64,000 nt of DNA from an uncultured Acidobacteriota bacterium (GCA_963822445.1 CAWGHO010000002.1:128001-192000); one strand, 5' to 3'. Shown: positions 1 to 64,000, counted from the first letter of the stretch. Numbers and translations: made by a program. Notes: generated by a model not told the origin, from the letters alone.

Positions 1-1025
1 TCGGGACGATTCACCGGCGCGTCACGCCAGAGCGTCGTGATGCGGTTGTCGTTCGACGGATCGCCGTCGAGCGCATACGGATCGCTGCTGAGCGCCGCCG
101 ATTTGTATCCGACCATGGTCCGGTCCAGCGCGCCGTTGATCGTGCTCGGCTCGAAGCGGACCTGCCAGTAGCAGGTGTTTGCGGAGAAGAAGCCGAGGTT
201 CACGCCGCTGGCGAGCGCGTTCTCGACGTTCGTGCGCATCTCCCACGACCAGTACTCATCGTGGCCGATCGACAGAAACGACCTCGCGTTGAGCAGGAGA
301 TGTCCGCGGCGATGCGTGTCGATGTTCGTGGTGTAGGTGAGGTCGTAGCCTTCGCGCTCGAGGAAACGGATCGCGTTGTACTCCCAGCGCCAGAGAAAGA
401 TGCCGGTGCCGCTGCCGTCGACGTACGGCCTGTTGAAGGAGACCTTGCGCGCGGGGCTGGCGCCGTACAGCGATTTCCCGCCCCAGCTGTTGTAGGCCTG
501 CGCGGTGCTAACGGTCAGCTGGAAGTTGTGATTGGCCTGGCGGGAGTCCTCGCGTACGACGAAGAGGATGTATTTGTTCTTCGGCGATGACGTGCCGATG
601 GTGGTGAGCTTCACCACGTACGCGCCGCTGACCCAGTCGTTCGGAATGGTGATCGTGTACGGATCGACCCAGTTGCACTCGGTCAGCCCGGTTACCGGGT
701 CGGGTGTGGGAATGACCTGCTGAACGCCTGTGCGAACGACGGTGTCCGCAACGCGCCGTCCGCCCTCACCGCCGTACCAGCCGAGGCGGAAGATGTCGAG
801 CTGGTAGGTCGAGGAGGTCGTGTTGACGTAGAAGCTGATCGACTCGCCCTGATTCACGCTCGTGGCGGAGGCGTACCCTTCGATCTCGCCGTTGACGGCC
901 TCGCTGAAGAGACGCCAGTCGCCCGTACCGGGTTTCGCGTTCTCGATCTGGATCGGATTCGCGGCGCCGAGAGTGACCGCGTACAGCGCGCATAGCACGA
1001 AGAAGAGGAACCTGATTGGGGGCAA
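1..1025 (-). CDS. Secreted N,N-dimethylformamidase beta-subunit-like (DUF6605-type) protein, 3' end runs off the window
   Basis: Not in the ORF track because there is no stop in the window. Manual translation from TTG 1025: MPPIRFLFFVLCALYAVTLGAANPIQIENAKPGT...IEGYASATSV...DIFRLGWYGG...WVSGAYVVKL...QAYNSWGGKSLY...VSFNRPY...GHDEYWS...SANTCYWQVRFE. Signal peptide plus the motifs typical of this family. Confidence 0.8.
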   Translation of the reverse strand, partial: MPPIRFLFFVLCALYAVTLGAANPIQIENAKPGTGDWRLFSEAVNGEIEGYASATSVNQGESISFYVNTTSSTYQLDIFRLGWYGGEGGRRVADTVVRTGVQQVIPTPDPVTGLTECNWVDPYTITIPNDWVSGAYVVKLTTIGTSSPKNKYILFVVREDSRQANHNFQLTVSTAQAYNSWGGKSLYGASPARKVSFNRPYVDGSGTGIFLWRWEYNAIRFLEREGYDLTYTTNIDTHRRGHLLLNARSFLSIGHDEYWSWEMRTNVENALASGVNLGFFSANTCYWQVRFEPSTINGALDRTMVGYKSAALSSDPYALDGDPSNDNRITTLWRDAPVNRP

Positions 1026-1110
1026 GCTGAAGCTCCACGAAGCACTGCCGGTAACTGCGTGGAAAGCGGACTACCACCGCCCCTTGTGCGAGCGAAATGC
1101 CACCCTTCAG

Positions 1111-1839
1111 CTAAGTGTAGAGACCGCCGCTCACGTTCAGAACGGTGCCCGTGATGTAGCTGGCCTGCTCGCTGGCGAGGAACACCACGCTGTAGGCAAT
1201 ATCCTCAGGTGTGCCGAGACGCTTGAGGGCGATGCGGTCGGTCAGCTTCTCGCGCGCGTCGTCGCCGAGGGCGTCCGTCATGGCGGTCTGGATGTAGCCC
1301 GGAGCGATGGCATTGACGGTCACGTTGCGCGACCCGATTTCCAGCGCCAGCGACTTCGTGAAACCGATCAGCGCCGCTTTCGACGACGCGTAATTCACCT
1401 GCCCAGCGTTGCCCATCAAACCGACGATGGATGAGATGTTGATCACTCTCCCCCACCGCGTCCGGATCATCTTCTTCACGACTTCCTGGGTGATGTGAAA
1501 CGCGGAGTCGAGGTTCGTGCGGATCACGTTCGTCCAGGCATCGGGCTTCATCCGGATGAACAGATCGTCCTCGGTGATGCCGGCGTTGTTCACCAGGATG
1601 TCGATGGGCCGCTCTTTCAGCAGTGCGGTCACGCGCTCGCGGACGTCAGCGGCGGAGATGTCCAACTCGACCCCGGTGGCATTGCCGATCTCGCCGGCGA
1701 TCTGATTCACGCGATCGACGGAGCGCGCCGCGACGAGCACGTGCGCGCCTGCTTCGCCGAGGCGGCGGGCGATGGATTCGCCGATGCCGCGCGAGGCGCC
1801 GGTGACGAGAGCGGTTTTGCCGGTGAGGTCGATTTTCAT
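1111..1839 (-). CDS. fabG: 3-oxoacyl-ACP reductase
   Basis: SDR motifs TGASRGIG, NNAG and YASSK; start ATG 1839 overlaps the fabD stop. Confidence 0.95.
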   Translation of the reverse strand: MKIDLTGKTALVTGASRGIGESIARRLGEAGAHVLVAARSVDRVNQIAGEIGNATGVELDISAADVRERVTALLKERPIDILVNNAGITEDDLFIRMKPDAWTNVIRTNLDSAFHITQEVVKKMIRTRWGRVINISSIVGLMGNAGQVNYASSKAALIGFTKSLALEIGSRNVTVNAIAPGYIQTAMTDALGDDAREKLTDRIALKRLGTPEDIAYSVVFLASEQASYITGTVLNVSGGLYT

Positions 1840-2774
1840 TTTTGCTTTTCCAGAAAGGTCTCGAGCGTCGGGACATCGCTGACGTTGATCAGTTCGACGC
1901 TCGCGTCGATGCGTTTGATGAGACCAGTGAGCACGTTTCCGGGTCCGACTTCGACGAAGCGTTTCACGCCCATCGACGCCATCCGCTGCACGGACTCGAC
2001 CCAGCGAACCGGTGATGCGACCTGCCGCAGCAGCGCGTTGCGCACCGCGGTGGCGGTGCCGATCGGCGAGGCGTCGACGTTCGATACGAGCGCGACCCAG
2101 AGGTCCTTGAAGTTCGCGTCGTCGAGAATCGGCTTGAGCCGCTCCTCGGCCGGTTTCATCAGGTCGCAATGGAACGGCGCGGAGACCGGCAACGGCAGCG
2201 CGCGACGCACGCCGCGTTTCTTGGCGACTTCGATGGCTCTGTCGATTCCGGCTTTCGTTCCGGCGATGACGATCTGCCCCGGCGCGTTGATGTTGGCGAC
2301 GGAAAGGACCTCGCCCTGCGCGGCTTCTTCGCAGATCGCACGGGCGTCTTCGACGGAAGGTCCGATCAGCGCGGCCATGCCGCCGGTGCCCACCGGAACC
2401 GCGTCCTGCATGAAGCGTCCGCGGGCGTTCACGATCTTCGCGGCTTCGGCGGGGGTGAGTCCGCCGACGCTGACGATCGCGCTGTATTCGCCGAGGGAGT
2501 GACCGGCCACGAGATCGCGGCGGGCGGCGCCATGTTCTTCGAGCACGGCGTGAATCGCGGACGACACGGCCAGGATCGCCGGCTGCGTGTTCTCGGTCAG
2601 CTTGAGCTGATCCTCGGGACCCTCGAAGCAGAGCTGCGAGATCGAGTACCCGAGAGCGGTGTCGATGTCGTCGAAGACCCGGCGCGCCGCGGGATATTTT
2701 TCGGCGACGTCCCTGCCCATACTGGCGTACTGCGAGCCCTGCCCGGGGAAGACGAAGGCGGTGTTATGTTCCAT
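1836..2774 (-). CDS. fabD: Malonyl-CoA:ACP transacylase
   Basis: FPGQGSQ, GHSLGEY and VSAPFH motifs. Confidence 0.97.
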   Translation of the reverse strand: MEHNTAFVFPGQGSQYASMGRDVAEKYPAARRVFDDIDTALGYSISQLCFEGPEDQLKLTENTQPAILAVSSAIHAVLEEHGAARRDLVAGHSLGEYSAIVSVGGLTPAEAAKIVNARGRFMQDAVPVGTGGMAALIGPSVEDARAICEEAAQGEVLSVANINAPGQIVIAGTKAGIDRAIEVAKKRGVRRALPLPVSAPFHCDLMKPAEERLKPILDDANFKDLWVALVSNVDASPIGTATAVRNALLRQVASPVRWVESVQRMASMGVKRFVEVGPGNVLTGLIKRIDASVELINVSDVPTLETFLEKQK

Positions 2775-2808
2775 TCGGGGGCGGATGATATCGCGACGTC
2801 AGCGAAGC

Positions 2809-2897
2809 TCTGGACTGCGGCGGCAAAGCCGCCGCTCTGGCTGCCGGCGGCTTTGCCGCCGGAGTGGAGAGCGGTAGCTCTGCTACCGCAGTCCAGA
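2809..2897. repeat. REPIN-like composite palindrome (REP family 2)
   Basis: 12-bp terminal inverted repeats TCTGGACTGCGG/CCGCAGTCCAGA enclose three internal palindromes (GCGGCGGCAAAGCCGCCGC, CGGCGGCTTTGCCGCCG, GCGGTAGCTCTGCTACCGC); abuts the plsX stop. Confidence 0.75.
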
Positions 2898-3971
2898 CTA
2901 CTGCGCCAGAACCGCGCTGGCGTGCTCGCGCGAATGCAGATCGCTGATCTTCGTCCGGATCTTCGTGTCGATCTTGTTCGCCACGAAGTCGCGCGCGACG
3001 CGCACGGCGTTCTTGATGGCCTTCGCGTTCGAGCGCCCGTGGCAGACGATGCAGCCGCCGTTGACGCCGAGGAGCGGGGCTCCGCCGTATTCGGAGTAAT
3101 CGATGCGTTTCTTGAAGTCGTCCATGGCGCCCTTGAGCATCAGCGCGCCAATTTTGCGGGTCGGTGTGCGGGTGAACTCGGCGCGCAGCATCTTGCTGAT
3201 CATCTCGCCCAGGGACTCGCCTGCTTTGAGCACGACGTTGCCGATGAACCCGTCGCAGACGACGACGTCGGCGTTGCCGTTGAAGACGTCGCGGCCCTCG
3301 GCGTTGCCGATGAAGTTCAGGCCGGTCTCTTTCATCACCCGGAACGTTTCCTTGGTGAGCTCGTTGCCCTTGCCTTCTTCCTCGCCGATGGAAAGCAGAC
3401 CGACGCGCGGCTCCGCCGTGCCGAAGATCATCTGAGCGTAGAAGTGGCCCATGACCGCGAACTCGCGGAGGTAGGCGGGCTTGGCGTCGACGTTCGCGCC
3501 GACGTCGAGCAGGACGGTGTGGCCTTTGGCGCTCGGCAGAACCGCGGCCAGCGCGGGCCGGCTCACGCCTTCGATCATCCCCAGGACTTTGTACGCCGAG
3601 GTCATGGCCGCGCCGGTGTGTCCGGCGGAGACCATCGCGTCGGCTTTCCCTTCACCGACGAGGTTCGCGCAGACGCGGACGGACGAATTCCTCTTCCGGC
3701 GCAGAGGCGCCAGAGAGTTATCGGTCATGTCGACGACTTCGCGCGCGTCGGCGATGTCGATGCGCGAAGGTATGGAGCCACCCAGCGCGGCCAGCTTCTC
3801 GCGAATGACTTCTTCGCGGCCGACCAGCGTGATGGCCACCGTCGGGTACTCGCTGATCGCCAGCAGCGCGCCTTTGAGGATCTCGTCAGGCGCGTTGTCG
3901 CCACCCATCGCATCCAACGCGATGCGGCAGCCGGCACGGCCGGCAGCGTCGGTTGCCATAGGCTCAGCCAC
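2898..3971 (-). CDS. plsX: Phosphate acyltransferase PlsX
   Basis: IALDAMGGD, SAGHTGA, LDVGAN, DGFIGNVVLK, YGGAPLLGV and HGRS motifs; alternative start at 3959. Confidence 0.97.
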   Translation of the reverse strand: MAEPMATDAAGRAGCRIALDAMGGDNAPDEILKGALLAISEYPTVAITLVGREEVIREKLAALGGSIPSRIDIADAREVVDMTDNSLAPLRRKRNSSVRVCANLVGEGKADAMVSAGHTGAAMTSAYKVLGMIEGVSRPALAAVLPSAKGHTVLLDVGANVDAKPAYLREFAVMGHFYAQMIFGTAEPRVGLLSIGEEEGKGNELTKETFRVMKETGLNFIGNAEGRDVFNGNADVVVCDGFIGNVVLKAGESLGEMISKMLRAEFTRTPTRKIGALMLKGAMDDFKKRIDYSEYGGAPLLGVNGGCIVCHGRSNAKAIKNAVRVARDFVANKIDTKIRTKISDLHSREHASAVLAQ

Positions 3972-4102
3972 TAGTCCTGCCTGAATATCACGTTACGTAT
4001 CACGCACGAAATGTCAGGCGCGTTGCGCCGCCCGAAGCCGCTGCCCGCGAAGCACCGGAATCGTGCCGAAGGCGCAGCAACGAGCGCAGCCGGCCGTGCC
4101 GG

Positions 4103-4285
4103 CTACAGGACGTCCTTGACGACGACTTCGCGGCCTTTGTAGTACCCGCATTTCGCGCAGACGCGATGCGGCTCTTTGGCCTCATGGCACTGCGGGCAGG
4201 TGGAAAGCGACTTCAGTTTGAGGAAGTCGTGCGCCCGGCGGGTGCGGGTTCTCGCCTTCGAATGGCGGCGTTTTGGATTTGGCAT
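4103..4285 (-). CDS. rpmF: 50S ribosomal protein L32
   Basis: MPNPKRRHSKAR N-terminus, CxxC...CxxCGYY zinc ribbon, canonical yceD-rpmF-plsX context. Confidence 0.97.
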   Translation of the reverse strand: MPNPKRRHSKARTRTRRAHDFLKLKSLSTCPQCHEAKEPHRVCAKCGYYKGREVVVKDVL

Positions 4286-4307
4286 CGTTGACTCCTGTTG
4301 ATGAAAA

Positions 4308-4868
4308 CTAAATGTCTTTTTTCTTCGCGAGCGCGTCCCGAATGTCCTTCAGCGCGCCCCACCGCTCGTCGGTGATGGATTGATCGCACGAGCATTTCTC
4401 GCGCGACCGGTTTGCGCCGCAGTGCGGACAGAGGCCGAGACACGATTCCTCGCATAACGGCTTCATCGGGATTGAAAGCTGAACCTGTTCGAGAGCGAGA
4501 TCGCGAAGAGGGATCGTCCGTTCCGAGTAGAACTCGACGTCCAGCTCTTCTTTGTCGGTGATCTCGATCTCCTCGCCTTCCCGGGAGACCTGAGGACGAG
4601 GGCGAAATCTTACGTGAAAGCTCGAAGTATTGGCAAACGGAAAGGGCTCGACGCAGCGCGAGCACTCCATATCCGCGGTCATCGTCGAGGTCCCCTCCGC
4701 CACATACTCGGCCTCGGCATCCCCGTTCCGGACGGTCGCCTCGATCTTGACGCTGCCGGACGTGATGACCTCGTGACGGTCGAGATCCTTGGTGAAAACG
4801 TCATACGTCCCGCTGTAGGTTTGCGGCCCGTGCTCGTCGATGACGTCGAATTGGATGGTGTCGTTCAT
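4308..4868 (-). CDS. yceD: YceD/DUF177 family protein
   Basis: CSRC motif, PMKPLCEESCLGLCPHCG and DERWGAL; lies upstream of rpmF; start trimmed to ATG 4868. Confidence 0.9.
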   Translation of the reverse strand: MNDTIQFDVIDEHGPQTYSGTYDVFTKDLDRHEVITSGSVKIEATVRNGDAEAEYVAEGTSTMTADMECSRCVEPFPFANTSSFHVRFRPRPQVSREGEEIEITDKEELDVEFYSERTIPLRDLALEQVQLSIPMKPLCEESCLGLCPHCGANRSREKCSCDQSITDERWGALKDIRDALAKKKDI

Positions 4869-4917
4869 GGTGAGGGGGAAGCCCCAGAGTGCCCCGTAAC
4901 TCGCTGAGGCTGCAAAT

Positions 4918-6138
4918 CTATTTCGATGCAATGCGCACGCGCAACTCCTCGAATCCGCCGGCGGTCGAGGCCGCGGCCTCGATCGATTCGGCCTGTTCGA
5001 GAGCGGAAATCCAGCGGCGGAGGTCGCGGGCGGCCCGGTGGAGCCGGCCTGAGGCGATGCGGAGGCCGGTGCTGTCCCCCATTTTTTCGAGAACTGGGAC
5101 CAGTTTGGCGGGGTCGATCCGCGCGGCCCAGCTCGTCGCCGGCCAGGTCGCCGGGACGGTCGCATCCTTTAAATATAGGGGGATGCTCTTGCGGTCGAAC
5201 GCGACGAGTAGCTCCTTGCCGGTGTCTTCGGTCTGCCCGACGAGCTCAGCCATGCGCATGACGTCGGCCATCGCCGCGCGGCGGGCATCGGAGGCCGGAA
5301 CGGACACGAGACCCTTTGGCCGGGGGAGCAGTGTTCCGGTGTCGACGTCGTAGACGGTGATCGATCCGCCGCCCGAGGTCAGCTCGGCGACGTTCGTTCC
5401 GGTGAGACGTTGAAGGTCGCCGAGAATTCGGGGTGGCTCGTTGAAGGTGACGGCCAGCATCGCGGTTTGAGGGAAACGGGCCGCGAGTGGGGTGGTGGCT
5501 GGCGCCTTGTCCGTCGCAGCCCGCGAGACCGTCAAAATCTCCTTCTCTGACACTTTCACCGAGCTCACCGCGGGCCGGCCGATCGGTGGAAACGCGCCGC
5601 GGGTGCGATTGCGCTGCACGACGAACACGTCGCCGGCGGGCAAGCCGGAGGCGAGCGCGAGAATCTTCTCGATCTCATTCGGATCGATCGGCGCGCCGCC
5701 ATCACCGTTCATGACGAAGGCCGTTCCGTCCCAGCGCGCGTCGACGTTGCCGCTCGCCCACATCATCCAGATGCGGACGAGAAAGGCGCGGATGGTATCG
5801 ACGCGGATCGCGTAGCTCGTCCTCTTGCCGTTGCGCCAGGCGAGGATGTCCGCGCCGCCGAGCATCCACGGCTGGGGCATGCTCTCCTTCTCCGTCCATT
5901 CCGAGACCGGACCGCGCGTCACCGGGTTCGCGAGCAGCTTGCGATGCATGACCGCCGTGGTGGGAATGAGCGCGAAGGCATCGGCGCCCGCGGGAACGCG
6001 AGCGAGCAGCGCACGTTGATCGGCGGTGATGGGGAACTGAATGCCCGCGGATTCCTTCGGCGTCGTCGCGACGAGATACACCGCGATCGCACCTGCGAGC
6101 AGGCCGAGGACCAGGACGAGAACGAGGAGGGTACGCAT
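4918..6138 (-). CDS. Hypothetical protein with N-terminal membrane anchor
   Basis: 406-aa ORF with hydrophobic N-terminus and genome-typical codon usage; family not recognised. Confidence 0.75.
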   Translation of the reverse strand: MRTLLVLVLVLGLLAGAIAVYLVATTPKESAGIQFPITADQRALLARVPAGADAFALIPTTAVMHRKLLANPVTRGPVSEWTEKESMPQPWMLGGADILAWRNGKRTSYAIRVDTIRAFLVRIWMMWASGNVDARWDGTAFVMNGDGGAPIDPNEIEKILALASGLPAGDVFVVQRNRTRGAFPPIGRPAVSSVKVSEKEILTVSRAATDKAPATTPLAARFPQTAMLAVTFNEPPRILGDLQRLTGTNVAELTSGGGSITVYDVDTGTLLPRPKGLVSVPASDARRAAMADVMRMAELVGQTEDTGKELLVAFDRKSIPLYLKDATVPATWPATSWAARIDPAKLVPVLEKMGDSTGLRIASGRLHRAARDLRRWISALEQAESIEAAASTAGGFEELRVRIASK

Positions 6139-6160
6139 GCTGCGATAGGATCGCGCGCCG

Positions 6161-7366
6161 ATGTCGCTGCTGCCGACGCTCGAGGTGATCGTTCACACTC
6201 TACGCCATGCATTCGCCGATCGCGCGCGGCGGGCCTGGCGCGCGGCCGTTCATCGCGACAAGAAGTTACGCATCGGCGTCGACATCCGCCCGTTCTACGA
6301 GCCGCTGACCGGCGTTGGCTGGTATCTCTACTACCTCCTGCACGAGCTGGCGAAGCGCGATGACGTCGACCTGTATCTCTTCGGCGATGCGCGTGTGACC
6401 GATCTCGGCCCGAAGCTGCATGCGGACCTGCCGAAGAACGCGCGCTACTGCACGTTCGATCTGCGCGGGTTGCCGGTGTCGGGCCTCGCGCGACCGTTGA
6501 CCGCCGCGGCGTACGTCGGATGGATGGCGCTGACGGACTGCGACGTCTTCTTCGGCGCGAACTATTTCCTGCCGCGGCTGCACGGCGCGATCGCGAAGCG
6601 GCGGGTGATCACCATCCACGATCTGACCTACAAACGCTTTCCGGAGCTGCTGCAGAAGGAGACGCTGGAGAGTCTCGAGCGTCACGTGTCCCGCGAGATC
6701 GCCATCGCCGACGCGATCATCTGCGTGTCGGAATCGACGCGACGCGATCTGCTGCGGTTTTACCAGGTCGATCCCGCACGCGCCGTCGCCATTCACTCGG
6801 GTCTCGGCACGCCGGCGACCGCGGAGCCTGTCGAAGGTCTGCCCGCGCGCTACATCCTCTTCGTCAGCACCATCGAGCCCCGCAAGGACCTCGGCACCCT
6901 CATCGACGCCTTCGAGCGCCTGCGCGATTACCCGGGGTCGCTGGTGATCGTGGGCAAGGTGGGGTGGAAGTCGGAGCATTTGATTCCTCGCCTGCGCGGA
7001 CCGCGAATCGTGCACCTCGACTATTTGCCAGCGTCTGAGCTGGCGACGGTGTACCGGAGCGCCGAGGTGTTTGTGTTCCCGTCGCTGTACGAGGGTTTCG
7101 GATTCCCGCTGCTCGAAGCAATGGTGAGTGGAGTGCCGACGATTGCGGCGCGGTCTTCGTCCTTGCCGGAGATTGGCGGCGATGCGGCGCTGTACTTCGA
7201 GCCCGGCGATGCCGGGGAACTGGAAGAGCAGCTGCGCCGCCTTCTCGGCGACGAGGTCCTGCGCAATGAGCTCATCGACCGCGGGCGGCGGCGGGCGGCG
7301 GCGTTCCGGTGGGAGGAGGCGGCAAAGAGGACGCTCGAAGTTTTTCGTCGCGTCGCGAACACGTAG
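6161..7366 (+). CDS. Glycosyltransferase family 4 (RfaB/WbpY-like)
   Basis: TIHD, EPRK and EGFGFPLLEAM motifs. Confidence 0.93.
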   Translation: MSLLPTLEVIVHTLRHAFADRARRAWRAAVHRDKKLRIGVDIRPFYEPLTGVGWYLYYLLHELAKRDDVDLYLFGDARVTDLGPKLHADLPKNARYCTFDLRGLPVSGLARPLTAAAYVGWMALTDCDVFFGANYFLPRLHGAIAKRRVITIHDLTYKRFPELLQKETLESLERHVSREIAIADAIICVSESTRRDLLRFYQVDPARAVAIHSGLGTPATAEPVEGLPARYILFVSTIEPRKDLGTLIDAFERLRDYPGSLVIVGKVGWKSEHLIPRLRGPRIVHLDYLPASELATVYRSAEVFVFPSLYEGFGFPLLEAMVSGVPTIAARSSSLPEIGGDAALYFEPGDAGELEEQLRRLLGDEVLRNELIDRGRRRAAAFRWEEAAKRTLEVFRRVANT

Positions 7367-7449
7367 TCTCAAAGTCGCAAAGTCTCAAAGTCGTAAAGAG
7401 GTGATGGCGTCTACACTTTGAGACTTTGAGACTTTGAGACTTTGCGACT
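7365..7449. repeat. Tandem-unit inverted repeat, 8-nt unit AGTCTCAA
   Basis: Left arm agtctcaa agtcgcaa agtctcaa agtcgtaa, 17-nt spacer, right arm ctttgaga x3 ctttgcga; overlaps the upstream stop and the downstream TTG start. Confidence 0.92.
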
Positions 7450-8437
7450 CTTAATCGACGGCCGCCCCCTCGTCGGAAATCGCACCGGCATCGGCGTGCA
7501 CACCGCGGAGATCGCGGGGCGGCTGCACGAGTCGCCGCTGATCGCCTCGCACGCCGTCATCGAGAACCGGCAGGGGCTGGAGAACGCCGCGTTTCGCGTC
7601 GATCACTCGCCGTTCGGATTGCTCTGGCAGCAGACCATCCTTCCGGAGATCAAATGCGAGGTCCTGTGGGGTCCGCACGGAACGCTGCCTTTCACCTGGA
7701 AGAGGCCCTCCGTGGTCACGGTCCACGACTTCACCTCCATCACCATGCCCGGACGGCACCGGCTGAAGACGATCCTGTCGTTCAACCTCTTCATCGGGCG
7801 GAGCCTGGAAATCGCAACGCGCGTGGCCTGCGTATCACGTGGCGTGGCGGATGAGGCGATACGGGGCTTCGGTGTTCCCGCGGACAGGATCGAGATCGTG
7901 CCGAACGGCGTCGATGGGTTTTTCTCGCCTGGCGGTGAGGAAGGTGACTACATCCTCTTCACCGGCACGATCGAGCCGCGGAAGGGGATCGACGATCTGT
8001 TTGCGGTCTGGTGGTCGCTGCCGGAGCCACGGCCGCGGCTCGTTCTGGCCGGCGATGCCGGCTGGAAAACAAGAGTGCCGGACGGCGCGGAAGTCCTGGG
8101 CTACGTCACCCGCGAGCGTTTGCGCGACCTGTATCGCGGCGCGCGCGTCTTCGTTTACCCCTCGCGCTACGAAGGATTCGGCATCCCGCCGCTCGAGGCC
8201 ATGGCCTGCGGCGCGCCGGTGATCGCCACGCGCACCGGGGCGATTCCCGAATTCGCCGGCGATGCGGCGGTGCTCATCGAGCCCGGCGATCTCGACGCGC
8301 TCCGCTCGTCGCTGATCCGGCTCCTCGGCGACGCGAATCTGCGCCGCGACCTTCGCGCGCGCGGTCCCGAGCGCGCGAAGCTGTACGACTGGAACCGCAG
8401 CGCAACGCTGATGACGGAGCTGCTGCGATGCGGATAG
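7442..8437 (+). CDS. Glycosyltransferase family 4
   Basis: RTGIG, TVHD, EPRKG and EGFGIPPLEAMACG motifs. Confidence 0.93.
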   Translation: MRLLIDGRPLVGNRTGIGVHTAEIAGRLHESPLIASHAVIENRQGLENAAFRVDHSPFGLLWQQTILPEIKCEVLWGPHGTLPFTWKRPSVVTVHDFTSITMPGRHRLKTILSFNLFIGRSLEIATRVACVSRGVADEAIRGFGVPADRIEIVPNGVDGFFSPGGEEGDYILFTGTIEPRKGIDDLFAVWWSLPEPRPRLVLAGDAGWKTRVPDGAEVLGYVTRERLRDLYRGARVFVYPSRYEGFGIPPLEAMACGAPVIATRTGAIPEFAGDAAVLIEPGDLDALRSSLIRLLGDANLRRDLRARGPERAKLYDWNRSATLMTELLRCG

Positions 8438-9459
8438 GCATCGACGCGCGGAAGATCGCCGACTTCGGAATCGGCACCTACATCCGCGGTCTGCTGCGGG
8501 AGATGCCCGGCGAGTACGTCGCCTTCGCGCCGAAGGATGCGCCGGTTCCGGCGGGCCTCGAGCACATCGCCGTCGATGCGCCTCACTACTCGATTCGCGA
8601 GCTCCTCGCGGTCGGACGCGCCGCCGATCGCGCGGGCCTCGACCTCTTTCACGCGCCGCACTACGTCGTCCCGTTCACGAAAGTGCCGATCGCGGTCACC
8701 ATCCACGACCTCATTCATCTCCATCAGCCGATGCGGAATCCGCTCGCGCCGCTTTACGCGCGGACGATGATCCGGCGGGCCATCCGCAACGCGCGGGTGG
8801 TGCTGACCGTGTCCGAGGCGGTGAAACGGGAGCTGGAGTCGGAGCTTGGGGCGAAGCGGGTGGTGGTCACTCCGAACGGGATCGACGAAGCGTTTTCCCC
8901 GAAAAAGGCAGCAAAAACGCACTTCCTATATGTCGGTAACGATAAGCCACACAAGAATGTGGACGCTCTGGTTGACGCATTTGTACGCGTTCGAACCGAA
9001 GTCGCCGATGCCACGCTGATCCTGGCCGGTGCCCCGTTCAACCGCTTTCGCGGCCGCGACGGCGTGATCGCTCGCGGGTTCGTGAACGACGAAGACCTGG
9101 TGAACCTTTACCGCGGCGCCATCGCGCTGGTGATGCCGAGCCACGAAGAAGGGTTCGGATTGCCGGCGGCGGAGGCGATGGCCTGCGGTGCGGCGGTGAT
9201 CACTTCGCTCGCGCCGGCGTTGGTGGAGATCACCGGCGAGGCCGCCCTGCACGTCGATGCGCGATCGATCGTTGCGCTGGCGACGGCGATGACGCGCGTC
9301 GCGCGCGATGCTTCGTTGCGCGATCGACTCGCCGCGCGCGGCGTCGAGCGCGCGCGATTCTTCACCTGGAAACGCTGCGCGGAGATCACGCGAAGCGCCT
9401 TCGAAGAGGTCCTTCAGCGTGGAACATCGTGGAACAAGGAGTCCGAATTACGATTTTGA
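8428..9459 (+). CDS. Glycosyltransferase family 4
   Basis: Start MRIGIDARK at ATG 8428; GIGTY, TIHD, KPHKN and EGFGLPAAEAMACG motifs. Confidence 0.92.
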   Translation: MRIGIDARKIADFGIGTYIRGLLREMPGEYVAFAPKDAPVPAGLEHIAVDAPHYSIRELLAVGRAADRAGLDLFHAPHYVVPFTKVPIAVTIHDLIHLHQPMRNPLAPLYARTMIRRAIRNARVVLTVSEAVKRELESELGAKRVVVTPNGIDEAFSPKKAAKTHFLYVGNDKPHKNVDALVDAFVRVRTEVADATLILAGAPFNRFRGRDGVIARGFVNDEDLVNLYRGAIALVMPSHEEGFGLPAAEAMACGAAVITSLAPALVEITGEAALHVDARSIVALATAMTRVARDASLRDRLAARGVERARFFTWKRCAEITRSAFEEVLQRGTSWNKESELRF

Positions 9460-9471
9460 TAAACAAATCGC

Positions 9472-9500
9472 TTGACAATATCGATTAACGAATCTATTTT
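9472..9500 (+). promoter_or_regulatory. Sigma70-type promoter
   Basis: TTGACA (9472-9477), 17-nt spacer, TATTTT (9495-9500) in an AT-rich patch. Confidence 0.65.
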
Positions 9501-9696
9501 TTGTCCAGTTAACAAATGATGATCGCCAGCGTGAAGAAAAAAGATTCAAGCTCGTCGCAGGTCATCAGCCCCCGTCTCTCCCCTTTCCCCTTCCCCGCTT
9601 TCGATACGGTCAACGAGTTAGCCGGAGCGATCCGGCGTGTTATGCCAAGAAGCGCGATCGGGAGATCCCGTACGGCATGAAAGGTGGTGAGCACTA

Positions 9697-9768
9697 ATGG
9701 CTGCGAAGAAGAAAGCCGCTGCGAAGAAGTCCACCGGTGGCAGTAAGAAGTCCTCGAAGAAGAAATAA
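9697..9768 (+). CDS. 23-aa Lys/Ala/Ser-rich basic microprotein (MAAKKKAAAKKSTGGSKKSSKKK)
   Basis: SD-like AAGGTGGTGAG just upstream, AAG-biased codons, upstream promoter and downstream terminator; too short for the ORF track. Confidence 0.7.
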   Translation: MAAKKKAAAKKSTGGSKKSSKKK

Positions 9769-9803
9769 GCGATCATCACCGAACTTTTGGGGAGTCGTAT
9801 CTC

Positions 9804-9835
9804 GTAGGGCCGGCGCAAGCCGGCCCTACTATTTT
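9804..9835 (+). terminator. Intrinsic terminator
   Basis: GTAGGGCCGGC-GCAA-GCCGGCCCTAC stem (11 bp, GNRA loop) followed by TATTTT. Confidence 0.7.
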
Positions 9836-9873
9836 CCGCGCAACTTTCCAACCCCAGCCGCGTAACTCTCTTC

Positions 9874-10536
9874 ATGCGTCACTCCCTTTTCCTCGCCACC
9901 ACGCTCGTCTTCGCCACCTCCGCTCTCGCCGCCGACGTCGAACACGCCTTCCAGGCCACCGCGCCCCGCGGCAAGGTCCAGCGCGTCGTGATCGACATCC
10001 CCTTCGGCAGCTTCACCGTCCGCAACGGATCCGCCGACCGCATTGCCCTCTCCGGCATCGCCTCGCGCGACTACGACGGAGCGAAGGAGAGGACGTGGGC
10101 GCAGGACGTCGTGAACGACACCAGCGTCGAGATCTACGTGAACGGCAGTGAAGCCATCCTCCGCCGGAAGTTCGGCAAGAGCGCGGACAGCTTCCGCGCC
10201 CGCAAGTTCACCGGCATCGACATGCACATCGAACTGCCGCCCGGCGTCGACGTGGAGTTCGAGACGTCCGCGGGTGAAGTCGATCTGGCCGGCACCTACG
10301 GCAACATCGACATCGATCTACGCGCGGGCGAAGTCGAGCTCCGCATTCCGAAAGCGACCGTGCGCGAGCTGAACGCCTCCTGCCGCGTGGGTGAAGTCCG
10401 CGCCCACCTCGGCCACGAGATCGTCAACCGCGAGGGTATCTTCCCCGGCCGCACGAAGTACTTCAACGCCGCGGGAAAGACTCACGTGAGCGTGCACGTG
10501 ACCGCGGGCGAAGTCGACGTCACGCTGACGCCGTAA
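9874..10536 (+). CDS. Secreted DUF4097-like beta-strand repeat protein
   Basis: Signal peptide (...SALA) and repeated xxxGEVxL beta motifs. Confidence 0.7.
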   Translation: MRHSLFLATTLVFATSALAADVEHAFQATAPRGKVQRVVIDIPFGSFTVRNGSADRIALSGIASRDYDGAKERTWAQDVVNDTSVEIYVNGSEAILRRKFGKSADSFRARKFTGIDMHIELPPGVDVEFETSAGEVDLAGTYGNIDIDLRAGEVELRIPKATVRELNASCRVGEVRAHLGHEIVNREGIFPGRTKYFNAAGKTHVSVHVTAGEVDVTLTP

Positions 10537-11524
10537 CGAATCGCTCCGCCTCTTCGCGGCTCTGCACTTCTCCGCGAATCTGCGCCTCGAGCAGCGCGCG
10601 CTTGATCCTTCCGAGGTCTTTTCCCGGCTCCAGGCCGGTGAGCGCCGCGATCTCTTCGCCGGTGAGCAGCGACCGCGTCGTGAAGTCAGGCCAGTCGAGA
10701 GTGTCGTCGCGCCCCATCGCTCGAAGCACGGCCGGCAACTGCCGCGCAACGGCCTCGCCGGCGTCGTAAAGCTCGATTCGATCGTGGCGATCGACGAGCC
10801 GCCGCAGCGTCGCCGCATCCCCTTTCGGCTCCGGCATTACCAGGGCATACGCGCCGTCGAGCGAGATCTCGTCGATCTGCACGTCCGGCGTGCGCAGGCC
10901 GAGGGCTTCGGCCAGGCCGGTCTCGCGCAGCAGGGCGATCGCTTTTCGCAGGCGGTTCGCCGAGAAGATGACCGACATCTCGTACGCGACGCGCTCCGCG
11001 GCGACGTCGTTGATGCGCGGAGCACGTGCGCGAATCGCGTTCAAGGTCTCGCTCTCGAGCTCGAAGTCGAACCGCACCGCCATCCGCACGCCTTTGAGCA
11101 TCCGTAGCGGATCGTCGTCGAAGTTCGACGCGCGGACCATCCGCACGACGCGCGCTTCCAGATCGCTCTGCCCGTGATGAGGATCGAGCAACTGATCCTT
11201 CGCGAAATCGATGGCCATCGCGTTGACAGTGAAGTCGCGCCGGGTGAGATCGGCGCCGATGTCGTGATGCAGAAGCTCGGTGAAGTCGTAAACGAGATCG
11301 CCGGCAACGACGCGATAGGCGCGCAGATGGTCCTCGTTGCCGAGGGTGATCACGCGCGAGGAGATCTTCCGCGCCGCGGCGAGCGGATCGACGCAGGCAA
11401 TGTCGATGTCGGCCGGGGCGATGCCGACGATCAGGTCGCGGACGGCGCCGCCGACGATGTAGCAGGAGGGATCGAGCTTCGCCAGCGCGGGGAAGAGCCG
11501 CGTGAGCGCGTCACGCCACATCAT
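10520..11524 (-). CDS. tRNA nucleotidyltransferase, class II (probably CC-adding)
   Basis: VGGAVRD, DIDI, RRDFTVNAMA, DDPLRML and VAAERV motifs; short, with no HD domain and no flexible loop. Confidence 0.88.
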   Translation of the reverse strand: MMWRDALTRLFPALAKLDPSCYIVGGAVRDLIVGIAPADIDIACVDPLAAARKISSRVITLGNEDHLRAYRVVAGDLVYDFTELLHHDIGADLTRRDFTVNAMAIDFAKDQLLDPHHGQSDLEARVVRMVRASNFDDDPLRMLKGVRMAVRFDFELESETLNAIRARAPRINDVAAERVAYEMSVIFSANRLRKAIALLRETGLAEALGLRTPDVQIDEISLDGAYALVMPEPKGDAATLRRLVDRHDRIELYDAGEAVARQLPAVLRAMGRDDTLDWPDFTTRSLLTGEEIAALTGLEPGKDLGRIKRALLEAQIRGEVQSREEAERFVTASA

Positions 11525-12134
11525 TCCGCAGCACGCCGATCCCCTCGATCTCCACCTCGACCGTGTCGCCGCTCTCCAGCGGCCCGACACCGGCCGGCGT
11601 GCCGGTGAGAATCAGGTCGCCGGACATCAGGGTCATGATCCCGGAGATGAATTCGATGAGGAACGCGCAGTCGAACATCATCTGGTTGGTGTTGCCGTCC
11701 TGGCGGATCTGCCCGTTGACGCGCGTGGTCACGCGCAGATTCGACACATCGAGCTCGGTCTCGATGTGCGGCCCGACCGGGCAGAAGGTGTCGAAGCCCT
11801 TGCCGCGCGTGAACTGCACGTCTTTCTTCTGGAGGTCGCGCGCGGTGACGTCGTTGGCACAGGTGAAGCCGAGGACGTACTCGCGCCAGTCGCTGCGCTT
11901 CACGTTCTTCGCGGTCTTGCCGATGACGATCGCCAGCTCCCCTTCATGGTCGACGCGGTTCGATGCGGCGGGCCGCACGATCGTTCCACCCGCCGCGAGC
12001 AGTGCGCTGGGCGGCTTGAGAAACAGGATCGGCTCGGACGGCGCCTCGTTGCCGAGCTCTTTCGCATGCTCGGCGTAGTTGCGGCCGACGCAGACGATCT
12101 TCGTGGGAGTGATTGCGGAAAGGGCGATCTTCAC
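11511..12134 (-). CDS. Fumarylacetoacetate hydrolase family protein
   Basis: CVGRNY, FLKP, HEGEL, NDVTARD, KGFDTF and TGTPAGVG motifs. Confidence 0.95.
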   Translation of the reverse strand: MKIALSAITPTKIVCVGRNYAEHAKELGNEAPSEPILFLKPPSALLAAGGTIVRPAASNRVDHEGELAIVIGKTAKNVKRSDWREYVLGFTCANDVTARDLQKKDVQFTRGKGFDTFCPVGPHIETELDVSNLRVTTRVNGQIRQDGNTNQMMFDCAFLIEFISGIMTLMSGDLILTGTPAGVGPLESGDTVEVEIEGIGVLRNDVA

Positions 12135-13657
12135 GATTGGCGATCGTAAATCAACCAGAGCCCCGAAAACCCGCGCAGCAGCCGGAATCGCGACCGGTAC
12201 AGCTGATGGAGGATCTTGCGGTTGGCGTAGTAGACCGCCTCCTGGAGAAAGTCGCCGAACTGCTCGTCGAGCTCTTTCGCCGAATCGAGGCTGCGCTTCG
12301 CCTTCGACAGCAGGTCGCCTTCCGGCTTCACGCCCGCGGCCATCGCCGTCGCGAGGATCGTCGCCTCTTCATCGACCTTGATCCGCAACGCCGCGGCCCG
12401 GAGATACAACATCCACAGCTCTTCCGTGTCCTCTTCCGCCTCGGCCGGCTCGCGCTCGAACAGCTTTTCGTACGCGGACGCCTCCCACGGCTCGAGCCGG
12501 AGCTTCTCGGGATCGGCGGCCTGCAGTGCCGTGCCGATCCGCTGCAGGTATTCGAGCAGCGGTTCGTTCTTGCCGAAGTGCCCGGTGAGATTCTCGAGCT
12601 GCTGTTCGCGCGCGAAGAAGGCCTCGGGCAGATCCGGCGCGCGGTCCTCTTCCAGCTCCAGGCCGCGATCGAGCTGCGCCAGCACCTTGTTCATGCTCGA
12701 TTTGAGCTGCGCGACGATGTCGTGCTTGACGTTCGACTGCGCGCGCAGGCAATCGAAACGCTCCTTGTATTCGCGGAACCGCGCGATCTCTTCGATCAGG
12801 CCGGGATTGGTGTCGCCGAAGTTCCGCTCGATGGCCTGGCCGTGCTCCATCAGCTTGTCCGCCTCTTCGACGAGCCGCTGTTCCTCGCCGCCATACAGAC
12901 GGCCGAAGCGATTCTTCGACGCGACGTTGAGCTCGATGATGGCCATGAGCACGTCTGGATCGAAGTAGAGATCGCCGACGCGATGCTTGAAGGTTCGCGC
13001 GTCGCGCAGGAGGTTGCGCTCGGTGAGGTCGTCGAATTTCGCCGCGGACTGGATCTCGTCACGCATCGAGCGGATCGCACGAATGACCCGCACCACCTCA
13101 TCCCGCGGTGCCTCGGCCACGCGAAGGATGCCCACCAGCTCGATGAGTCGCTGGCGCAGCTCGAGCGATTCGCGAACGACGTACTCCGCGCGCTCGGGGA
13201 TGAGATCCTCGCCGAGGCGGGTGAAAAGGAAGTCGAGCTTGTCGCGGCGATCGCCTTCCACCGCGTCGGCGTAAAGGTAGAAGCGGATCAGGTATTCGAT
13301 GATGCTGTCGTCCTGCCGCTTGAGCTTTTCGAAGAAGCGCCGCAGCAGCGAGGGGCTGATCGTCGAGTCGATTTCGAGGAGCGTCTGCGCCGCGGCGTCG
13401 AGGGCGCATTCGACGTCGAGAAACGGCGCGGCGGTGTTCTCGAGGACGCCCGGCCACGTGCCGTTGATCATGCCCGCGAGTGTGCGCATCTGCTCGTAAA
13501 CAGGCTCGAGATCGAGCTCGTAGGCGTCGGCGGATCCGAGGAAATGACGCATGGCGCCGGACGCGAATTGATGCAGAGTCCAGGTCGCTTTCAGGCGATC
13601 GGAGACTCGCGAATAGCGGGTCTGAACAGCGCTGATCTGACCAACCGGCACGCTCAA
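12131..13657 (-). CDS. Hypothetical alpha-helical protein
   Basis: 508-aa Leu/Glu/Arg-rich ORF; its stop overlaps the FAH start; family not recognised. Confidence 0.8.
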   Translation of the reverse strand: MSVPVGQISAVQTRYSRVSDRLKATWTLHQFASGAMRHFLGSADAYELDLEPVYEQMRTLAGMINGTWPGVLENTAAPFLDVECALDAAAQTLLEIDSTISPSLLRRFFEKLKRQDDSIIEYLIRFYLYADAVEGDRRDKLDFLFTRLGEDLIPERAEYVVRESLELRQRLIELVGILRVAEAPRDEVVRVIRAIRSMRDEIQSAAKFDDLTERNLLRDARTFKHRVGDLYFDPDVLMAIIELNVASKNRFGRLYGGEEQRLVEEADKLMEHGQAIERNFGDTNPGLIEEIARFREYKERFDCLRAQSNVKHDIVAQLKSSMNKVLAQLDRGLELEEDRAPDLPEAFFAREQQLENLTGHFGKNEPLLEYLQRIGTALQAADPEKLRLEPWEASAYEKLFEREPAEAEEDTEELWMLYLRAAALRIKVDEEATILATAMAAGVKPEGDLLSKAKRSLDSAKELDEQFGDFLQEAVYYANRKILHQLYRSRFRLLRGFSGLWLIYDRQS

Positions 13658-13683
13658 CCTCGGGTGCTATGATTCTGGCACGA

Positions 13684-14199
13684 ATGGCACAGACGACGTT
13701 AATCAACCGCGAACAGATCGATGCACGGGTCGCCGAAATGGCAAAGGAAATCGAGGCTGAATTCGCCGGTTCCGAGCTGATCGCTCTCTGTGTCCTGAAA
13801 GGGGCGATGTTCTTCTGCGCCGACCTCGTCCGGCAGATGAAGATGGACGTGGCCATCGACTTCATCCAGATCTCCAGCTACGGCAATCAGAAGTATTCGT
13901 CGGGGGTCGTGACCATCCTCAAGGAGCCGCAGCTCGACATGCGCGGCAAGTCCGTGCTGATCGTCGAGGACATCATCGACAGCGGCCTCTCCATCCGCGA
14001 GGTGAGCAACTTCATCGAGAGCCGCGGCGCGGCGAAGGTGAAGACAGCGGCGTTCCTCGACAAGCCAAAAGCGCGCAAAGTGCCGTTCACTCCCGACTTC
14101 GTGGGCTTCCCGATCGAGCCGCAATTCGTGATCGGGTACGGGCTCGATTTCGCGGAGAAGTATCGGAATATCCCTGAAGTGCAGGTGCTGTCGGATTAG
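13684..14199 (+). CDS. hpt: Hypoxanthine phosphoribosyltransferase
   Basis: VLKGA, SSYG, PRPP loop VLIVEDIIDSG and FVIGYGLD motifs. Confidence 0.96.
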   Translation: MAQTTLINREQIDARVAEMAKEIEAEFAGSELIALCVLKGAMFFCADLVRQMKMDVAIDFIQISSYGNQKYSSGVVTILKEPQLDMRGKSVLIVEDIIDSGLSIREVSNFIESRGAAKVKTAAFLDKPKARKVPFTPDFVGFPIEPQFVIGYGLDFAEKYRNIPEVQVLSD

Positions 14200-14310
14200 T
14201 TAGTTTATCCCGCGCGCAGACGCGGGATCTCTCGGTGCACCTGCGAAACCGCTCGTCATGATCCCCTCAGTGCACGGAGAGATCCCGCGTCTGCGCGCGG
14301 GATAAACTAA
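14200..14310. repeat. Long inverted repeat (REP family 4 doublet)
   Basis: Perfect 34-bp arms TTAGTTTATCCCGCGCGCAGACGCGGGATCTCTC and its reverse complement; each arm is itself palindromic (ATCCCGCG..CGCGGGAT). Confidence 0.9.
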
Positions 14311-14321
14311 AAAACCGAAAC

Positions 14322-15227
14322 ATGTACGAATGCGTCCCCAACATCAGCGAAGGTCGTAATCAGGCGACGATCGACGCCGTGGCGGATGCGATTCGCGGGA
14401 CCGCCGGCGTTCATCTCCTCAACATCCACTCCGATCCCGATCACAACCGCTCCGTCTTCACCTACGTCTCCGAAAGCGCGGACGCCATTGCGGCGGCGAC
14501 GTTGCGGCTGTTCGAAGTCGCGGTTCCTCTGATCGATTTGCGCATTCATCACGGGGCCCATCCGCGCGTCGGTGCGGTCGACGTCGTGCCGTTCGTGCCG
14601 CTCGCGGGAACGACGATGGCGGAGTGCGTCGAAGGCGCGGAGCGCGTCGCGACGCAGATTGCCGAGCGCTTTCACATCCCGATCTACCTCTACGAGCACA
14701 ACGCCAAGCAGGATTACCGTCGCGAGCTTCCGGCGATCCGTTCGGGCGGATTCGAAAAGTTCCCGGAGAAGATTCATGACGCGCGGTGGATCCCTGACTT
14801 CGGTCCGGCGCAGGTGCATCCGACCGCGGGCGTCAGCGTCGTCGGCGCGCGGGTACCGCTCATCGCGTTCAACATGCAGCTCGGGACGGACCGGATCGAA
14901 GTTGCGCATGCCTGTGCACGCGCGGTTCGCGGAATCAGCGGCGGCCTGCGCTTCGTTCGCGCGTTGCCAATCGCATTGACCAGCAAGGGGTTGGTGCAGG
15001 TGTCGATGAATCTGCTCGACTACCGCCGCACGCCGATCCATCGCGCGTTTTCGGTCGTCCTAGACGAAGCCCAGCGGCACGGCGTATCAGTCGTATCGAG
15101 TGAAATCGTAGGCCTCGTGCCTGCCGACGCGATGTTCGAGGTGGCCGAGTGGCACCTCAGGATCCACGGCTGGCGCAAGGACATGGTCTTGGAAGAACGG
15201 ATCAGAATCGCCACGGAGCCGCCATGA
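14322..15227 (+). CDS. ftcD: Glutamate formimidoyltransferase
   Basis: ECVPNISEGR, DPDHNRSVFT, HPRVGAVDVVPFVP, QVSMNL and SEIVGLVP motifs. Confidence 0.95.
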   Translation: MYECVPNISEGRNQATIDAVADAIRGTAGVHLLNIHSDPDHNRSVFTYVSESADAIAAATLRLFEVAVPLIDLRIHHGAHPRVGAVDVVPFVPLAGTTMAECVEGAERVATQIAERFHIPIYLYEHNAKQDYRRELPAIRSGGFEKFPEKIHDARWIPDFGPAQVHPTAGVSVVGARVPLIAFNMQLGTDRIEVAHACARAVRGISGGLRFVRALPIALTSKGLVQVSMNLLDYRRTPIHRAFSVVLDEAQRHGVSVVSSEIVGLVPADAMFEVAEWHLRIHGWRKDMVLEERIRIATEPP

Positions 15228-16498
15228 AACGGATCATCACGGCCGTAATCGCCATCCTCTCTCTCGTCGTTCTCGTTTCCGCCAAGCGTCGCGCAGTCGC
15301 ACCGCCCGCACCAGTCGATCTGAAGCTCGACGCCAGCCGGTCCTTCGCCATCACCGACAAGGCGATCCTCGATCCGTTCACGTTCCGGCGCGTGCTCGAC
15401 GCGATCACTGCCGGCAGTGACGTCACCTCCGAGGCGTTTTTCAGGCAGTGGTGGAACACGCAGAACGAGCCGCAGTGCAAGGACTCGGGACGGTTCTGCC
15501 CGAACACGGAAGGCAGGCTAGCCACGGAGCCGTTTCGCCCGGAAGACTTCATCCCCATCGGCATCATCAATCGCTTCGATCAGGCTGATGCCACGCAGTG
15601 TGGTCAGTACCGCCTGATCTACGCGAATCGCATGGTCACGTCGCGGGAAGCCTTTCACATCATCTTCGAAGCGGAGATGCCCAACCCCCGGGCGGAGCTC
15701 GGCCTCGCGGCCTGCCGCCCCATCGCCCAGTTCTGGGCCGATCTGAGCAAGTTAGAGTCTCCCGATGAGCGGCGCTCGCGGATCGAGCGATTTTTCTTCG
15801 ACGGCATCGACGGCTTTCCGCCGGCTGTCCACGTTGATCACTACCACCGCAATCAGGCCGGCATTCGCACCCTGCAATTGACGTTGCCCCAGAACTTTTC
15901 GTTCTTCTATCAGTTCCGCGTCGTGCAGGAGAACGGACAGCCGGTGGTGAAAACCGACACGCTGGAGAACACCGCCCACAACTCGCTGATCGACGCGACG
16001 AACCAGGACGAACGCGCGAAGCGGTTCCGCAAGATGTTCGTCGACAACCTCGACACGCTGACCATCCGCGACCACAACCTTTTCTTCATCGACATACCGT
16101 CCGAATACTGGATACCGGACGGGCGGCCGGCGAACAAAGAGTACGTGTCCGCTTTGAACGTCGGCTTCCACCGTTCGCTGTCCTCGCCGGAAGGTCAGGC
16201 ATTCAGCGCGGAGATCGAAGCGGAGCTGAAGCGCCTCGGCAGCACGATCACTCCGGTAGACGCGGTGGCCCGCGCCGAATCCCAGAACTGCTTCGGCTGC
16301 CACTTCGGCAGAGTGCCGATCGGCAACGGTGAGGAATTCGCCGGCACGCTCGACCAGCTGCAGCACGTCTCCGAGGACAATGCCACGGCCACGAACTTCG
16401 TGATCTCACCGGGCATGCGGGACGTGTTCATCCCCCACCGGATGCAGATCCTGAAGGACTTCCTGATCAGCGGGAAAGCACCGGTCCACTCGAACTAG
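15224..16498 (+). CDS. Secreted protein with a single CxxCH heme-binding motif
   Basis: Start MKRIIT at 15224 overlaps the ftcD stop; signal peptide followed by KRRAV; CFGCH at 16289-16303. Confidence 0.7.
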   Translation: MKRIITAVIAILSLVVLVSAKRRAVAPPAPVDLKLDASRSFAITDKAILDPFTFRRVLDAITAGSDVTSEAFFRQWWNTQNEPQCKDSGRFCPNTEGRLATEPFRPEDFIPIGIINRFDQADATQCGQYRLIYANRMVTSREAFHIIFEAEMPNPRAELGLAACRPIAQFWADLSKLESPDERRSRIERFFFDGIDGFPPAVHVDHYHRNQAGIRTLQLTLPQNFSFFYQFRVVQENGQPVVKTDTLENTAHNSLIDATNQDERAKRFRKMFVDNLDTLTIRDHNLFFIDIPSEYWIPDGRPANKEYVSALNVGFHRSLSSPEGQAFSAEIEAELKRLGSTITPVDAVARAESQNCFGCHFGRVPIGNGEEFAGTLDQLQHVSEDNATATNFVISPGMRDVFIPHRMQILKDFLISGKAPVHSN

Positions 16499-17105
16499 CA
16501 ATCGCCCTCACCCATTCGGTGTACTGCTTGCCGGATGGGTGAAGTCCGTCGCCCGCGACGAGCGCCGGATCGTTGCCGCGCGAGATCGGCGTGATGTCGA
16601 CGTACTTCGCACCGGCACGCGCCGCTTCCTCGCGATTGATGGCGTTGTAGCGATCGATCTCTGTCGCGATCTTGGCGCGATCACGACCTTCGGCGAACGG
16701 GGTCACGCCCCAATCAGGAATCGAGACCACGACGACCTTCTTCGCGTCGCCGCCCGCGAACCCGATCGCCCGCCGCAGTAGTGCTGCAAATTCGCCGCGG
16801 TACTGCTCCGCATCGCGGCCGCGGTACTGGTTGTTCACGCCGATCAGCAACGTCACCAGGTCGAACGAACCCTGCGGATTGGCCGCGTCGATGGCCGCAT
16901 TCAGCTCGTCCGTTGTCCAGCCGGTCTTGGCGATGATCTGCGGCGGCGCGATTCCGAGCTCGCGCGCGAGCTGATTCGGAAAGCGATCCGCTTCGGTGAC
17001 GCTTTCGCCGATGGTGTAGGAATCGCCGAGGGCCAGGTAGCGGACCGGTTCGTTCACGGTCGAACATGATGACAGCAGGGCCAGCGCGAAAAACAGGCGG
17101 ATCAT
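16467..17105 (-). CDS. SGNH/GDSL hydrolase, probable lipoprotein
   Basis: LGDSYT, GVNN and DGLHP motifs; LSSC lipobox-like sequence; start ATG 17105. Confidence 0.92.
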   Translation of the reverse strand: MIRLFFALALLSSCSTVNEPVRYLALGDSYTIGESVTEADRFPNQLARELGIAPPQIIAKTGWTTDELNAAIDAANPQGSFDLVTLLIGVNNQYRGRDAEQYRGEFAALLRRAIGFAGGDAKKVVVVSIPDWGVTPFAEGRDRAKIATEIDRYNAINREEAARAGAKYVDITPISRGNDPALVAGDGLHPSGKQYTEWVRAIASSSGPVLSR

Positions 17106-17926
17106 TTCGCGTATCCAGTCACCAGCATTACGGCCAGGATGGCGCCGAGGATGTAGCGGTAGTAGATGAAGATGTGGGTCGTGTGCGTGCGCAGGTACCG
17201 GAGGAGGAAGAAGATCGACGCCCAGCCGGAGATGAACGCGACCACGATGCCGACGAGGAGCGGTGTCGTCCCGATGGCCGTGAGCTCGTCTTTCGCGTCG
17301 AACATCTGAAACACGCCGGCCGCGGTGATCGCCGGAATGCTCATCACGAATGAAAACCGCGCGGCGTAGTCGTGCGGCACGCGCCGGAAGAGCGCGGTCA
17401 TGATCGTCGATCCGCTGCGCGAGGATCCCGGGATCAGGGCGATGCACTGTCCCGCGCCGATGATCCAGGCATCCTTCGCGTTGAAGTCCTCTTTCGTCCG
17501 GAACCCGCGCCGCTTCGCGTACGCCTCGGCCACCTGCATGAGGATGGCGATGAAGATGAGCTGGAAGGTGACGACCCACGTGCTGCGGAACACGCCCTCG
17601 ATCTGTTCCTCGAGGAGCACGCCCACGATGACGATGGGGATGGTGGCAAAGATGACGTACCAGGCTTCGCGTGAATCGGGATCACCGAACGGCTTGCGCG
17701 CGATGAGCCCGCGAAAGAACCCGATCGTGAGCCGGACGATGTCCTTGAAGAAGTAAATGATGACGGCGAGGATCGTCCCGAACTGAATGACGGCGGAGAT
17801 CGCCGCGCCGGGATCCCCCCAGCCGAGAAGCTCGGGGACGATCTTGAGGTGGCCGGTGGAGCTGATGGGGATGAATTCGGTCAGGCCCTGGACGAGACCC
17901 AGAACGACGGCTTCGATTATCGACAT
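17102..17926 (-). CDS. uppP: Undecaprenyl-diphosphate phosphatase
   Basis: QGLTEFIPISSTGH and PGSSRSG motifs; polytopic membrane protein. Confidence 0.96.
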   Translation of the reverse strand: MSIIEAVVLGLVQGLTEFIPISSTGHLKIVPELLGWGDPGAAISAVIQFGTILAVIIYFFKDIVRLTIGFFRGLIARKPFGDPDSREAWYVIFATIPIVIVGVLLEEQIEGVFRSTWVVTFQLIFIAILMQVAEAYAKRRGFRTKEDFNAKDAWIIGAGQCIALIPGSSRSGSTIMTALFRRVPHDYAARFSFVMSIPAITAAGVFQMFDAKDELTAIGTTPLLVGIVVAFISGWASIFFLLRYLRTHTTHIFIYYRYILGAILAVMLVTGYAK

Positions 17927-17945
17927 GGAGTCTCGCAGGATCTCC

Positions 17946-18037
17946 GAATGCAGAATGCAGAATGCAAAATGCAGAAAAGAATCGACGGTCCGTGCTCAGA
18001 CACTTTCTGCATTCTGCATTTTGCATTCTGCATTTCG
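17946..18037. repeat. Tandem-unit inverted repeat, 7-nt unit GAATGCA
   Basis: gaatgca x3 aaatgca gaaa, spacer of about 26 nt, then tttctgc attctgc attttgc attctgc; between rnj and uppP. Confidence 0.92.
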
Positions 18038-18044
18038 ACTCTCC

Positions 18045-19721
18045 TCACATCTCCCAGATCACCGGCAGAATCATCGGCCTGCGCCCCATGCTCTTCCGGA
18101 AGTAGCGTTTGAGCAGGGCGCGCAGGCGGTCTTGCAGCAGGTCGGCGTCGCGGAGCTCGTCGGGCTGACTTTCGTCAAACATGCCAACGAGCTGGTTGCG
18201 CACCTCCACCAGCATTTCCTGACTGGCGTCGACGTGCACCAGACCCCTGGTGATGATCTCTGGATCGCGGATCAGGCGGCCGTTGCTGTCCACGGCGACG
18301 ACGACGATCACGAAACCGTCTTCGGCGAGATGCTGACGGTCCCGCACGACCACATCCGGCACTTCCTCCGCCTCGGAATCGATGAAGACCTTCCCCTGCG
18401 TGACGCGCTCTTCGAGCACGCGAACCCCGTTGCCGTCGATCTCCGCGACCTGCCCGTTGGTGATCACCACGCCGTGCGGTACGCCCACTTCCTCGGCAAG
18501 TCGCGCGTGATGGATGAGATGCCGCAGGGTGCCGTGCATGGGGATGAAGAACTTCGGCCGGGTGACGTTGAGCATCAGCTTCAGCTCTTCCTGGCAGGCG
18601 TGGCCGGAGACGTGGATGTCGGGCTGCTCGTGATGCACGACCTCGGCGCCGCGGCGGTAAAGGTTGTCGATGACGTGCGAGACCGCGCGCTCGTTGCCGG
18701 GAATCGTGCGCGCGGAGATGACGACCACGTCGCCGCTCTCGATCGAGACCTGTTTGTGCTCGCCGATGGCCATCCGCGACAGCGCCGAGGACGGCTCGCC
18801 CTGCGTGCCGGTCGTGAGAATGACCATGTCGCGCGGCGAGAAGTCGGTCGAGCTCGCGCGCGTCTCCCGCGGGAACTTCAGATAGCCGAGGCGCTCCGCG
18901 GTCTCTACGTTGTCGACGAGCGAGCGGCCGATGAGCAGCACCTTGCGGCGGTGCTTGCGCGCGAGGTCGATGATCTGCTGCACGCGATGGATGTGCGAGG
19001 CGAAGGTGGTGACGATGATCCGGCCGCGGGCGTTGCTGAACACGCGATCGAGCGCGCTCCCGACGGTTTTCTCGGAAGGTCCGTGGCCGGGGATCAGCGC
19101 GTTGGTTGAATCGCTGACGAGGAGGAGCACGCCGCGCTCGCCGTAGTCGGCGAATCGGGCGAGGTCGGTGGGCTTCGCATCGATGGGCGTGTGATCGATC
19201 TTGAAGTCGCCGGTGTGGATGATCGTGCCGGCGGGCGTGGTGATCGCGTAGCCGAGGGCGTCGACGATGGAGTGCGTGACGCGGATTGCTTCGATGCGAA
19301 ACGACCCGACTTCCACCGAGTCCCGCGGCATGATCGCCCGCAGCTCGATGTCGTCGATCCCGAACTCCTCGAGCTTGTCCGCGACGAACCCGAGCGCGAG
19401 TGGCATGCCGTAGACGGGAATGGCGTGGCGCTCGACGAGAAACGGCACCGCGCCGATGTGATCTTCATGGCCGTGCGTGAGGAAGAGAGCCTTGATCTTC
19501 GAGGCGTTGTCGAAGATGTAGGTCATGTCCGGAATGATCACGTCCACGCCGAGCGTGGCCGCGTCGGGAAACATCATTCCGCAGTCGACGAGGACGGCCG
19601 TATCGCCATGCTCGTAGACCATGAGGTTCATGCCGATCTCGCCGAGACCGCCGAGGGGGATGACGCGGAGGGACGGCGGGTTGCTGGGTTGCTCGGTTGC
19701 TGGGTTACTGGATTCGCTCAT
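18045..19721 (-). CDS. rnj: Ribonuclease J
   Basis: PLGGLGEIGMN, THGHEDHIG, HTGDFK, HVSGHA and C-terminal RRPMILPVI motifs. Confidence 0.96.
   Translation of the reverse strand: MSESSNPATEQPSNPPSLRVIPLGGLGEIGMNLMVYEHGDTAVLVDCGMMFPDAATLGVDVIIPDMTYIFDNASKIKALFLTHGHEDHIGAVPFLVERHAIPVYGMPLALGFVADKLEEFGIDDIELRAIMPRDSVEVGSFRIEAIRVTHSIVDALGYAITTPAGTIIHTGDFKIDHTPIDAKPTDLARFADYGERGVLLLVSDSTNALIPGHGPSEKTVGSALDRVFSNARGRIIVTTFASHIHRVQQIIDLARKHRRKVLLIGRSLVDNVETAERLGYLKFPRETRASSTDFSPRDMVILTTGTQGEPSSALSRMAIGEHKQVSIESGDVVVISARTIPGNERAVSHVIDNLYRRGAEVVHHEQPDIHVSGHACQEELKLMLNVTRPKFFIPMHGTLRHLIHHARLAEEVGVPHGVVITNGQVAEIDGNGVRVLEERVTQGKVFIDSEAEEVPDVVVRDRQHLAEDGFVIVVVAVDSNGRLIRDPEIITRGLVHVDASQEMLVEVRNQLVGMFDESQPDELRDADLLQDRLRALLKRYFRKSMGRRPMILPVIWEM
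19678..19711. repeat. Single tandem-octamer arm inside the rnj 5' end
   Basis: ggttgctg ggttgctc ggttgctg ggttactg; encodes SNPATEQPSNP. Confidence 0.8.
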
Positions 19722-19727
19722 GCGCGA

Positions 19728-21020
19728 CTACGGATAGATGCGATTGATCATTCGCGGATACGGAATCGTCTCTCTCAGATGCGGCACGCCCGTCACCCAG
19801 GCCACGCATCTCTCAATCCCCATGCCGAAGCCGGAGTGGGGGAAGGTTCCGTACTTGCGGACGTCGAGATACCACTGGAAGGCATCCATTGGCAGGTTGT
19901 GCTCTTTGATGCGCTGCACGAGCAGGTCGTGGTCGTCGATGCGCTGCGAGCCGCCGATGATCTCGCCATAGCCCTCGGGAGCGATCATGTCCATGGCCAG
20001 GGCGACTTCCGGATCGTCGGGATCGGGCTTCATGTAGAACGCCTTGATGCCCACCGGATACCGGGTGATCAGCACCGGCCGATCGAAGGAGTTGGCGATC
20101 ACCGTCTCCTCATCGCCGCCGATGTCGTCGCCGAAGTTCGCGGGCATGCCCTTCGACTTCAGCAGCTCGATGGCCTCGCGATAGCTGATGCGCGGGAAGG
20201 GTGCCTTCACGTTCTCGAGCTTGGTGACGTCGCGCTCCAGCTGCTTGAGCGCTTCGGGACACCGCTCCATCACCCGGCCGACGATGTACTCGATGAACTC
20301 CTCGGCGAGTTTCTGCAGACCGTCGAAGTCGAGGAAGGCCACTTCCGGCTCCACCATCCAGAACTCGGTGAGGTGGCGTCGCGTCTTCGACTTCTCCGCG
20401 CGGAAGGTCGGACCGAAGCAGTAGACCTTGCCGAACGCCGCGGCCGCCGGCTCGAGATAGAGCTGGCCGGACTGCGACAGGTAGGCCTTCTCGCCGAAGT
20501 AGTCCGTCTCGAACAGCGTCGACGTCCCCTCGGCCGCATTGGCGGTGAGGATCGGCGAGTCGATGAGGATGAAATCGCGGTCGTAGAAAAAGTCGCGGAT
20601 CGACTTCTCGATCTCATTGCGCACCAGAAGCACGTAATGCTGCTTCATCGACCGCAGCCAGAGATGGCGGTGGTTCATGAGGAAGTCGGTGCCGTGCTCC
20701 TTCGGCGAGATCGGATACGGCTCGGCGAGACCTGTCAGCTTCAGCTCCGTGACGTGAAGCTCAACGCCGCCCGGCGCCCTCGCCTCGGCGACGACATTGC
20801 CGGTGACGGAAACCGTCGATTCCTGCGTCGCGCGATCGGAGTCGTTCCACGACTCTTCCGCGACTTCCTTTTTCGACACCACGCACTGCACGAATCCACT
20901 GCCGTCCCGGATGATCGGAAACTGCAGCTTCCCCGAGGTGCGCTTGTTGTACAGCCAGCCGTTGATGACGACCTTCTCGCCGACACGCCGGGGAAGGTCT
21001 TTGATGCGAACCGTGGTCAT
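19728..21020 (-). CDS. asnS: Asparagine--tRNA ligase
   Basis: [38 protein letters not shown] and GFGMGIER motifs; start ATG 21020. Confidence 0.96.
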
Positions 21021-21039
21021 AAGGGCGCGGATTATAAGG

Positions 21040-21087
21040 TGGAGCGCCGGCGTCCCCGCCGGCTGGTCCGCCGGCATCCCGCCGGCC
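21040..21087 (+). repeat. REP family 1, copy 1
   Basis: TGGAGCGCCGGCGTCCCCGCCGGCTGGTCCGCCGGCATCCCGCCGGCC, two tandem GC palindromes. Confidence 0.88.
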
Positions 21088-21151
21088 TCCGAGGTACCAT
21101 TCGCGCGAACCGTCGCCGGACCCGGGTCCCCCTCCCGCGCCACAGATACCC

Positions 21152-21730
21152 GTGCGACACGACAACTTCATTCCAGATTCGCGACTTACAGCCATCCACT
21201 CGCGAGGCTACATGCCCCACTGGCAGGTCGACCACGCCATCTACTTCGTTACTTTCCGGCTCGCTGACTCATTACCGACTCACGTCGTGATGGAGCTGAA
21301 ACGAGAACGAGAACACATGCTTCGATCCGCGTCGACAGCCGTCGAACGGGCGCGGGTTGACGCCGCTTTTGCGATCCGGCTCGATCACGAACTGGACGCA
21401 AATCACGGCAGTTGCCTCTTACGTGAGCATGCGGAGACCATCGCGGGAGCGCTGCAACATTTCGACGGCGCTCGTTACGAGCTTCACGCCTGGTGCGTGA
21501 TGCCGAATCACGTTCATGTGATGGTTCAGCCGAACGAAGGGGTCGCGCTCGCGAAGATCATCCACTCATGGAAGTCGTATACGGCGCATGTCATCGGGGA
21601 GGGGTCGATCTGGCAGAGGGAGTATTTCGATCGCGTGGTGCGGACGCCGTCGGAGTACACGGCCACGAAGGCGTACATCGAGGCGAATCCTGCGAAGGCG
21701 GGGTTGAAAGGATGGAAGTGGGTTAGCTAA
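21152..21730 (+). mobile_element. REP-associated tyrosine transposase (RAYT; IS200/IS605-type Y1 HUH)
   Basis: YFVTFRL, HUH motif MPNHVH, WQREYFDRVVR and catalytic YIEANP; flanked by inverted REP copies. Confidence 0.9.
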
Positions 21731-21731
21731 A

Positions 21732-21777
21732 GGCCGGCGAGACGCCAGCGCAACAGCCGGCGGGCCGCCGGCGCTCC
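21732..21777 (-). repeat. REP family 1, copy 2 (inverted, diverged)
   Basis: Reverse complement reads GGAGCGCCGGCGGCCCGCCGGCTGTTGCGCTGGCGTCTCGCCGGCC. Confidence 0.8.
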
Positions 21778-21786
21778 GGATGACAG

Positions 21787-21834
21787 TGGAGCGCCGGCGT
21801 CCTCGCCGGCTGGTCCGCCGGCGTCCCGCCGGCC
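21787..21834 (+). repeat. REP family 1, copy 3
   Basis: TGGAGCGCCGGCGTCCTCGCCGGCTGGTCCGCCGGCGTCCCGCCGGCC. Confidence 0.88.
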
Positions 21835-21845
21835 GAGAGAGGCGC

Positions 21846-23546
21846 CTACCGAAGCCGCTCGATCTCCGCGGTGATCGCCCGCGCCTCGTCCCCTACCGAC
21901 GTCAGCTTCCCCGCGAAGCGGTCGATCTTCTCCGATTCGGCGGCGTAGAAGCGCTGGTAGGGCTCGAAGGCGCTGGTGATGCTGCGGAGCATGCGGTCGA
22001 TCTCCGTCGTCGATTCGCGGTTCAGCGCTTCGCCGAGTTGCGCGCGGAGCTCTTCGATGCGGCGGCGGAACTCCTCCTTCGCCTTCGAGCGCTTGTACGG
22101 GAGGATCAGGAAGCTCGTGACCAGGAGCATCGTCGCGGCGGTGAGGCCGGTGACGTCGACGGCCGTGCTGCTGACGGCGGTGGTCAACAGGTAGCCGAGG
22201 CCGAGGGCTCCGGCGCCGAGGCCGAAGCTGTGGAGGACGGCGCGCATGGCGTGCTCGATGATCCGGCGCGACTCCACGTTCACGTCGTACGACGACAGGC
22301 GCTGCTCGGCGTTCGTGCGCATGCGCGCGTAAACCTCTTCGCGGTTGTACGCGAACTCGCGGCCCACGCGGCCGATGATCTCCTCGTTGCGCGCGTCCGC
22401 TTCCGCGCGGCGGTGGAACTGGTCGACGGTCGTGTTCCAGAGCTTCATGTTCTCCTTGACCAGCCAGTCCACCGCCTCCTGGATGGTCGTGTCGATGTTC
22501 CCCTTCCAGCCCTGGAAGACCTGGCGCTCGAACTCCTCGCGGAAGCGCAGCGCGTTGCGCAGCAGCATCACGTGCTGGATGCGCACGTAGTTGTCGAGGA
22601 AATCGAGGCCGCGGCGCTCCAGGTCCATCATCAGGTTGTCGATGCGCACCACGAACTGGCGGAAGTTGCCTTCCAGATCGGCGCGGGCCTTTTCCAGCTG
22701 CGCTTCGATCGATTCGATGCGGGCCTTGTCCGAGGCCAGAACCTCGCGGCGCGACTCGATCATCACAAACTGCTTCTTCGACAGGCTCAGCACCGTCTCC
22801 AGCGGCGCGGAGAGCTTGATGCGGACGCGCTCCTTCTCCGAGAGCACCTTGAAGATGTAGTTCTCCAGCGCGTCGAAGCGGGCCATCGTTTTCGTCGAGA
22901 CCGGAAAGATCAGCGCGTCGAAGCCGAAGATCGAGCGGACGTTCGACTTCAGGTAGTTGACCACCTGCACGATCTCGTCCTCCGTCTTCGTGTCGATCTT
23001 GTTGAGGACGAAGACGACTTTCTTCCCCCACTCGCGGATGTATTCGAGGAACTTGCGCTCCGATTCGGACAGCGGGCGATCGATCGACGTCACGAACAGC
23101 ACCAGATCCGCCCGCGGAATGTAATCCTCGGTGATCTCCTGATGCCGCTGCACGATCGAGTTCGTTCCCGGCGTGTCGACGAGGGTGATGTTGCGCAGGA
23201 ACTCGACCGGATAGAACTGCTCGACCACGTAGTCGGTGAGCTGCCGCTGCGAGGGCTGATCGGCGAAGCGGAGGATGGAGATGACATCGTCGACCGGGAT
23301 GGGCCCTTCCACACGCAGCTTCGCGCCGAAGAGGGCATTGATCAGCGAGGATTTGCCGGCGTTGAACTCGCCGACGATGACGATGGTGAAAAGATCTTCG
23401 AGCGTCGCCAGGAGCTCGTCGACGCGGCGGCGCTCGTCGGCCTGCTCGCGGTCGAGCGTTTCCCGCAGCTCGACCAGCAACCGTTGCTCGCGGCGGAGCA
23501 GTGTCTGGACCTTCGCGTCGACGACCGTGTCGAAAATGCCGGGCAT
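21846..23546 (-). CDS. Bacterial dynamin-like GTPase
   Basis: G1 GEFNAGKSS, G3 DTPG, G4 NKID, long helical stalk and a hydrophobic paddle near the C-terminus. Confidence 0.9.
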   Translation of the reverse strand: MPGIFDTVVDAKVQTLLRREQRLLVELRETLDREQADERRRVDELLATLEDLFTIVIVGEFNAGKSSLINALFGAKLRVEGPIPVDDVISILRFADQPSQRQLTDYVVEQFYPVEFLRNITLVDTPGTNSIVQRHQEITEDYIPRADLVLFVTSIDRPLSESERKFLEYIREWGKKVVFVLNKIDTKTEDEIVQVVNYLKSNVRSIFGFDALIFPVSTKTMARFDALENYIFKVLSEKERVRIKLSAPLETVLSLSKKQFVMIESRREVLASDKARIESIEAQLEKARADLEGNFRQFVVRIDNLMMDLERRGLDFLDNYVRIQHVMLLRNALRFREEFERQVFQGWKGNIDTTIQEAVDWLVKENMKLWNTTVDQFHRRAEADARNEEIIGRVGREFAYNREEVYARMRTNAEQRLSSYDVNVESRRIIEHAMRAVLHSFGLGAGALGLGYLLTTAVSSTAVDVTGLTAATMLLVTSFLILPYKRSKAKEEFRRRIEELRAQLGEALNRESTTEIDRMLRSITSAFEPYQRFYAAESEKIDRFAGKLTSVGDEARAITAEIERLR

Positions 23547-23551
23547 CTGAC

Positions 23552-24001
23552 TCAGCGTTGGTTGCGCGCGCGCGTGCGGGCTGCTTTTTTCGCGGAGGCG
23601 GAGCGGGAGCTGGCGCTCCGTTTCTTCGCGACCTTACGCGCGTGCGCGGCGAGCGCGTTCTTCGACGCGGCCTTGTGGCTCTCGCGTTTCAGCTCGCCTC
23701 GCGTCGCGCGGGAGCGTTTCGCGGACGGCTTCTTTTTCGACGAGGCACGCTTCAAATCCCTCTTCGCCTGCTTGCGCGTGGCGGACGAGGCTTCGCCCTT
23801 CTCCGGAGGCGGGAGCTTCACGCCGGCGCGGCGGGCCTTCGACAGGCCGATGGCGATGGCCTGCTCCGTCGAGCGCGCGCCGTGCTTGCCCTCGCGGATG
23901 TGCTCGATCTCCTCGCGCACGAACTCGCCGGCCTGGGTCGACGGAGCTTTGCCCTCTCGCTTGTCCTTCCTGGCTCGTTTCAGCGTTTCTTTCTCGGGCA
24001 T
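23552..24001 (-). CDS. Basic DNA-binding protein (DUF6496-like)
   Basis: STQAGEFVREEIEHIREGKHGARSTEQAIAIGLSKARR core plus a Lys/Arg/Ala/Ser-rich tail. Confidence 0.8.
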   Translation of the reverse strand: MPEKETLKRARKDKREGKAPSTQAGEFVREEIEHIREGKHGARSTEQAIAIGLSKARRAGVKLPPPEKGEASSATRKQAKRDLKRASSKKKPSAKRSRATRGELKRESHKAASKNALAAHARKVAKKRSASSRSASAKKAARTRARNQR

Positions 24002-24022
24002 AGTGCTGGCGGACGCTGCAAA

Positions 24023-24916
24023 TCACGATCCTGCACGCGGCACTCGCACCACCAGCGACTGCGGCACGGTCGTGAGGACCAGCGGCGTCGACATCGTGAA
24101 CACTTCGCCGTCGACGCCTACCTTGAGGTGCTTCCGCGACGACTGCACGCGCATGCGCAGCGTGCGAAAGGAGCGAAAGCCGGGAATGGTCCGCACGCGG
24201 CCGGCCAGATAGCGCGACACGTAGCGCGTCAGCACCCAGCGCGAGACGTGCTCGAGCCAGTACACGGACAGCCGCCCTTCCGACATCCGCTCGCGCGGCG
24301 CTTCGATCCCGACCCGCTCCAGGTCATACGAGTTGTTCGAGACCATGAAGACGTGGGTGCGCAGCACCTCGTGGCGGCCGTCGGCTTCGACGGTGATGTT
24401 CACGTGCGGATACCTTCGCAGCGTGGTGTAAATCGCGAAGAGCCTCGCCTTCCAGCGGGGGTAATCGCGTCCGCGCTCCTCGCGAAGCGACACCACCTCC
24501 GGGTACAGGCCGATGGAGACGTTGTTGACGAAGTAGCGATCGTTGATGCGGGCCGTGTCGATCTGGCGCCGCTCCCCTTTCAGCGCGACCTCGAGCGCTT
24601 CCCGCCAATCCAGGGGGATCCCGACGTCGCGCGCGAAATGGTTGTAGGTGCCGTTGGGAATGACCGCGAGTTCGGCGCCGGTGTTCACCAGGGCCTGCAT
24701 GACGTGGTGAACCGTTCCGTCGCCGCCGGTGGCGATGAACAGATTCGTGCCGCGGGCGACCCGCTCGCGGACGATCTGGGCGCAGTCGATTTCATCGGAA
24801 AGGTCGACGACCTCCACGTCCGATTCCCTCACCGCGGCGAGGAACGCCTCGACCTCCTCCGGAGGGAGCTTCACGCCCGAGGAACGGTTCAGAAACAGTG
24901 TGGCTTTCTTGGGCAA
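24023..24916 (-). CDS. Diacylglycerol/lipid kinase family protein
   Basis: NRSSG, GGDGT, GTYNHFARD and VDGE motifs; start uncertain (TTG 24916 or ATG 24958). Confidence 0.88.
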   Translation of the reverse strand: MPKKATLFLNRSSGVKLPPEEVEAFLAAVRESDVEVVDLSDEIDCAQIVRERVARGTNLFIATGGDGTVHHVMQALVNTGAELAVIPNGTYNHFARDVGIPLDWREALEVALKGERRQIDTARINDRYFVNNVSIGLYPEVVSLREERGRDYPRWKARLFAIYTTLRRYPHVNITVEADGRHEVLRTHVFMVSNNSYDLERVGIEAPRERMSEGRLSVYWLEHVSRWVLTRYVSRYLAGRVRTIPGFRSFRTLRMRVQSSRKHLKVGVDGEVFTMSTPLVLTTVPQSLVVRVPRAGS

Positions 24917-24956
24917 TATCCGGCCTGCGGCGAGGCGTTCAACGCGGGGTAATCCC

Positions 24957-27770
24957 ATGAAAAAGCTCGCCTTCGCTGCTCTCATCCTGCAAGTTCTCGT
25001 CCTCCCGCTCGCCGCGGCGGAACCCACGCTTTCCGTCGGCATCACCGGCACGGACGGCACGGACGTTCCCGTCCTTGCCCGCGTGGCGGAAAGCGATCTC
25101 GCAACGTTCGCCCCGGCTCGCGCACAGAGTCTGACGGTGATCGTCTCCTACGACGTCGACACGACCACCGATGCGCTGCTCGACATCGAACAGCACACCA
25201 AGACGATCATCGCCTGGGCCCAGAAGCACGGCCCGTTCGACGGCCTCGGCGTCTCGGTGTCGAACGCCAACGCCGAGCTGACCGCGTTCGCGATCAAGCG
25301 GCTGGCCGTCACGGCGCAGGGGCTGAACGTCGCGAACCGGATCGTGATCGACAGGAGCGAAAACGCGACCGAGGCGATGGCTTACTTCGACGCGGTGGTC
25401 GTGAATGCGGCCGATGTCGAACAGACCGCGGTGTGGCTGGCCGAGCGCGATCCGTCGAAGAAGATCTACGCGGTCGTCGACGTCACCTCTCCCAACGCCC
25501 TGTTCGACCTTGCATCGGCGCTCGCCAAAGGCGCAGCGCGTGCCTACGCGACAACCGCCGTCGACATCCCCTCGCTCGCGGCATTCAACAAGACCATGGC
25601 CAGCGACTGGGCGTATGACGCGACGGCGAAGACGACCGTGCTCGATGCAAAAGGCGCCGCTGTCGAGATGCCGGTGCTCAGCTTCGTCCGCGGCGAAGAC
25701 CTGCGCACGATGCTCATTCCGCGAGGCGAGACCGGCGCGGCGTCGATCCTCTCGCTGCCGGACGACCGCTTCACCAAACCGCGTCGCGTCGATGCATCGG
25801 GCGAAAAAGACGTCACCGACACCGGCCAGCGCGGCGGGCGACTGCTGGTCGGCACGCCCGTGCCGAAGCAGCCGTACGCGGTGCTCGTCGACTATCGCGA
25901 GCGCCCCACCGGCAACGTCACCAAGGAAAGCATCAACATCGCCACCGAGCGGGGGATCGCCGTCGAAGAGATCATCCGCAATCACCAGGCGTACGACGCC
26001 TACCAGGAATCGATTCAGCCGCGATACGTGGCGCGCAACACCACCAAGCTCCGCTTCGAGATCGGCGGCGGCGCGGAAGCGCTGGAAGCGGCCATCTCCG
26101 GCGACTACTTCTCCGATCCCGACGGCCGCGCGGACTGGGTGTGGCAGGACTTCTTCATCAACGGCGTGCGCTGGAAGTACGGCCGCATCCCCGAGCTGCC
26201 GCTGATTCAGCCCGAGAAGGTCACCCAGCTTCCGCTCGATATCCATCTCTCGAACGAATACCGCTACGAGCTGGTGCGGCAGACGGACATGCTCGGTTAC
26301 CGCACGTACGAGGTGCGCTTCGAGCCGCCGCCGAACGCGCCGACGGAACTGCCGCTGTACCGCGGCACGGTCTGGATCGACGCGAAGACCTGGGCGCGCG
26401 TGCGCATCAAGATGGTGCAGCTCAACCTCGAGGGGGAGGTGCTGTCGAACGAGGAGCGCGTCGATTTCGCCGCGTTCGCGCGTGACACGAAAGCGCCGCT
26501 GACTGCCGCCGAGGTTGCGAACGCCGATCCTCGCGCGCTGTACTGGCTTCCGTTCGAAGTGGCCGCGCAACAGGTGATTTCCGCGGCAGGCCGCGCCAGC
26601 GTGGTGCAGCGGGCCACGACCTTCGACAACTTCCGCATCGAGCCTGCCGAGTACGAAACGCTGCTCGCGCAGGTATCAGGGTCGGACGCGCGCATGGTCC
26701 GCGAGACCCAGGCTGGGCTCCGCTATCTGGAAAAGAAGCCGGACGGTACGCGAGTGGTGAAGGAAGGGTTCGACACCGCGCAGCTCTTCATGGTCGGCGG
26801 CATCCATCACGACGCCGGTCTCGATTTTCCCGTCGTTCCCCTCGGCGGCATCGACTACTTCAATTTCGACCTCTTCGGCAAAGGCATCCAGACGAACGTC
26901 TTCTTCGCCGGTGTGGTCGTGGCCGCGAACGCGACGCATCCGAACGTCGGCAACACGCGCACGAACGTCGGCGTCGACTTCTTCGGCATTGCCGTTCCGT
27001 TCACGAACACGATGCATCGCCCTGGCGTAGACGGTTTCGAGGAGAGGCTCGACGAAAACGTGAAGGCGTTGCCGCTCGGCCTGACGCTTCGCGCCGGCCA
27101 TCCCTTCCTGCAGTTCGGCAAGATCGACGTGAACCTCGGCATCTCGCACATCACCTACCAGCGCGCCGAAGACACGGCGCCGAATTTCGAGGTGCCGTCG
27201 GATACGTTCATCCTCAGCCCGTCGATCAACGCGCAGTACTCGCGCCGCGGCTACACCATCTCCGGCTTCTACGACTTCAACCGCCGGACGACGTGGGAGC
27301 CGTGGGGCAATCTCGCGGAGTTCAATCCCGATCAGAAGTCCTTCACCCGCTTCGGCGGATCGATCGGGAAGAGCTTCTTCCTGCCGAAGTTCCAGCGCAT
27401 CGGCATCGACATCAATTACCTCGACGGCAAACGCCTCGACCGCTTCTCGAAGTACGAGCTCGGGTTCTTCGGCTCCCAGCGCGTGCACGGCGTGAAATCC
27501 GGCTCGGTGCGCGCCGAGCGCGCGATCCTCGGCCATCTGTCGTACGGGTTCGTCTTCTCCGAGCAGTTCCGCCTCGAGATGTTTTACGACCACGCCCTGC
27601 TCGACGACGCGAACGCCGGGTACAAGGGGGAGCCGTTCCAGGGTGTCGGGATCGCGGGACAGACCGTCGGGCCGTACGGGACGCTGCTGCGGCTGGACAT
27701 CGGCAAGACCATCGGGCGGAACGCGCAGGATGGGTTCGTGGCGAACGTGGTGTTTTTGAAGTTGTTCTAG
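24957..27770 (+). CDS. Large secreted, probable outer-membrane beta-barrel protein
   Basis: Start MKKLAF at 24957; signal peptide; C-terminal amphipathic beta strands ending VVFLKLF (terminal Phe). Confidence 0.75.
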   Translation: MKKLAFAALILQVLVLPLAAAEPTLSVGITGTDGTDVPVLARVAESDLATFAPARAQSLTVIVSYDVDTTTDALLDIEQHTKTIIAWAQKHGPFDGLGVSVSNANAELTAFAIKRLAVTAQGLNVANRIVIDRSENATEAMAYFDAVVVNAADVEQTAVWLAERDPSKKIYAVVDVTSPNALFDLASALAKGAARAYATTAVDIPSLAAFNKTMASDWAYDATAKTTVLDAKGAAVEMPVLSFVRGEDLRTMLIPRGETGAASILSLPDDRFTKPRRVDASGEKDVTDTGQRGGRLLVGTPVPKQPYAVLVDYRERPTGNVTKESINIATERGIAVEEIIRNHQAYDAYQESIQPRYVARNTTKLRFEIGGGAEALEAAISGDYFSDPDGRADWVWQDFFINGVRWKYGRIPELPLIQPEKVTQLPLDIHLSNEYRYELVRQTDMLGYRTYEVRFEPPPNAPTELPLYRGTVWIDAKTWARVRIKMVQLNLEGEVLSNEERVDFAAFARDTKAPLTAAEVANADPRALYWLPFEVAAQQVISAAGRASVVQRATTFDNFRIEPAEYETLLAQVSGSDARMVRETQAGLRYLEKKPDGTRVVKEGFDTAQLFMVGGIHHDAGLDFPVVPLGGIDYFNFDLFGKGIQTNVFFAGVVVAANATHPNVGNTRTNVGVDFFGIAVPFTNTMHRPGVDGFEERLDENVKALPLGLTLRAGHPFLQFGKIDVNLGISHITYQRAEDTAPNFEVPSDTFILSPSINAQYSRRGYTISGFYDFNRRTTWEPWGNLAEFNPDQKSFTRFGGSIGKSFFLPKFQRIGIDINYLDGKRLDRFSKYELGFFGSQRVHGVKSGSVRAERAILGHLSYGFVFSEQFRLEMFYDHALLDDANAGYKGEPFQGVGIAGQTVGPYGTLLRLDIGKTIGRNAQDGFVANVVFLKLF

Positions 27771-28217
27771 CTACCTCGAATCGACGTGCCATCCGGGGTG
27801 AAGCCAGCGCCCGTCGCGTTTGACGAAGACTTCCGTCAGGGCTCCGCGGATCTTCGTCTCCGCGGTGCCGTGGGCGAAGGTCACCTCGAACGTTCCGTAG
27901 AAAACGACCGTGTCGCCCGCCCTCTGTGCCCGCGTCTCGGGAAACGAAAGAGACACAAGCCGGCCTCCGGATTTCTTGAACTCCAGCGAGGATGCGATCG
28001 CCTGGTCGCGGTTGGAAATCTCAGTGCCTCCCCAACCGATGGAGAGGAAGTCCTCGGGAAGGATGGAGCGCAGCGTTGCCTCGTCGCCGCCGAACCAAGC
28101 CCGCCAGGCGGCTTCGCGCACCGCAAGAATGTCGGGATCGATCGGCTCGACGGCGAACATCGGAACGGAGCTGATCGCGAGAAGGAGCAAGAGACCCAAG
28201 CGTGCATAGCGCATCAT
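27771..28217 (-). CDS. NTF2-like/DUF4440 family secreted protein
   Basis: Signal peptide, AWFGGD...LPEDF and TEVFVKRDGRW motifs. Confidence 0.8.
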   Translation of the reverse strand: MMRYARLGLLLLLAISSVPMFAVEPIDPDILAVREAAWRAWFGGDEATLRSILPEDFLSIGWGGTEISNRDQAIASSLEFKKSGGRLVSLSFPETRAQRAGDTVVFYGTFEVTFAHGTAETKIRGALTEVFVKRDGRWLHPGWHVDSR

Positions 28218-28282
28218 TCGAAGTTTCCTTTGCCTCCATCAACACGCCCCGGCGCCGGTCCGTTCGGAAGCGACAACAAAAA

Positions 28283-28330
28283 GGCCGGCGCGACGCCGGC
28301 GGACCAGCCGGCGAGGACGCCGGCGCTCCA
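28283..28330 (-). repeat. REP family 1, copy 4 (dispersed)
   Basis: Reverse complement TGGAGCGCCGGCGTCCTCGCCGGCTGGTCCGCCGGCGTCGCGCCGGCC is nearly identical to copy 3. Confidence 0.88.
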
Positions 28331-28338
28331 CGGTCAAC

Positions 28339-28367
28339 AAAAAAGCCCGGCGAGCGCCGGGCTTTTT
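28339..28367. terminator. Intrinsic terminator (bidirectional form)
   Basis: AAAAAA-GCCCGGC-GAGC-GCCGGGC-TTTTT, downstream of the 28393-30009 gene. Confidence 0.85.
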
Positions 28368-28392
28368 CGTTCTCCGCAAAACGAGTCGAAGG

Positions 28393-30009
28393 TCAGGGCT
28401 GGGGATTGTTGTTTTGTACGTAGAAGTCGACCGAGCCGATCTCCGTGCGCGTGCCCTGCGCGTCCACGGTGCGCGCGGTCAGGCGGTGGCGAGCGTTGGA
28501 GAGGCGGCGCGTGTCCATCGTGAACATCCAGCCCGAGGTGCGCGAGCCGGTGATGAAGGGGAAGACGTCTTCGATGTCGGTGCGCGGGAACCCGTAGGTC
28601 GCCGTTCCGACGTAGTTGCCGTCGATCACGAGCTCCACGGCGATCAGGCGCTCGGTGTTCGCCGGAATCAGCGCCCATCCGCGGAACGTGACGTCGCCGC
28701 CGACGTAGTCGAACGAGTTCGGGAACTCGATGAAGCCGGTGCCCGGAACGTCGAGACCGCCCTCGGTGCACTGGAAGGAAACGGGGAGCCCGTCGCGGTT
28801 CGGGAGATCGGCGAACGTCTGCTCGCGATCGCCGACGCGCACGGTCAGGAAGTGCGGTCCCGGGCGGACGCCCAGAAGCATGAGCGCGCCGACGTCGAGG
28901 GTGAACAGGAATCCGGCGCGCGGCGCGTCGGGGAAGTTCGGGTAGTAGCGGGCCACGTCGTAACGCGGCAGTCCGTAGCAGTTGGCGAAGCGGCCGAGGC
29001 CGTTCACGCCGCAGTCGTTGGCGGTGTTGATCCACTCCACGCCGTCGATCAGCAGCGAGGCATACGCGACGCGTCCAACGTCGCGGCGGGTGCCGAGGTC
29101 GAGGGCCCAGCCGCGGACGGCGATGAGGTGCGCCTGGGGGCGCGCCGGCGGCGAGACCAGAATCGGATCGTCATCGATGCCGTCGCAGTTCGTTCCGAAC
29201 AGGACCGCGTCGCGCTGCGGCTCGTCGATGTAACCGAAGGGCCGCAGGAACTGATCGTTGTTGATGACCTGAATCTGACGGCTGCCGATCCGCTGGGACA
29301 TGCCCTTGCGGTCCACGGCGCGGACGGTCAGCAGATGGACACCGTTCTGCACGCGGGTCGTGTCGACGTTCGCCACGTATCCGCTGTAAAGCGCACCGGT
29401 GAAATCGGGGAACGACGTGCCGACGTCAGGCCGCGGGTCGCCGTGAAGCGCGCCCTGCATGATCTGGTCGTCGATCAGGATCTCGATCCGGTCGATTCCG
29501 TCGATGTCGGCGGCCCAGCCCGAGACGGGGAAGGCGCCGGCGGCGTTGTGAATCGGGCCGGCGTTGGGGATGTCGACGAAGCCGAACGGCGCCTGGTTCA
29601 CGCTGTTATTGATGTTGATCGTGCGGCGGCCGAGCGAGGTGACGTCGCCTTTGCTCGAGTAAGCGCGCATCTCGACGGTATGAGGTCCGTTCGGGAAGCG
29701 GTTCGCCGAGAAGCCGGTGATGAACCCCGGCCGGGCCACGTGGATGCCGGGGTAGTCCGGATAGGCCTCCACGATGTCGATGCGCGGCAGGAACATGACC
29801 GCGTCGTGCTGGTACTGGTCATCGACCCAGAGCTCCATCTTCGAGAGGGAGTTCGGATCGAGAGCCCAGCCCTGGACCAGGACCATTCCGGACTGAACGC
29901 GCGTCGGATCCGGTAGCTCGAGATCGCCGACGAAGTCCTGTGCAAAGAGTGCAGGCGCCAAAAGCGCGAGCAAGGTGAGAATCAGGCCGCGGGTAACCCA
30001 TCTCCACAT
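28393..30009 (-). CDS. Secreted protein with four tandem Ig-like repeats
   Basis: GGAGG RBS before ATG 30009; signal peptide; four repeats of GWAxD...RxDV..YP...GF...NGxHxLTVR. Confidence 0.8.
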   Translation of the reverse strand: MWRWVTRGLILTLLALLAPALFAQDFVGDLELPDPTRVQSGMVLVQGWALDPNSLSKMELWVDDQYQHDAVMFLPRIDIVEAYPDYPGIHVARPGFITGFSANRFPNGPHTVEMRAYSSKGDVTSLGRRTININNSVNQAPFGFVDIPNAGPIHNAAGAFPVSGWAADIDGIDRIEILIDDQIMQGALHGDPRPDVGTSFPDFTGALYSGYVANVDTTRVQNGVHLLTVRAVDRKGMSQRIGSRQIQVINNDQFLRPFGYIDEPQRDAVLFGTNCDGIDDDPILVSPPARPQAHLIAVRGWALDLGTRRDVGRVAYASLLIDGVEWINTANDCGVNGLGRFANCYGLPRYDVARYYPNFPDAPRAGFLFTLDVGALMLLGVRPGPHFLTVRVGDREQTFADLPNRDGLPVSFQCTEGGLDVPGTGFIEFPNSFDYVGGDVTFRGWALIPANTERLIAVELVIDGNYVGTATYGFPRTDIEDVFPFITGSRTSGWMFTMDTRRLSNARHRLTARTVDAQGTRTEIGSVDFYVQNNNPQP

Positions 30010-30087
30010 AACCCCAACCTCCAACCCGAGTGTGCCTAACTGTCCGGCGTAAATTTAAATAATCGACAGGAGTTTATACTACCGCGG

Positions 30088-31110
30088 GTGAGTTCGCCAA
30101 ACGTCAACGCCACAATCGACTTAGCCGACATTCGCTCTGCCGGCGCCCGCATCGGGCCCTACGTCCACCGCACCCCGCTCCTGGCCAGCCGTTCCCTGTC
30201 CGAGCGCCTCGGCGTGGAAGTGCGCCTCAAGTGCGAGAACCTCCAGCGCGCGGGCTCGTTCAAGATCCGTGGGGCGATGAACGCGCTGCTGCAGGTCGAT
30301 GAGGCCCACCGTTCTCGCGGGGTGGTGGCCTTCTCCTCCGGCAATCACGCTCAGGGTGTGGCCCTGGCGGCGCGGCTCCTGGGCATGACCGCGACGATCG
30401 TCATGCCCGAGAACTCCGTGCGGACAAAGGTCGACGCTACAAAGGCTTACGGCGCGACGGTCGTCCAGGGCGGCGTCACCGCGGCGACGCGGGACACGGT
30501 CGCGCGCGAGATCGCCGAGAAGACCGGCGCGACCGTGATCCCCCCGTTCGACGACGAGCGGATCATCGCCGGCGCGGGCACGGTCGGGCTGGAGATCGTC
30601 GAGGAGTGGCCGGAGGTCAGCACGATCGTCGTCCCGCTGGGCGGCGGCGGGTTGTTGTCCGGGGTGGCGCTGGCGGCCGCCGGTGTGGTGCAGGCCTCCG
30701 GCCTGCCTTTGGGCGGGGGACACGAGAGGCAGGCCGGAGGCCTGCACCACACCCGGATCGATGTCTACGGCGTCGAGCCGGCCGCCGGCAACGACGGCGA
30801 GCAATCCTTCAAAACCGGCAAAATCGTCAACATCGATCCTCCCAACACCATCGCCGACGGCGCCCGGACCCTGGCCATCGGCACCCGGAACTTCGCCGTG
30901 ATCCGGGAGCACGTCCGGGACGTGGTCAGCGTCGACGACGACGTCCTCCTCGAAACCGTGAAGTGGACGATGTACCGCACCAAGATGGTCATCGAGCCGA
31001 CCGGTGCGCTGGGTGTCGCGGCGCTGATCGACGGAAAGATCAAGCCGCGAGGCCCCGTGGCGATCGTGATCAGCGGCGGGAACCTCGACTTCTCGCTCCT
31101 CTGCCGATGA
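30088..31110 (+). CDS. PLP-dependent threonine/serine dehydratase (serine racemase-like)
   Basis: KCENLQRAGSFKIRGA, SSGNHAQG, PLGGGGL, EPTGA and ISGGN motifs; carries a 24-aa palindrome-derived insert. Confidence 0.93.
   Translation: MSSPNVNATIDLADIRSAGARIGPYVHRTPLLASRSLSERLGVEVRLKCENLQRAGSFKIRGAMNALLQVDEAHRSRGVVAFSSGNHAQGVALAARLLGMTATIVMPENSVRTKVDATKAYGATVVQGGVTAATRDTVAREIAEKTGATVIPPFDDERIIAGAGTVGLEIVEEWPEVSTIVVPLGGGGLLSGVALAAAGVVQASGLPLGGGHERQAGGLHHTRIDVYGVEPAAGNDGEQSFKTGKIVNIDPPNTIADGARTLAIGTRNFAVIREHVRDVVSVDDDVLLETVKWTMYRTKMVIEPTGALGVAALIDGKIKPRGPVAIVISGGNLDFSLLCR
30682..30753. repeat. REP family 3 doublet inserted in frame in the dehydratase gene
   Basis: Perfect 27-bp inverted arms GGTGTGGTGCAGGCCTCCGGCCTGCCT; 72 bp total, starting on a codon boundary. 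Confidence 0.88.
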
Positions 31111-32435
31111 GCGGCTCTCTCTTCGGGGACGACGACTTCGCCCCACTGACCACGCCGCCCGACGCCCCGCTGCCGGAGCGTCTCCGTCCGAAATCGCTCG
31201 AGGACATCGTCGGACTGGAGGACCTCCTCGGCGAAAAGCGCTTCCTGCGCAACGCCATCGAGACCGATCGCATCCCGTCGATGATCTTCTGGGGACCGCC
31301 GGGATCGGGCAAGACCACGCTGGCGCGGATCATCGCCAAGACCACGCGGGCGCGATTCGTCACCTTCTCCGCAACCTCCACCGGAATCAAGGAAATCAAG
31401 ACGTTAATGGAAGAGGCGCGGAAGTCGCGGCAGGCTCGCGGCTCCAAGACCATTGTCTTCATCGACGAGATCCATCGCTTCAACAAAGCGCAGCAGGACG
31501 CGTTTCTGCCGTACGTCGAGGCCGGCGACATCATCCTCATCGGCGCGACCACCGAGAATCCGTCCTTCGAGGTGAACTCCGCGCTCCTGTCGCGGTCGAA
31601 GGTCGTGGTGATCCCTGCTCTGGAGCGCGAGCAGGTCATGACCATTCTTCACCGCGCCGTGGCCGATCCGAGCGTGCAGAAGTTCGGCATCGAGCTGACC
31701 GGCGAGGCACTCGACTTCATCGCCGCGACCTCAGGCGGCGACGCGCGGCAGGCCCTGACCAGCCTGCAACTGGTGATCGAGACCGCGTCGAAGGAAGACA
31801 GCCCGATCGGCGCGCAGAAGGTCACGGAGATCCTCCAGCGCCGCTCGCTGATGTACGACAAAGGCGGCGAAGAGCACTACAACATCATCTCCGCGCTCCA
31901 CAAATCGCTGCGGAACGGCGACGCCGATGCGTCGGTGTACTGGCTGGTACGCATGCTCGAAGGCGGCGAAGATCCGATGTACATCGCCCGCCGGCTCGTG
32001 CGCGCCGCCTCCGAAGACATTGGCAATGCCGATCCGCAGGCGCTCGTATTCGCGATCGCCGTGAAAGAGACCGTGCACTTCCTGGGGATGCCCGAAGCGG
32101 GTGTTGCCTTGGCGCAGCTCGTCACCTATCTCGCCGCATCGCCGAAATCGAATGCCGCGTACGTCGGCTACGGCGAGGCCGTGCGCGAAGTGCGGCAGGG
32201 GGACAATCCCGGCGTGCCGCTCCACATCCGCAACGCGCCGACCAAGCTGATGAAAGACATCGGCTACGGCAGCGGCTACAAGTACGCGCACGATTTCGAG
32301 GAGCAGACCGCGGCCATGGAATGCCTGCCCGAAGCGTTGGCCGGACGCCGCTTCTACGAGCCGAAAGACGTCGGCGCGGAAGCGGAGATCAGGAAGCGGC
32401 TGGAGAAGATGAAGAAGGCGCGCCGCTCAGACTGA
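31107..32435 (+). CDS. rarA: Replication-associated recombination protein A (MgsA)
   Basis: Start ATG 31107; GPPGSGKTT, DEIHRFNKAQQD, ISALHKS and SEDIGNADP motifs. Confidence 0.96.
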   Translation: MSGSLFGDDDFAPLTTPPDAPLPERLRPKSLEDIVGLEDLLGEKRFLRNAIETDRIPSMIFWGPPGSGKTTLARIIAKTTRARFVTFSATSTGIKEIKTLMEEARKSRQARGSKTIVFIDEIHRFNKAQQDAFLPYVEAGDIILIGATTENPSFEVNSALLSRSKVVVIPALEREQVMTILHRAVADPSVQKFGIELTGEALDFIAATSGGDARQALTSLQLVIETASKEDSPIGAQKVTEILQRRSLMYDKGGEEHYNIISALHKSLRNGDADASVYWLVRMLEGGEDPMYIARRLVRAASEDIGNADPQALVFAIAVKETVHFLGMPEAGVALAQLVTYLAASPKSNAAYVGYGEAVREVRQGDNPGVPLHIRNAPTKLMKDIGYGSGYKYAHDFEEQTAAMECLPEALAGRRFYEPKDVGAEAEIRKRLEKMKKARRSD

Positions 32436-32826
32436 CGCTGGCCCGCTTGATCGGCGTCGGCTTCCGGTCCTCGCCCAGGTTCACGTAAACCACGATCGCT
32501 TCGGTCACCGTGACCCGTTCCGTCGCATCGGTCGCGCGAATGGCCTCGACCACGACTTTGGTCGTGATCGAGGTCTTTCCGATGCGCACGGTCTCGGTCC
32601 AGAAGCTCACCAGGTCGCCGACGAAGACAGGCTCGTGAAATACGACCTTGTCCATCGACACGCTGACCAGGAGCTGGCAACCCTGCCGGCGCGCTTCGAT
32701 CGCGCCGGCCTGGTCGATGTACGAAAGAATCACGCCGCCGAAGATGGTGCCGTGCGCGTTGGTGTCGCGCGGCATCATCAGCACGCGGATCGCGGGCTCA
32801 TCCCATTTGGTGGGAACTTCCGTCAA
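32389..32826 (-). CDS. Acyl-CoA thioesterase (hotdog fold, YciA-like)
   Basis: MPRDTNAHGTIFGG, DQAG, PVFVGDLV and GKTSI motifs; TTG start overlaps the upstream stop. Confidence 0.9.
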   Translation of the reverse strand: MTEVPTKWDEPAIRVLMMPRDTNAHGTIFGGVILSYIDQAGAIEARRQGCQLLVSVSMDKVVFHEPVFVGDLVSFWTETVRIGKTSITTKVVVEAIRATDATERVTVTEAIVVYVNLGEDRKPTPIKRASVSLSGAPSSSSPAAS

Positions 32827-34784
32827 AACGACGCCTGCTGCTGCTCCGCCGGCGGCTCGAGGATCGTGTCGTTGATCTCCACCTTCGAGTCCTTGCGAAG
32901 CCGCTGCACGAGCGACGAGCGCAGGCTGCGGGACTGCTGCTGCCGGAGCGTGTCGACGTACTGTGCGCGATTCGTTTTCAGCTCGTCCGCGGTGACCTTC
33001 TTCTGCTCGAGCACTTCGAAGACCACCGCGCCGTCGGCGACAGTGATCGGACCCTGCAGCCCGCCCACTTTGCCCGCGATCGCGGCTTCGATGAGTGCCG
33101 AAGCGTCGCCGTTGATGCCGGCGACCGGACCCTGGCGGTTGGCCGTACCTTCGCGAGCGGCCGTTCCGGCCTTCTGCGCGACCTGGTCGAGCGTCGTCGC
33201 GCCGGCCATCATCGTTCCGAGGGTCGACTTCACCGCGTCGCGCGCCTTCTGCAGCTTGAGGTCCTGGGCAACCTTCTCTTTGACTTCCGAGAGCGGCGAG
33301 ATGCCCGCGGGACGGACCTTCTCGACGAAGACGATGGCCGGACCGCGGCTGGTGCCGATCGGCTGGCTGACATCGTTGGGCTTGGCCGCGAACGCCCACT
33401 CGACGAGCGGCGGGTTGTTGCCGATGCCGCTGATCTGCTCGCTCTTGCCGAACCAGCCGCTGTCGTTCGACGTCACGTTCGCCGTCGCCAGCGCGATGAA
33501 CTCCTGCACGTTCGCCGGCTTCTTGCTCTTGATGTTCAAGCCGATGCGGTTGATCTCGTTGCGGGCCTGCTCTTTGGCCAGATCGGCCGCGCCGCGAACC
33601 ATCAGTTCCGGCTTCACTTCCTCGAACGAGCGGTAGCCCGCCGGACGGCGCTCGCTGACGCGAACGATGTGATAGCCGAAATCGGCCGAGCGGATCGGAT
33701 CGCTGACCGTGTTCAGCGGCAGGGAGAAGATCGCGCTCTCGAACTCCGGAACGGTCACTCCCCGCTCGACGAAGCCCATGTCGCCGCCCATGGAGGACGA
33801 CGACGGATCATCCGAGTTCGCACGCGCGAGGACGCCGAAGTCCGCGCCGCCGCGAATCTGCTGCACGATGCCCTGGGCCTTCGCCCGCGCGGCCGCGTCG
33901 ACTTCCGGCGCTGCACCCGGATCGACCTTCACCAGGATGTGCTGAACGCGCGCGGCGTCCTGCGTTTTGTACTGCTCGCGATTGTCGCTGTAGAACTTGC
34001 GGAGGTTCTCGTCGCTCGGCGTGATCTGCGCGCGGAGCTTGTTGTGGTCCGCGAGAAGGTAGCGAATGCTGCGCTGTTCGCCGTGCGTGTATTTGGACTG
34101 GTTCTTCTGGTAGTAGTCGGCGACTTCCGCGTCGGACACGGTCATCGTCGCCGCCTGCTGCGAAGCGGGCAGCAGCACGTACCGGATCTTGGCGTTCTCG
34201 TTCATCCGCTTGTACTCGGCATCCGCCGCTTTCGGCGAGATGACGATCGAGCTGGTGAGCGCGCTCTCGATCTTGCCCACGGTGATCTCGCGAGCGAGGT
34301 CGGATTCGAAGTCGGCCGCGCTGGCGTAGCCGAGGGGGCCGGTGACGTAGCGGGTGTAGAGCTCCATGCCGACGAACTTGCCGTCCTGGAGGAAGGTGGG
34401 CATGGTCAGGAGCTTGCGGCGGACTTCTTCCGGCGTCGCGGTCAGGTTCAGCCGCTCGGCCTCCTGGGCCATGAGCGCGCGATCGACGAGCGAGTTCAGC
34501 ACCTGCCGGGGAAGGCCCATCTGCTGCGCCATCTGCGGCGTCCACTGCGCGCCGTACATCTGCTTGTAGACGCCCTCGTAGTTCTTGAGGGCGCGGTAGT
34601 AATCGTTGTAGGTGATCGTCTCGCCGTTGACGCGCGCGGCGAAGACGCGGTTGTCGTTCGGGTTGTTACCCATCGCCCCGCTGAGGCCCATGTCCAGGAA
34701 GACGAACCCGAACACGAACGCCACCACGACGGCGAGGAGAATCCATTTGAGCTTGTGAAAGCTGTCCCGCATTGACTTGAGCAT
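32823..34784 (-). CDS. ppiD: PpiD/SurA-family periplasmic chaperone, peptidyl-prolyl isomerase
   Basis: N-terminal TM segment, SurA_N domain and parvulin motifs HILVK...FGVLARANSDD...GGDMG...FGYHIV. Confidence 0.88.
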   Translation of the reverse strand: MLKSMRDSFHKLKWILLAVVVAFVFGFVFLDMGLSGAMGNNPNDNRVFAARVNGETITYNDYYRALKNYEGVYKQMYGAQWTPQMAQQMGLPRQVLNSLVDRALMAQEAERLNLTATPEEVRRKLLTMPTFLQDGKFVGMELYTRYVTGPLGYASAADFESDLAREITVGKIESALTSSIVISPKAADAEYKRMNENAKIRYVLLPASQQAATMTVSDAEVADYYQKNQSKYTHGEQRSIRYLLADHNKLRAQITPSDENLRKFYSDNREQYKTQDAARVQHILVKVDPGAAPEVDAAARAKAQGIVQQIRGGADFGVLARANSDDPSSSSMGGDMGFVERGVTVPEFESAIFSLPLNTVSDPIRSADFGYHIVRVSERRPAGYRSFEEVKPELMVRGAADLAKEQARNEINRIGLNIKSKKPANVQEFIALATANVTSNDSGWFGKSEQISGIGNNPPLVEWAFAAKPNDVSQPIGTSRGPAIVFVEKVRPAGISPLSEVKEKVAQDLKLQKARDAVKSTLGTMMAGATTLDQVAQKAGTAAREGTANRQGPVAGINGDASALIEAAIAGKVGGLQGPITVADGAVVFEVLEQKKVTADELKTNRAQYVDTLRQQQSRSLRSSLVQRLRKDSKVEINDTILEPPAEQQQASF

Positions 34785-34907
34785 TGAAAAACTACCTTTC
34801 GGACGCCGGGAACCCGGTGCGAAGTTGCAGAAAAAGCGCGGCAGTTTACCTATTCCCGCCACGCACGCCAAACCCATTCAATGCGTTACACTTCCACCGC
34901 CGTCCCG

Positions 34908-36347
34908 ATGGCCAGTAAAAAGAGACAAAGCTCCTCGGCAGAGATCGATTGGTATCTGATCTCCATCGACCGTCTGAAGCAGATCGGACTGGTCCTCCTC
35001 CTCATTCTCCTCGGCGGCGCCGGCTACTGGTTCTGGGAGAGTCAGAAGGGCAGCCCGAAGGCCAATGCAGAGTCCGCGATCGCTGAGGCCCGGCAGTCGC
35101 TGAACCTGCTGGCCAGCTCGCCCGAGTACAACACGCGGCGGATGGAGTTCAACCGGGCCCAGCAGAAGCTCGACGAAGCAAACACACACCTCGCCGCGTC
35201 GCGATTCACCGAAGCGCAGGGCGCCGCCGTCGAATCGCACACCATCAGCCGGGCCGCGCTCAGCGGAACGCAGGATGTCGAAAACGACGCGCAGTTCCTG
35301 GCCGTCGAAGGCGACGTCAAGTTTCAGAAAGGCGCTTCCGGCGACTGGAAAGACGCCGAATCGCGGACGCCGCTCTTCAATGGCGACTGGGTGAAGACCG
35401 GCAGTCGCGCCTCCGCGGAGCTGATGTTCTCGAACGGCACGTTGTACACGGTCGGGCCGAGCGCGCTCCTCGAGATCTACTCGGCCGTCGCGCCGGGCAC
35501 CGCCGAAAAGACGAATGCCGTCACGATGCAGGTCGGGTCGGTCGAAGTCGAGACGACTGACGAGACTTCCACGGTCCGCACCCCGGGAACGCATGTGGTC
35601 GTCGATTCGAAGTCGATGACGCAAGTCGAAGTCGACGAAGCGTCGAAGAAGACTGACGTCACCAGCGCCCGGGGCGCGGCCTCGGTTTCTCCGGCCTCGG
35701 GCGGAGCGGCGATCCGTCTCGGCGCCGGCGAGCGCGTCAGCGCTTCGGAGCAGGGCGCGCTGACCGCGGTCAAGAAGCTCTCTCCTTCCCCCGCTCTCCT
35801 TTCGCCCGGCGACAACCAGGTCCTCCAGCTCTCGAACGATCTCCAGGTCGAGATGATCTGGGAGGCGCAGCCCACCGCAACCGGCTATCAGCTGCAGGTC
35901 TCCCGCTCCCGCCTGTTCTCGACGCAGGAGATCAACTCCCGCCGCCAGAAGACCTCGGCGAAAGCGAAGATCACCGAGCAGGGGGGCTTCTTCTGGCGCG
36001 TGGCCTCGATCGGGCCGGACGGCGAGATCGGTCCCTTCTCCGTTCCGCGGCGTTTCCGCGTCATCGGCGGCGGCACGGCCAAGGACGGCGGGGACAAGAC
36101 TCCGCCGCAGCTCGCGCTCAAGAATCCCTTCCCGCTGGGCGGCGTGTTCTTCACCATCGCCGGCGTCACCGAGCCGGGAGCGTCGGTCTTCATCAATGAA
36201 GAGGAAGCGGACGTCGATTCGAAGGGCGCGTTCCAGAAGGTGATGAGCTTCGGAAGGGTCGGCCGCAACGACGTGGTGGTGAAGGCCATCGATGCGGCGG
36301 GCAATCAGACGATACAATCGCAGACCGTTGTTGTTGCTGAAGAGTAG
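34908..36347 (+). CDS. Membrane-anchored FecR-domain protein with FN3/Ig-like C-terminus
   Basis: TM segment, helical linker, LFNGDWVKTGSRASAELMFSNGT (FecR), YQLQVS...FFWRVASI (FN3) and VKAIDAAGN (Ig). Confidence 0.78.
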   Translation: MASKKRQSSSAEIDWYLISIDRLKQIGLVLLLILLGGAGYWFWESQKGSPKANAESAIAEARQSLNLLASSPEYNTRRMEFNRAQQKLDEANTHLAASRFTEAQGAAVESHTISRAALSGTQDVENDAQFLAVEGDVKFQKGASGDWKDAESRTPLFNGDWVKTGSRASAELMFSNGTLYTVGPSALLEIYSAVAPGTAEKTNAVTMQVGSVEVETTDETSTVRTPGTHVVVDSKSMTQVEVDEASKKTDVTSARGAASVSPASGGAAIRLGAGERVSASEQGALTAVKKLSPSPALLSPGDNQVLQLSNDLQVEMIWEAQPTATGYQLQVSRSRLFSTQEINSRRQKTSAKAKITEQGGFFWRVASIGPDGEIGPFSVPRRFRVIGGGTAKDGGDKTPPQLALKNPFPLGGVFFTIAGVTEPGASVFINEEEADVDSKGAFQKVMSFGRVGRNDVVVKAIDAAGNQTIQSQTVVVAEE

Positions 36348-37490
<1,143 letters not shown>

Positions 37491-37491
37491 T

Positions 37492-37568
37492 GGTTACGAG
37501 GTTGCGGGGTTACGAGGTTACGGGGGAGTTCTTCACCTCGTAACCCCGCAACCTCGTAACCTCGCAAC
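37492..37568. repeat. Tandem-unit inverted repeat, 8-nt unit GGTTACGA
   Basis: ggttacga ggttgcgg ggttacga ggttacgg, 10-nt spacer, then cctcgtaa ccccgcaa cctcgtaa cctcgcaa; begins 1 nt after the mreB stop. Confidence 0.92.
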
Positions 37569-37613
37569 GACACACCACGTGGCCCAAAACCTGCTCAGGT
37601 CCACCCTCGAAAC

Positions 37614-38474
37614 ATGGCAGTCCCGACCGACGTAATCCCACGCCGACCTACGTTGCTGTTCATCCTCGTGCTCGGAGGATTGTTCATCCTCATGAGCCTG
37701 AGCAGCCGCACGCGCTATGTCGGCGAGACGCGCACTCTCGCCGAGCGCACGGTCATGACCATCTTCTCGCCCGTGCCGAAGCTGGTGAACGTCGTCGGCG
37801 GCACGACCAAGGACATGTACCACGGCTATCTGGACATGCGCCGGGCGGTGAATGAGAACGTCGACCTCCGCCGGAAAGTGGCTTCGCTCACCACCGAGAA
37901 CCTCAAGCTCCGGCAGTCCGAGGGAGATCTTCGGCGCATGCGCAGCCTGCTCGCGTACTCCGAGCAGTTCAACATGCAGACGTCGATGGCCCAGACGATC
38001 ATGCTGGACACGGCCGGCCGCTTCAAATCGATCATCATCGACCGCGGCTCGGCGGACGGCGTGGAAGTGAACGACGTCATCGCCAACGCCAACGGCCTGA
38101 TCGGCCGCGTCGTCCTGACCACGAACGATCTCGCCAAAGTGCAGCTCGTCACCGACAACAACTGCGCGGTCGGCGCGCTCGTCGAGCGCACGCGCCGCCA
38201 AGGGGTCGTTCGCGGCAACGGCACGAACGCCATTCACATGTTCGACATCCCCTCGCTGGCAGACGTGCAGGCCGGCGATCGCGTGCTCACCGCGGGCATC
38301 GACGGCATCTATCCCAAAGGCATCCCCGTCGGCGTGATCACCAAAGCCGAGGCCGGGCAGTCGTTGTTCAAGACCATCCAGGTGAAGTCGGCGGTCGACT
38401 TCGGGACCGTGGAGGAAGTGATCGTGATCCACACCCGCAAAGTGCCGCCGGCAGTGGTGAGGTACGCGCCATGA
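37614..38474 (+). CDS. mreC: Rod shape-determining protein MreC
   Basis: TM plus coiled coil, IDRGSADGV, GLIGRV and GIYPKGIPVG motifs; operon position. Confidence 0.95.
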   Translation: MAVPTDVIPRRPTLLFILVLGGLFILMSLSSRTRYVGETRTLAERTVMTIFSPVPKLVNVVGGTTKDMYHGYLDMRRAVNENVDLRRKVASLTTENLKLRQSEGDLRRMRSLLAYSEQFNMQTSMAQTIMLDTAGRFKSIIIDRGSADGVEVNDVIANANGLIGRVVLTTNDLAKVQLVTDNNCAVGALVERTRRQGVVRGNGTNAIHMFDIPSLADVQAGDRVLTAGIDGIYPKGIPVGVITKAEAGQSLFKTIQVKSAVDFGTVEEVIVIHTRKVPPAVVRYAP

Positions 38475-38977
38475 GATGGCTCCGGTTCGCCATCGGCCTG
38501 CTCCTCGCCCTCACCCTGCACTCGCTCCTCGACAGCTTCTATCCGAACGCTCTGGCGTTCTTCAATCCGTACATCATCCTGGTCGCCTACTACTCGATGG
38601 GCGGGAACATCGTCGGCGCGATCTTCGCCGGCATCGCCGCCGGATTCGTTCAGGACGCTTTCTCGAACGCGATGTTCGGCCTGCACGCCTTCGCGCTCAC
38701 GGTTTGCGCGTACGTGATCGCATACATCAACGCCCGGCTCTCGCTCCGCGGCGTCCTGGCCTTCGGCGCCTGCCTCGGCGGCGCGGTCATCGTCAACGAG
38801 CTCGTCATCTACGTCCTGGTGAACATTCTTGTGAAACAGAAGATCGAGATGTTCGAACAGGCGCTTCTCGTGAAAGTGATCTTCACCCTGTTGTTCGGGA
38901 TGTTCGTGTATCAGTTGTTGACACTGTTCTTACGTGAAGAGCCGATCGAAGCGACTCGACGGCAGGCTACGTGGTGA
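38471..38977 (+). CDS. mreD: Rod shape-determining protein MreD
   Basis: Polytopic membrane protein with GFVQD...FGLHA; follows mreC. Confidence 0.9.
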   Translation: MRWLRFAIGLLLALTLHSLLDSFYPNALAFFNPYIILVAYYSMGGNIVGAIFAGIAAGFVQDAFSNAMFGLHAFALTVCAYVIAYINARLSLRGVLAFGACLGGAVIVNELVIYVLVNILVKQKIEMFEQALLVKVIFTLLFGMFVYQLLTLFLREEPIEATRRQATW

Positions 38978-38980
38978 TTG

Positions 38981-39068
38981 GTTGCTGAGTTGCTAGGTTG
39001 CTGAGTTGCTGGGTCCCACCGCCCGGCTCGACACCCAGCAACTCAGCAACTCAGCAACCCAGGAACCC
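38981..39068. repeat. Tandem-unit inverted repeat, 8-nt unit GTTGCTGA
   Basis: gttgctga gttgctag gttgctga gttgctgg, 18-nt spacer, then acccagca actcagca actcagca acccagga; fills the mreD-mrdA gap. Confidence 0.92.
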
Positions 39069-39073
39069 CAAAA

Positions 39074-41033
39074 ATGCGCGTATATCGCGACGACCAAAAG
39101 TTCCTCCAATTCCGCATCAACGCCGTGCTCTGGGGCATCGTGGCGGCGTTCGTCTTTCTGGCCGGCTCGTTCTGGTTCGTGCAGGGCGTGCAGGCGGAGA
39201 AGTACCGCGGGCTCTCCGAGGCCAATGCCCTGCGGGAGATCGAGGTGCCGGCGAAACGCGGGCTGATCATGGACCGCTACGGCAAGATCGTCGCGGACAA
39301 CCAGGCCGCGTACGAGCTGCAGATCGACCGCGTCGTGATGAAGCCGCTGCTCAAGGCGGATCCGAAGCATCGCGACAAGCTCATCACCTTCATCTCGACG
39401 GTCCTCGGCGTCACCGAGCCCGAGCTCCGCGCCCGCTACGACAAAGAAGCGTCTGAAGTCCCGACCACCCGGCCCTTCCCGCTCGCCGAAGACCTGACCA
39501 TGTCCCAGGTCGCGACGCTGAAGGCGCAGTCGATCGCCTTCCCCGAGATCAACGTCATCCCCGTCCAGCGCCGCAACTACCCCTACCAGACCATGGCCGC
39601 GCACGTCCTCGGATTCATCGGGGAGGTCGGCGACAAAGAGCTTTCGCAGAACGAGGCCTTCGAACAGGGCGACCTGATCGGCAAGCGCGGCGTCGAGCTG
39701 ATGTACGACTCCTACCTCCGCGGCCAGGACGGCGCCGAGTACTGGGAGTACGACGCGGACGGCCGCCGGCTCAGCGAATACGCGCCAGCCCGCAAGATTC
39801 CCGTTCCGGGCGACAACATCTATCTCACCCTCGACTTCGAGCTGCAGCGCCGCGCCGAGCAGTACTTCGCGGAGAACGAGATGGTCGGCGCGGCCGTGGT
39901 CCTCGATCCCGCGCAACGGCGAGGTCCTGGCGATGGTCTCCTCCCCCGCCTACAACCCCAACGTCTACTCGAAGCGGTTCGCGCCCGACGTCTGGAAGAC
40001 GATCATCGAGCAACCCCTTCAAGATCGAGCTGAATCGCGCCATCCAGGGCATGTACTCGCCCGGCTCGGTCTTCAAAGTGGTCATGGCCATCGCCGGACT
40101 TTCGGACGGCGTGGTCGACCCGCACACGACGTTCAACTGCGGCGGCAGCGGCGTGTTCCGCGGACGGCGCTTCCGCTGCTGGAAGAAGGAAGGCCACGGC
40201 GCGGTCGACGTCCGAGCGCGCGATGAAGGTCTCCTGCGACATCTACTTCTACAACGTCGGTGACCGCCTCGGCGTCGACAAGATCAACAAGTACGCGCAC
40301 CAGCTGACCTTCGGCGAGATCTCGCACATCGATCTCGACGGCGAGCAAGCGGGCCTGGTCCCCTCGATCGAGTGGCGCCGCAAGAATCCCGTCCGAACCT
40401 CGCGCGGCGCTGATCCGAAGTGGTATCCGGCCGAGACCATCTCCGTGGCCATCGGCCAGGGCCCGCTCATCGTGACGCCGCTGCAGGTCGCGAACATGAC
40501 CGCGGCCGTCGCCAACGGCGGCAAGGTCTTCCAGCCGCACGTCGTCCGCTACGTCGACCGCGTGCAGCCCGACGGCTCGTACAAGCGGTTCCGCGTTCCG
40601 AGCCGCGTGCTCCACGAGATCAAGCTTTCACCCGGCGCGCTCAAATCAGTGCGCGACGGTCTGTGGAAGGTGGTCAATGAGCAGGGCGGCACCGGCGGCA
40701 ACGCGCGCATCGAAGGGCTCGACATCTCCGGCAAGACCGGAACGGTGCAGGTCATCCGGCAGGTCGGCTGGGTCAAGTCGGAGCACCTGCCGTTCAAGTA
40801 CCGCGACCACGCCTGGTTCGCCTCGTTCGCACCGCTGAACAATCCGCAGATGGTCGTGGTCGTGTTCGTCGAGCACGGCGGCCACGGCGGATCGGACGCG
40901 GCGCCCCTGGCGAAGCTGCTTTACGAATCGCAGATTCCGCGACAAAGTCACCGGCGCCCGCCTCGATCTGAGCAATCCCGAGACGCTCGAGCAGATCAAG
41001 GAAGGGGAGCTGCCGCTCCCGACCACACGATGA
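39074..41033 (+). CDS. mrdA: Penicillin-binding protein 2 (about 4 frameshifts, probably sequence errors)
   Basis: Consecutive frames give RGLIMDR, GEVLAMVSSP, PGSVFK (SxxK), SCD, IGQG and GKTGT; shifts near 39910, 40008, 40212 and 40930. Confidence 0.9.
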
Positions 41034-42135
41034 TCTTCCGCGACCGGCGCATGCCGTCCGTCGACCTCAATTTTCTCGGCACCGCCGTGGTGCTGGCGAT
41101 CATCGGCTGTGTGCTGATCTACAGCGCCACGTACTACAGCGAGCCTTCGCTGAGCACGGTCAAGCGGCAGATGATCTGGGTGTGCATCGGCATCGCTCTG
41201 ATGATCGCCTTCATGGTCATCGACTACCACGTGCTGTTCGACATCGCCCCGATCCTGTACGGCATCGGCATCCTGCTACTGATCTACCTGCTGATCTGGG
41301 GACAGGTCACGGCGAACGTGAAGTCGTGGATCCGCTTCGGAGGCTTTCAGTTCCAGCCCGCCGAGTTCATGAAGGTGTTCACGGCGCTGATGGTGGCGCG
41401 CTACTTCGACTCGAACGATCGCGCGTACCTGAACTTCCGCACGTTCATGATCGCCATGGGCATCATCGCCCTGCCGGTCGGCCTGATCATCGTGCAGCCC
41501 GACTTCGGGACCGCGGCGTCGTTCTTCCCGCTCGTGGCCGTGGCGATGTTCTTCGGCGGCATCCGCGCGCAGGTCTGGACGGCGATGGTCCTGGCAGTGC
41601 TGATCGCGTCTGCCGGCCACCTACTTCTTCTTCCTCAAGCCCTATCAGCGTGAGCGCATCGCCATCTTTCTCAATCCGGAGCGCGATCCGCTCGGCTCGG
41701 GCTATCAGGTGACGCAGGCCAAGATCGCCATCGGCTCGGGCGGGATTCACGGCAAGGGATTCACGCACGGGACGCAGGGCAAGTTCGGCTTCGTCCCCGA
41801 GCATCACACCGACTTCATCTTCGCCGTCCTCGGCGAGGAATGGGGCTTCATCGGCGTGGTGATCGTGCTCGGGCTCTACCTCTACTTCGTCATACCAGGC
41901 TCTGACCTTCGCCAAACACGCACGTGACCGGGGAGGCACGTTCCTGATCATCTGCCTGGTCATGTTCTTCGTGTTTCACATCCTCATCAACGTGTCGATG
42001 CAGATCGGCATCCTGCCGACGACCGGCATTCCGCTGCCGCTGATCTCGTACGGCGGCTCGTCGACGATGATGTTCTTCATGGCCATCGGGTTGATCGCGA
42101 ACGTGGACATGCGGCGTTTCGTCAACGCGCCGTAA
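41030..42135 (+). CDS. rodA: Rod shape-determining protein RodA (2 frameshifts, probably sequence errors)
   Basis: QPAEFMK, QPDFGT, PEHHTDFIF..LGEEWG and GIPLPLISYGGSS motifs; shifts near 41610 and 41895. Confidence 0.92.
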
Positions 42136-42144
42136 ACTCCCCCC

Positions 42145-44808
42145 ATGCATCTCACATCGGGTACGCGCCTCGGCGCGTACGAGATCGTCGGCCCCATCGG
42201 CGCCGGCGGCATGGGCGAGGTCTATCGCGCACGCGACACGCGGCTCGATCGCACAGTCGCGCTGAAGATTCTGCCCGCCCGATTCGGTGAGAAGCCGGAG
42301 TTACGCGAGCGGTTCGAGCGTGAGACGCGCGTGGTGTCCAACCTCAATCACCCGAACATCTGCGCGCTGTACGACGTCGGCGAACAGGACGGCGTGGCGT
42401 ACTTCGTCATGGAGTATCTCGACGGGCAATCGCTCGCCGATCGCGTGAGTAACGGTCCGTTGCCGCTCGAGCAGGCCTTGCGTGTCGCCATCGACATCGC
42501 CAACGCGCTGGCCGTCGCCCATCGCCACGGCATCGTCCATCGCGATCTGAAACCGGGCAACGTCATGCTGACGAAGACCGGCGCGAAGCTCCTCGATTTC
42601 GGCCTGGCGCGCGCTTCGAGTGAAACCGCCGCTGTAAGACCCGACGATCCAACCGTCGCCGCGCAAACGCCTCTCACCGCTGAAGGAACGATCGTCGGGA
42701 CGCTGCAATACATGTCGCCGGAACAGCTCGAAGGCCGCGCTCTCGACGCCCGCAGCGACATCTTCGCGTTCGGCGCGGTGGTGTACGAGATGGTCACCGG
42801 ACGGCGGGCGTTTTCCGGAACGAGCCAGGCCACGCTGATCACCAGCATCATGTCCGGGACTCCGCGTCCCGTGCGCGAGCTGCAGCCCGTCACGCCGCTC
42901 GCACTCGAGCGGATCATCTCCCGCTGCCTCGAAAAGGATCCCGACAATCGCTGGCAGTGCGCGTCGGATCTGGTTGCGGAGCTCAGGACGATTTCCGCCG
43001 CCGCGAACGCGCCTCGCGAAACGACCCGACGCTCGATCCTGCCGTGGGCACTCGCTGCGCTGCTGCTCATCACCACAGCGGTGCTCGCGGCATTGCTCAT
43101 GCGACAACCTGCGCCGCGCCAGGAGCTGATCCGCTTCGACCTCACCGCCGCTTCACGCGACGTCTCGTTCGTCGGATTCGAGCCGCTGAACGTCGATCTC
43201 GCGGTCTCGCCCGACGGCACTCGCGTCGTCTACGTCGCGTTGCAGGGCAGCCGCCGCGCACTCTGGTTGCGAACGCTGACCGAGCCGAAGTCCAGGCTGA
43301 TCGAGGGCACGGCCAATGCCGAGGCTCCGTTCTGGTCACCGGATGGTAGATCGCTCGGGTTCTTCGCCATGGGCAAGCTCCAGGTGCTCGACGTCGGTTC
43401 AGGCACCGTGCGTACCGTGTGCGATCTGCAGACGAATGGCGCGCCTGCCGGCGCATGGTCGTCCGACGGATCGATCGTGATCACCGATGCCGTCCTGAAA
43501 GGCAACGTTCATGCGGTGGCGGCGGACGGCGGAGCTCCGAGACCGCTCTTTCCTCTTCCCGCCGGCTACACGTTCCACTTCCCGCAGTTTCTCAGCGACG
43601 GAAAACGATTCCTGTTCACGGCAAGCGACGCGAAGCGCCCGTCGCTCTGGCTCGGCTCGACGCAAGGCGGGCCGCCGAGGAAGATCGCGGACGACATCTC
43701 CCGCGTTCAGTTCGTCGCGCCTTACGCCGTCTTCGTTCACGACGGAACTCTGGTCGCGCAGCGATTCGATGAACGCGAGCTGGCGTTGACCGGTCCTCGC
43801 GTCCCGCTCGCGCATGACGTTCGGAACTACAAACATCTGGGCGGTTCCGCTCACGCGGCCGGAGGGCGAACCATCGTCGTGTTTCCTTTCGCCGATCCGG
43901 CACACGCGATCTGGATGGATCGAACCGGAAAGGTCATGGGAAACGCCGCGGCCGACGCCGACTACCACCAGGTTCGTGTCGCACGAGACGGCCGAAAGGC
44001 GCTGGCCGCGCTGATCGATCGCAAAACCGGATTGAGCGCGCTCTGGACACTCGACATCGCGCGAAAAAACCTGCGGCGAGCCAGCGTGGACGCGATCGAT
44101 CACGAGCGCCCGGTCTGGTCGCCCGACGGAACGCAGATCGCCTTCGTCTCCGATGTCGGCGGTTTGCCGCACATCTACGTTCACGACGTCGCAGGCGGCA
44201 ACAGCCGCGAGATCACGCCGGTCGGAAAACTTCAATTCACACGCGACTGGTCGGAAAGCGCCGGAATCATCTACGTCGAGTTCAGCGACCAGACCGGCAG
44301 CGACATCATGACCGTCTCGCCGCAGGACAAGACTCCGAAGGTCTGGCTGCGCACTCCGTTCAACGAACCGTCCGCACGCGTTTCACCGGACGGGCGATCG
44401 ATGGCCTTCATCTCCGACGAATCGGGAGCAGCGGAGCTCTACGTCGCACCCTTCGATCGGCCGCGAGACTCCGTCCGGTTGACCAGCGGCGGCGCGCGCC
44501 TTCCTGCCTGGAGCGGCGACGGCCGCGAGATCTACTTCCTGCGCGGGCGGCGGGAGATGTTTGCGGTCACGCCCACGGGCGAACCGGTTCACCTCTTCAC
44601 CACTACCGCCGACATCCTCGACTACGACGTCGCGCCGGACGGGCGCTTCCTGATTGCCCAGGCTGACGACCGTAGCGAGCAGAAACGGCTGCAGGTCATC
44701 GTGAACTGGCAGAGCGAGATCGAAAAAGACGCAATCATTTACTTCTTCCACCTTTCGATCTCCCGCCTGTCCTTCTTCGTCGGACGTCCCGCGCCGCGCT
44801 CGCGGTAG
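42145..44808 (+). CDS. Ser/Thr protein kinase with TM segment and TolB/PD40 beta-propellers
   Basis: GAGGMGEVY, HRDLKPGN, DFG, YMSPEQ and repeated WSPDG motifs. Confidence 0.95.
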   Translation: MHLTSGTRLGAYEIVGPIGAGGMGEVYRARDTRLDRTVALKILPARFGEKPELRERFERETRVVSNLNHPNICALYDVGEQDGVAYFVMEYLDGQSLADRVSNGPLPLEQALRVAIDIANALAVAHRHGIVHRDLKPGNVMLTKTGAKLLDFGLARASSETAAVRPDDPTVAAQTPLTAEGTIVGTLQYMSPEQLEGRALDARSDIFAFGAVVYEMVTGRRAFSGTSQATLITSIMSGTPRPVRELQPVTPLALERIISRCLEKDPDNRWQCASDLVAELRTISAAANAPRETTRRSILPWALAALLLITTAVLAALLMRQPAPRQELIRFDLTAASRDVSFVGFEPLNVDLAVSPDGTRVVYVALQGSRRALWLRTLTEPKSRLIEGTANAEAPFWSPDGRSLGFFAMGKLQVLDVGSGTVRTVCDLQTNGAPAGAWSSDGSIVITDAVLKGNVHAVAADGGAPRPLFPLPAGYTFHFPQFLSDGKRFLFTASDAKRPSLWLGSTQGGPPRKIADDISRVQFVAPYAVFVHDGTLVAQRFDERELALTGPRVPLAHDVRNYKHLGGSAHAAGGRTIVVFPFADPAHAIWMDRTGKVMGNAAADADYHQVRVARDGRKALAALIDRKTGLSALWTLDIARKNLRRASVDAIDHERPVWSPDGTQIAFVSDVGGLPHIYVHDVAGGNSREITPVGKLQFTRDWSESAGIIYVEFSDQTGSDIMTVSPQDKTPKVWLRTPFNEPSARVSPDGRSMAFISDESGAAELYVAPFDRPRDSVRLTSGGARLPAWSGDGREIYFLRGRREMFAVTPTGEPVHLFTTTADILDYDVAPDGRFLIAQADDRSEQKRLQVIVNWQSEIEKDAIIYFFHLSISRLSFFVGRPAPRSR

Positions 44809-45101
44809 TCGGTCAACCCCTCCACCTTCTGAGGCTGGGGCGACTCGTCGATGTAGGCGGTTCGCCCATCCTCCTTCGACAACTGCTTTTCCGGGAGGAC
44901 CTGGACGATCACTTTCCGAAATCGTTCGCCGAGGTAGAACTCGATGATGTCGCCTTCGCGGACCGGGCTGGCGGGCTTGACGCGCTGGCCATTGATTTTG
45001 ACGTGCCCGCCCTTGCAAGCCTCGGTGGCTTCGGTCCTGTGCTTGAAGAGGCAGACCATCTTCAGCCATGCGTCGATTCGGTGACGGTCGGAGGGGCTCA
45101 T
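44739..45101 (-). CDS. hslR: S4-domain RNA-binding heat-shock protein (Hsp15-like)
   Basis: RIDAWL...FKHRTEA...GHVKING...KP and GRPTKKDRR motifs. Confidence 0.9.
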   Translation of the reverse strand: MSPSDRHRIDAWLKMVCLFKHRTEATEACKGGHVKINGQRVKPASPVREGDIIEFYLGERFRKVIVQVLPEKQLSKEDGRTAYIDESPQPQKVEGLTDYRERGAGRPTKKDRREIERWKK

Positions 45102-45139
45102 CGCGCAACTATCGTATAATCAGCGCCTTCGGAGGAACC

Positions 45140-45409
45140 ATGATCAAGGCGGACATCGTCAACAAAGTCGCTGAGACCTCGGAAATCTCGCGCGTGAAGG
45201 CCGCTCAGGCCGTCGACACCGTCATCGAGGGCCTCCGCAACGCGCTCGCGCGCGGACAGCGGATCGAGCTCCGCGGTTTCGGCGTGTTTCAGGTCAAGCA
45301 GCGCAAGAAAGGCATCGGCCGCAACCCCAAGACCGGCGTCGAGGTGAAGATCCCGCCGGGCAACACCATCCGCTTCAAGCCGGGCAAGGAGCTCCGGAAC
45401 CTGCTGTAA
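45140..45409 (+). CDS. hup: HU/IHF family DNA-binding protein
   Basis: GGAGG RBS; IELRGFGVF, GRNPKTG and FKPGKEL motifs. Confidence 0.93.
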   Translation: MIKADIVNKVAETSEISRVKAAQAVDTVIEGLRNALARGQRIELRGFGVFQVKQRKKGIGRNPKTGVEVKIPPGNTIRFKPGKELRNLL

Positions 45410-45577
45410 ACAAGCGGCAAACCGGAAGGCGAGTGGCGCAACAACCGTCCGCCCGCTGCGTCATACGTAGCAGACAGACACACTCGCCGCACCGCAAACC
45501 CCCGACGGTGCACCCCAACCCTCCTCCCAGCCCTCCACCCACCCGCTGCAAAGGCAAGCAGCCGGTGGTCTGTTTAC

Positions 45578-45615
45578 CCCCGCCCAAAGGTAGGCCGGAG
45601 GCCCACACCACACCC
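45578..45615 (-). repeat. REP family 3, single copy
   Basis: Reverse complement GGTGTGGTGTGGGCCTCCGGCCTACCTTTGGGCGGGG matches 30682-30718 with 3 differences. Confidence 0.8.
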
Positions 45616-45630
45616 GGTACAATCCGCGCC

Positions 45631-47172
45631 GTGCAGGCACAGCAGACCGTCCTCGTCCTCGATTTCGGCTCCCAATTCACGCAACTGATCGCCCGGCGGA
45701 TTCGCGAGAATCGCGTTTACTCCGTCGTCCATCCGTTCGACTTCTCCATCGCCAAAGCGAGAGAGATGGCGCCGAAAGCGATCATCTTCTCGGGCGGACC
45801 GCAGTCGGTCTACTCGGAGTCCGCGCCGCACTGCTCGAAGGAGATCTTCGAGCTGGGCATCCCCATCCTCGGCATCTGCTACGGCATGCAGCTCACCGCG
45901 TACCTGCTCGACGGCCGCGTCGAAGCCGCGATGGAACGTGAGTACGGCCGTGCCGAGATCGACGTCACCGCCGAGTCGCCGCTCTTCAGGAACACGCCCG
46001 ATCATCAGAAGGTCTGGGCCAGCCACGGCGACAGCATTCTCCAGGCGCCGCCCGGTTTCAAAGTGACGGCGACCTCGCCGAGCGCCCCCATCGCCGCGTT
46101 CGAGAATCGCGACCGCCGGTGCTACGGCATCCAGTTCCATCCCGAGGTCACGCATACCGAGGCGGGTGGACAGCTGTTGAAGAACTTCCTGTTCGACATC
46201 GCCGGCTGCGAGCCGAGCTGGGACCTCGGCGACTTCCGCCGCCGCAAGGTCGAAGAGATCCGGCAGCAGGTCGGCGACCGTCACGTCATCGCCGCGGTCA
46301 GCGGCGGCGTCGATTCATCGGTCGCGGCGTTGCTCGTCGCGGAGGCGATCGGCGATCAGCTCACCGCGATCTTCGTCGACAACGGCGTGCTTCGGAAACA
46401 TGAGCCGATGCAGGTCGTCTCGCGCCTTTCCGAAGGCCTGGGCATGCACATCGTGGCCGTCGATGGACGCGACCGTTTTTACGAGCGGCTCGCCGGGATC
46501 GAAGAGCCGGAAGCGAAGCGGAAGAAGATCGGCAACGAATTCATCGCCGTGTTCGAGGAAGAAGCAAGGCGCATCCCCAACGTCGAGTTTCTGGTGCAGG
46601 GAACGCTCTACCCCGACGTCATCGAGTCGGTCTCGATCAAAGGTCCCTCCGCGGTCATCAAGACCCATCACAACGTCGGCGGATTGCCGGAAAAGATGGG
46701 CCTAAAGTTGATCGAGCCCGTTCGCGAGCTGTTCAAAGACGAAGTGCGGCAGCTCGGCATCGAGCTCGGACTGGAAGAGGAATTCGTCTGGCGCCATCCC
46801 TTCCCAGGGCCCGGCCTGGCCGTGCGCATCCTCGGCGAAGTGAACGCCGAGCGCGTCGAGATTCTGCAGAACGCCGACGAGATCGTGATCGACGAGATCC
46901 GCAAAGCCGGTCTGTATCGCGACATTGCCCAGGCATTCGCGGTTCTACTCCCTGTGCGGAGCGTCGGCGTGATGGGCGATGAGCGGACGTACGAAAACGT
47001 ACTGGCCGTTCGCGCCGTCACGACGACAGACTTCATGACCGCGGACTGGTACCGCATGCCCCACGAGCTGCTCGACCGGATGTCGCGCCGCATCGTGAAC
47101 GAGGTGCGCGGCATCAACCGCGTGGTGTACGACATCTCCTCCAAGCCGCCCAGCACGATCGAGTGGGAGTAA
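45631..47172 (+). CDS. guaA: GMP synthase (glutamine-hydrolysing)
   Basis: DFGSQ, GICYGMQ, QFHPEV, SGGVDSS, KTHHNVGG and KPPSTIEWE motifs; GTG start at 45631. Confidence 0.97.
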   Translation: MQAQQTVLVLDFGSQFTQLIARRIRENRVYSVVHPFDFSIAKAREMAPKAIIFSGGPQSVYSESAPHCSKEIFELGIPILGICYGMQLTAYLLDGRVEAAMEREYGRAEIDVTAESPLFRNTPDHQKVWASHGDSILQAPPGFKVTATSPSAPIAAFENRDRRCYGIQFHPEVTHTEAGGQLLKNFLFDIAGCEPSWDLGDFRRRKVEEIRQQVGDRHVIAAVSGGVDSSVAALLVAEAIGDQLTAIFVDNGVLRKHEPMQVVSRLSEGLGMHIVAVDGRDRFYERLAGIEEPEAKRKKIGNEFIAVFEEEARRIPNVEFLVQGTLYPDVIESVSIKGPSAVIKTHHNVGGLPEKMGLKLIEPVRELFKDEVRQLGIELGLEEEFVWRHPFPGPGLAVRILGEVNAERVEILQNADEIVIDEIRKAGLYRDIAQAFAVLLPVRSVGVMGDERTYENVLAVRAVTTTDFMTADWYRMPHELLDRMSRRIVNEVRGINRVVYDISSKPPSTIEWE

Positions 47173-47448
47173 ATAACTTTTCGCCGACCTGGTGCGTCCG
47201 TCATTCCTGACTCTCTTAAGTCACGAAATGTCTCTACTCCCATTCGGTGGATGGACGCATCGTGACAACAAGTCGATCGGCCGAATGAACGGAATCCGTA
47301 AAAGAAAATTCAGTTGCACATCTGATCCTGCGTAAGCGATAGTTACGCATCCGCGTCTAAATCGAGAGTCCAAAAATCCGCAACACACATACGGCAGGCG
47401 TACTGGCGTGTGTGACCCCGTCTTACTCGTAACAGGAGGAGAGCAGAG

Positions 47449-49194
47449 ATGAACCGTTCCCTTATTACCAGGCTTGCTGCAGTACTACTCGTAGTTGCCA
47501 TGCCGGCATTCGCGTTCGCGATCGGTAAGCCGTCCGCAGTCGGTGGTTCCATGAGCTGGGACATCGACGTGAGCGGCCATGAGAGCATCGTCCTGACCGT
47601 GCAGCATGACGGTGAGATCTACACGAAGACGTTCAAGGCCGGAAAGGCCGTCGTGTTCAATCTCAAGGACATGCCCTCCGACGTGCCGGTCGACGGCCCG
47701 TACGACTACCAGCTCAGCGTCGTTCCGAACATTTCGCCCGGCTTGAAGAAGCAGCTCGAAGCCGCGCGCGCCACCGGAGATGAGAAGGCCTCGCAGAAGG
47801 TCTTCAAGGCCGCGGGGATCGTCGTCCCCCAGCCGCAGTCGGGTACGTTCACCGTCCTGAACGGCTCGATCGTCGATCCGAACGCAACCGAGGGCGGAAA
47901 CAACGCCCGTGTCGGCACGCCGACCTCGGACGGCGTTCGCTCCTCGCCGAGCCTGAGCGGCCCGGCGTCGCGCTTCAAACCGGAAGTTCTCGACCAGGTC
48001 ATTCCTGACGACCTGATCGTGCAGGGCAGCATCTGCACCGGTTTCGACTGCGTCAACAACGAGTCCTTCGGCGTCGATACGATCAAACTGAAAGAAAACA
48101 ACCTGCGCATCTTCTTCGAAGACACGTCGACGTCCGCGGGATTTGCGTCGAACGACTGGCGGATCGTCGCCAATGACCAGCCCAGCGGTGGCGCGAACAA
48201 GTTCGCCATCGAAGACGCGACGGCTGCCCGAACCCCGATGACGATCGAGGCTGACGCTCCGGCGAACGCGCTCTATGTCGACAGCACCGGCAACATCGGC
48301 CTCCAGCAGAGCGCCCCGGGCCTGGATCTGCATATCACCACCAGCGACACGCCGGCCATGCGCTACGAACAGACCAATGCGGGCGGCTTCACCGCCCAGA
48401 CCTGGGACATCGGCGCGAACGAAGCGAACTTCTTCGTCCGCGATGTAACTGGCGGCTCGCGCCTGTCCTTCCGCATCCGCCCGGGTGCGCCGACCAGCTC
48501 GGTCGACATCGCCGCCGACGGTGACGTCGGTATCGGTACGGCCTCGCCGAGAGCGAAGCTCCACGTGATGGGCACGGGCGCGGTCACCACGTTCCCGACG
48601 TCCGTGGGTGCCGCCGACTTCATCGTCGTCGAGAACAATGGCAATGCGAACCTGGCGCTCGTCGGCTCGGCCACGGGCCAGTCGCTCGTTCGCTTCACCC
48701 ATGACGGCTCCACGATCACCGACGGCGCGCTGACCTACAACTACTCGACCAACGCGATGACGTTCATCACCAACGACGCCGAGCGCGCGCGCATCGACAC
48801 GAACGGCAGCATGGGCATCGGCACCACCAGCCCGTCCTCCCGTCTTCATGTGAATGGCGGCGACGTGCGCGTCAGCGGCGGCAGCTTCATCGACGACGGC
48901 GTCACCCTGAACGCGCCCGACTACGTGTTCGACGAGTCGTACAAGCTCATGTCGATCGACGAGCTGGCCTCCTTCATCAAGACCGAGAAGCACCTCCCGA
49001 ACGTCCCGAGCGCGACGGAGTTCAAGGCCAAGGGCATCAACCTCTCGAAGCTCGGTTTCAACCTGCTCGAGAAGGTCGAAGAGCTCACGCTCTACACGGT
49101 CGCGCAGCATGAGCAGATCGGAACGCTCAAGGCGCAGAACCAGGAACTTCTGGACCGCCTGGCGGCCCTGGAAGCGAAAGTCTCGAAGCAGTAA
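47449..49194 (+). CDS. Secreted protein with tail-fibre-like beta repeats and a chaperone-like C-terminus
   Basis: AGGAGG RBS, signal peptide, repeated GxxGIGTxxP..xLHV, and C-terminal PDYVF...HLPNVPS...LLEKVEELTLY plus coiled coil. Confidence 0.8.
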   Translation: MNRSLITRLAAVLLVVAMPAFAFAIGKPSAVGGSMSWDIDVSGHESIVLTVQHDGEIYTKTFKAGKAVVFNLKDMPSDVPVDGPYDYQLSVVPNISPGLKKQLEAARATGDEKASQKVFKAAGIVVPQPQSGTFTVLNGSIVDPNATEGGNNARVGTPTSDGVRSSPSLSGPASRFKPEVLDQVIPDDLIVQGSICTGFDCVNNESFGVDTIKLKENNLRIFFEDTSTSAGFASNDWRIVANDQPSGGANKFAIEDATAARTPMTIEADAPANALYVDSTGNIGLQQSAPGLDLHITTSDTPAMRYEQTNAGGFTAQTWDIGANEANFFVRDVTGGSRLSFRIRPGAPTSSVDIAADGDVGIGTASPRAKLHVMGTGAVTTFPTSVGAADFIVVENNGNANLALVGSATGQSLVRFTHDGSTITDGALTYNYSTNAMTFITNDAERARIDTNGSMGIGTTSPSSRLHVNGGDVRVSGGSFIDDGVTLNAPDYVFDESYKLMSIDELASFIKTEKHLPNVPSATEFKAKGINLSKLGFNLLEKVEELTLYTVAQHEQIGTLKAQNQELLDRLAALEAKVSKQ

Positions 49195-49217
49195 CTCCCG
49201 CTCCATCGCTCTAACCG

Positions 49218-49252
49218 AACGGCCGCCGGGCAACCGGCGGCCGTTTTGTTTT
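49218..49252 (+). terminator. Intrinsic terminator
   Basis: AACGGCCGCCGG-GCAA-CCGGCGGCCGTT followed by TTGTTTT. Confidence 0.85.
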
Positions 49253-49261
49253 GCGCGAACG

Positions 49262-49297
49262 AAAAAAATGGGGCGCGGTCGGAAGAACCGCGCCCCA
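49262..49297 (-). terminator. Intrinsic terminator of the dcw/ftsZ transcript
   Basis: Minus strand reads TGGGGCGCGGT-N7-ACCGCGCCCCA-TTTTTTT. Confidence 0.88.
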
Positions 49298-49398
49298 CCA
49301 GGGAGCAGTGGTTCAGGGGCCCTCTCCCCTGAACCGATTTGGCGCATAGGAGGGATGCGCCATGCCGGGCGATGGTCCGGCATTCAAAGCTGTCGTTT

Positions 49399-50691
49399 CT
49401 AGTCGCTCAAATTGCGAATCACCGTCGGAATATCGAGGTCATTGCCGAAATCATTCGACGCCATCGGTCCGAACCCGCCGGAACCGTCGGGCCGGGTGAA
49501 GCCGCGCCGAAAAAACGGGGGATCGTAAATCTCGCCTTCCGCGCCTACCTGCTGCGGGATCGGCTCTTCGTGCTGCGCCGCGATGTCCTTCGGCGCGAAC
49601 GGACGGAACGGAACGGATGGCTGCTGCGGCTCGCGCGAGCTCGGACGCGACGTCGTCTGCGATGACAACGATTCGCCGCGCGAATTCAGCAGACCCTTCG
49701 TCGCCGCGTCGAAACCGGTGGCGATGACCGTCACCTTCACTTCGTCCTTCATCCGCGGATCGATGACCGTGCCGAAGATGATGTTCGCCTCTTCGTCCGC
49801 CGCTTCCTGAATGACCGACGCGGCTTCGTGGACTTCGAACAGAGTCATGTCCGGGCCGCCGGTGATGTTGATCAGGACGCCCTTCGCCCCTTCGATCGAC
49901 GCTTCCTCGAGGAGAGGAGACGAAATGGCCCGCTGCGCCGCTTCCACCGCGCGATGCTCGCCCGACGACACGCCCGTGCCCATGAGGGCCATGCCCATGC
50001 CGTGCATGATCGTCTTCACGTCCGCGAAGTCGAGGTTGATCTCGCCGGGGACGGTGATCAGATCGGAGATGCCCTGCACAGCCTGCCGGAGGATGTCGTC
50101 CGCGATCTTGAATGCCTCGTTGAGCGACGTTCCCCGCTCTACGAAATTCAGCAGGCGCTCGTTGGGAATGGTGATGAGCGTGTCGACCGTATCGCGTAGC
50201 GAGCGGATGCCCTGCTCGGCCTGCACCCGGCGGCGCTTTCCTTCGAAGCCGAACGGCTTGGTCACCACGGCGACCGTCAGCGATCCGAGCTCCGCGGCCA
50301 GCGACGCGATGATCGGCGCCGCACCGGTGCCCGTTCCACCACCCATACCGGTGGTGATGAAGATCATGTCCGCGCCGGAGAGCGCTTCGAGAATGCGATC
50401 GGTGTCTTCGAGCGCGGCCTGCTTGCCGATCTCGGGATTCGCGCCGGCGCCGAGGCCTTTGGTCAGCTTGCCGCCGATCTGCAGCTTGATCGGTGCGAGC
50501 GAGGCGCGCATGGCCTGAAGATCGGTATTGGCGACGAGGAACTCGACGCCTTTGATCCCGGCCTGGATCATCCGGTTGACTGCGTTGCCGCCACCGCCAC
50601 CCACACCCACGACCTTGATTTTGGCGCCGAGATGCTCTTCGTCGAGCGTGATCAGCGAGCCGTCTCCGGGTCGTTCGTCAAACGTAATCAT
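49399..50691 (-). CDS. ftsZ: Cell division protein FtsZ
   Basis: [21 protein letters not shown] and C-terminal LDIPTVIR motifs. Confidence 0.98.
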
Positions 50692-50706
50692 TTAATGTCT
50701 CCCGAG

Positions 50707-50734
50707 ATGGTACGAATATTCATAAGAAATTCAA
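50707..50734 (-). promoter_or_regulatory. Putative internal promoter for ftsZ
   Basis: Minus strand TTGAAT-16-TACCAT in the AT-rich ftsA-ftsZ gap. Confidence 0.45.
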
Positions 50735-50743
50735 ACTTAATTT

Positions 50744-51973
50744 TCATGACCACGCGAAGAGTGACTTGAACTGATCGGCCACCTTCTGCAGCCCCTTGCG
50801 CGGGCGCTTGCGCACGCGCGACTGATCCTTGAATCCCCAAAGCAGCAGACCCGCGGCCGCGGCCCACTCCGGTCCGTTGACCGTGTCCGCCAGTCCGCCC
50901 AGCCCGCGGGGCACGCCCTTGCGCGCCGACTGGTCGAACACCTGCTCGACCATCTCCACCATGCCGTCCATCTCCGCGCCGCCGCCCACGAGGACGACGC
51001 CGGAGCGGATCTCTTTCTCCAGCCCGACCTTCTCCAGATCGCGGTAGACGAGCTTCGCCAGCTCGGCCGCGCGCGGCTCCAGGATTCCGGTGAGCTCCTG
51101 CTTGGAGAGGATCTTCGGCGCGCGTCCACCGACGGTCGGCACTTCGATCGGGTCGTCGACCATCACCAGCGACGAGAGCACGCATCCGTAGCGTTTCTTG
51201 ATCCGCTCCGCGTCTTCCATCGGCGTCCGCAGCACCACCGAGATGTCGCTGGTGAAGTGTCCCGCGCCGACCGGCAGCACGTTCGTGTGCACGACGTTGC
51301 CTTCGAGGAACACCGCGTAATCGGTGGTGCCGCCGCCGAGGTCCATGAGCAGCACGCCCATTTCCCGCTCGTCCTGCGTGAGCACCGCCTCGGCCGCCGC
51401 GAGCTGCTCCAGCACGAGCTCCTGCACGGCGATCCCGGCCTTGTTCACGCAGGTGAGCACGTTCTGGTTGTGCGTCCGCGCGCCGGTGACGATGTGGACG
51501 TTCGCCTCGAGGCGCGTCGCGTTCATCCCCAGCGGATCGTGAATGCCGTCCTGGCCGTCGACGATGAACTCGCGCGGGATGACATGAAGCAGCTCGAGCT
51601 CGGCCGGGATGTTGATCGACTTCGACGCCTCGATCACGCGGTCGATGTCTTCCCGTCCGATCTCTTTGTGCTTGCCCATCACCGAGACCACCCCGCGGGA
51701 GTTGACCGAGCGGATGTGATCGCCGGCCACGCCGACGTACACGGACTCGATCTGCAGACCCGCCATCACCTCGGCCTCGTCGACCGCTTTTTTGACGGCA
51801 TCGATGGCCTGATCGAGGTTGATGATGTTTCCGCGGCGGGTGCCCTTCATCGGCGAGGTGCCCTTGCCGATGATCTCCAGCTGGCCGCGGTCGCTGATCT
51901 CACCGACCAGCGCGCATGCCTTGGAGGTCCCGATGTCGAGGGCGACGATGTACTTCTCTTCAGTTCTGGCCAT
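50744..51973 (-). CDS. ftsA: Cell division protein FtsA
   Basis: LDIGTSK, DLGGGTTD, AERIK and VLVGGGA motifs; C-terminal amphipathic helix. Confidence 0.97.
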   Translation of the reverse strand: MARTEEKYIVALDIGTSKACALVGEISDRGQLEIIGKGTSPMKGTRRGNIINLDQAIDAVKKAVDEAEVMAGLQIESVYVGVAGDHIRSVNSRGVVSVMGKHKEIGREDIDRVIEASKSINIPAELELLHVIPREFIVDGQDGIHDPLGMNATRLEANVHIVTGARTHNQNVLTCVNKAGIAVQELVLEQLAAAEAVLTQDEREMGVLLMDLGGGTTDYAVFLEGNVVHTNVLPVGAGHFTSDISVVLRTPMEDAERIKKRYGCVLSSLVMVDDPIEVPTVGGRAPKILSKQELTGILEPRAAELAKLVYRDLEKVGLEKEIRSGVVLVGGGAEMDGMVEMVEQVFDQSARKGVPRGLGGLADTVNGPEWAAAAGLLLWGFKDQSRVRKRPRKGLQKVADQFKSLFAWS

Positions 51974-52799
51974 ACGTTGGCTCCTTGTCATCCCGAGCGG
52001 AGTCGAGGGATTTCACGATCACCCGGTCCGCGAATCGGAGATCCGCGTATTCGATGTCGGGGTTGTTCTCGCTCTGCAGAATCGCGTAGAGGTTGCGGTA
52101 CTTCGCTGAGACGTCGTCGGCGTTCGCGTAAACCACGGCGCCGAGATCGCGGTCGTACAGCGCGAAGCCGCGCGGCGCGATCGGCCAGATCTCGGAGACG
52201 CGCGTGTACAGCTCGCGGTCGTTCGCGCGGAGATGCCGGAGCAGTTTCACCGTGCGCTCGAGCTCCGGTCCGTGCGCGTCGGTGATGATCGGCAGATCGT
52301 CGTTCCCGACACGCGGGGAAAGCTCGGCGAAACCGACGCCGGTCTCGTCGACGTACAGCAGCCGTTCGCCGGCACGAACCAGTGCGACCGGCTTGCGCTC
52401 GGTGATCTTGATCCGCAGCGTGTCCGGCAGTTTTTTCTCGATGTCGATGCTGCTGACCCAGCCCAGATCGCCGAGGTCGCGCTGCACGCGATCGATGTCG
52501 ATCTTGAAGAGATTCAGGCCTTTGTAGCGATTCGTGGCGAGGTCCAGCGCCGCGCGCGGCGTGTGCACGACGCCGTCGACCTGAATCGTCGTCACGGCGA
52601 AGCGCTCATTGGACTGCGTGTGCCGCCACACCCAGATCGCGCCCCCGGCCAACGCGGCTATGACCGCGGTGTTGCGCAGGATGATGAGCATCCGCTGCGC
52701 GGCGACGCGGCGCTGATTGCGACGCAGCCGCGCGACGTCCGTCGGACGGAGAAAACGGGAGGCCATCCCCGCGTGGCTGCTGTCGAAGCTCAGGCTCAT
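51960..52799 (-). CDS. ftsQ: Cell division protein FtsQ/DivIB
   Basis: TM segment, POTRA (WV..IEKKLPDTLRIKITER) and YADLRF motifs. Confidence 0.92.
   Translation of the reverse strand: MSLSFDSSHAGMASRFLRPTDVARLRRNQRRVAAQRMLIILRNTAVIAALAGGAIWVWRHTQSNERFAVTTIQVDGVVHTPRAALDLATNRYKGLNLFKIDIDRVQRDLGDLGWVSSIDIEKKLPDTLRIKITERKPVALVRAGERLLYVDETGVGFAELSPRVGNDDLPIITDAHGPELERTVKLLRHLRANDRELYTRVSEIWPIAPRGFALYDRDLGAVVYANADDVSAKYRNLYAILQSENNPDIEYADLRFADRVIVKSLDSARDDKEPTYGQN
51987..52014. repeat. REP-like remnant in the ftsQ 3' end
   Basis: GTCATCCCGAGCGGAGTCGAGGGATTTC has ATCCC...GGGAT stem ends like the 14200-14310 arms. Confidence 0.5.
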
Positions 52800-54145
52800 G
52801 CCTCACCTCGCACGAGCTGCTCGGCCACTTCATGCACGTCGCCGGCGCCCATCGTGATGAAGATGTCGTTCGGCTCGAGCCGGCGGCGCATCTCGTTCAC
52901 GATCTCGGAATTGCTGCGGTCCAGGAACTCGACCGCGGGCACGAGGTCGGAAATGATCCGCGACGACATGCCGTCGACGTGCTTCTCGCGCGCGGCGTAG
53001 ATCGGCGCGATGATCGGCATGTCCGCGATCGCCAGTGACTCGCCGAACTCCTGCGCGAAGTCGCGCGTGCGCGAATACAGGTGCGGCTGGAACAACGCGA
53101 CCAGGCGGCGCCCGGGATAACCGCGCCGCGCGGCGTCGAGTGTCGCGCGAATCTCGGTGGGATGGTGCGCGTAGTCGTCGACGACGAGCGCGCCGAGGTA
53201 ATCGCCGAGGATCTGGAAGCGGCGGTCGACGCCGAGGAACTTCGCCAGCGCGGATGCGATGACACGCCCGTCGATCCCGAGCTCGCGTCCCACCGCGATC
53301 GCCGCCAGAGCGTTGAGGATGTTGTGCTCGCCGGGGACGAACAGCTTGAAGAAGCCGACGCCCTCGACGTCGAAGGTGATGCCGCCTTCCGCGAAGCCGA
53401 GGTTGGTCGCGCGGACGTCGGCGCCTTCGTCGAGACCGTACGAGATCACCCGCCCCTCGGCATGGCGGAGCAGGCGCGACACGTTCTGGTCGTCGCTGCA
53501 ACCGATCACAACTCCCCCGCGCTTGATCCCGCCCGCGAACAGGCGGAAGGCCTCAAGGATGTTCTCGAAGGTCTGGTAGTACTCGAGATGGTCGGCCTCG
53601 ATGTTCGTGATCACCGCGATCTCGGGATGGAGCTGATGAAAGGTGCGGTCATATTCATCGGCCTCGACGACGAGGTATTCGCCAAGTCCGGTCTTCGCGT
53701 TCGTCTCGAGGTTGCGGACCATGCCGCCGACGAGAATGGTCGGATCGAGGCCGGCTTCTTCAAGGACCATCGAGACCATGGCCGAGGTGGTGGTCTTGCC
53801 GTGCGTTCCGGCCACGCCGATCGACCGCTTGGCATTCACGATCTCGCCGAGCACCTCGGCCCGCTTCATGATCCGGATGCCTTTGCGGCGGGCGGCATCG
53901 ACTTCCTCGTGCTCGCCCTTGATGGCCGAGGTGATGACCACCAGCTCCGCGCCTTCGACGTGAGAAGGGTCGTGGCCGATGAACACTTTCACGCCGCGCT
54001 TCGCGAGCAGGTCGGTGGTCGAGGAGCGTCTGGCATCGCAGCCCGACACGGAGACACCGGAGTGCGAGAGCACCTCCGCGAGGCCACTCATCCCGATTCC
54101 GCCGATGCCGACGAAATGGATGGCTTTAATGTCACCAAAATTCAT
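52796..54145 (-). CDS. murC: UDP-N-acetylmuramate--L-alanine ligase
   Basis: GIGGIGMSG, GTHGKTTT, EADE, DDYAHHP and FQPH motifs. Confidence 0.97.
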   Translation of the reverse strand: MNFGDIKAIHFVGIGGIGMSGLAEVLSHSGVSVSGCDARRSSTTDLLAKRGVKVFIGHDPSHVEGAELVVITSAIKGEHEEVDAARRKGIRIMKRAEVLGEIVNAKRSIGVAGTHGKTTTSAMVSMVLEEAGLDPTILVGGMVRNLETNAKTGLGEYLVVEADEYDRTFHQLHPEIAVITNIEADHLEYYQTFENILEAFRLFAGGIKRGGVVIGCSDDQNVSRLLRHAEGRVISYGLDEGADVRATNLGFAEGGITFDVEGVGFFKLFVPGEHNILNALAAIAVGRELGIDGRVIASALAKFLGVDRRFQILGDYLGALVVDDYAHHPTEIRATLDAARRGYPGRRLVALFQPHLYSRTRDFAQEFGESLAIADMPIIAPIYAAREKHVDGMSSRIISDLVPAVEFLDRSNSEIVNEMRRRLEPNDIFITMGAGDVHEVAEQLVRGEA

Positions 54146-54170
54146 TAGGTTCGTGGCGTCTTAATATGAA

Positions 54171-54199
54171 ATTTTAAGTTGATGGAAGTGGACAAGCAA
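54171..54199 (-). promoter_or_regulatory. Putative internal promoter for murC-ftsQAZ
   Basis: Minus strand TTGCTT-17-TAAAAT in an AT-rich gap. Confidence 0.6.
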
Positions 54200-55288
54200 T
54201 TAGTTTCTCTGAATCTTCTCGATCAAATCGACGATCTTTTTTGTTGCATCTGGGGTCGCAAGGGTTTTCGAAGCGGCGCCCATGCGCGCCGCTTTCTCCG
54301 GATCGATGACGATCGCGGTGATCGCGGCCGCCAAACGCTCCGGAGTCAGCTCTTTTTCGGTGATGACCACGGCGCCGCCGGCGCGCTCGACGACGCGGGC
54401 GTTGAGCTCCTGATGGTTGTTCGTCGCCGCGGCGAAAGGCACGAGAATCGCCGCGCGTCCGATGGCGGAAAGCTCGCCGACGGTCATCGCGCCGGCGCGT
54501 GAGATGACCACGTCCGCGGCCGCGATCTCATCGACGATCGGATCGAGATATGGAACGACCCGCGCGTCGACAAACGCGGACTCGCGATAAGCCTTCTGCA
54601 CGGTCTCGAGCTCGTTCGGTCCGGTCTGATGAACGATCCGCAACGCATCCCGCAGCCGCGCCAGGAACAGCAACGCGCCGGTCATCGCCTCGTTGAGCGT
54701 TCGTGATCCCTGCGAGCCGCCGAAAACCAGCAGGCGGCCCGGTGAGCTGGGCGTCTTGCAGTCGAAGAACTCCTGACGGATGGGATTGCCGGTGACCACG
54801 CCGTCGCGCCGCTTCATACGGGGCAGCGCATCGCCGAAAGCGACCGCCACCGCGGTCACGAATCGCGCGAGCACCCGGTTGGTAAGTCCGGGGAACGCAT
54901 TGGCCTCGTGGATGAGCGTGGGAATCCGTCGCATGCCGGCAACGACGAGGACCGGCCCGGACGAATAACCGCCGACGCCGAGGACGATGTTGGGGCGATG
55001 GCGGGAGACGATCTGCCAGGCGTGAATGAATCCGATCGGCAGGCGGAAGAGGTTCCTGATCAGATCGAGGCCGCTCTTGCCCTTCAAGCCGCCGACGGAA
55101 ATGAACTCGAGCGGAAAGCCGGCCTTGGGCACGATGGTCTTCTCCAGACCGCGCTCGGTGCCGACGAAGATGACTTTGCGCGAAGCATTGCGCGCGAGGA
55201 ACTCCCGCGCAATGGCGATGGCCGGGTAGATGTGGCCCCCGGTGCCACCACCCGCGATCATCAGAGTCTGCACGCCCTTCACGCCCAT
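54200..55288 (-). CDS. murG: MurG GlcNAc transferase
   Basis: GGGTGGH, GGYSS, GNP, GGSQG and HQELNA motifs. Confidence 0.97.
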   Translation of the reverse strand: MGVKGVQTLMIAGGGTGGHIYPAIAIAREFLARNASRKVIFVGTERGLEKTIVPKAGFPLEFISVGGLKGKSGLDLIRNLFRLPIGFIHAWQIVSRHRPNIVLGVGGYSSGPVLVVAGMRRIPTLIHEANAFPGLTNRVLARFVTAVAVAFGDALPRMKRRDGVVTGNPIRQEFFDCKTPSSPGRLLVFGGSQGSRTLNEAMTGALLFLARLRDALRIVHQTGPNELETVQKAYRESAFVDARVVPYLDPIVDEIAAADVVISRAGAMTVGELSAIGRAAILVPFAAATNNHQELNARVVERAGGAVVITEKELTPERLAAAITAIVIDPEKAARMGAASKTLATPDATKKIVDLIEKIQRN

Positions 55289-55295
55289 TCGCCCC

Positions 55296-56390
55296 TCAGC
55301 CTGATTGTTGTGAAAAATTCAGCAGCAAGCCCACCGCGATGAGACTCGCCACGAGCGACGAGCCTCCGTAACTGACGAGCGGCAGCGGCAGGCCTTTCGT
55401 CGGAAGAAGACAAAGCACGACGCTGACGTTGATCAGCGCCTGCACGGCGATCATCAGCGTGCAGCCGAGCGCCGCGTAAAACGCGAATCGATCGCGGCTG
55501 TAACGCGCGATCCGGAAGCCGCGCCACGCCAGCAGCGCAAACGCGCCGACCAGCGCAACCGCGCCGGCGAACCCGAGCTCTTCACCGATGATCGAAAAAA
55601 TGAAGTCGGTGTGCGGCTCAGGAAGGAAGAAGAGCTTCTGCCTGCCGTTGCCGATCCCCAGCCCGCTGAAGCCGCCGGTGCCCAATGCGATGAGCGACTG
55701 CATCGCCTGGAACCCTTTCCCAAGCGGATCCGCCTCGGGATTGAGAAACGACAGCAGCCTGCCGCGCCGATACGCGGCGCTGATCGCAAAGTACGACGCG
55801 ACAGGAAAGAGCGCGATCGCGAAGATGGCCAGATAGCGCCAGGCGACGCCGGCCGCGAAAATCATCCCCGTGGCGACGAGAATCAGGGTCGTGGCCGTTC
55901 CGAAATCGCGGCCAAGGAGAATCAGTCCGGCGTACAACGTGAGAATGCAGCCGAGCGGCAGCAGGGTCGTGGTCAGATCGTTGATGCGCTCCTCGCGACG
56001 CGACAGGAAATACGCGAGGAACACGACCATGGCCGGCTTGGCGAACTCGGACGGCTGCAGCTGGAACCAGGGCAACTGCACCCAGCGGTGCGTGCCGTTG
56101 ATCGGCGACTGAAACAGGGCGATGACCAGCCCCAGCGCCACCGCCGCCATCGCGCCGTACACCAGCCGCTTGTGGCGGAGCAGCGACGGATCGAGGTGCA
56201 TCAGCACGACCATGACCGTCGCGCCGGCGAAGAGCCAGATGCACTGCCGCATCATGAAGTGATACGGCGCGGTCTCGAAGCGCTGCGTGGCCATGATCGC
56301 CGACGCGCTGTAGATCATGACCAGACCGATGACCACGATCAGCATGGCCGTGCCGAAGAGCCAGGTGTCGTAGGAGAGTTTGCGGCTCAT
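55296..56390 (-). CDS. ftsW: Peptidoglycan polymerase FtsW
   Basis: QPSEFAK, PEPHTDFIFSIIGEELG and LPLVSYGGSS motifs; start ATG 56390. Confidence 0.96.
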   Translation of the reverse strand: MSRKLSYDTWLFGTAMLIVVIGLVMIYSASAIMATQRFETAPYHFMMRQCIWLFAGATVMVVLMHLDPSLLRHKRLVYGAMAAVALGLVIALFQSPINGTHRWVQLPWFQLQPSEFAKPAMVVFLAYFLSRREERINDLTTTLLPLGCILTLYAGLILLGRDFGTATTLILVATGMIFAAGVAWRYLAIFAIALFPVASYFAISAAYRRGRLLSFLNPEADPLGKGFQAMQSLIALGTGGFSGLGIGNGRQKLFFLPEPHTDFIFSIIGEELGFAGAVALVGAFALLAWRGFRIARYSRDRFAFYAALGCTLMIAVQALINVSVVLCLLPTKGLPLPLVSYGGSSLVASLIAVGLLLNFSQQSG

Positions 56391-57701
56391 AGCGCCCTCA
56401 CCAGCTCTTCGAAGTGCTCGCCGCGATGCTCGAAGTTTCTGTACTGGTCGAAGCTCGCGCAGGCCGGGGACAGCAGCACGGTCTCGCCGTTCTTCGCGTT
56501 CTCCCGCGCCCACTTCACCGCGCCGTCCATGTCTTTCGCGGCCACGATCTCGGTCGCTCCATCGAGCGCTTCGCCGATGCGATCCGCGGCTTTGCCGATG
56601 GTGAGTACGGCGCGCGCTTTCGACTGCACGAGGTCGCGCATCCGCTCGAATTCGCCGGCCTTGTCCTTGCCGCCTAGAATCAGGATCACGCTCGACTCGT
56701 CGAAGCCTTCCAGCGACTTGAGCGTCGCGTCGACGTTCGTGCCTTTGGAGTCGTTGATCCAGCGGACGCCATCGAGCTCGCGGACGAGAACCATCCGATG
56801 CGGCAGACCGGCGAATGTGCCGAAGGCGATCTGCACGTCCACGTCATCGACACCTACCGCCCGAGCCGCGAGCCAGGCCGCGAGCGCGTTTTCGACGTTC
56901 GCGTTGCCTTGCAGCTTCAGCGAGGACCGCGGGATGCGCCGTTCGTCGCCGCCGAGGCTCATCACCATTTCGTCGCCGTCGAGCCACGCGCCCTCTTCGA
57001 CCTTCTGCGTTGCCGAGAAACGAAGGACACGCGCAGTGGTCTCGCGCGGCGCCGCGCGGCGCTCCACGCCGTTCACGATGGCCGTGTCGCTCGAGACTTG
57101 ATTGCGGAAGATCCGGTACTTCGCTCGCCGCGTAATCGTCGAGCGAGCCGTAGCGATCCATGTGATCGGGGGTGATGTTCAGCAGCAAGGCGACGTTCGC
57201 GTGGAAGGTGTCGACCGATTCGAGTTGAAACGACGAAAGCTCGAGGACGTACGTCCGCGGCTTGTCGAAGTCGACCGCGGAGATCAGCGGCTCGCCGATG
57301 TTGCCGGCCACGATGGGCTGGCGTCCGGCCACTTTGAGAATCTCGCCGATCAGCGCGGTCGTCGTCGACTTGCCGTTCGAGCCGGTGATGGCGATGACGG
57401 TGCCGGTCAGCTGCGTGTAGGCGAGCTCGATCTCCCCGAGCACGGGAATGCCTTTCAGCGCCGCGCCGACGATCAGCGGATTGGTGCGCGGCACGCCGGG
57501 GCTGAGCACGAGCGTGGTCACGCCTTCAAGCAACTCGTTGTCCTCGCGGCCGAAAGCCTTTTCCACGCGCGGATCGAGCTCGTACGGCAGCGACGGATTC
57601 GCGCTGGAGTCCACGAGCACGACGGAGTCCTCGCGCGACGCGAGAAAGTTCGCCGAGGCTACGCCGGACTTGCCGGCACCGAGGACCAGGGCGCGGCTCA
57701 T
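56387..57701 (-). CDS. murD: MurD ligase (1 frameshift near 57120)
   Basis: TGSNGKSTT, ELSSFQL and DHMDRY, then NDSKGTN and SPACASFDQY in a second frame. Confidence 0.93.
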
Positions 57702-58795
57702 CGCAATTTCAGCGTCGCCAGCGCGACCATCGCGAACATGATCGCGATGATCCAGAAGCGCACGACGACCTTGGTCTCCTTCCACCCCGACAGCTCGAAG
57801 TGGTGATGCAGCGGCGACATCTTGAAAATGCGCCGGCCGGTGATCTTGAACGAGGCCACCTGCAGAATGACCGACAGGGCCTCGAGCACGAACAGCCCGC
57901 CGACGAGGACGAGCAGGATCTCCTGCTTGATCATCACGGCCAGGCAGCCGATCGCGCCGCCGAGGGCAAGCGATCCGACGTCACCCATGAAAATCTCTGC
58001 CGGATGGGCGTTGAACCAGAGGAACCCCAGCGACGCGCCGACCATCGCTCCGCAGAACACGGCCAGCTCACCGGTTTGCGGCACCCAGGCGATGCGCAGA
58101 TATTCGGCGATTTTCGCGTGACCCGCGGCGTACGTCAGAACCGTGTAGGTGACCGCGGCGACGAGAGTGGTGCCGATGGCCAGACCGTCCAGGCCATCAG
58201 TCAGATTCACCGCGTTCGACGCGCCGACGAGGATGATCATCACGAAGGCGATGTAGACCACGCCGATGTCGAGCGCGAACGTTTCCGTCTTCAGAAACGG
58301 CAACGTGATGACGGTGTAGTAGTTGTTCTTGAGCGTCGGCAGATAAGCGATGGCCAGCGCCACCAGCAGCGCGACGGCGAACTGCGCGCCGAATTTTTCC
58401 TTCGCGGTGAGGCCGAGGTTCCGCTTCTTGACGAGCTTGCGGTAGTCGTCGACGAAGCCGATCGCGCCGTACGCGAACGTCACGAAGAGCACGATCCAGA
58501 TGTACGGATTCTTGATGTCCGCCCAGAGAATCGTCGGGACGAGGATGGCGATGTTGATGAGGATGCCGCCCATCGTCGGCGTGCCGGCCTTGACCTGGTG
58601 CGACTTCGGACCTTCCTCGCGGATGAACTGGCCTGCTTTGATGCGGCGCATCCGTTCGATCAGCCAGGGGCCGAGGATGAACGAGATCATCAGGGCCGTC
58701 AGCGCCGCGAACGCCGTGCGGAAGGTGATGTAGCGGAAGACGTTGAAGCCGACGAACTCGTCCCGGAGGTATTTGTAGAGGAGGTGGTAAAGCAC
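57698..58795 (-). CDS. mraY: Phospho-MurNAc-pentapeptide transferase
   Basis: KAGTPTMGG, NLTDGLDGL, FMGDVGS and PLHHHFE motifs. Confidence 0.97.
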   Translation of the reverse strand: MLYHLLYKYLRDEFVGFNVFRYITFRTAFAALTALMISFILGPWLIERMRRIKAGQFIREEGPKSHQVKAGTPTMGGILINIAILVPTILWADIKNPYIWIVLFVTFAYGAIGFVDDYRKLVKKRNLGLTAKEKFGAQFAVALLVALAIAYLPTLKNNYYTVITLPFLKTETFALDIGVVYIAFVMIILVGASNAVNLTDGLDGLAIGTTLVAAVTYTVLTYAAGHAKIAEYLRIAWVPQTGELAVFCGAMVGASLGFLWFNAHPAEIFMGDVGSLALGGAIGCLAVMIKQEILLVLVGGLFVLEALSVILQVASFKITGRRIFKMSPLHHHFELSGWKETKVVVRFWIIAIMFAMVALATLKLR

Positions 58796-60164
58796 TCAGT
58801 CCTCCCTCTGCAGCACGGCGATGGCGCGATCGAGCCCCACCCCGCGCGAGCCTTTGATCAGCACCAGGTCTCCCGGCCGCACGAATGCCCGCAGGAACGC
58901 TCCCGCCGACTCAGCATCCGTGAAATGCCGCAAATGCGCTTCTTCGAATCCCGTTTCCCGCGCGCCTTGCAGTAACGCCTGCGCGCGTGTGCCGACGCCT
59001 ACGACGACGTCGATCGACCCGGGGATGGCCGCACCGGCGTCGCGATGGAACTGCATCTCCGCCTCCCCCAACTCGAGCATGTCCCCGATCACGGCGATGC
59101 GCCGTCCGGCGACGTCGGCCTGGGTCATGAGCTCGAGCGCGCGGCCGAGCGCGTAGGGATTGGAGTTGTAGGTGTCGTCGTAAATCGTCGCGCCGCGCCA
59201 GTCGAGGATCACGCCGCGGTGATAGGCAGGCTTCACGTCGCGCACGCCGCGCTCGATGCCTTCCCAGGAGATGCCTACCGTTCGCGCGGTGGCGATCGCC
59301 GCGAGGAGATTTTCCAGGTTGTGCCGTCCCGGCAGCACGAGCTCGAATTCCCGCTCGTTCGCTTCTGCAATCAGTGTGAAGTGCGTGCCGAGCAGGCCGC
59401 GCTCGCGGATGTTCGATGGCCCGGTACTGCGCGGTCGCGTCGTCGATGCCGTACGTCACGATCGTCCCTTCGAATCCCGCGCTGATCCGGACGACGTGCT
59501 CGTTGTCGTTGTTGATCACGATCGAGCCGCCGGGGGCCACGTTTTCGAGCAGCTCGCGCTTGGCCGCGGCGATTCCTTCGATCGTGCCGAAGAACTCGAT
59601 GTGGACCGGGGCGATGTTCGTGTAGACGCCGATGTGCGGTCGCATCAGGCCCGCGATCTCGGCGATCTCCCCGGCATGGTTCATCCCCATCTCGCTGACC
59701 ACGACCTCCGCGTCATCGGGCATGTTGTCGAGGCAGAGCGGCGCGCCGATCTGGTTGTTGAAGTTGCCCCAGGATTTGTGCACGCGCCGCTCGGTGGAGA
59801 TCAGCGCGGCGATCATTTCCTTGGTCGTGGTCTTGCCGGCCGAGCCGGTGATGCCGACCAACGTCACGTCGTAGCGATCGCGGATCGCTTTCGCGAGTTG
59901 TTGCAGCGCTTTGTTGGGGTCGTCGACCTGGACGATCGCTTTGCCGGTCTGCGGAACGTCTCTGACGACTGCGCCGCGCGCGGTCTCCAGCGCCTGCGGA
60001 AGGAACTGATGTCCGTCGAGGCGCTCGCCTTTGATGGCGAAGAAGACCGAGTCGGGCTTGACCTCGCGGGAGTCGATGACGACGGAGGAGGATTCGACTT
60101 CGCCGCCTTGGATGACGCGGCCGCCGATCATGGCGGCCAGCTGGGAGAAGGTCAGCCGAGGCAT
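58796..60164 (-). CDS. murF: MurF ligase (1 frameshift near 59412)
   Basis: DGHQF, TGSAGKTTTK and EMGMNHAGEI, then DDTYNSNP, GDMLELG and KGSRG in a second frame. Confidence 0.93.
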
Positions 60165-60180
60165 GGGCGTTCCCCGCTGG

Positions 60181-60280
60181 CCGAATGCAAAATGCAGAAT
60201 GCAGAATGCAGAAAGAGTGAATCAGAGTGCGAATGCGAATGCCTTTTTTCTGCATTCTGCATTCTGCATTCTGCATTCGG
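60181..60280. repeat. Tandem-unit inverted repeat, 7-nt unit GAATGCA
   Basis: gaatgca aaatgca gaatgca gaatgca gaaa, spacer, then tttctgc attctgc x3 attcgg; same unit as 17946-18037. Confidence 0.92.
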
Positions 60281-60285
60281 CACCG

Positions 60286-60410
60286 CAGGTGCCGTGATCC
60301 GGCTCCGCCGCGTTTCGTCGCCCGTGCGTCCCCTTCCCCAGAGAACTGCCGGCGCACCCGACCGCCCACCCTCGCCGAAACCGACCGACGGAGCCGGAAC
60401 GCGGCACCTG
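60286..60410 (-). other. Long imperfect hairpin (structured RNA candidate)
   Basis: CAGGTGCCGTGATCCGGCTCCG pairs with CGGAGCCGGAACGCGGCACCTG, with further inner stems. Confidence 0.55.
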
Positions 60411-60424
60411 ATCGAACGGTAGAA

Positions 60425-60454
60425 ATAGTAAGCTAAATTCATAGTCAATATCAA
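60425..60454 (-). promoter_or_regulatory. Putative promoter upstream of the hairpin and murF
   Basis: Minus strand TTGATA-18-TACTAT in an AT-rich patch at the murE stop. Confidence 0.45.
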
Positions 60455-61916
60455 GCTGATTTTTCGTATTGCTTTTTCAGAGCGATTTCCGCTTCCTCGC
60501 GGTCGTCGAAATGAATGACCTCGTCGCCGACCACCTGGTAGGTCTCGTGACCCTTCCCGGCGATGACGATGACCGCGTCCTGCGGTGCTGTATGAATGGC
60601 TCTCTCGATGGCTTCGCGCCGGTTCGGGATCTGCTGCACCGGCGCGGTCACGCCGCCGACGATCTCCTTGATGATCGCCTCCGGTTTTTCGCCGCGGGGG
60701 TTGTCGCTGGTGACGATCACCGTGTCGGCGAGCCGCGAGGCGATCTCCCCCATCTGCGGACGCTTGCCGCGGTCGCGATCGCCGCCGCAGCCGAAGACGA
60801 CCCAGACCTGCCGCTGGCCGGCGATCTCGCGAACCGCGTGCAGCAGCTTCTCGAGCGCGTCGGGTTTGTGGGCGTAGTCGACGATGACCGTCGGGCCCTT
60901 CGCCGATGCCACGCGCTCGAACCGGCCGCGCACGGATTTCAGGTTGCGGATGCCCGCTTCGATCGTGTCGATGGGCATGCCCACGACCAGCGCCGCGCCG
61001 ATCGCGCCGAGCCAGTTGTAGAGGTTCGGGAGGCCGAGGAGGTTGGAGTCGACGTTGATGTTGCCGTGCGGGGTGATGACCGTGCCGCGCAGGCCTTCGA
61101 CGCTGATCGTGAATCCATCGGCGGGACGGATGTCTGCTTCCGCCGTGCGGCCGAAGGTCAGCGCGTTCGCGCCGAGCTCGTTCGCCAGACGGCGGCCGTA
61201 CTCATCGTCGATGTTGACCACCGCGGTCTGCTTCGTCCGGTCGATCTGATCGAAGAGGATCCGTTTGGCGGCGAAGTAGTCCTCGAAGTCTTTGTGAAAG
61301 TCGAAATGCTCGCGGGAGAGATTGGTGAAGACCGCCGCCGCGAAGTTCACGCCGTGCGTGCGCTTGAGCGCGAGCGCGTGCGAGGACACTTCCATGACCG
61401 CGTTGCTTCACGCCGGCGGCGACCATCTTCGCGAACCACTCCTGCAGCACGACCGCGTCCGGAGTGGTGCGATCGGCGGTGAGGATGCTCGTCGCCGGCG
61501 CGGTATTCGATGGTGCCGATCAGGCCGACGGGCTCACCACTCGCATCGAAAACGGACTCGATCATCCGCGTCGTCGTCGTTTTCCCGGACGTGCCGGTCA
61601 CACCGACGAGCGAGAGCTTGTCCGCGGGACGGCCGTAGAAGTTGGCGGCGATGAGCGAGAGGGCGGCGCGCGCGTCATCGACGAAGGCAGTGGGCAGTGG
61701 GCAGTGGGCAGTGGGCAGGGAGACGATCGCTGAAGCGCCTTTTTCCACCGCCTGGGGGATGAACTCCGCGCCGTCCTTCGCGGTGCCGGGAATGGCCACG
61801 AACAACGCGCCGGGCTTGACCAGACGCGAGTCGGGCGTCACCGACGTGATGTCGAGGTCGAGGTCGCCGCTCGTGGAGCGCACCGGTACGTCGCGGAGGA
61901 GGTCGCGCAGGTTCAT
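60451..61916 (-). CDS. murE: MurE ligase (frameshifts near 61490 and 61403)
   Basis: DSR, TGTSGKTTT, MEVSSHAL, VDYAH, GCGGDRD, DNPR (DAP-specific) and AGKGHE motifs. Confidence 0.93.
61686..61720. repeat. Single tandem-heptamer arm inside murE
   Basis: ggcagtg x4 plus ggcaggg; encodes LPTAHCPLPTA in frame. Confidence 0.85.
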
Positions 61917-63859
61917 CCGCGCTCCTCCTGCGACAACGTCAGCGTCACCTGCCGGTTGGCCGGCAAAGCTCCGCCTGGAACTGGATCTTGTGAGGTAACC
62001 ACTCCGCTTCCGATGGCCCGGACCGTCAGTCCACTCGATACCGCTCTGGCGATGGCCGCGCGGGCGTCGAGACCGCGCAGATCGGGGACTGGATGCCGCG
62101 TCCGCAGCCGCCTTCGAAGATTGCGAAAACGCGGCCAGCAACGGGCGGCTCGATGCCGATCGATCGCGACGGAATCGACGGCGGAACTCCGAGGTAGCGC
62201 AGCGATCGCTTCGGCGATCTCGCGGAACACCGGCGCGGCCACGGTGCCGCCGTAATGCTGGCCGCGCGGCTCGTCGATCACGACCAGAATAGCCAGCCGC
62301 GGCCGGTCGGCGGGCACATAGCCGGCGAACGATCCGACGAAGCGGTCGAGCGAGTAGCCGCCGCGCGAGGCCTTCTGCGCCGTGCCGGTCTTGCCGGCCA
62401 CGACATGCTCGGCGAGCGCGGCGCTCTCTCCCGTTCCGCGGGAGACGACGTTCTTCAGAATCTCGTTGAGGACCGCCGCGGTTTTCTCCGACATCACCCG
62501 CTTCGGCGAGGGCCGCGGCGGCTCGTAGATCACGTTGCCGTCGTCGTCGATGACCTTGGCGACGATCCGCGGCTCGACGCGCAGGCCGCCCGTCGCGACG
62601 GACGCAACCGCGCGAACGACCTGCAGCGGCGTCACGCTGATCTCCTGGCCGATGGAGAGCGAGGCCGGCGAGACCTGCGACCATTTCTCGGCTGCCGCAG
62701 GATGCCGCCCTCTTCGCCGGGCAGCGGCAGGCCGGTCTTCTCGCCGAATCCGAACTTGCGGATCCAGTCGTACAGCCGCTGCTGCCCCGAGGGCCAGGCC
62801 GACGCGGACGGTGCCGACGTTCGACGAATTCACGATCACGTCTTCGAAGGACATCAGCCCGTACTGATGGTTGTCGTGCTCGCCGATGATCACGTTCGCG
62901 ACCTGGATCTGGCCGTTGCCGCAATCGAGCATCTGCGACGGCGTGACGATCTGTTCTTCGAGCCCCGCGGCCGCGGTCACGATCTTGAACGTCGAGCCGG
63001 GCTCGTAGACGTCGTGCACGTTGCGGTTGCGCCAGGCGACGTTGTGTGAACTCTTTGAATCGATTCGGATCGAACGTCGGATACGAGGCCATGGCCAGGA
63101 TCGCGCCGTCGTTCGGATCCATGACGATCACCGAGCCGCCCGTCGCCCGCCAGCTCTTCATCGCTTTTTCCAGCGAGCGCTCGGCGATGAACTGGATGAC
63201 CGAGTCGAGGGTGAGGACGACGTGGTGTCCGTCGCGCGGGCGGTTGGGACCGTCGCCGCCGACGAGATACATCGCCTTCCGCGCGTCCTTCAGCAGCGTC
63301 ACTTTCCCGGGCGTGCCTTTGACGTGCTGGTCGAAGGAGTGCTCGATGCCGCCAAGGCCTGTCGCCGTCGACGCCGACGTAGCCAATGACGTTTGCGGCG
63401 AGCGTCGCCCGCGGATAGGAGCGGCGCTGCGACTCGAGAAAGTAGATACCCGGGAGCTGCAGCTTCTTCACTTCCGCGCTGACTTCGAGCGGCAGTTGCC
63501 GCGCGATCCAGGCGAAGCTGCCGTCGCCCTGCAGCTTGGTCTCGAGCTCGCGCGCGGTCAGGCCGAGTGCTTTGACCTTGGCCAGTTTCCGGGCAACGGC
63601 GCGGCGATCGGAGATCGCTTGAGGATCGGCGTAGATCGACTCGGCGGCGAACGCTCTCGGCGAGGACGCGCTCGCGCGAATCGAGGATCGAGCCGCGGAC
63701 CGGATTCAGATCGAGGGTGCGCTCCTGCTGGCGTTGCGCGCGCGCGACGTAATGGTCGTGCTTCACCAGCTGCACGTGAACGAGGCGGGCAACGATCACC
63801 AGCGCCCAGGCGGCCAGGAACGCGAAGAGCTGGAGAAGACGGCGCTGGGAGACATTCAC
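61913..63859 (-). CDS. ftsI: FtsI/PBP3 with C-terminal PASTA domain (multiple frameshifts)
   Basis: RGSILD, EPGSTFK, SSN, IGQE, GKTGTAQ and VPDLRG...SQDP spread across several frames. Confidence 0.9.
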
Positions 63860-64000
63860 GGCGCCGTTCCTTCGAGCTTCCTGTTTGCGAGGTCCCGCTT
63901 CTGCGCGTCGACCAGCACGATCGCTTTCGGATCGGCCGGCTCGAAGGTGAGGGCCTTGGCCTTGGTCTCGACGGTCTCGAACGAGGTCAGCCGGTCCAGC
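63856..64000 (-). CDS. ftsL: Probable FtsL, C-terminal part (5' end outside the window)
   Basis: ...LDRLTSFETVETKAKGLTFEPADPKAIVLV...; its stop overlaps the ftsI start. Confidence 0.7.
   Translation of the reverse strand, partial: LDRLTSFETVETKAKALTFEPADPKAIVLVDAQKRDLANRKLEGTAP

Follow-up and report, generated by a model that had tools for sequence, protein, structure and literature searches.

How does a hairpin keep its architecture from one gene junction to the next while the sequence that builds it is exchanged? The question is raised by a stretch of 64,000 nt from an uncultured Acidobacteriota bacterium (the window), for which a preliminary description listed five intergenic hairpins, each built from a 7- or 8-nt unit in about four tandem copies, a spacer and about four inverted copies. 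All five are present where it placed them and are made of the units that it named (Table 1). TRF gave a period of 7 or 8 and 3.9-5.0 copies per arm, and Pfam agrees with the flanking gene pairs (GT4/GT4, RNase J/UppP (BacA), MreB/MreC, MreD/PBP2 and MurE/MurF), every one of which is co-directional. A shared octamer pattern, RGTYNCNR, fared less well, as it fits only 6 of the 10 octamer units, in some rotation, and is thus no general rule. The original account needs correcting for hairpin 3, where a one-unit offset gives the best pairing, a perfect stem of 27 bp, and in hairpin 4 the final unit of the 3′ arm departs to CCCAGGAA, with AGGA inside. Not one of 200 shuffles folded as well as any of the five hairpins. 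Nine hairpins in the window score at least 18, five of which consist of tandem units, and among thirty of its first-order Markov surrogates there was not a single one.

Table 1. Repeats and related features of the window. Copies are given per arm (first + second); arms, complementarity and loops are from the inverted-repeat scan, folds are of the sense RNA.
Feature	Position	Strand	Unit and copies	Arms (length, complementarity)	Loop (nt)	Fold (kcal/mol; z)	Context	Method
Hairpin 1	7365-7449	+	AGTCTCAA/AGTCGCAA, 4.2 + 4.4	7365-7398 / 7416-7449 (34 nt, 88%)	17	-48; -7.7	starts within TAG stop (7364-7366) of upstream GT4 gene; 3′ arm holds likely TTG start (7442) of next GT4 gene	TRF, inverted-repeat scan, RNA fold
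Hairpin 2	17946-18037	-	GAATGCA, 4.4 + 4.3	17947-17977 / 18004-18034 (31 nt, 94%)	26	-50; -7.0	7 nt past RNase J stop (18045-18047); ends 19 nt short of uppP start (17926)	TRF, inverted-repeat scan, RNA fold
Hairpin 3	37492-37568	+	GGTTACGA/GGTTGCGG, 3.9 + 4.2	37492-37518 / 37535-37561 (27 nt, 100%)	16	-57.4; -10.5	starts 1 nt past mreB stop (37488-37490)	TRF, inverted-repeat scan, RNA fold
Hairpin 4	38980-39068	+	GTTGCTGA, 3.9 + 4.5	38980-39014 / 39033-39067 (35 nt, 89%)	18	-57.4; -7.9	2 nt past mreD stop (38975-38977); ends 5 nt short of PBP2 start (39074)	TRF, inverted-repeat scan, RNA fold
Hairpin 5	60180-60282	-	GAATGCA, 4.4 + 5.0	60180-60214 / 60247-60281 (35 nt, 97%)	32	-65.7; -9.6	170 nt past murE stop (60451); ends 16 nt short of murF start (60164)	TRF, inverted-repeat scan, RNA fold
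Inverted repeat	60286-60410						between murE stop and hairpin 5	
Unpaired array	19678-19711	-	GGGTTGCT, 4.2				first 15 codons of RNase J reading frame, translated MSESSNPATEQPSNPP	TRF
Unpaired perfect array	61686-61718	-	GGCAGTG, 4.7				inside murE reading frame, translated SLPTAHCPLPTAF; between N-terminal and middle Mur ligase domains	TRF
Non-tandem long palindrome	14200-14310	+		41 nt, 98%			starts 1 nt past stop of phosphoribosyltransferase gene (13669-14199)	inverted-repeat scan
Compound non-tandem palindrome	2807-2897	-					adjoins plsX stop (2898), before fabD (1836-2774)	inverted-repeat scan
Motif TGGC-N8-TGCT	37580-37595	+					between hairpin 3 and mreC start; conserved in 60/68 sequences	
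RAYT-like ORF	21152-21730						NF047646, 73 bits (curated cut-off 80)	
REP clusters	21039-21088, 21787-21835		GGAGCGCCGGCG-type				flank the RAYT-like ORF	

Several features can be added to the preliminary description. Besides the inverted repeat next to hairpin 5, two unpaired arrays lie within reading frames: the one in rnj shares its type of unit with hairpin 4, and the adjoining 150 nt contain no partner arm for it, and the one in murE adds no extra length in an alignment with solved MurE structures. Two non-tandem palindromes, also missed before, occupy the same niche as the tandem hairpins, and the sequence family of the one at 14200-14310 recurs at the mreD/PBP2 junction of another locus sampled here (L001).

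A scan for inverted arrays, as had been suggested, was run on 70 Thermoanaerobaculia sequences (1,124,164 nt), namely the window and 69 loci around mreC (L-numbered), one region per genome, with genes called by a simple caller built for this analysis. Contig names among the sampled loci follow different styles (k141_, NODE_, contig_), which we take to mean different assemblers. The scan returned 93 paired elements (114 when the hits of two detectors are pooled), with at least one element in 55 of the 70 sequences and a density of ~83-101 per Mb; as all loci come from a single 20-kb neighbourhood, these counts are not independent and apply to the sampled region rather than to whole genomes. Tandem-unit hairpins characterise the Thermoanaerobaculia, a soil-dwelling class of Acidobacteriota, throughout the lineage. 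The 93 elements use 70 distinct units, the commonest of which occurs six times, and the conserved architecture with an interchangeable unit thus extends more widely than the window showed. The period is 7 in both arms of 71 elements, 8 in 14, 9 in four, 10 in two and mixed in two, and loops have a median of 19 nt. On either strand it is the 5′ arm that is rich in G (G>C in 77 elements, C>G in 10, six ties). Tandem hairpins show this G-rich-first bias at 61 to 7 and non-tandem ones at 46 to 16, as against 488 to 475 in chance hairpins within genes.

Placement is equally regular. The hairpin lies between -7 and +14 nt from the stop codon in 58 of 67 co-directional cases, and the distance from hairpin to start ranges from -8 to 276 nt. 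Co-directional junctions carry 67 elements at 567 sites, convergent junctions 13 at 130 and divergent junctions 2 at 134, and one element is intragenic. Strong hairpins (score at least 18), of which 69 are tandem and 73 non-tandem, follow an identical pattern in both classes, with 3 of the 142 being intragenic. Such anchoring at stop codons, with co-directional and convergent junctions far ahead of divergent ones, fits the role in mRNA processing or stoichiometry that had been proposed. A stable hairpin 3′ of a gene and enrichment at co-directional and convergent junctions are also features of intrinsic terminators, but in these a loop of 3-8 nt closes a short GC stem, whereas the stems here measure 27-35 bp, with loops of 12-34 nt and no U-tract. 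TTTT was found within 10 nt past the 3′ arm in 0 of 59 elements (mean 2.2 T in those 10 nt; at least five T in one of 59). In the window no T-run follows any of the five hairpins, as originally noted, and a terminator scan flags none of them; on these grounds the intrinsic terminator was rejected. Rfam 15 gave no match at or above gathering score on either strand of the whole window.

Palindromes at gene ends may also be mobile. REP/BIME/REPIN elements with REP-associated tyrosine transposases were reportedly described by Bertels and Rainey in 2011, and the hairpins could be non-autonomous elements of the REPIN or MITE kind, copied between junctions by a structure-recognising transposase such as the RAYT of the window, with the tandem units being secondary. 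According to Di Nocera et al. (2013; PMC3733652), REP/BIME are extragenic palindromes near gene 3′ ends, some of which supply the stop codon; their inverted copy pairs form larger hairpins, and mRNA stabilisation and attenuation are proposed roles. REP families have a conserved sequence and GTAG or CGTC tags (PMC3733652), whereas tandem-unit hairpins have neither and their arms are internally repetitive. The tag search gave GTAG at 8 of 79 5′ edges, CTAC at 1 of 79 3′ edges, CGTC at one edge and GACG at none. Some movement is suggested by the occurrence of AGTCTCAA at the GT/GT junction of the window and at mreD/PBP2 in L056, by GAATGCA used twice in the window, by GGTTGTC with the same inner stem twice in L047 and by the clearly dispersed families of non-tandem palindromes. 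The PALP gene of the window carries a new in-frame insertion of a 72-nt palindrome, which 33 of 33 orthologues lack. The RAYT-like gene, although present, is flanked by different REP clusters of its own and not by tandem-unit hairpins; moreover, 70 units among 93 elements are hard to square with a sequence-specific transposase, and copies with a common unit were not found to share a loop. By eye, no target duplication was visible between filled and empty mreD/PBP2 sites, the spacers of which differ between species. Membership of REP/REPIN was rejected for these elements (1.12 Mb from 70 genomes) on sequence conservation, end tags and the flanks of the RAYT-like gene, and we consider mobility of this kind improbable. 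The suggestion that the hairpins are empty sites of a repeat-flanked mobile gene is not supported, given the short median loop and foreign material inside or beside an element at two loci only (L045 and L047).

Among tandem heptamers, the loose analogy to the STRR of cyanobacteria is fair. The STRR of heterocystous cyanobacteria and the TAACTGA repeats of Beggiatoaceae are presented by MacGregor (2015; PMC4679880) as intergenic tandem heptamers, usually in 2-6 copies and often by coding ends, but as direct repeats of one or few units per genome; TAACTGA sets lie mostly just 5′ of start codons, and inverted TAACTGA pairs are exceptional (1 of 170 sets, Guaymas genome). The elements described here share the position by coding ends and differ in being inverted pairs past stops, with many units. 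Nearest among known systems are the GGGAATC heptamers that form inverted pairs in Xanthomonas campestris and X. citri (Rehm et al., 2015; PMC4692102), and the hairpins thus match an already described repeat class in part. According to that paper, X. campestris has 70 convergent pairs among 186 heptamer arrays, the G-rich array coming first on each strand, whereas Nostoc has few paired heptamer repeats. The Xanthomonas arrays are 89-93% intergenic, lie 28 nt from the upstream ORF vs 160 nt from the next, sometimes overlapping the stop codon, and are found mostly between aligned ORFs (convergent 16%, divergent 7-8%); their length and sequence vary at the same junction in close species, and in X. 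citri the analogous repeats coincide with transcript starts or stops more often than control repeats do (PMC4692102). The two systems have in common 7-nt tandem units (71/93 elements here), close convergent arrays with the G-rich one first (77/93 here), a four-unit preference with a long tail (95 of 186 arms here have 4.0-4.9 copies) and an intergenic position near the upstream stop that is rare at divergent junctions (58/67 here). They differ in phylum, in the additional periods of 8, 9 and 10 found here and in unit identity, since one G-tract unit (GGGNATC), read as a quadruplex former, dominates the genome in Xanthomonas (PMC4692102).

A role as G-quadruplexes or another form of non-B DNA, which has been put forward for the heptamers of Xanthomonas and Nostoc and in which four units would stand for four G-tracts, would suit the G-rich 5′ arm and the four-unit mode seen in both systems. 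However, only 5 of the 93 5′ arms have at least four GGG runs, and the window units GAATGCA, AGTCTCAA, GGTTACGA and GTTGCTGA contain no G-tract; arm composition largely refutes quadruplexes, and we regard the reading as a whole as very improbable. The density differs too, as 70 pairs in a Xanthomonas genome of about 5 Mb amount to roughly 14 per Mb, against the ~83-101 per Mb of the region sampled here. Recognition of the arrays by a protein that binds RNA or DNA sequence-specifically, with one unit per subunit or repeat, would explain the regular 7-10 nt spacing, the number of about four and the recurrence of some units within one genome. But the five elements of the window use four units, units differ between orthologous junctions, and the inverted copy with its mirrored variants points to pairing and not to sequence reading, so that we give protein binding hardly any credence.

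Constant copy number had been taken to argue against slippage. A mode near four does exist: the median is 4.0-4.4 copies for periods 7-10, and a second, more sensitive detector placed the peak at 4.5 units. The number is not constant, however, as it ranges from 2.8 to 22 per arm, the arms of 16 of the 93 elements are unequal by more than two copies, and close relatives differ (L018 vs L020, L020 vs L021); the longest arrays, of 22 and 21 copies, are in L013. Median arm length is 27.5 nt in the non-tandem palindromes of the shared niche vs 30 nt in the tandem hairpins. The range, the differences between relatives and the similar arm lengths of non-tandem palindromes indicate that slippage is active, and stem length rather than copy number may be under constraint. 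A preferred stem length accounts for 'about four' copies in units of 7-8 nt. The few units of 9-10 nt likewise occur in about four copies. As part of a wider reading given below, which as a whole we find as easy to believe as to doubt, the preference for about four would reflect a preferred stem of ~30 bp, common to the non-tandem palindromes of the niche.

Orthologous junctions, whose alignment had been suggested, display presence and absence as well as units that differ between species. At a score of at least 14 a hairpin follows mreB in 37 of 64 orthologues, mreD in 23 of 64 and the PALP gene in 15 of 33, and mreC in 0 of 65; a junction may be empty, carry a plain palindrome or keep the architecture while using another unit. 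A unit is shared in 10 of 55 same-genome pairs of different junctions vs 114 of 2983 between-genome pairs (Fisher p 5e-5). The unit is GAGTGCC in L016 and AGTCCTG (GAGTCCT in the same rotation) in L020, and L018 carries the intermediate GAGTGCT. At 212 positions the 5′ arm departs from its unit consensus; at 129 of these the 3′ arm mirrors the change with its complement, 65 are unmirrored and 18 fall in neither group.

Such turnover raises the possibility that the elements are neutral or selfish by-products of slippage and palindrome formation, processes that recur and whose products survive only where they are harmless, i.e. self-folding and right past a stop. In keeping with this, 40 of 65 mreD/PBP2 sites are empty, L016 and L020 differ in hairpin presence with MreC 95% identical, and L032 has a decaying copy. 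The runaway arrays of L013 and the intragenic arrays in rnj and murE look like mutation by-products and not adaptations. At mreB/mreC the TGGC-N8-TGCT motif forms the downstream limit of the variable insert and nearly fills the empty spacer, so that only the first few nt past the stop are free for insertion. Selection on the sense RNA does not show in counts of G-U vs A-C (antisense G-U) pairs in co-directional stems (35 vs 40 in tandem stems, 36 vs 33 in non-tandem ones), and sense and antisense folds are equally stable; this lack of asymmetry fits maintenance at the DNA level and leaves the RNA function a proposal. Of by-products one would nevertheless hardly expect a hairpin past mreB in 37 of 64 species (strict threshold) where the sequence has turned over completely, nor variants mirrored 129 to 65, a G-rich-first bias common to both hairpin classes and a narrow stem-length distribution; bacterial genomes also tend to shed useless DNA. 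We consider a neutral origin possible, if rather doubtful.

The best reading, in our opinion evenly poised, sees in the elements palindromic microsatellites whose uniformity is maintained at the DNA level and which act as 3′-end or intercistronic RNA hairpins, probably to mark message ends or protect them. In each element a 7-10-nt unit would form an array, with an inverted copy of that array behind it, directly 3′ of a stop codon. Replication slippage would alter copy number, and arm-to-arm copying (template switching in the palindrome) or selection for pairing would hold the arms complementary; together they could let one substitution reach all units. Concerted evolution of this kind, which we infer from sequence patterns, would give rise to the series GAGTCCT -> GAGTGCT -> GAGTGCC in close relatives, and units may reach other junctions of a genome when its loci to some extent exchange or copy them. 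When transcribed, the element is predicted to fold into a stem of 27-35 bp (-48 to -66 kcal/mol), looping out the ~85-nt insert, so that the stop codon lies close once more to the start or ribosome-binding region downstream. The loop-out would account for the survival of none but self-folding inserts in spacers whose empty length is 1-12 nt. Distinct from a canonical U-tailed terminator, the stem might serve as a barrier to 3′ exonucleases, as a site for a double-strand RNase or as a transcription attenuator, and could uncouple the upstream from the downstream gene, e.g. mreB from mreCD. It is from the observed placement and the computed stability that we infer these functions.

Inverted heptamer pairs as such are already known from Xanthomonas (PMC4692102); the hairpins described here differ by their 70 varied units, another phylum and the periods of 8-10. 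In a broader and decidedly speculative view, which we think unlikely, a distinct process would write palindromic microsatellites at gene 3′ ends. Either intrinsic to a polymerase or linked to how translation or transcription ends, this process would build ~30-bp G-rich-first palindromes from arbitrary 7-10-nt seeds directly past stop codons, renew them faster than genes diverge and also lie behind the GGGAATC pairs of Xanthomonas. If this were true, the 'four units' of Xanthomonas would reflect the process or a stem-length rule and not quadruplex formation, and the hairpins would be a general 3′-end signal under no sequence constraint and without a U-tail, in lineages where canonical terminators are scarce.

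The five tandem-unit hairpins of the window (elements 1-5), each with about four copies of a short unit, a spacer and the inverted copies, belong to a class of highly stable palindromes that is found throughout the lineage; these are anchored at stop codons and depleted at divergent gene junctions. About half of these palindromes are tandem-built, with stems of about 30 bp; their sequence turns over, and position and architecture persist. The feature is real and non-random. Inspection of the sequence at each site confirmed all five elements reported in the preliminary description, and the co-directional flanking gene pairs were borne out by Pfam. An inverted-repeat scan gave arms of 27-35 nt with 88-100% complementarity and a gap of 16-32 nt, and Tandem Repeats Finder (TRF) resolved the ten arms into 3.9-5.0 copies each of period 7 or 8, exact copy numbers in the window being subject to probable indel errors (see below). 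Folded as sense-strand RNA, the elements reach -48 to -65.7 kcal/mol (z-scores -7.0 to -10.5), and none of 200 dinucleotide shuffles folded as well. There are nine hairpins of score ≥18 in the window, five of them tandem-built, and none in 30 first-order Markov surrogates. Two four-copy unpaired arrays inside reading frames, one in the RNase J gene and one in murE, and two non-tandem long palindromes had been overlooked. The murE array does not lengthen the protein relative to solved MurE structures.

Coordinates of the hairpins, arrays, palindromes and neighbouring features in the window and in related loci
Sequence	Position	Feature	Context
Window	7365-7449	Element 1	GT4 and GT4
Window	17946-18037	Element 2	RNase J and UppP
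Window	37492-37568	Element 3	MreB and MreC
Window	38980-39068	Element 4	MreD and PBP2
Window	60180-60282	Element 5	MurE and MurF
Window	2807-2897	Non-tandem long palindrome	Directly post-stop
Window	14200-14310	Non-tandem long palindrome	Directly post-stop
Window	9804-9829	Terminator-like hairpin	GTAGGGCCGGC-GCAA-GCCGGCCCTAC then TATTTTCC
Window	19678-19711	Unpaired array GGGTTGCT	Codons 5-15 of RNase J (rnj)
Window	61686-61718	Unpaired perfect GGCAGTG array, 4.7 copies	Between MurE N-terminal and middle domains
Window	21039-21835	RAYT-plus-REP arrangement	
Window	21152-21730	RAYT-like ORF	
Window	21039-21088, 21787-21835	GC-rich repeat clusters	Either side of RAYT-like ORF
Window	30088-31110	PALP-domain gene	
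Window	30682-30753	Perfect 72-nt palindrome (27-nt arms, 18-nt loop)	Inside PALP-domain gene
Window	37580-37595	TGGC-N8-TGCT motif	Downstream of mreB insert
Window	39074-42135, 56387-57785, 58796-60164, 60451-63480	PBP2, rodA, murD, murF, murE, ftsI	Split over 2-3 frames
L001	7082-7336	Oversized element	Divergent junction
L013	15317-15721	Oversized element	
L021	6438-6620	Oversized element	
L001	11384-11491	Family of window palindrome 14200-14310	mreD and PBP2
L059	735-747	Family of window palindrome 14200-14310	
L003	7569-7596	GGAGGACAGGCA family	
L008	9901-9959	GGAGGACAGGCA family	
L045	13535-13601	GGAGGACAGGCA family	
L045	6851-8820	Spacer of 1968 nt	mreB and mreC
L047	6663-7181	Tandem hairpin with insert	

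Related loci, each reaching +/-10 kb, were gathered by a search with the window MreC. The search matched 69 loci from Thermoanaerobaculia/Acidobacteriota MAGs (L001 to L069; identity 66-84%) and four from Myxococcaceae (31-34%), and none among those matched was identical to the window. A first detector, in which TRF arrays were paired with their own reverse complements, identified 93 tandem-unit hairpins across the 1,124,164 nt of the 70 Thermoanaerobaculia sequences, the window's own five included, a lower bound because a weak partner arm lies near most intergenic 'solo' arrays. The same detector found none in 52,781 nt of the Myxococcaceae loci. A second, hairpin-first detector found 87 tandem-unit hairpins outside genes. 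Combined, the two gave 114 elements, with at least one in 55 of the 70 sequences, counts that are neither independent nor genome-wide since all loci sample a single neighbourhood around mreC. An assembly artefact is ruled out, as elements occur in 54 of the 69 related loci, from public assemblies with differing contig-naming styles that were taken to indicate different assemblers. Several cell-wall genes of the window are split when judged against intact orthologues in L001, relative to which PBP2, rodA and ftsI carry frameshifts, and L049 shows a similar fragmentation. This splitting looks like indel errors of long-read assembly, not biology.

The period in both arms is 7 in 71 of the 93 elements, 8 in 14, 9 in four and 10 in two, and two are mixed. 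Arms have a median of 4.3 copies (4.0-4.9 in 95 of 186 arms; range 2.8-22), the medians being 4.4, 4.0, 4.3 and 4.3 for periods 7, 8, 9 and 10 (n = 142, 30, 9 and 5 arms), and in 16 elements the arms are unequal by more than two copies. The hairpin-first detector is sensitive down to stems of about 2.3 units and nevertheless gave a peak at 4.5 units (27 of 87; 3.0 units or fewer in 16), so the four-unit mode is more than a detection threshold. Median lengths are 31 nt for the arm and 19 nt for the loop; within the same niche, arm medians are 27.5 nt for non-tandem vs 30 nt for tandem hairpins. Oversized elements with 10-22 copies per arm, and arms up to 160 nt, occur in three of the loci. On either strand G is abundant and C scarce in the 5' arm (G>C in 77 elements, C>G in 10, ties in 6), whose AT content is above that of the genome. 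This G-first bias is common to strong non-tandem hairpins (46 vs 16) and absent in chance-level hairpins within genes (488 vs 475).

The core of the preliminary description, a conserved architecture with interchangeable sequence, was upheld by the 93 elements, which use 70 distinct units. The octamer pattern RGTYNCNR, offered in the same description, fails as a rule and fits just 6 of 10 octamer units. One window octamer, AGTCTCAA, was found again at the mreD-PBP2 junction of L056. It seems very improbable that the elements are protein-binding arrays.

Placement was determined with gene calls from a simple self-trained caller. Sixty-seven of the 93 elements lie at co-directional junctions, 13 at convergent and two at divergent ones, and one is inside a called gene, the remaining ten being at a contig edge or distant from any called gene; the background comprises 567 co-directional, 130 convergent and 134 divergent junctions. 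The oversized element of L001 occupies one of the two divergent junctions. In 58 of the 67 co-directional cases the hairpin starts -7 to +14 nt from the upstream stop, frequently at -2 or -1, i.e., with part of the stop codon within the stem, and the distance to the downstream start is wide (-8 to 276 nt). Placement is alike in the 69 tandem and 73 non-tandem hairpins of score ≥18, and only three of these 142 are intragenic. Stop codons upstream of tandem hairpins in the loci and the window are TGA in 25, TAG in 24 and TAA in 5 cases vs 454, 288 and 166 for all called genes, TAG being enriched and TAA depleted.

The absence of a U-tail was likewise borne out, as neither the sequence nor a terminator scan revealed a T-run after any of the five window elements, and TTTT within 10 nt past the 3' arm was found in none of 59 tandem elements tested. 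Post-stop placement and the lack of TTTT therefore identify the hairpins as gene 3'-end structures and not canonical, intrinsic terminators, which the missing U-tails rule out. The window regions scanned contain a single convincing canonical terminator-like hairpin, which is GTAG-tagged, with an 11-bp GC stem, GTAG/CTAC ends and a T-rich tail.

At the mreB-mreC junction the hairpin begins at or just past the mreB stop in most species, and the units differ (GGTTGNN variants, GTGCCG, AGTCCTG, AGCGAGT, GAGGCAT, GGGGAGT, GAGGAAA and the 9-mer GAATAGGAC). A non-tandem palindrome stands in place of the tandem one in L003, L008 and L010, and the junction is reduced to a 37-39-nt spacer in L019, L028 and L031. 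Downstream of the insert the motif TGGC-N8-TGCT is kept in 60 of 68 sequences, ending mostly 16-21 nt ahead of the mreC start, and of the 99 occurrences in 2.25 Mb (both strands) 60 are at this junction. In its spacing the motif is reminiscent of a sigma-54 -24/-12 promoter element. By eye, some mreD-PBP2 elements have ATGCA-containing loops with a similar GG-N10-GC spacing.

The mreD-PBP2 site holds a tandem hairpin in 19 cases and a plain palindrome in 6, and is empty in 40, the tandem count being a lower bound because the automated classifier is conservative (judged by eye against the mreB-mreC junctions, it files several clearly tandem elements as plain, those of L001, L009, L011, L030 and L059 among them). 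The empty spacer has a median of 12.5 nt and a minimum of 1 nt, and at filled sites a few nucleotides are retained on either side. If a junction is counted as occupied when a hairpin (score ≥14) has its start -10 to +40 nt from the stop, a hairpin follows mreB in 37/64 orthologues, the PALP gene in 15/33, mreD in 23/64 and mreC in 0/65.

In close relatives the unit changes stepwise and the change is spread through both arms. L016 and L020, whose MreC proteins are 95% identical, have GAGTGCC vs AGTCCTG (GAGTCCT in the matching rotation), and L018 has the unit of L020 plus a single GAGTGCT unit. Copy number is unequal among relatives with a common unit and loop (L018/L020, L020/L021), and one arm of L032 is decaying. 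With copies spanning 2.8-22 and relatives differing, the earlier argument that a constant copy number speaks against slippage could not be maintained. An origin by doubling from one to two to four units, prompted by a period-16 ABAB pattern in the window, does not hold generally: of 119 arrays with 3.8-5.2 copies, 57 have a higher identity at lag 2p than at lag p, 14 an equal and 48 a lower one, the mean being 0.86 at both lags.

At 212 positions off the unit consensus, the other arm has the complementary base in 129 cases and not in 65, and 18 are neither. Such mirrored variants imply selection for pairing or, alternatively, copying from one arm to the other. A strand test for selection on the sense RNA gave no signal either way in tandem stems (G-U 35 vs A-C 40), nor in non-tandem stems (36 vs 33), and fold energies are equal for sense and antisense. 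It is possible, if rather doubtful, that the elements are purely neutral or selfish.

Units are shared by 10 of 55 same-genome, different-junction pairs vs 114 of 2983 between-genome pairs (Fisher p 5e-5); the loops of unit-sharing copies differ, and certain of the same-genome pairs that share a unit are just 1.4 kb apart. The window also contains a classic RAYT-plus-REP arrangement, in which an ORF resembling a REP-associated tyrosine transposase (RAYT; NF047646 73 bits, cut-off 80; Pfam Y1_Tnp) is bordered on both sides by near-identical repeat clusters. These clusters are unrelated in sequence to the tandem-unit hairpins, which lack the GTAG/CGTC tags of REPs and are not REPs, and transposase-driven mobility of the hairpins appears unlikely. 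The suggestion that they are empty sites of a mobile gene was unsupported, extra material being present only in L045 and L047, and the short median loop argues against an intervening ORF or mobile gene. The L045 spacer contains, in order, a GAGGAAA hairpin, two small ORFs on the minus strand, a second array, of CTTTCCT, and, again on the minus strand, an ORF of 404 aa; in the L047 hairpin the left arm is duplicated, and a long palindrome of ~330 nt is inserted in the loop. Other DNA may use hairpins as landing sites.

Families of non-tandem palindromes are clearly scattered across different junctions and genomes. The family of one window palindrome recurs in L001 and L059, and another family occupies three different places in three loci. 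With two dispersed families, sequence-conserved REP-like palindromes thus occupy the same post-stop niche as the tandem-unit hairpins. The palindrome inside the PALP-domain gene is an in-frame insert of 20-24 residues that is missing from 33/33 orthologues and has no further copy in the window or loci. It can be likened to the in-frame palindromic inserts of Rickettsia.

The closest known case is that of the GGGAATC heptamers of Xanthomonas. X. campestris has 186 arrays, 70 of them in convergent pairs; four units are preferred, and the arrays are found near the upstream ORF, in some cases reaching into its stop codon, seldom occur between divergent ORFs, vary among close species and were interpreted as quadruplex formers (PMC4692102). 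In Xanthomonas citri, transcripts start or stop at analogous repeats more than at control repeats (PMC4692102). The present elements share every architectural feature given there for that class. Unlike the single G-tract unit of Xanthomonas, however, they use 70 units, and quadruplex-capable arms occur in 5/93, which largely rules out a quadruplex reading; a role as non-B DNA elements is hardly probable. As the present elements combine four-unit preference, G-rich-first orientation and stop proximity in the absence of G-tracts, it is unlikely that the Xanthomonas, Nostoc and present repeats have quadruplex formation as their common cause, and the results thereby bear on the published interpretation of the heptamers of Xanthomonas and Nostoc. 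The heptamers known as STRR and TAACTGA are direct repeats with one or few units per genome (PMC4679880); among long simple repeats, heptamers are described as the most frequent in most genomes, with polymerase slippage proposed (Mrazek et al., 2007, as cited in PMC4679880). No known RNA family matched (0 Rfam matches). An earlier description of such elements in Acidobacteriota was not found in the open-access literature searched, in which PMC4692102 and PMC4679880 were the sole relevant papers on this lineage or architecture. The Acidobacteriota elements are a variation of an already known, unexplained kind of repeat.

Our main reading, drawn from sequence comparison, is that of homogenised palindromic repeats acting as putative 3'-end or intercistronic RNA structures, which we give about an even chance of being correct; mRNA processing would be their most plausible function. 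Slippage and arm-to-arm copying would homogenise the units, amounting to concerted evolution. The fold of the transcript would loop out the insert, so that a spacer of 1-12 nt when empty would stay functionally short. The stem could then serve as a 3'-end or intercistronic structure that blocks exonucleases, offers a site to a double-strand RNase or acts as an attenuator. The TGGC-N8-TGCT motif between the mreB hairpin and mreC would suit a boundary of two expression units; in E. coli, an attenuating structure has also been reported between mreB and mreC.

Should the hairpins turn out to mark 3' ends or processing sites of RNA, a ready-made, sequence-independent landmark would be at hand for annotating how operons are organised, and the gene-level stoichiometry, in a large soil clade that is mostly uncultured and in which recognisable U-tailed terminators are missing at these sites. 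The comparisons offer a clean natural case of concerted evolution on a structure, with a constant junction, a stem constant at about 30 bp and an ever-changing unit sequence.
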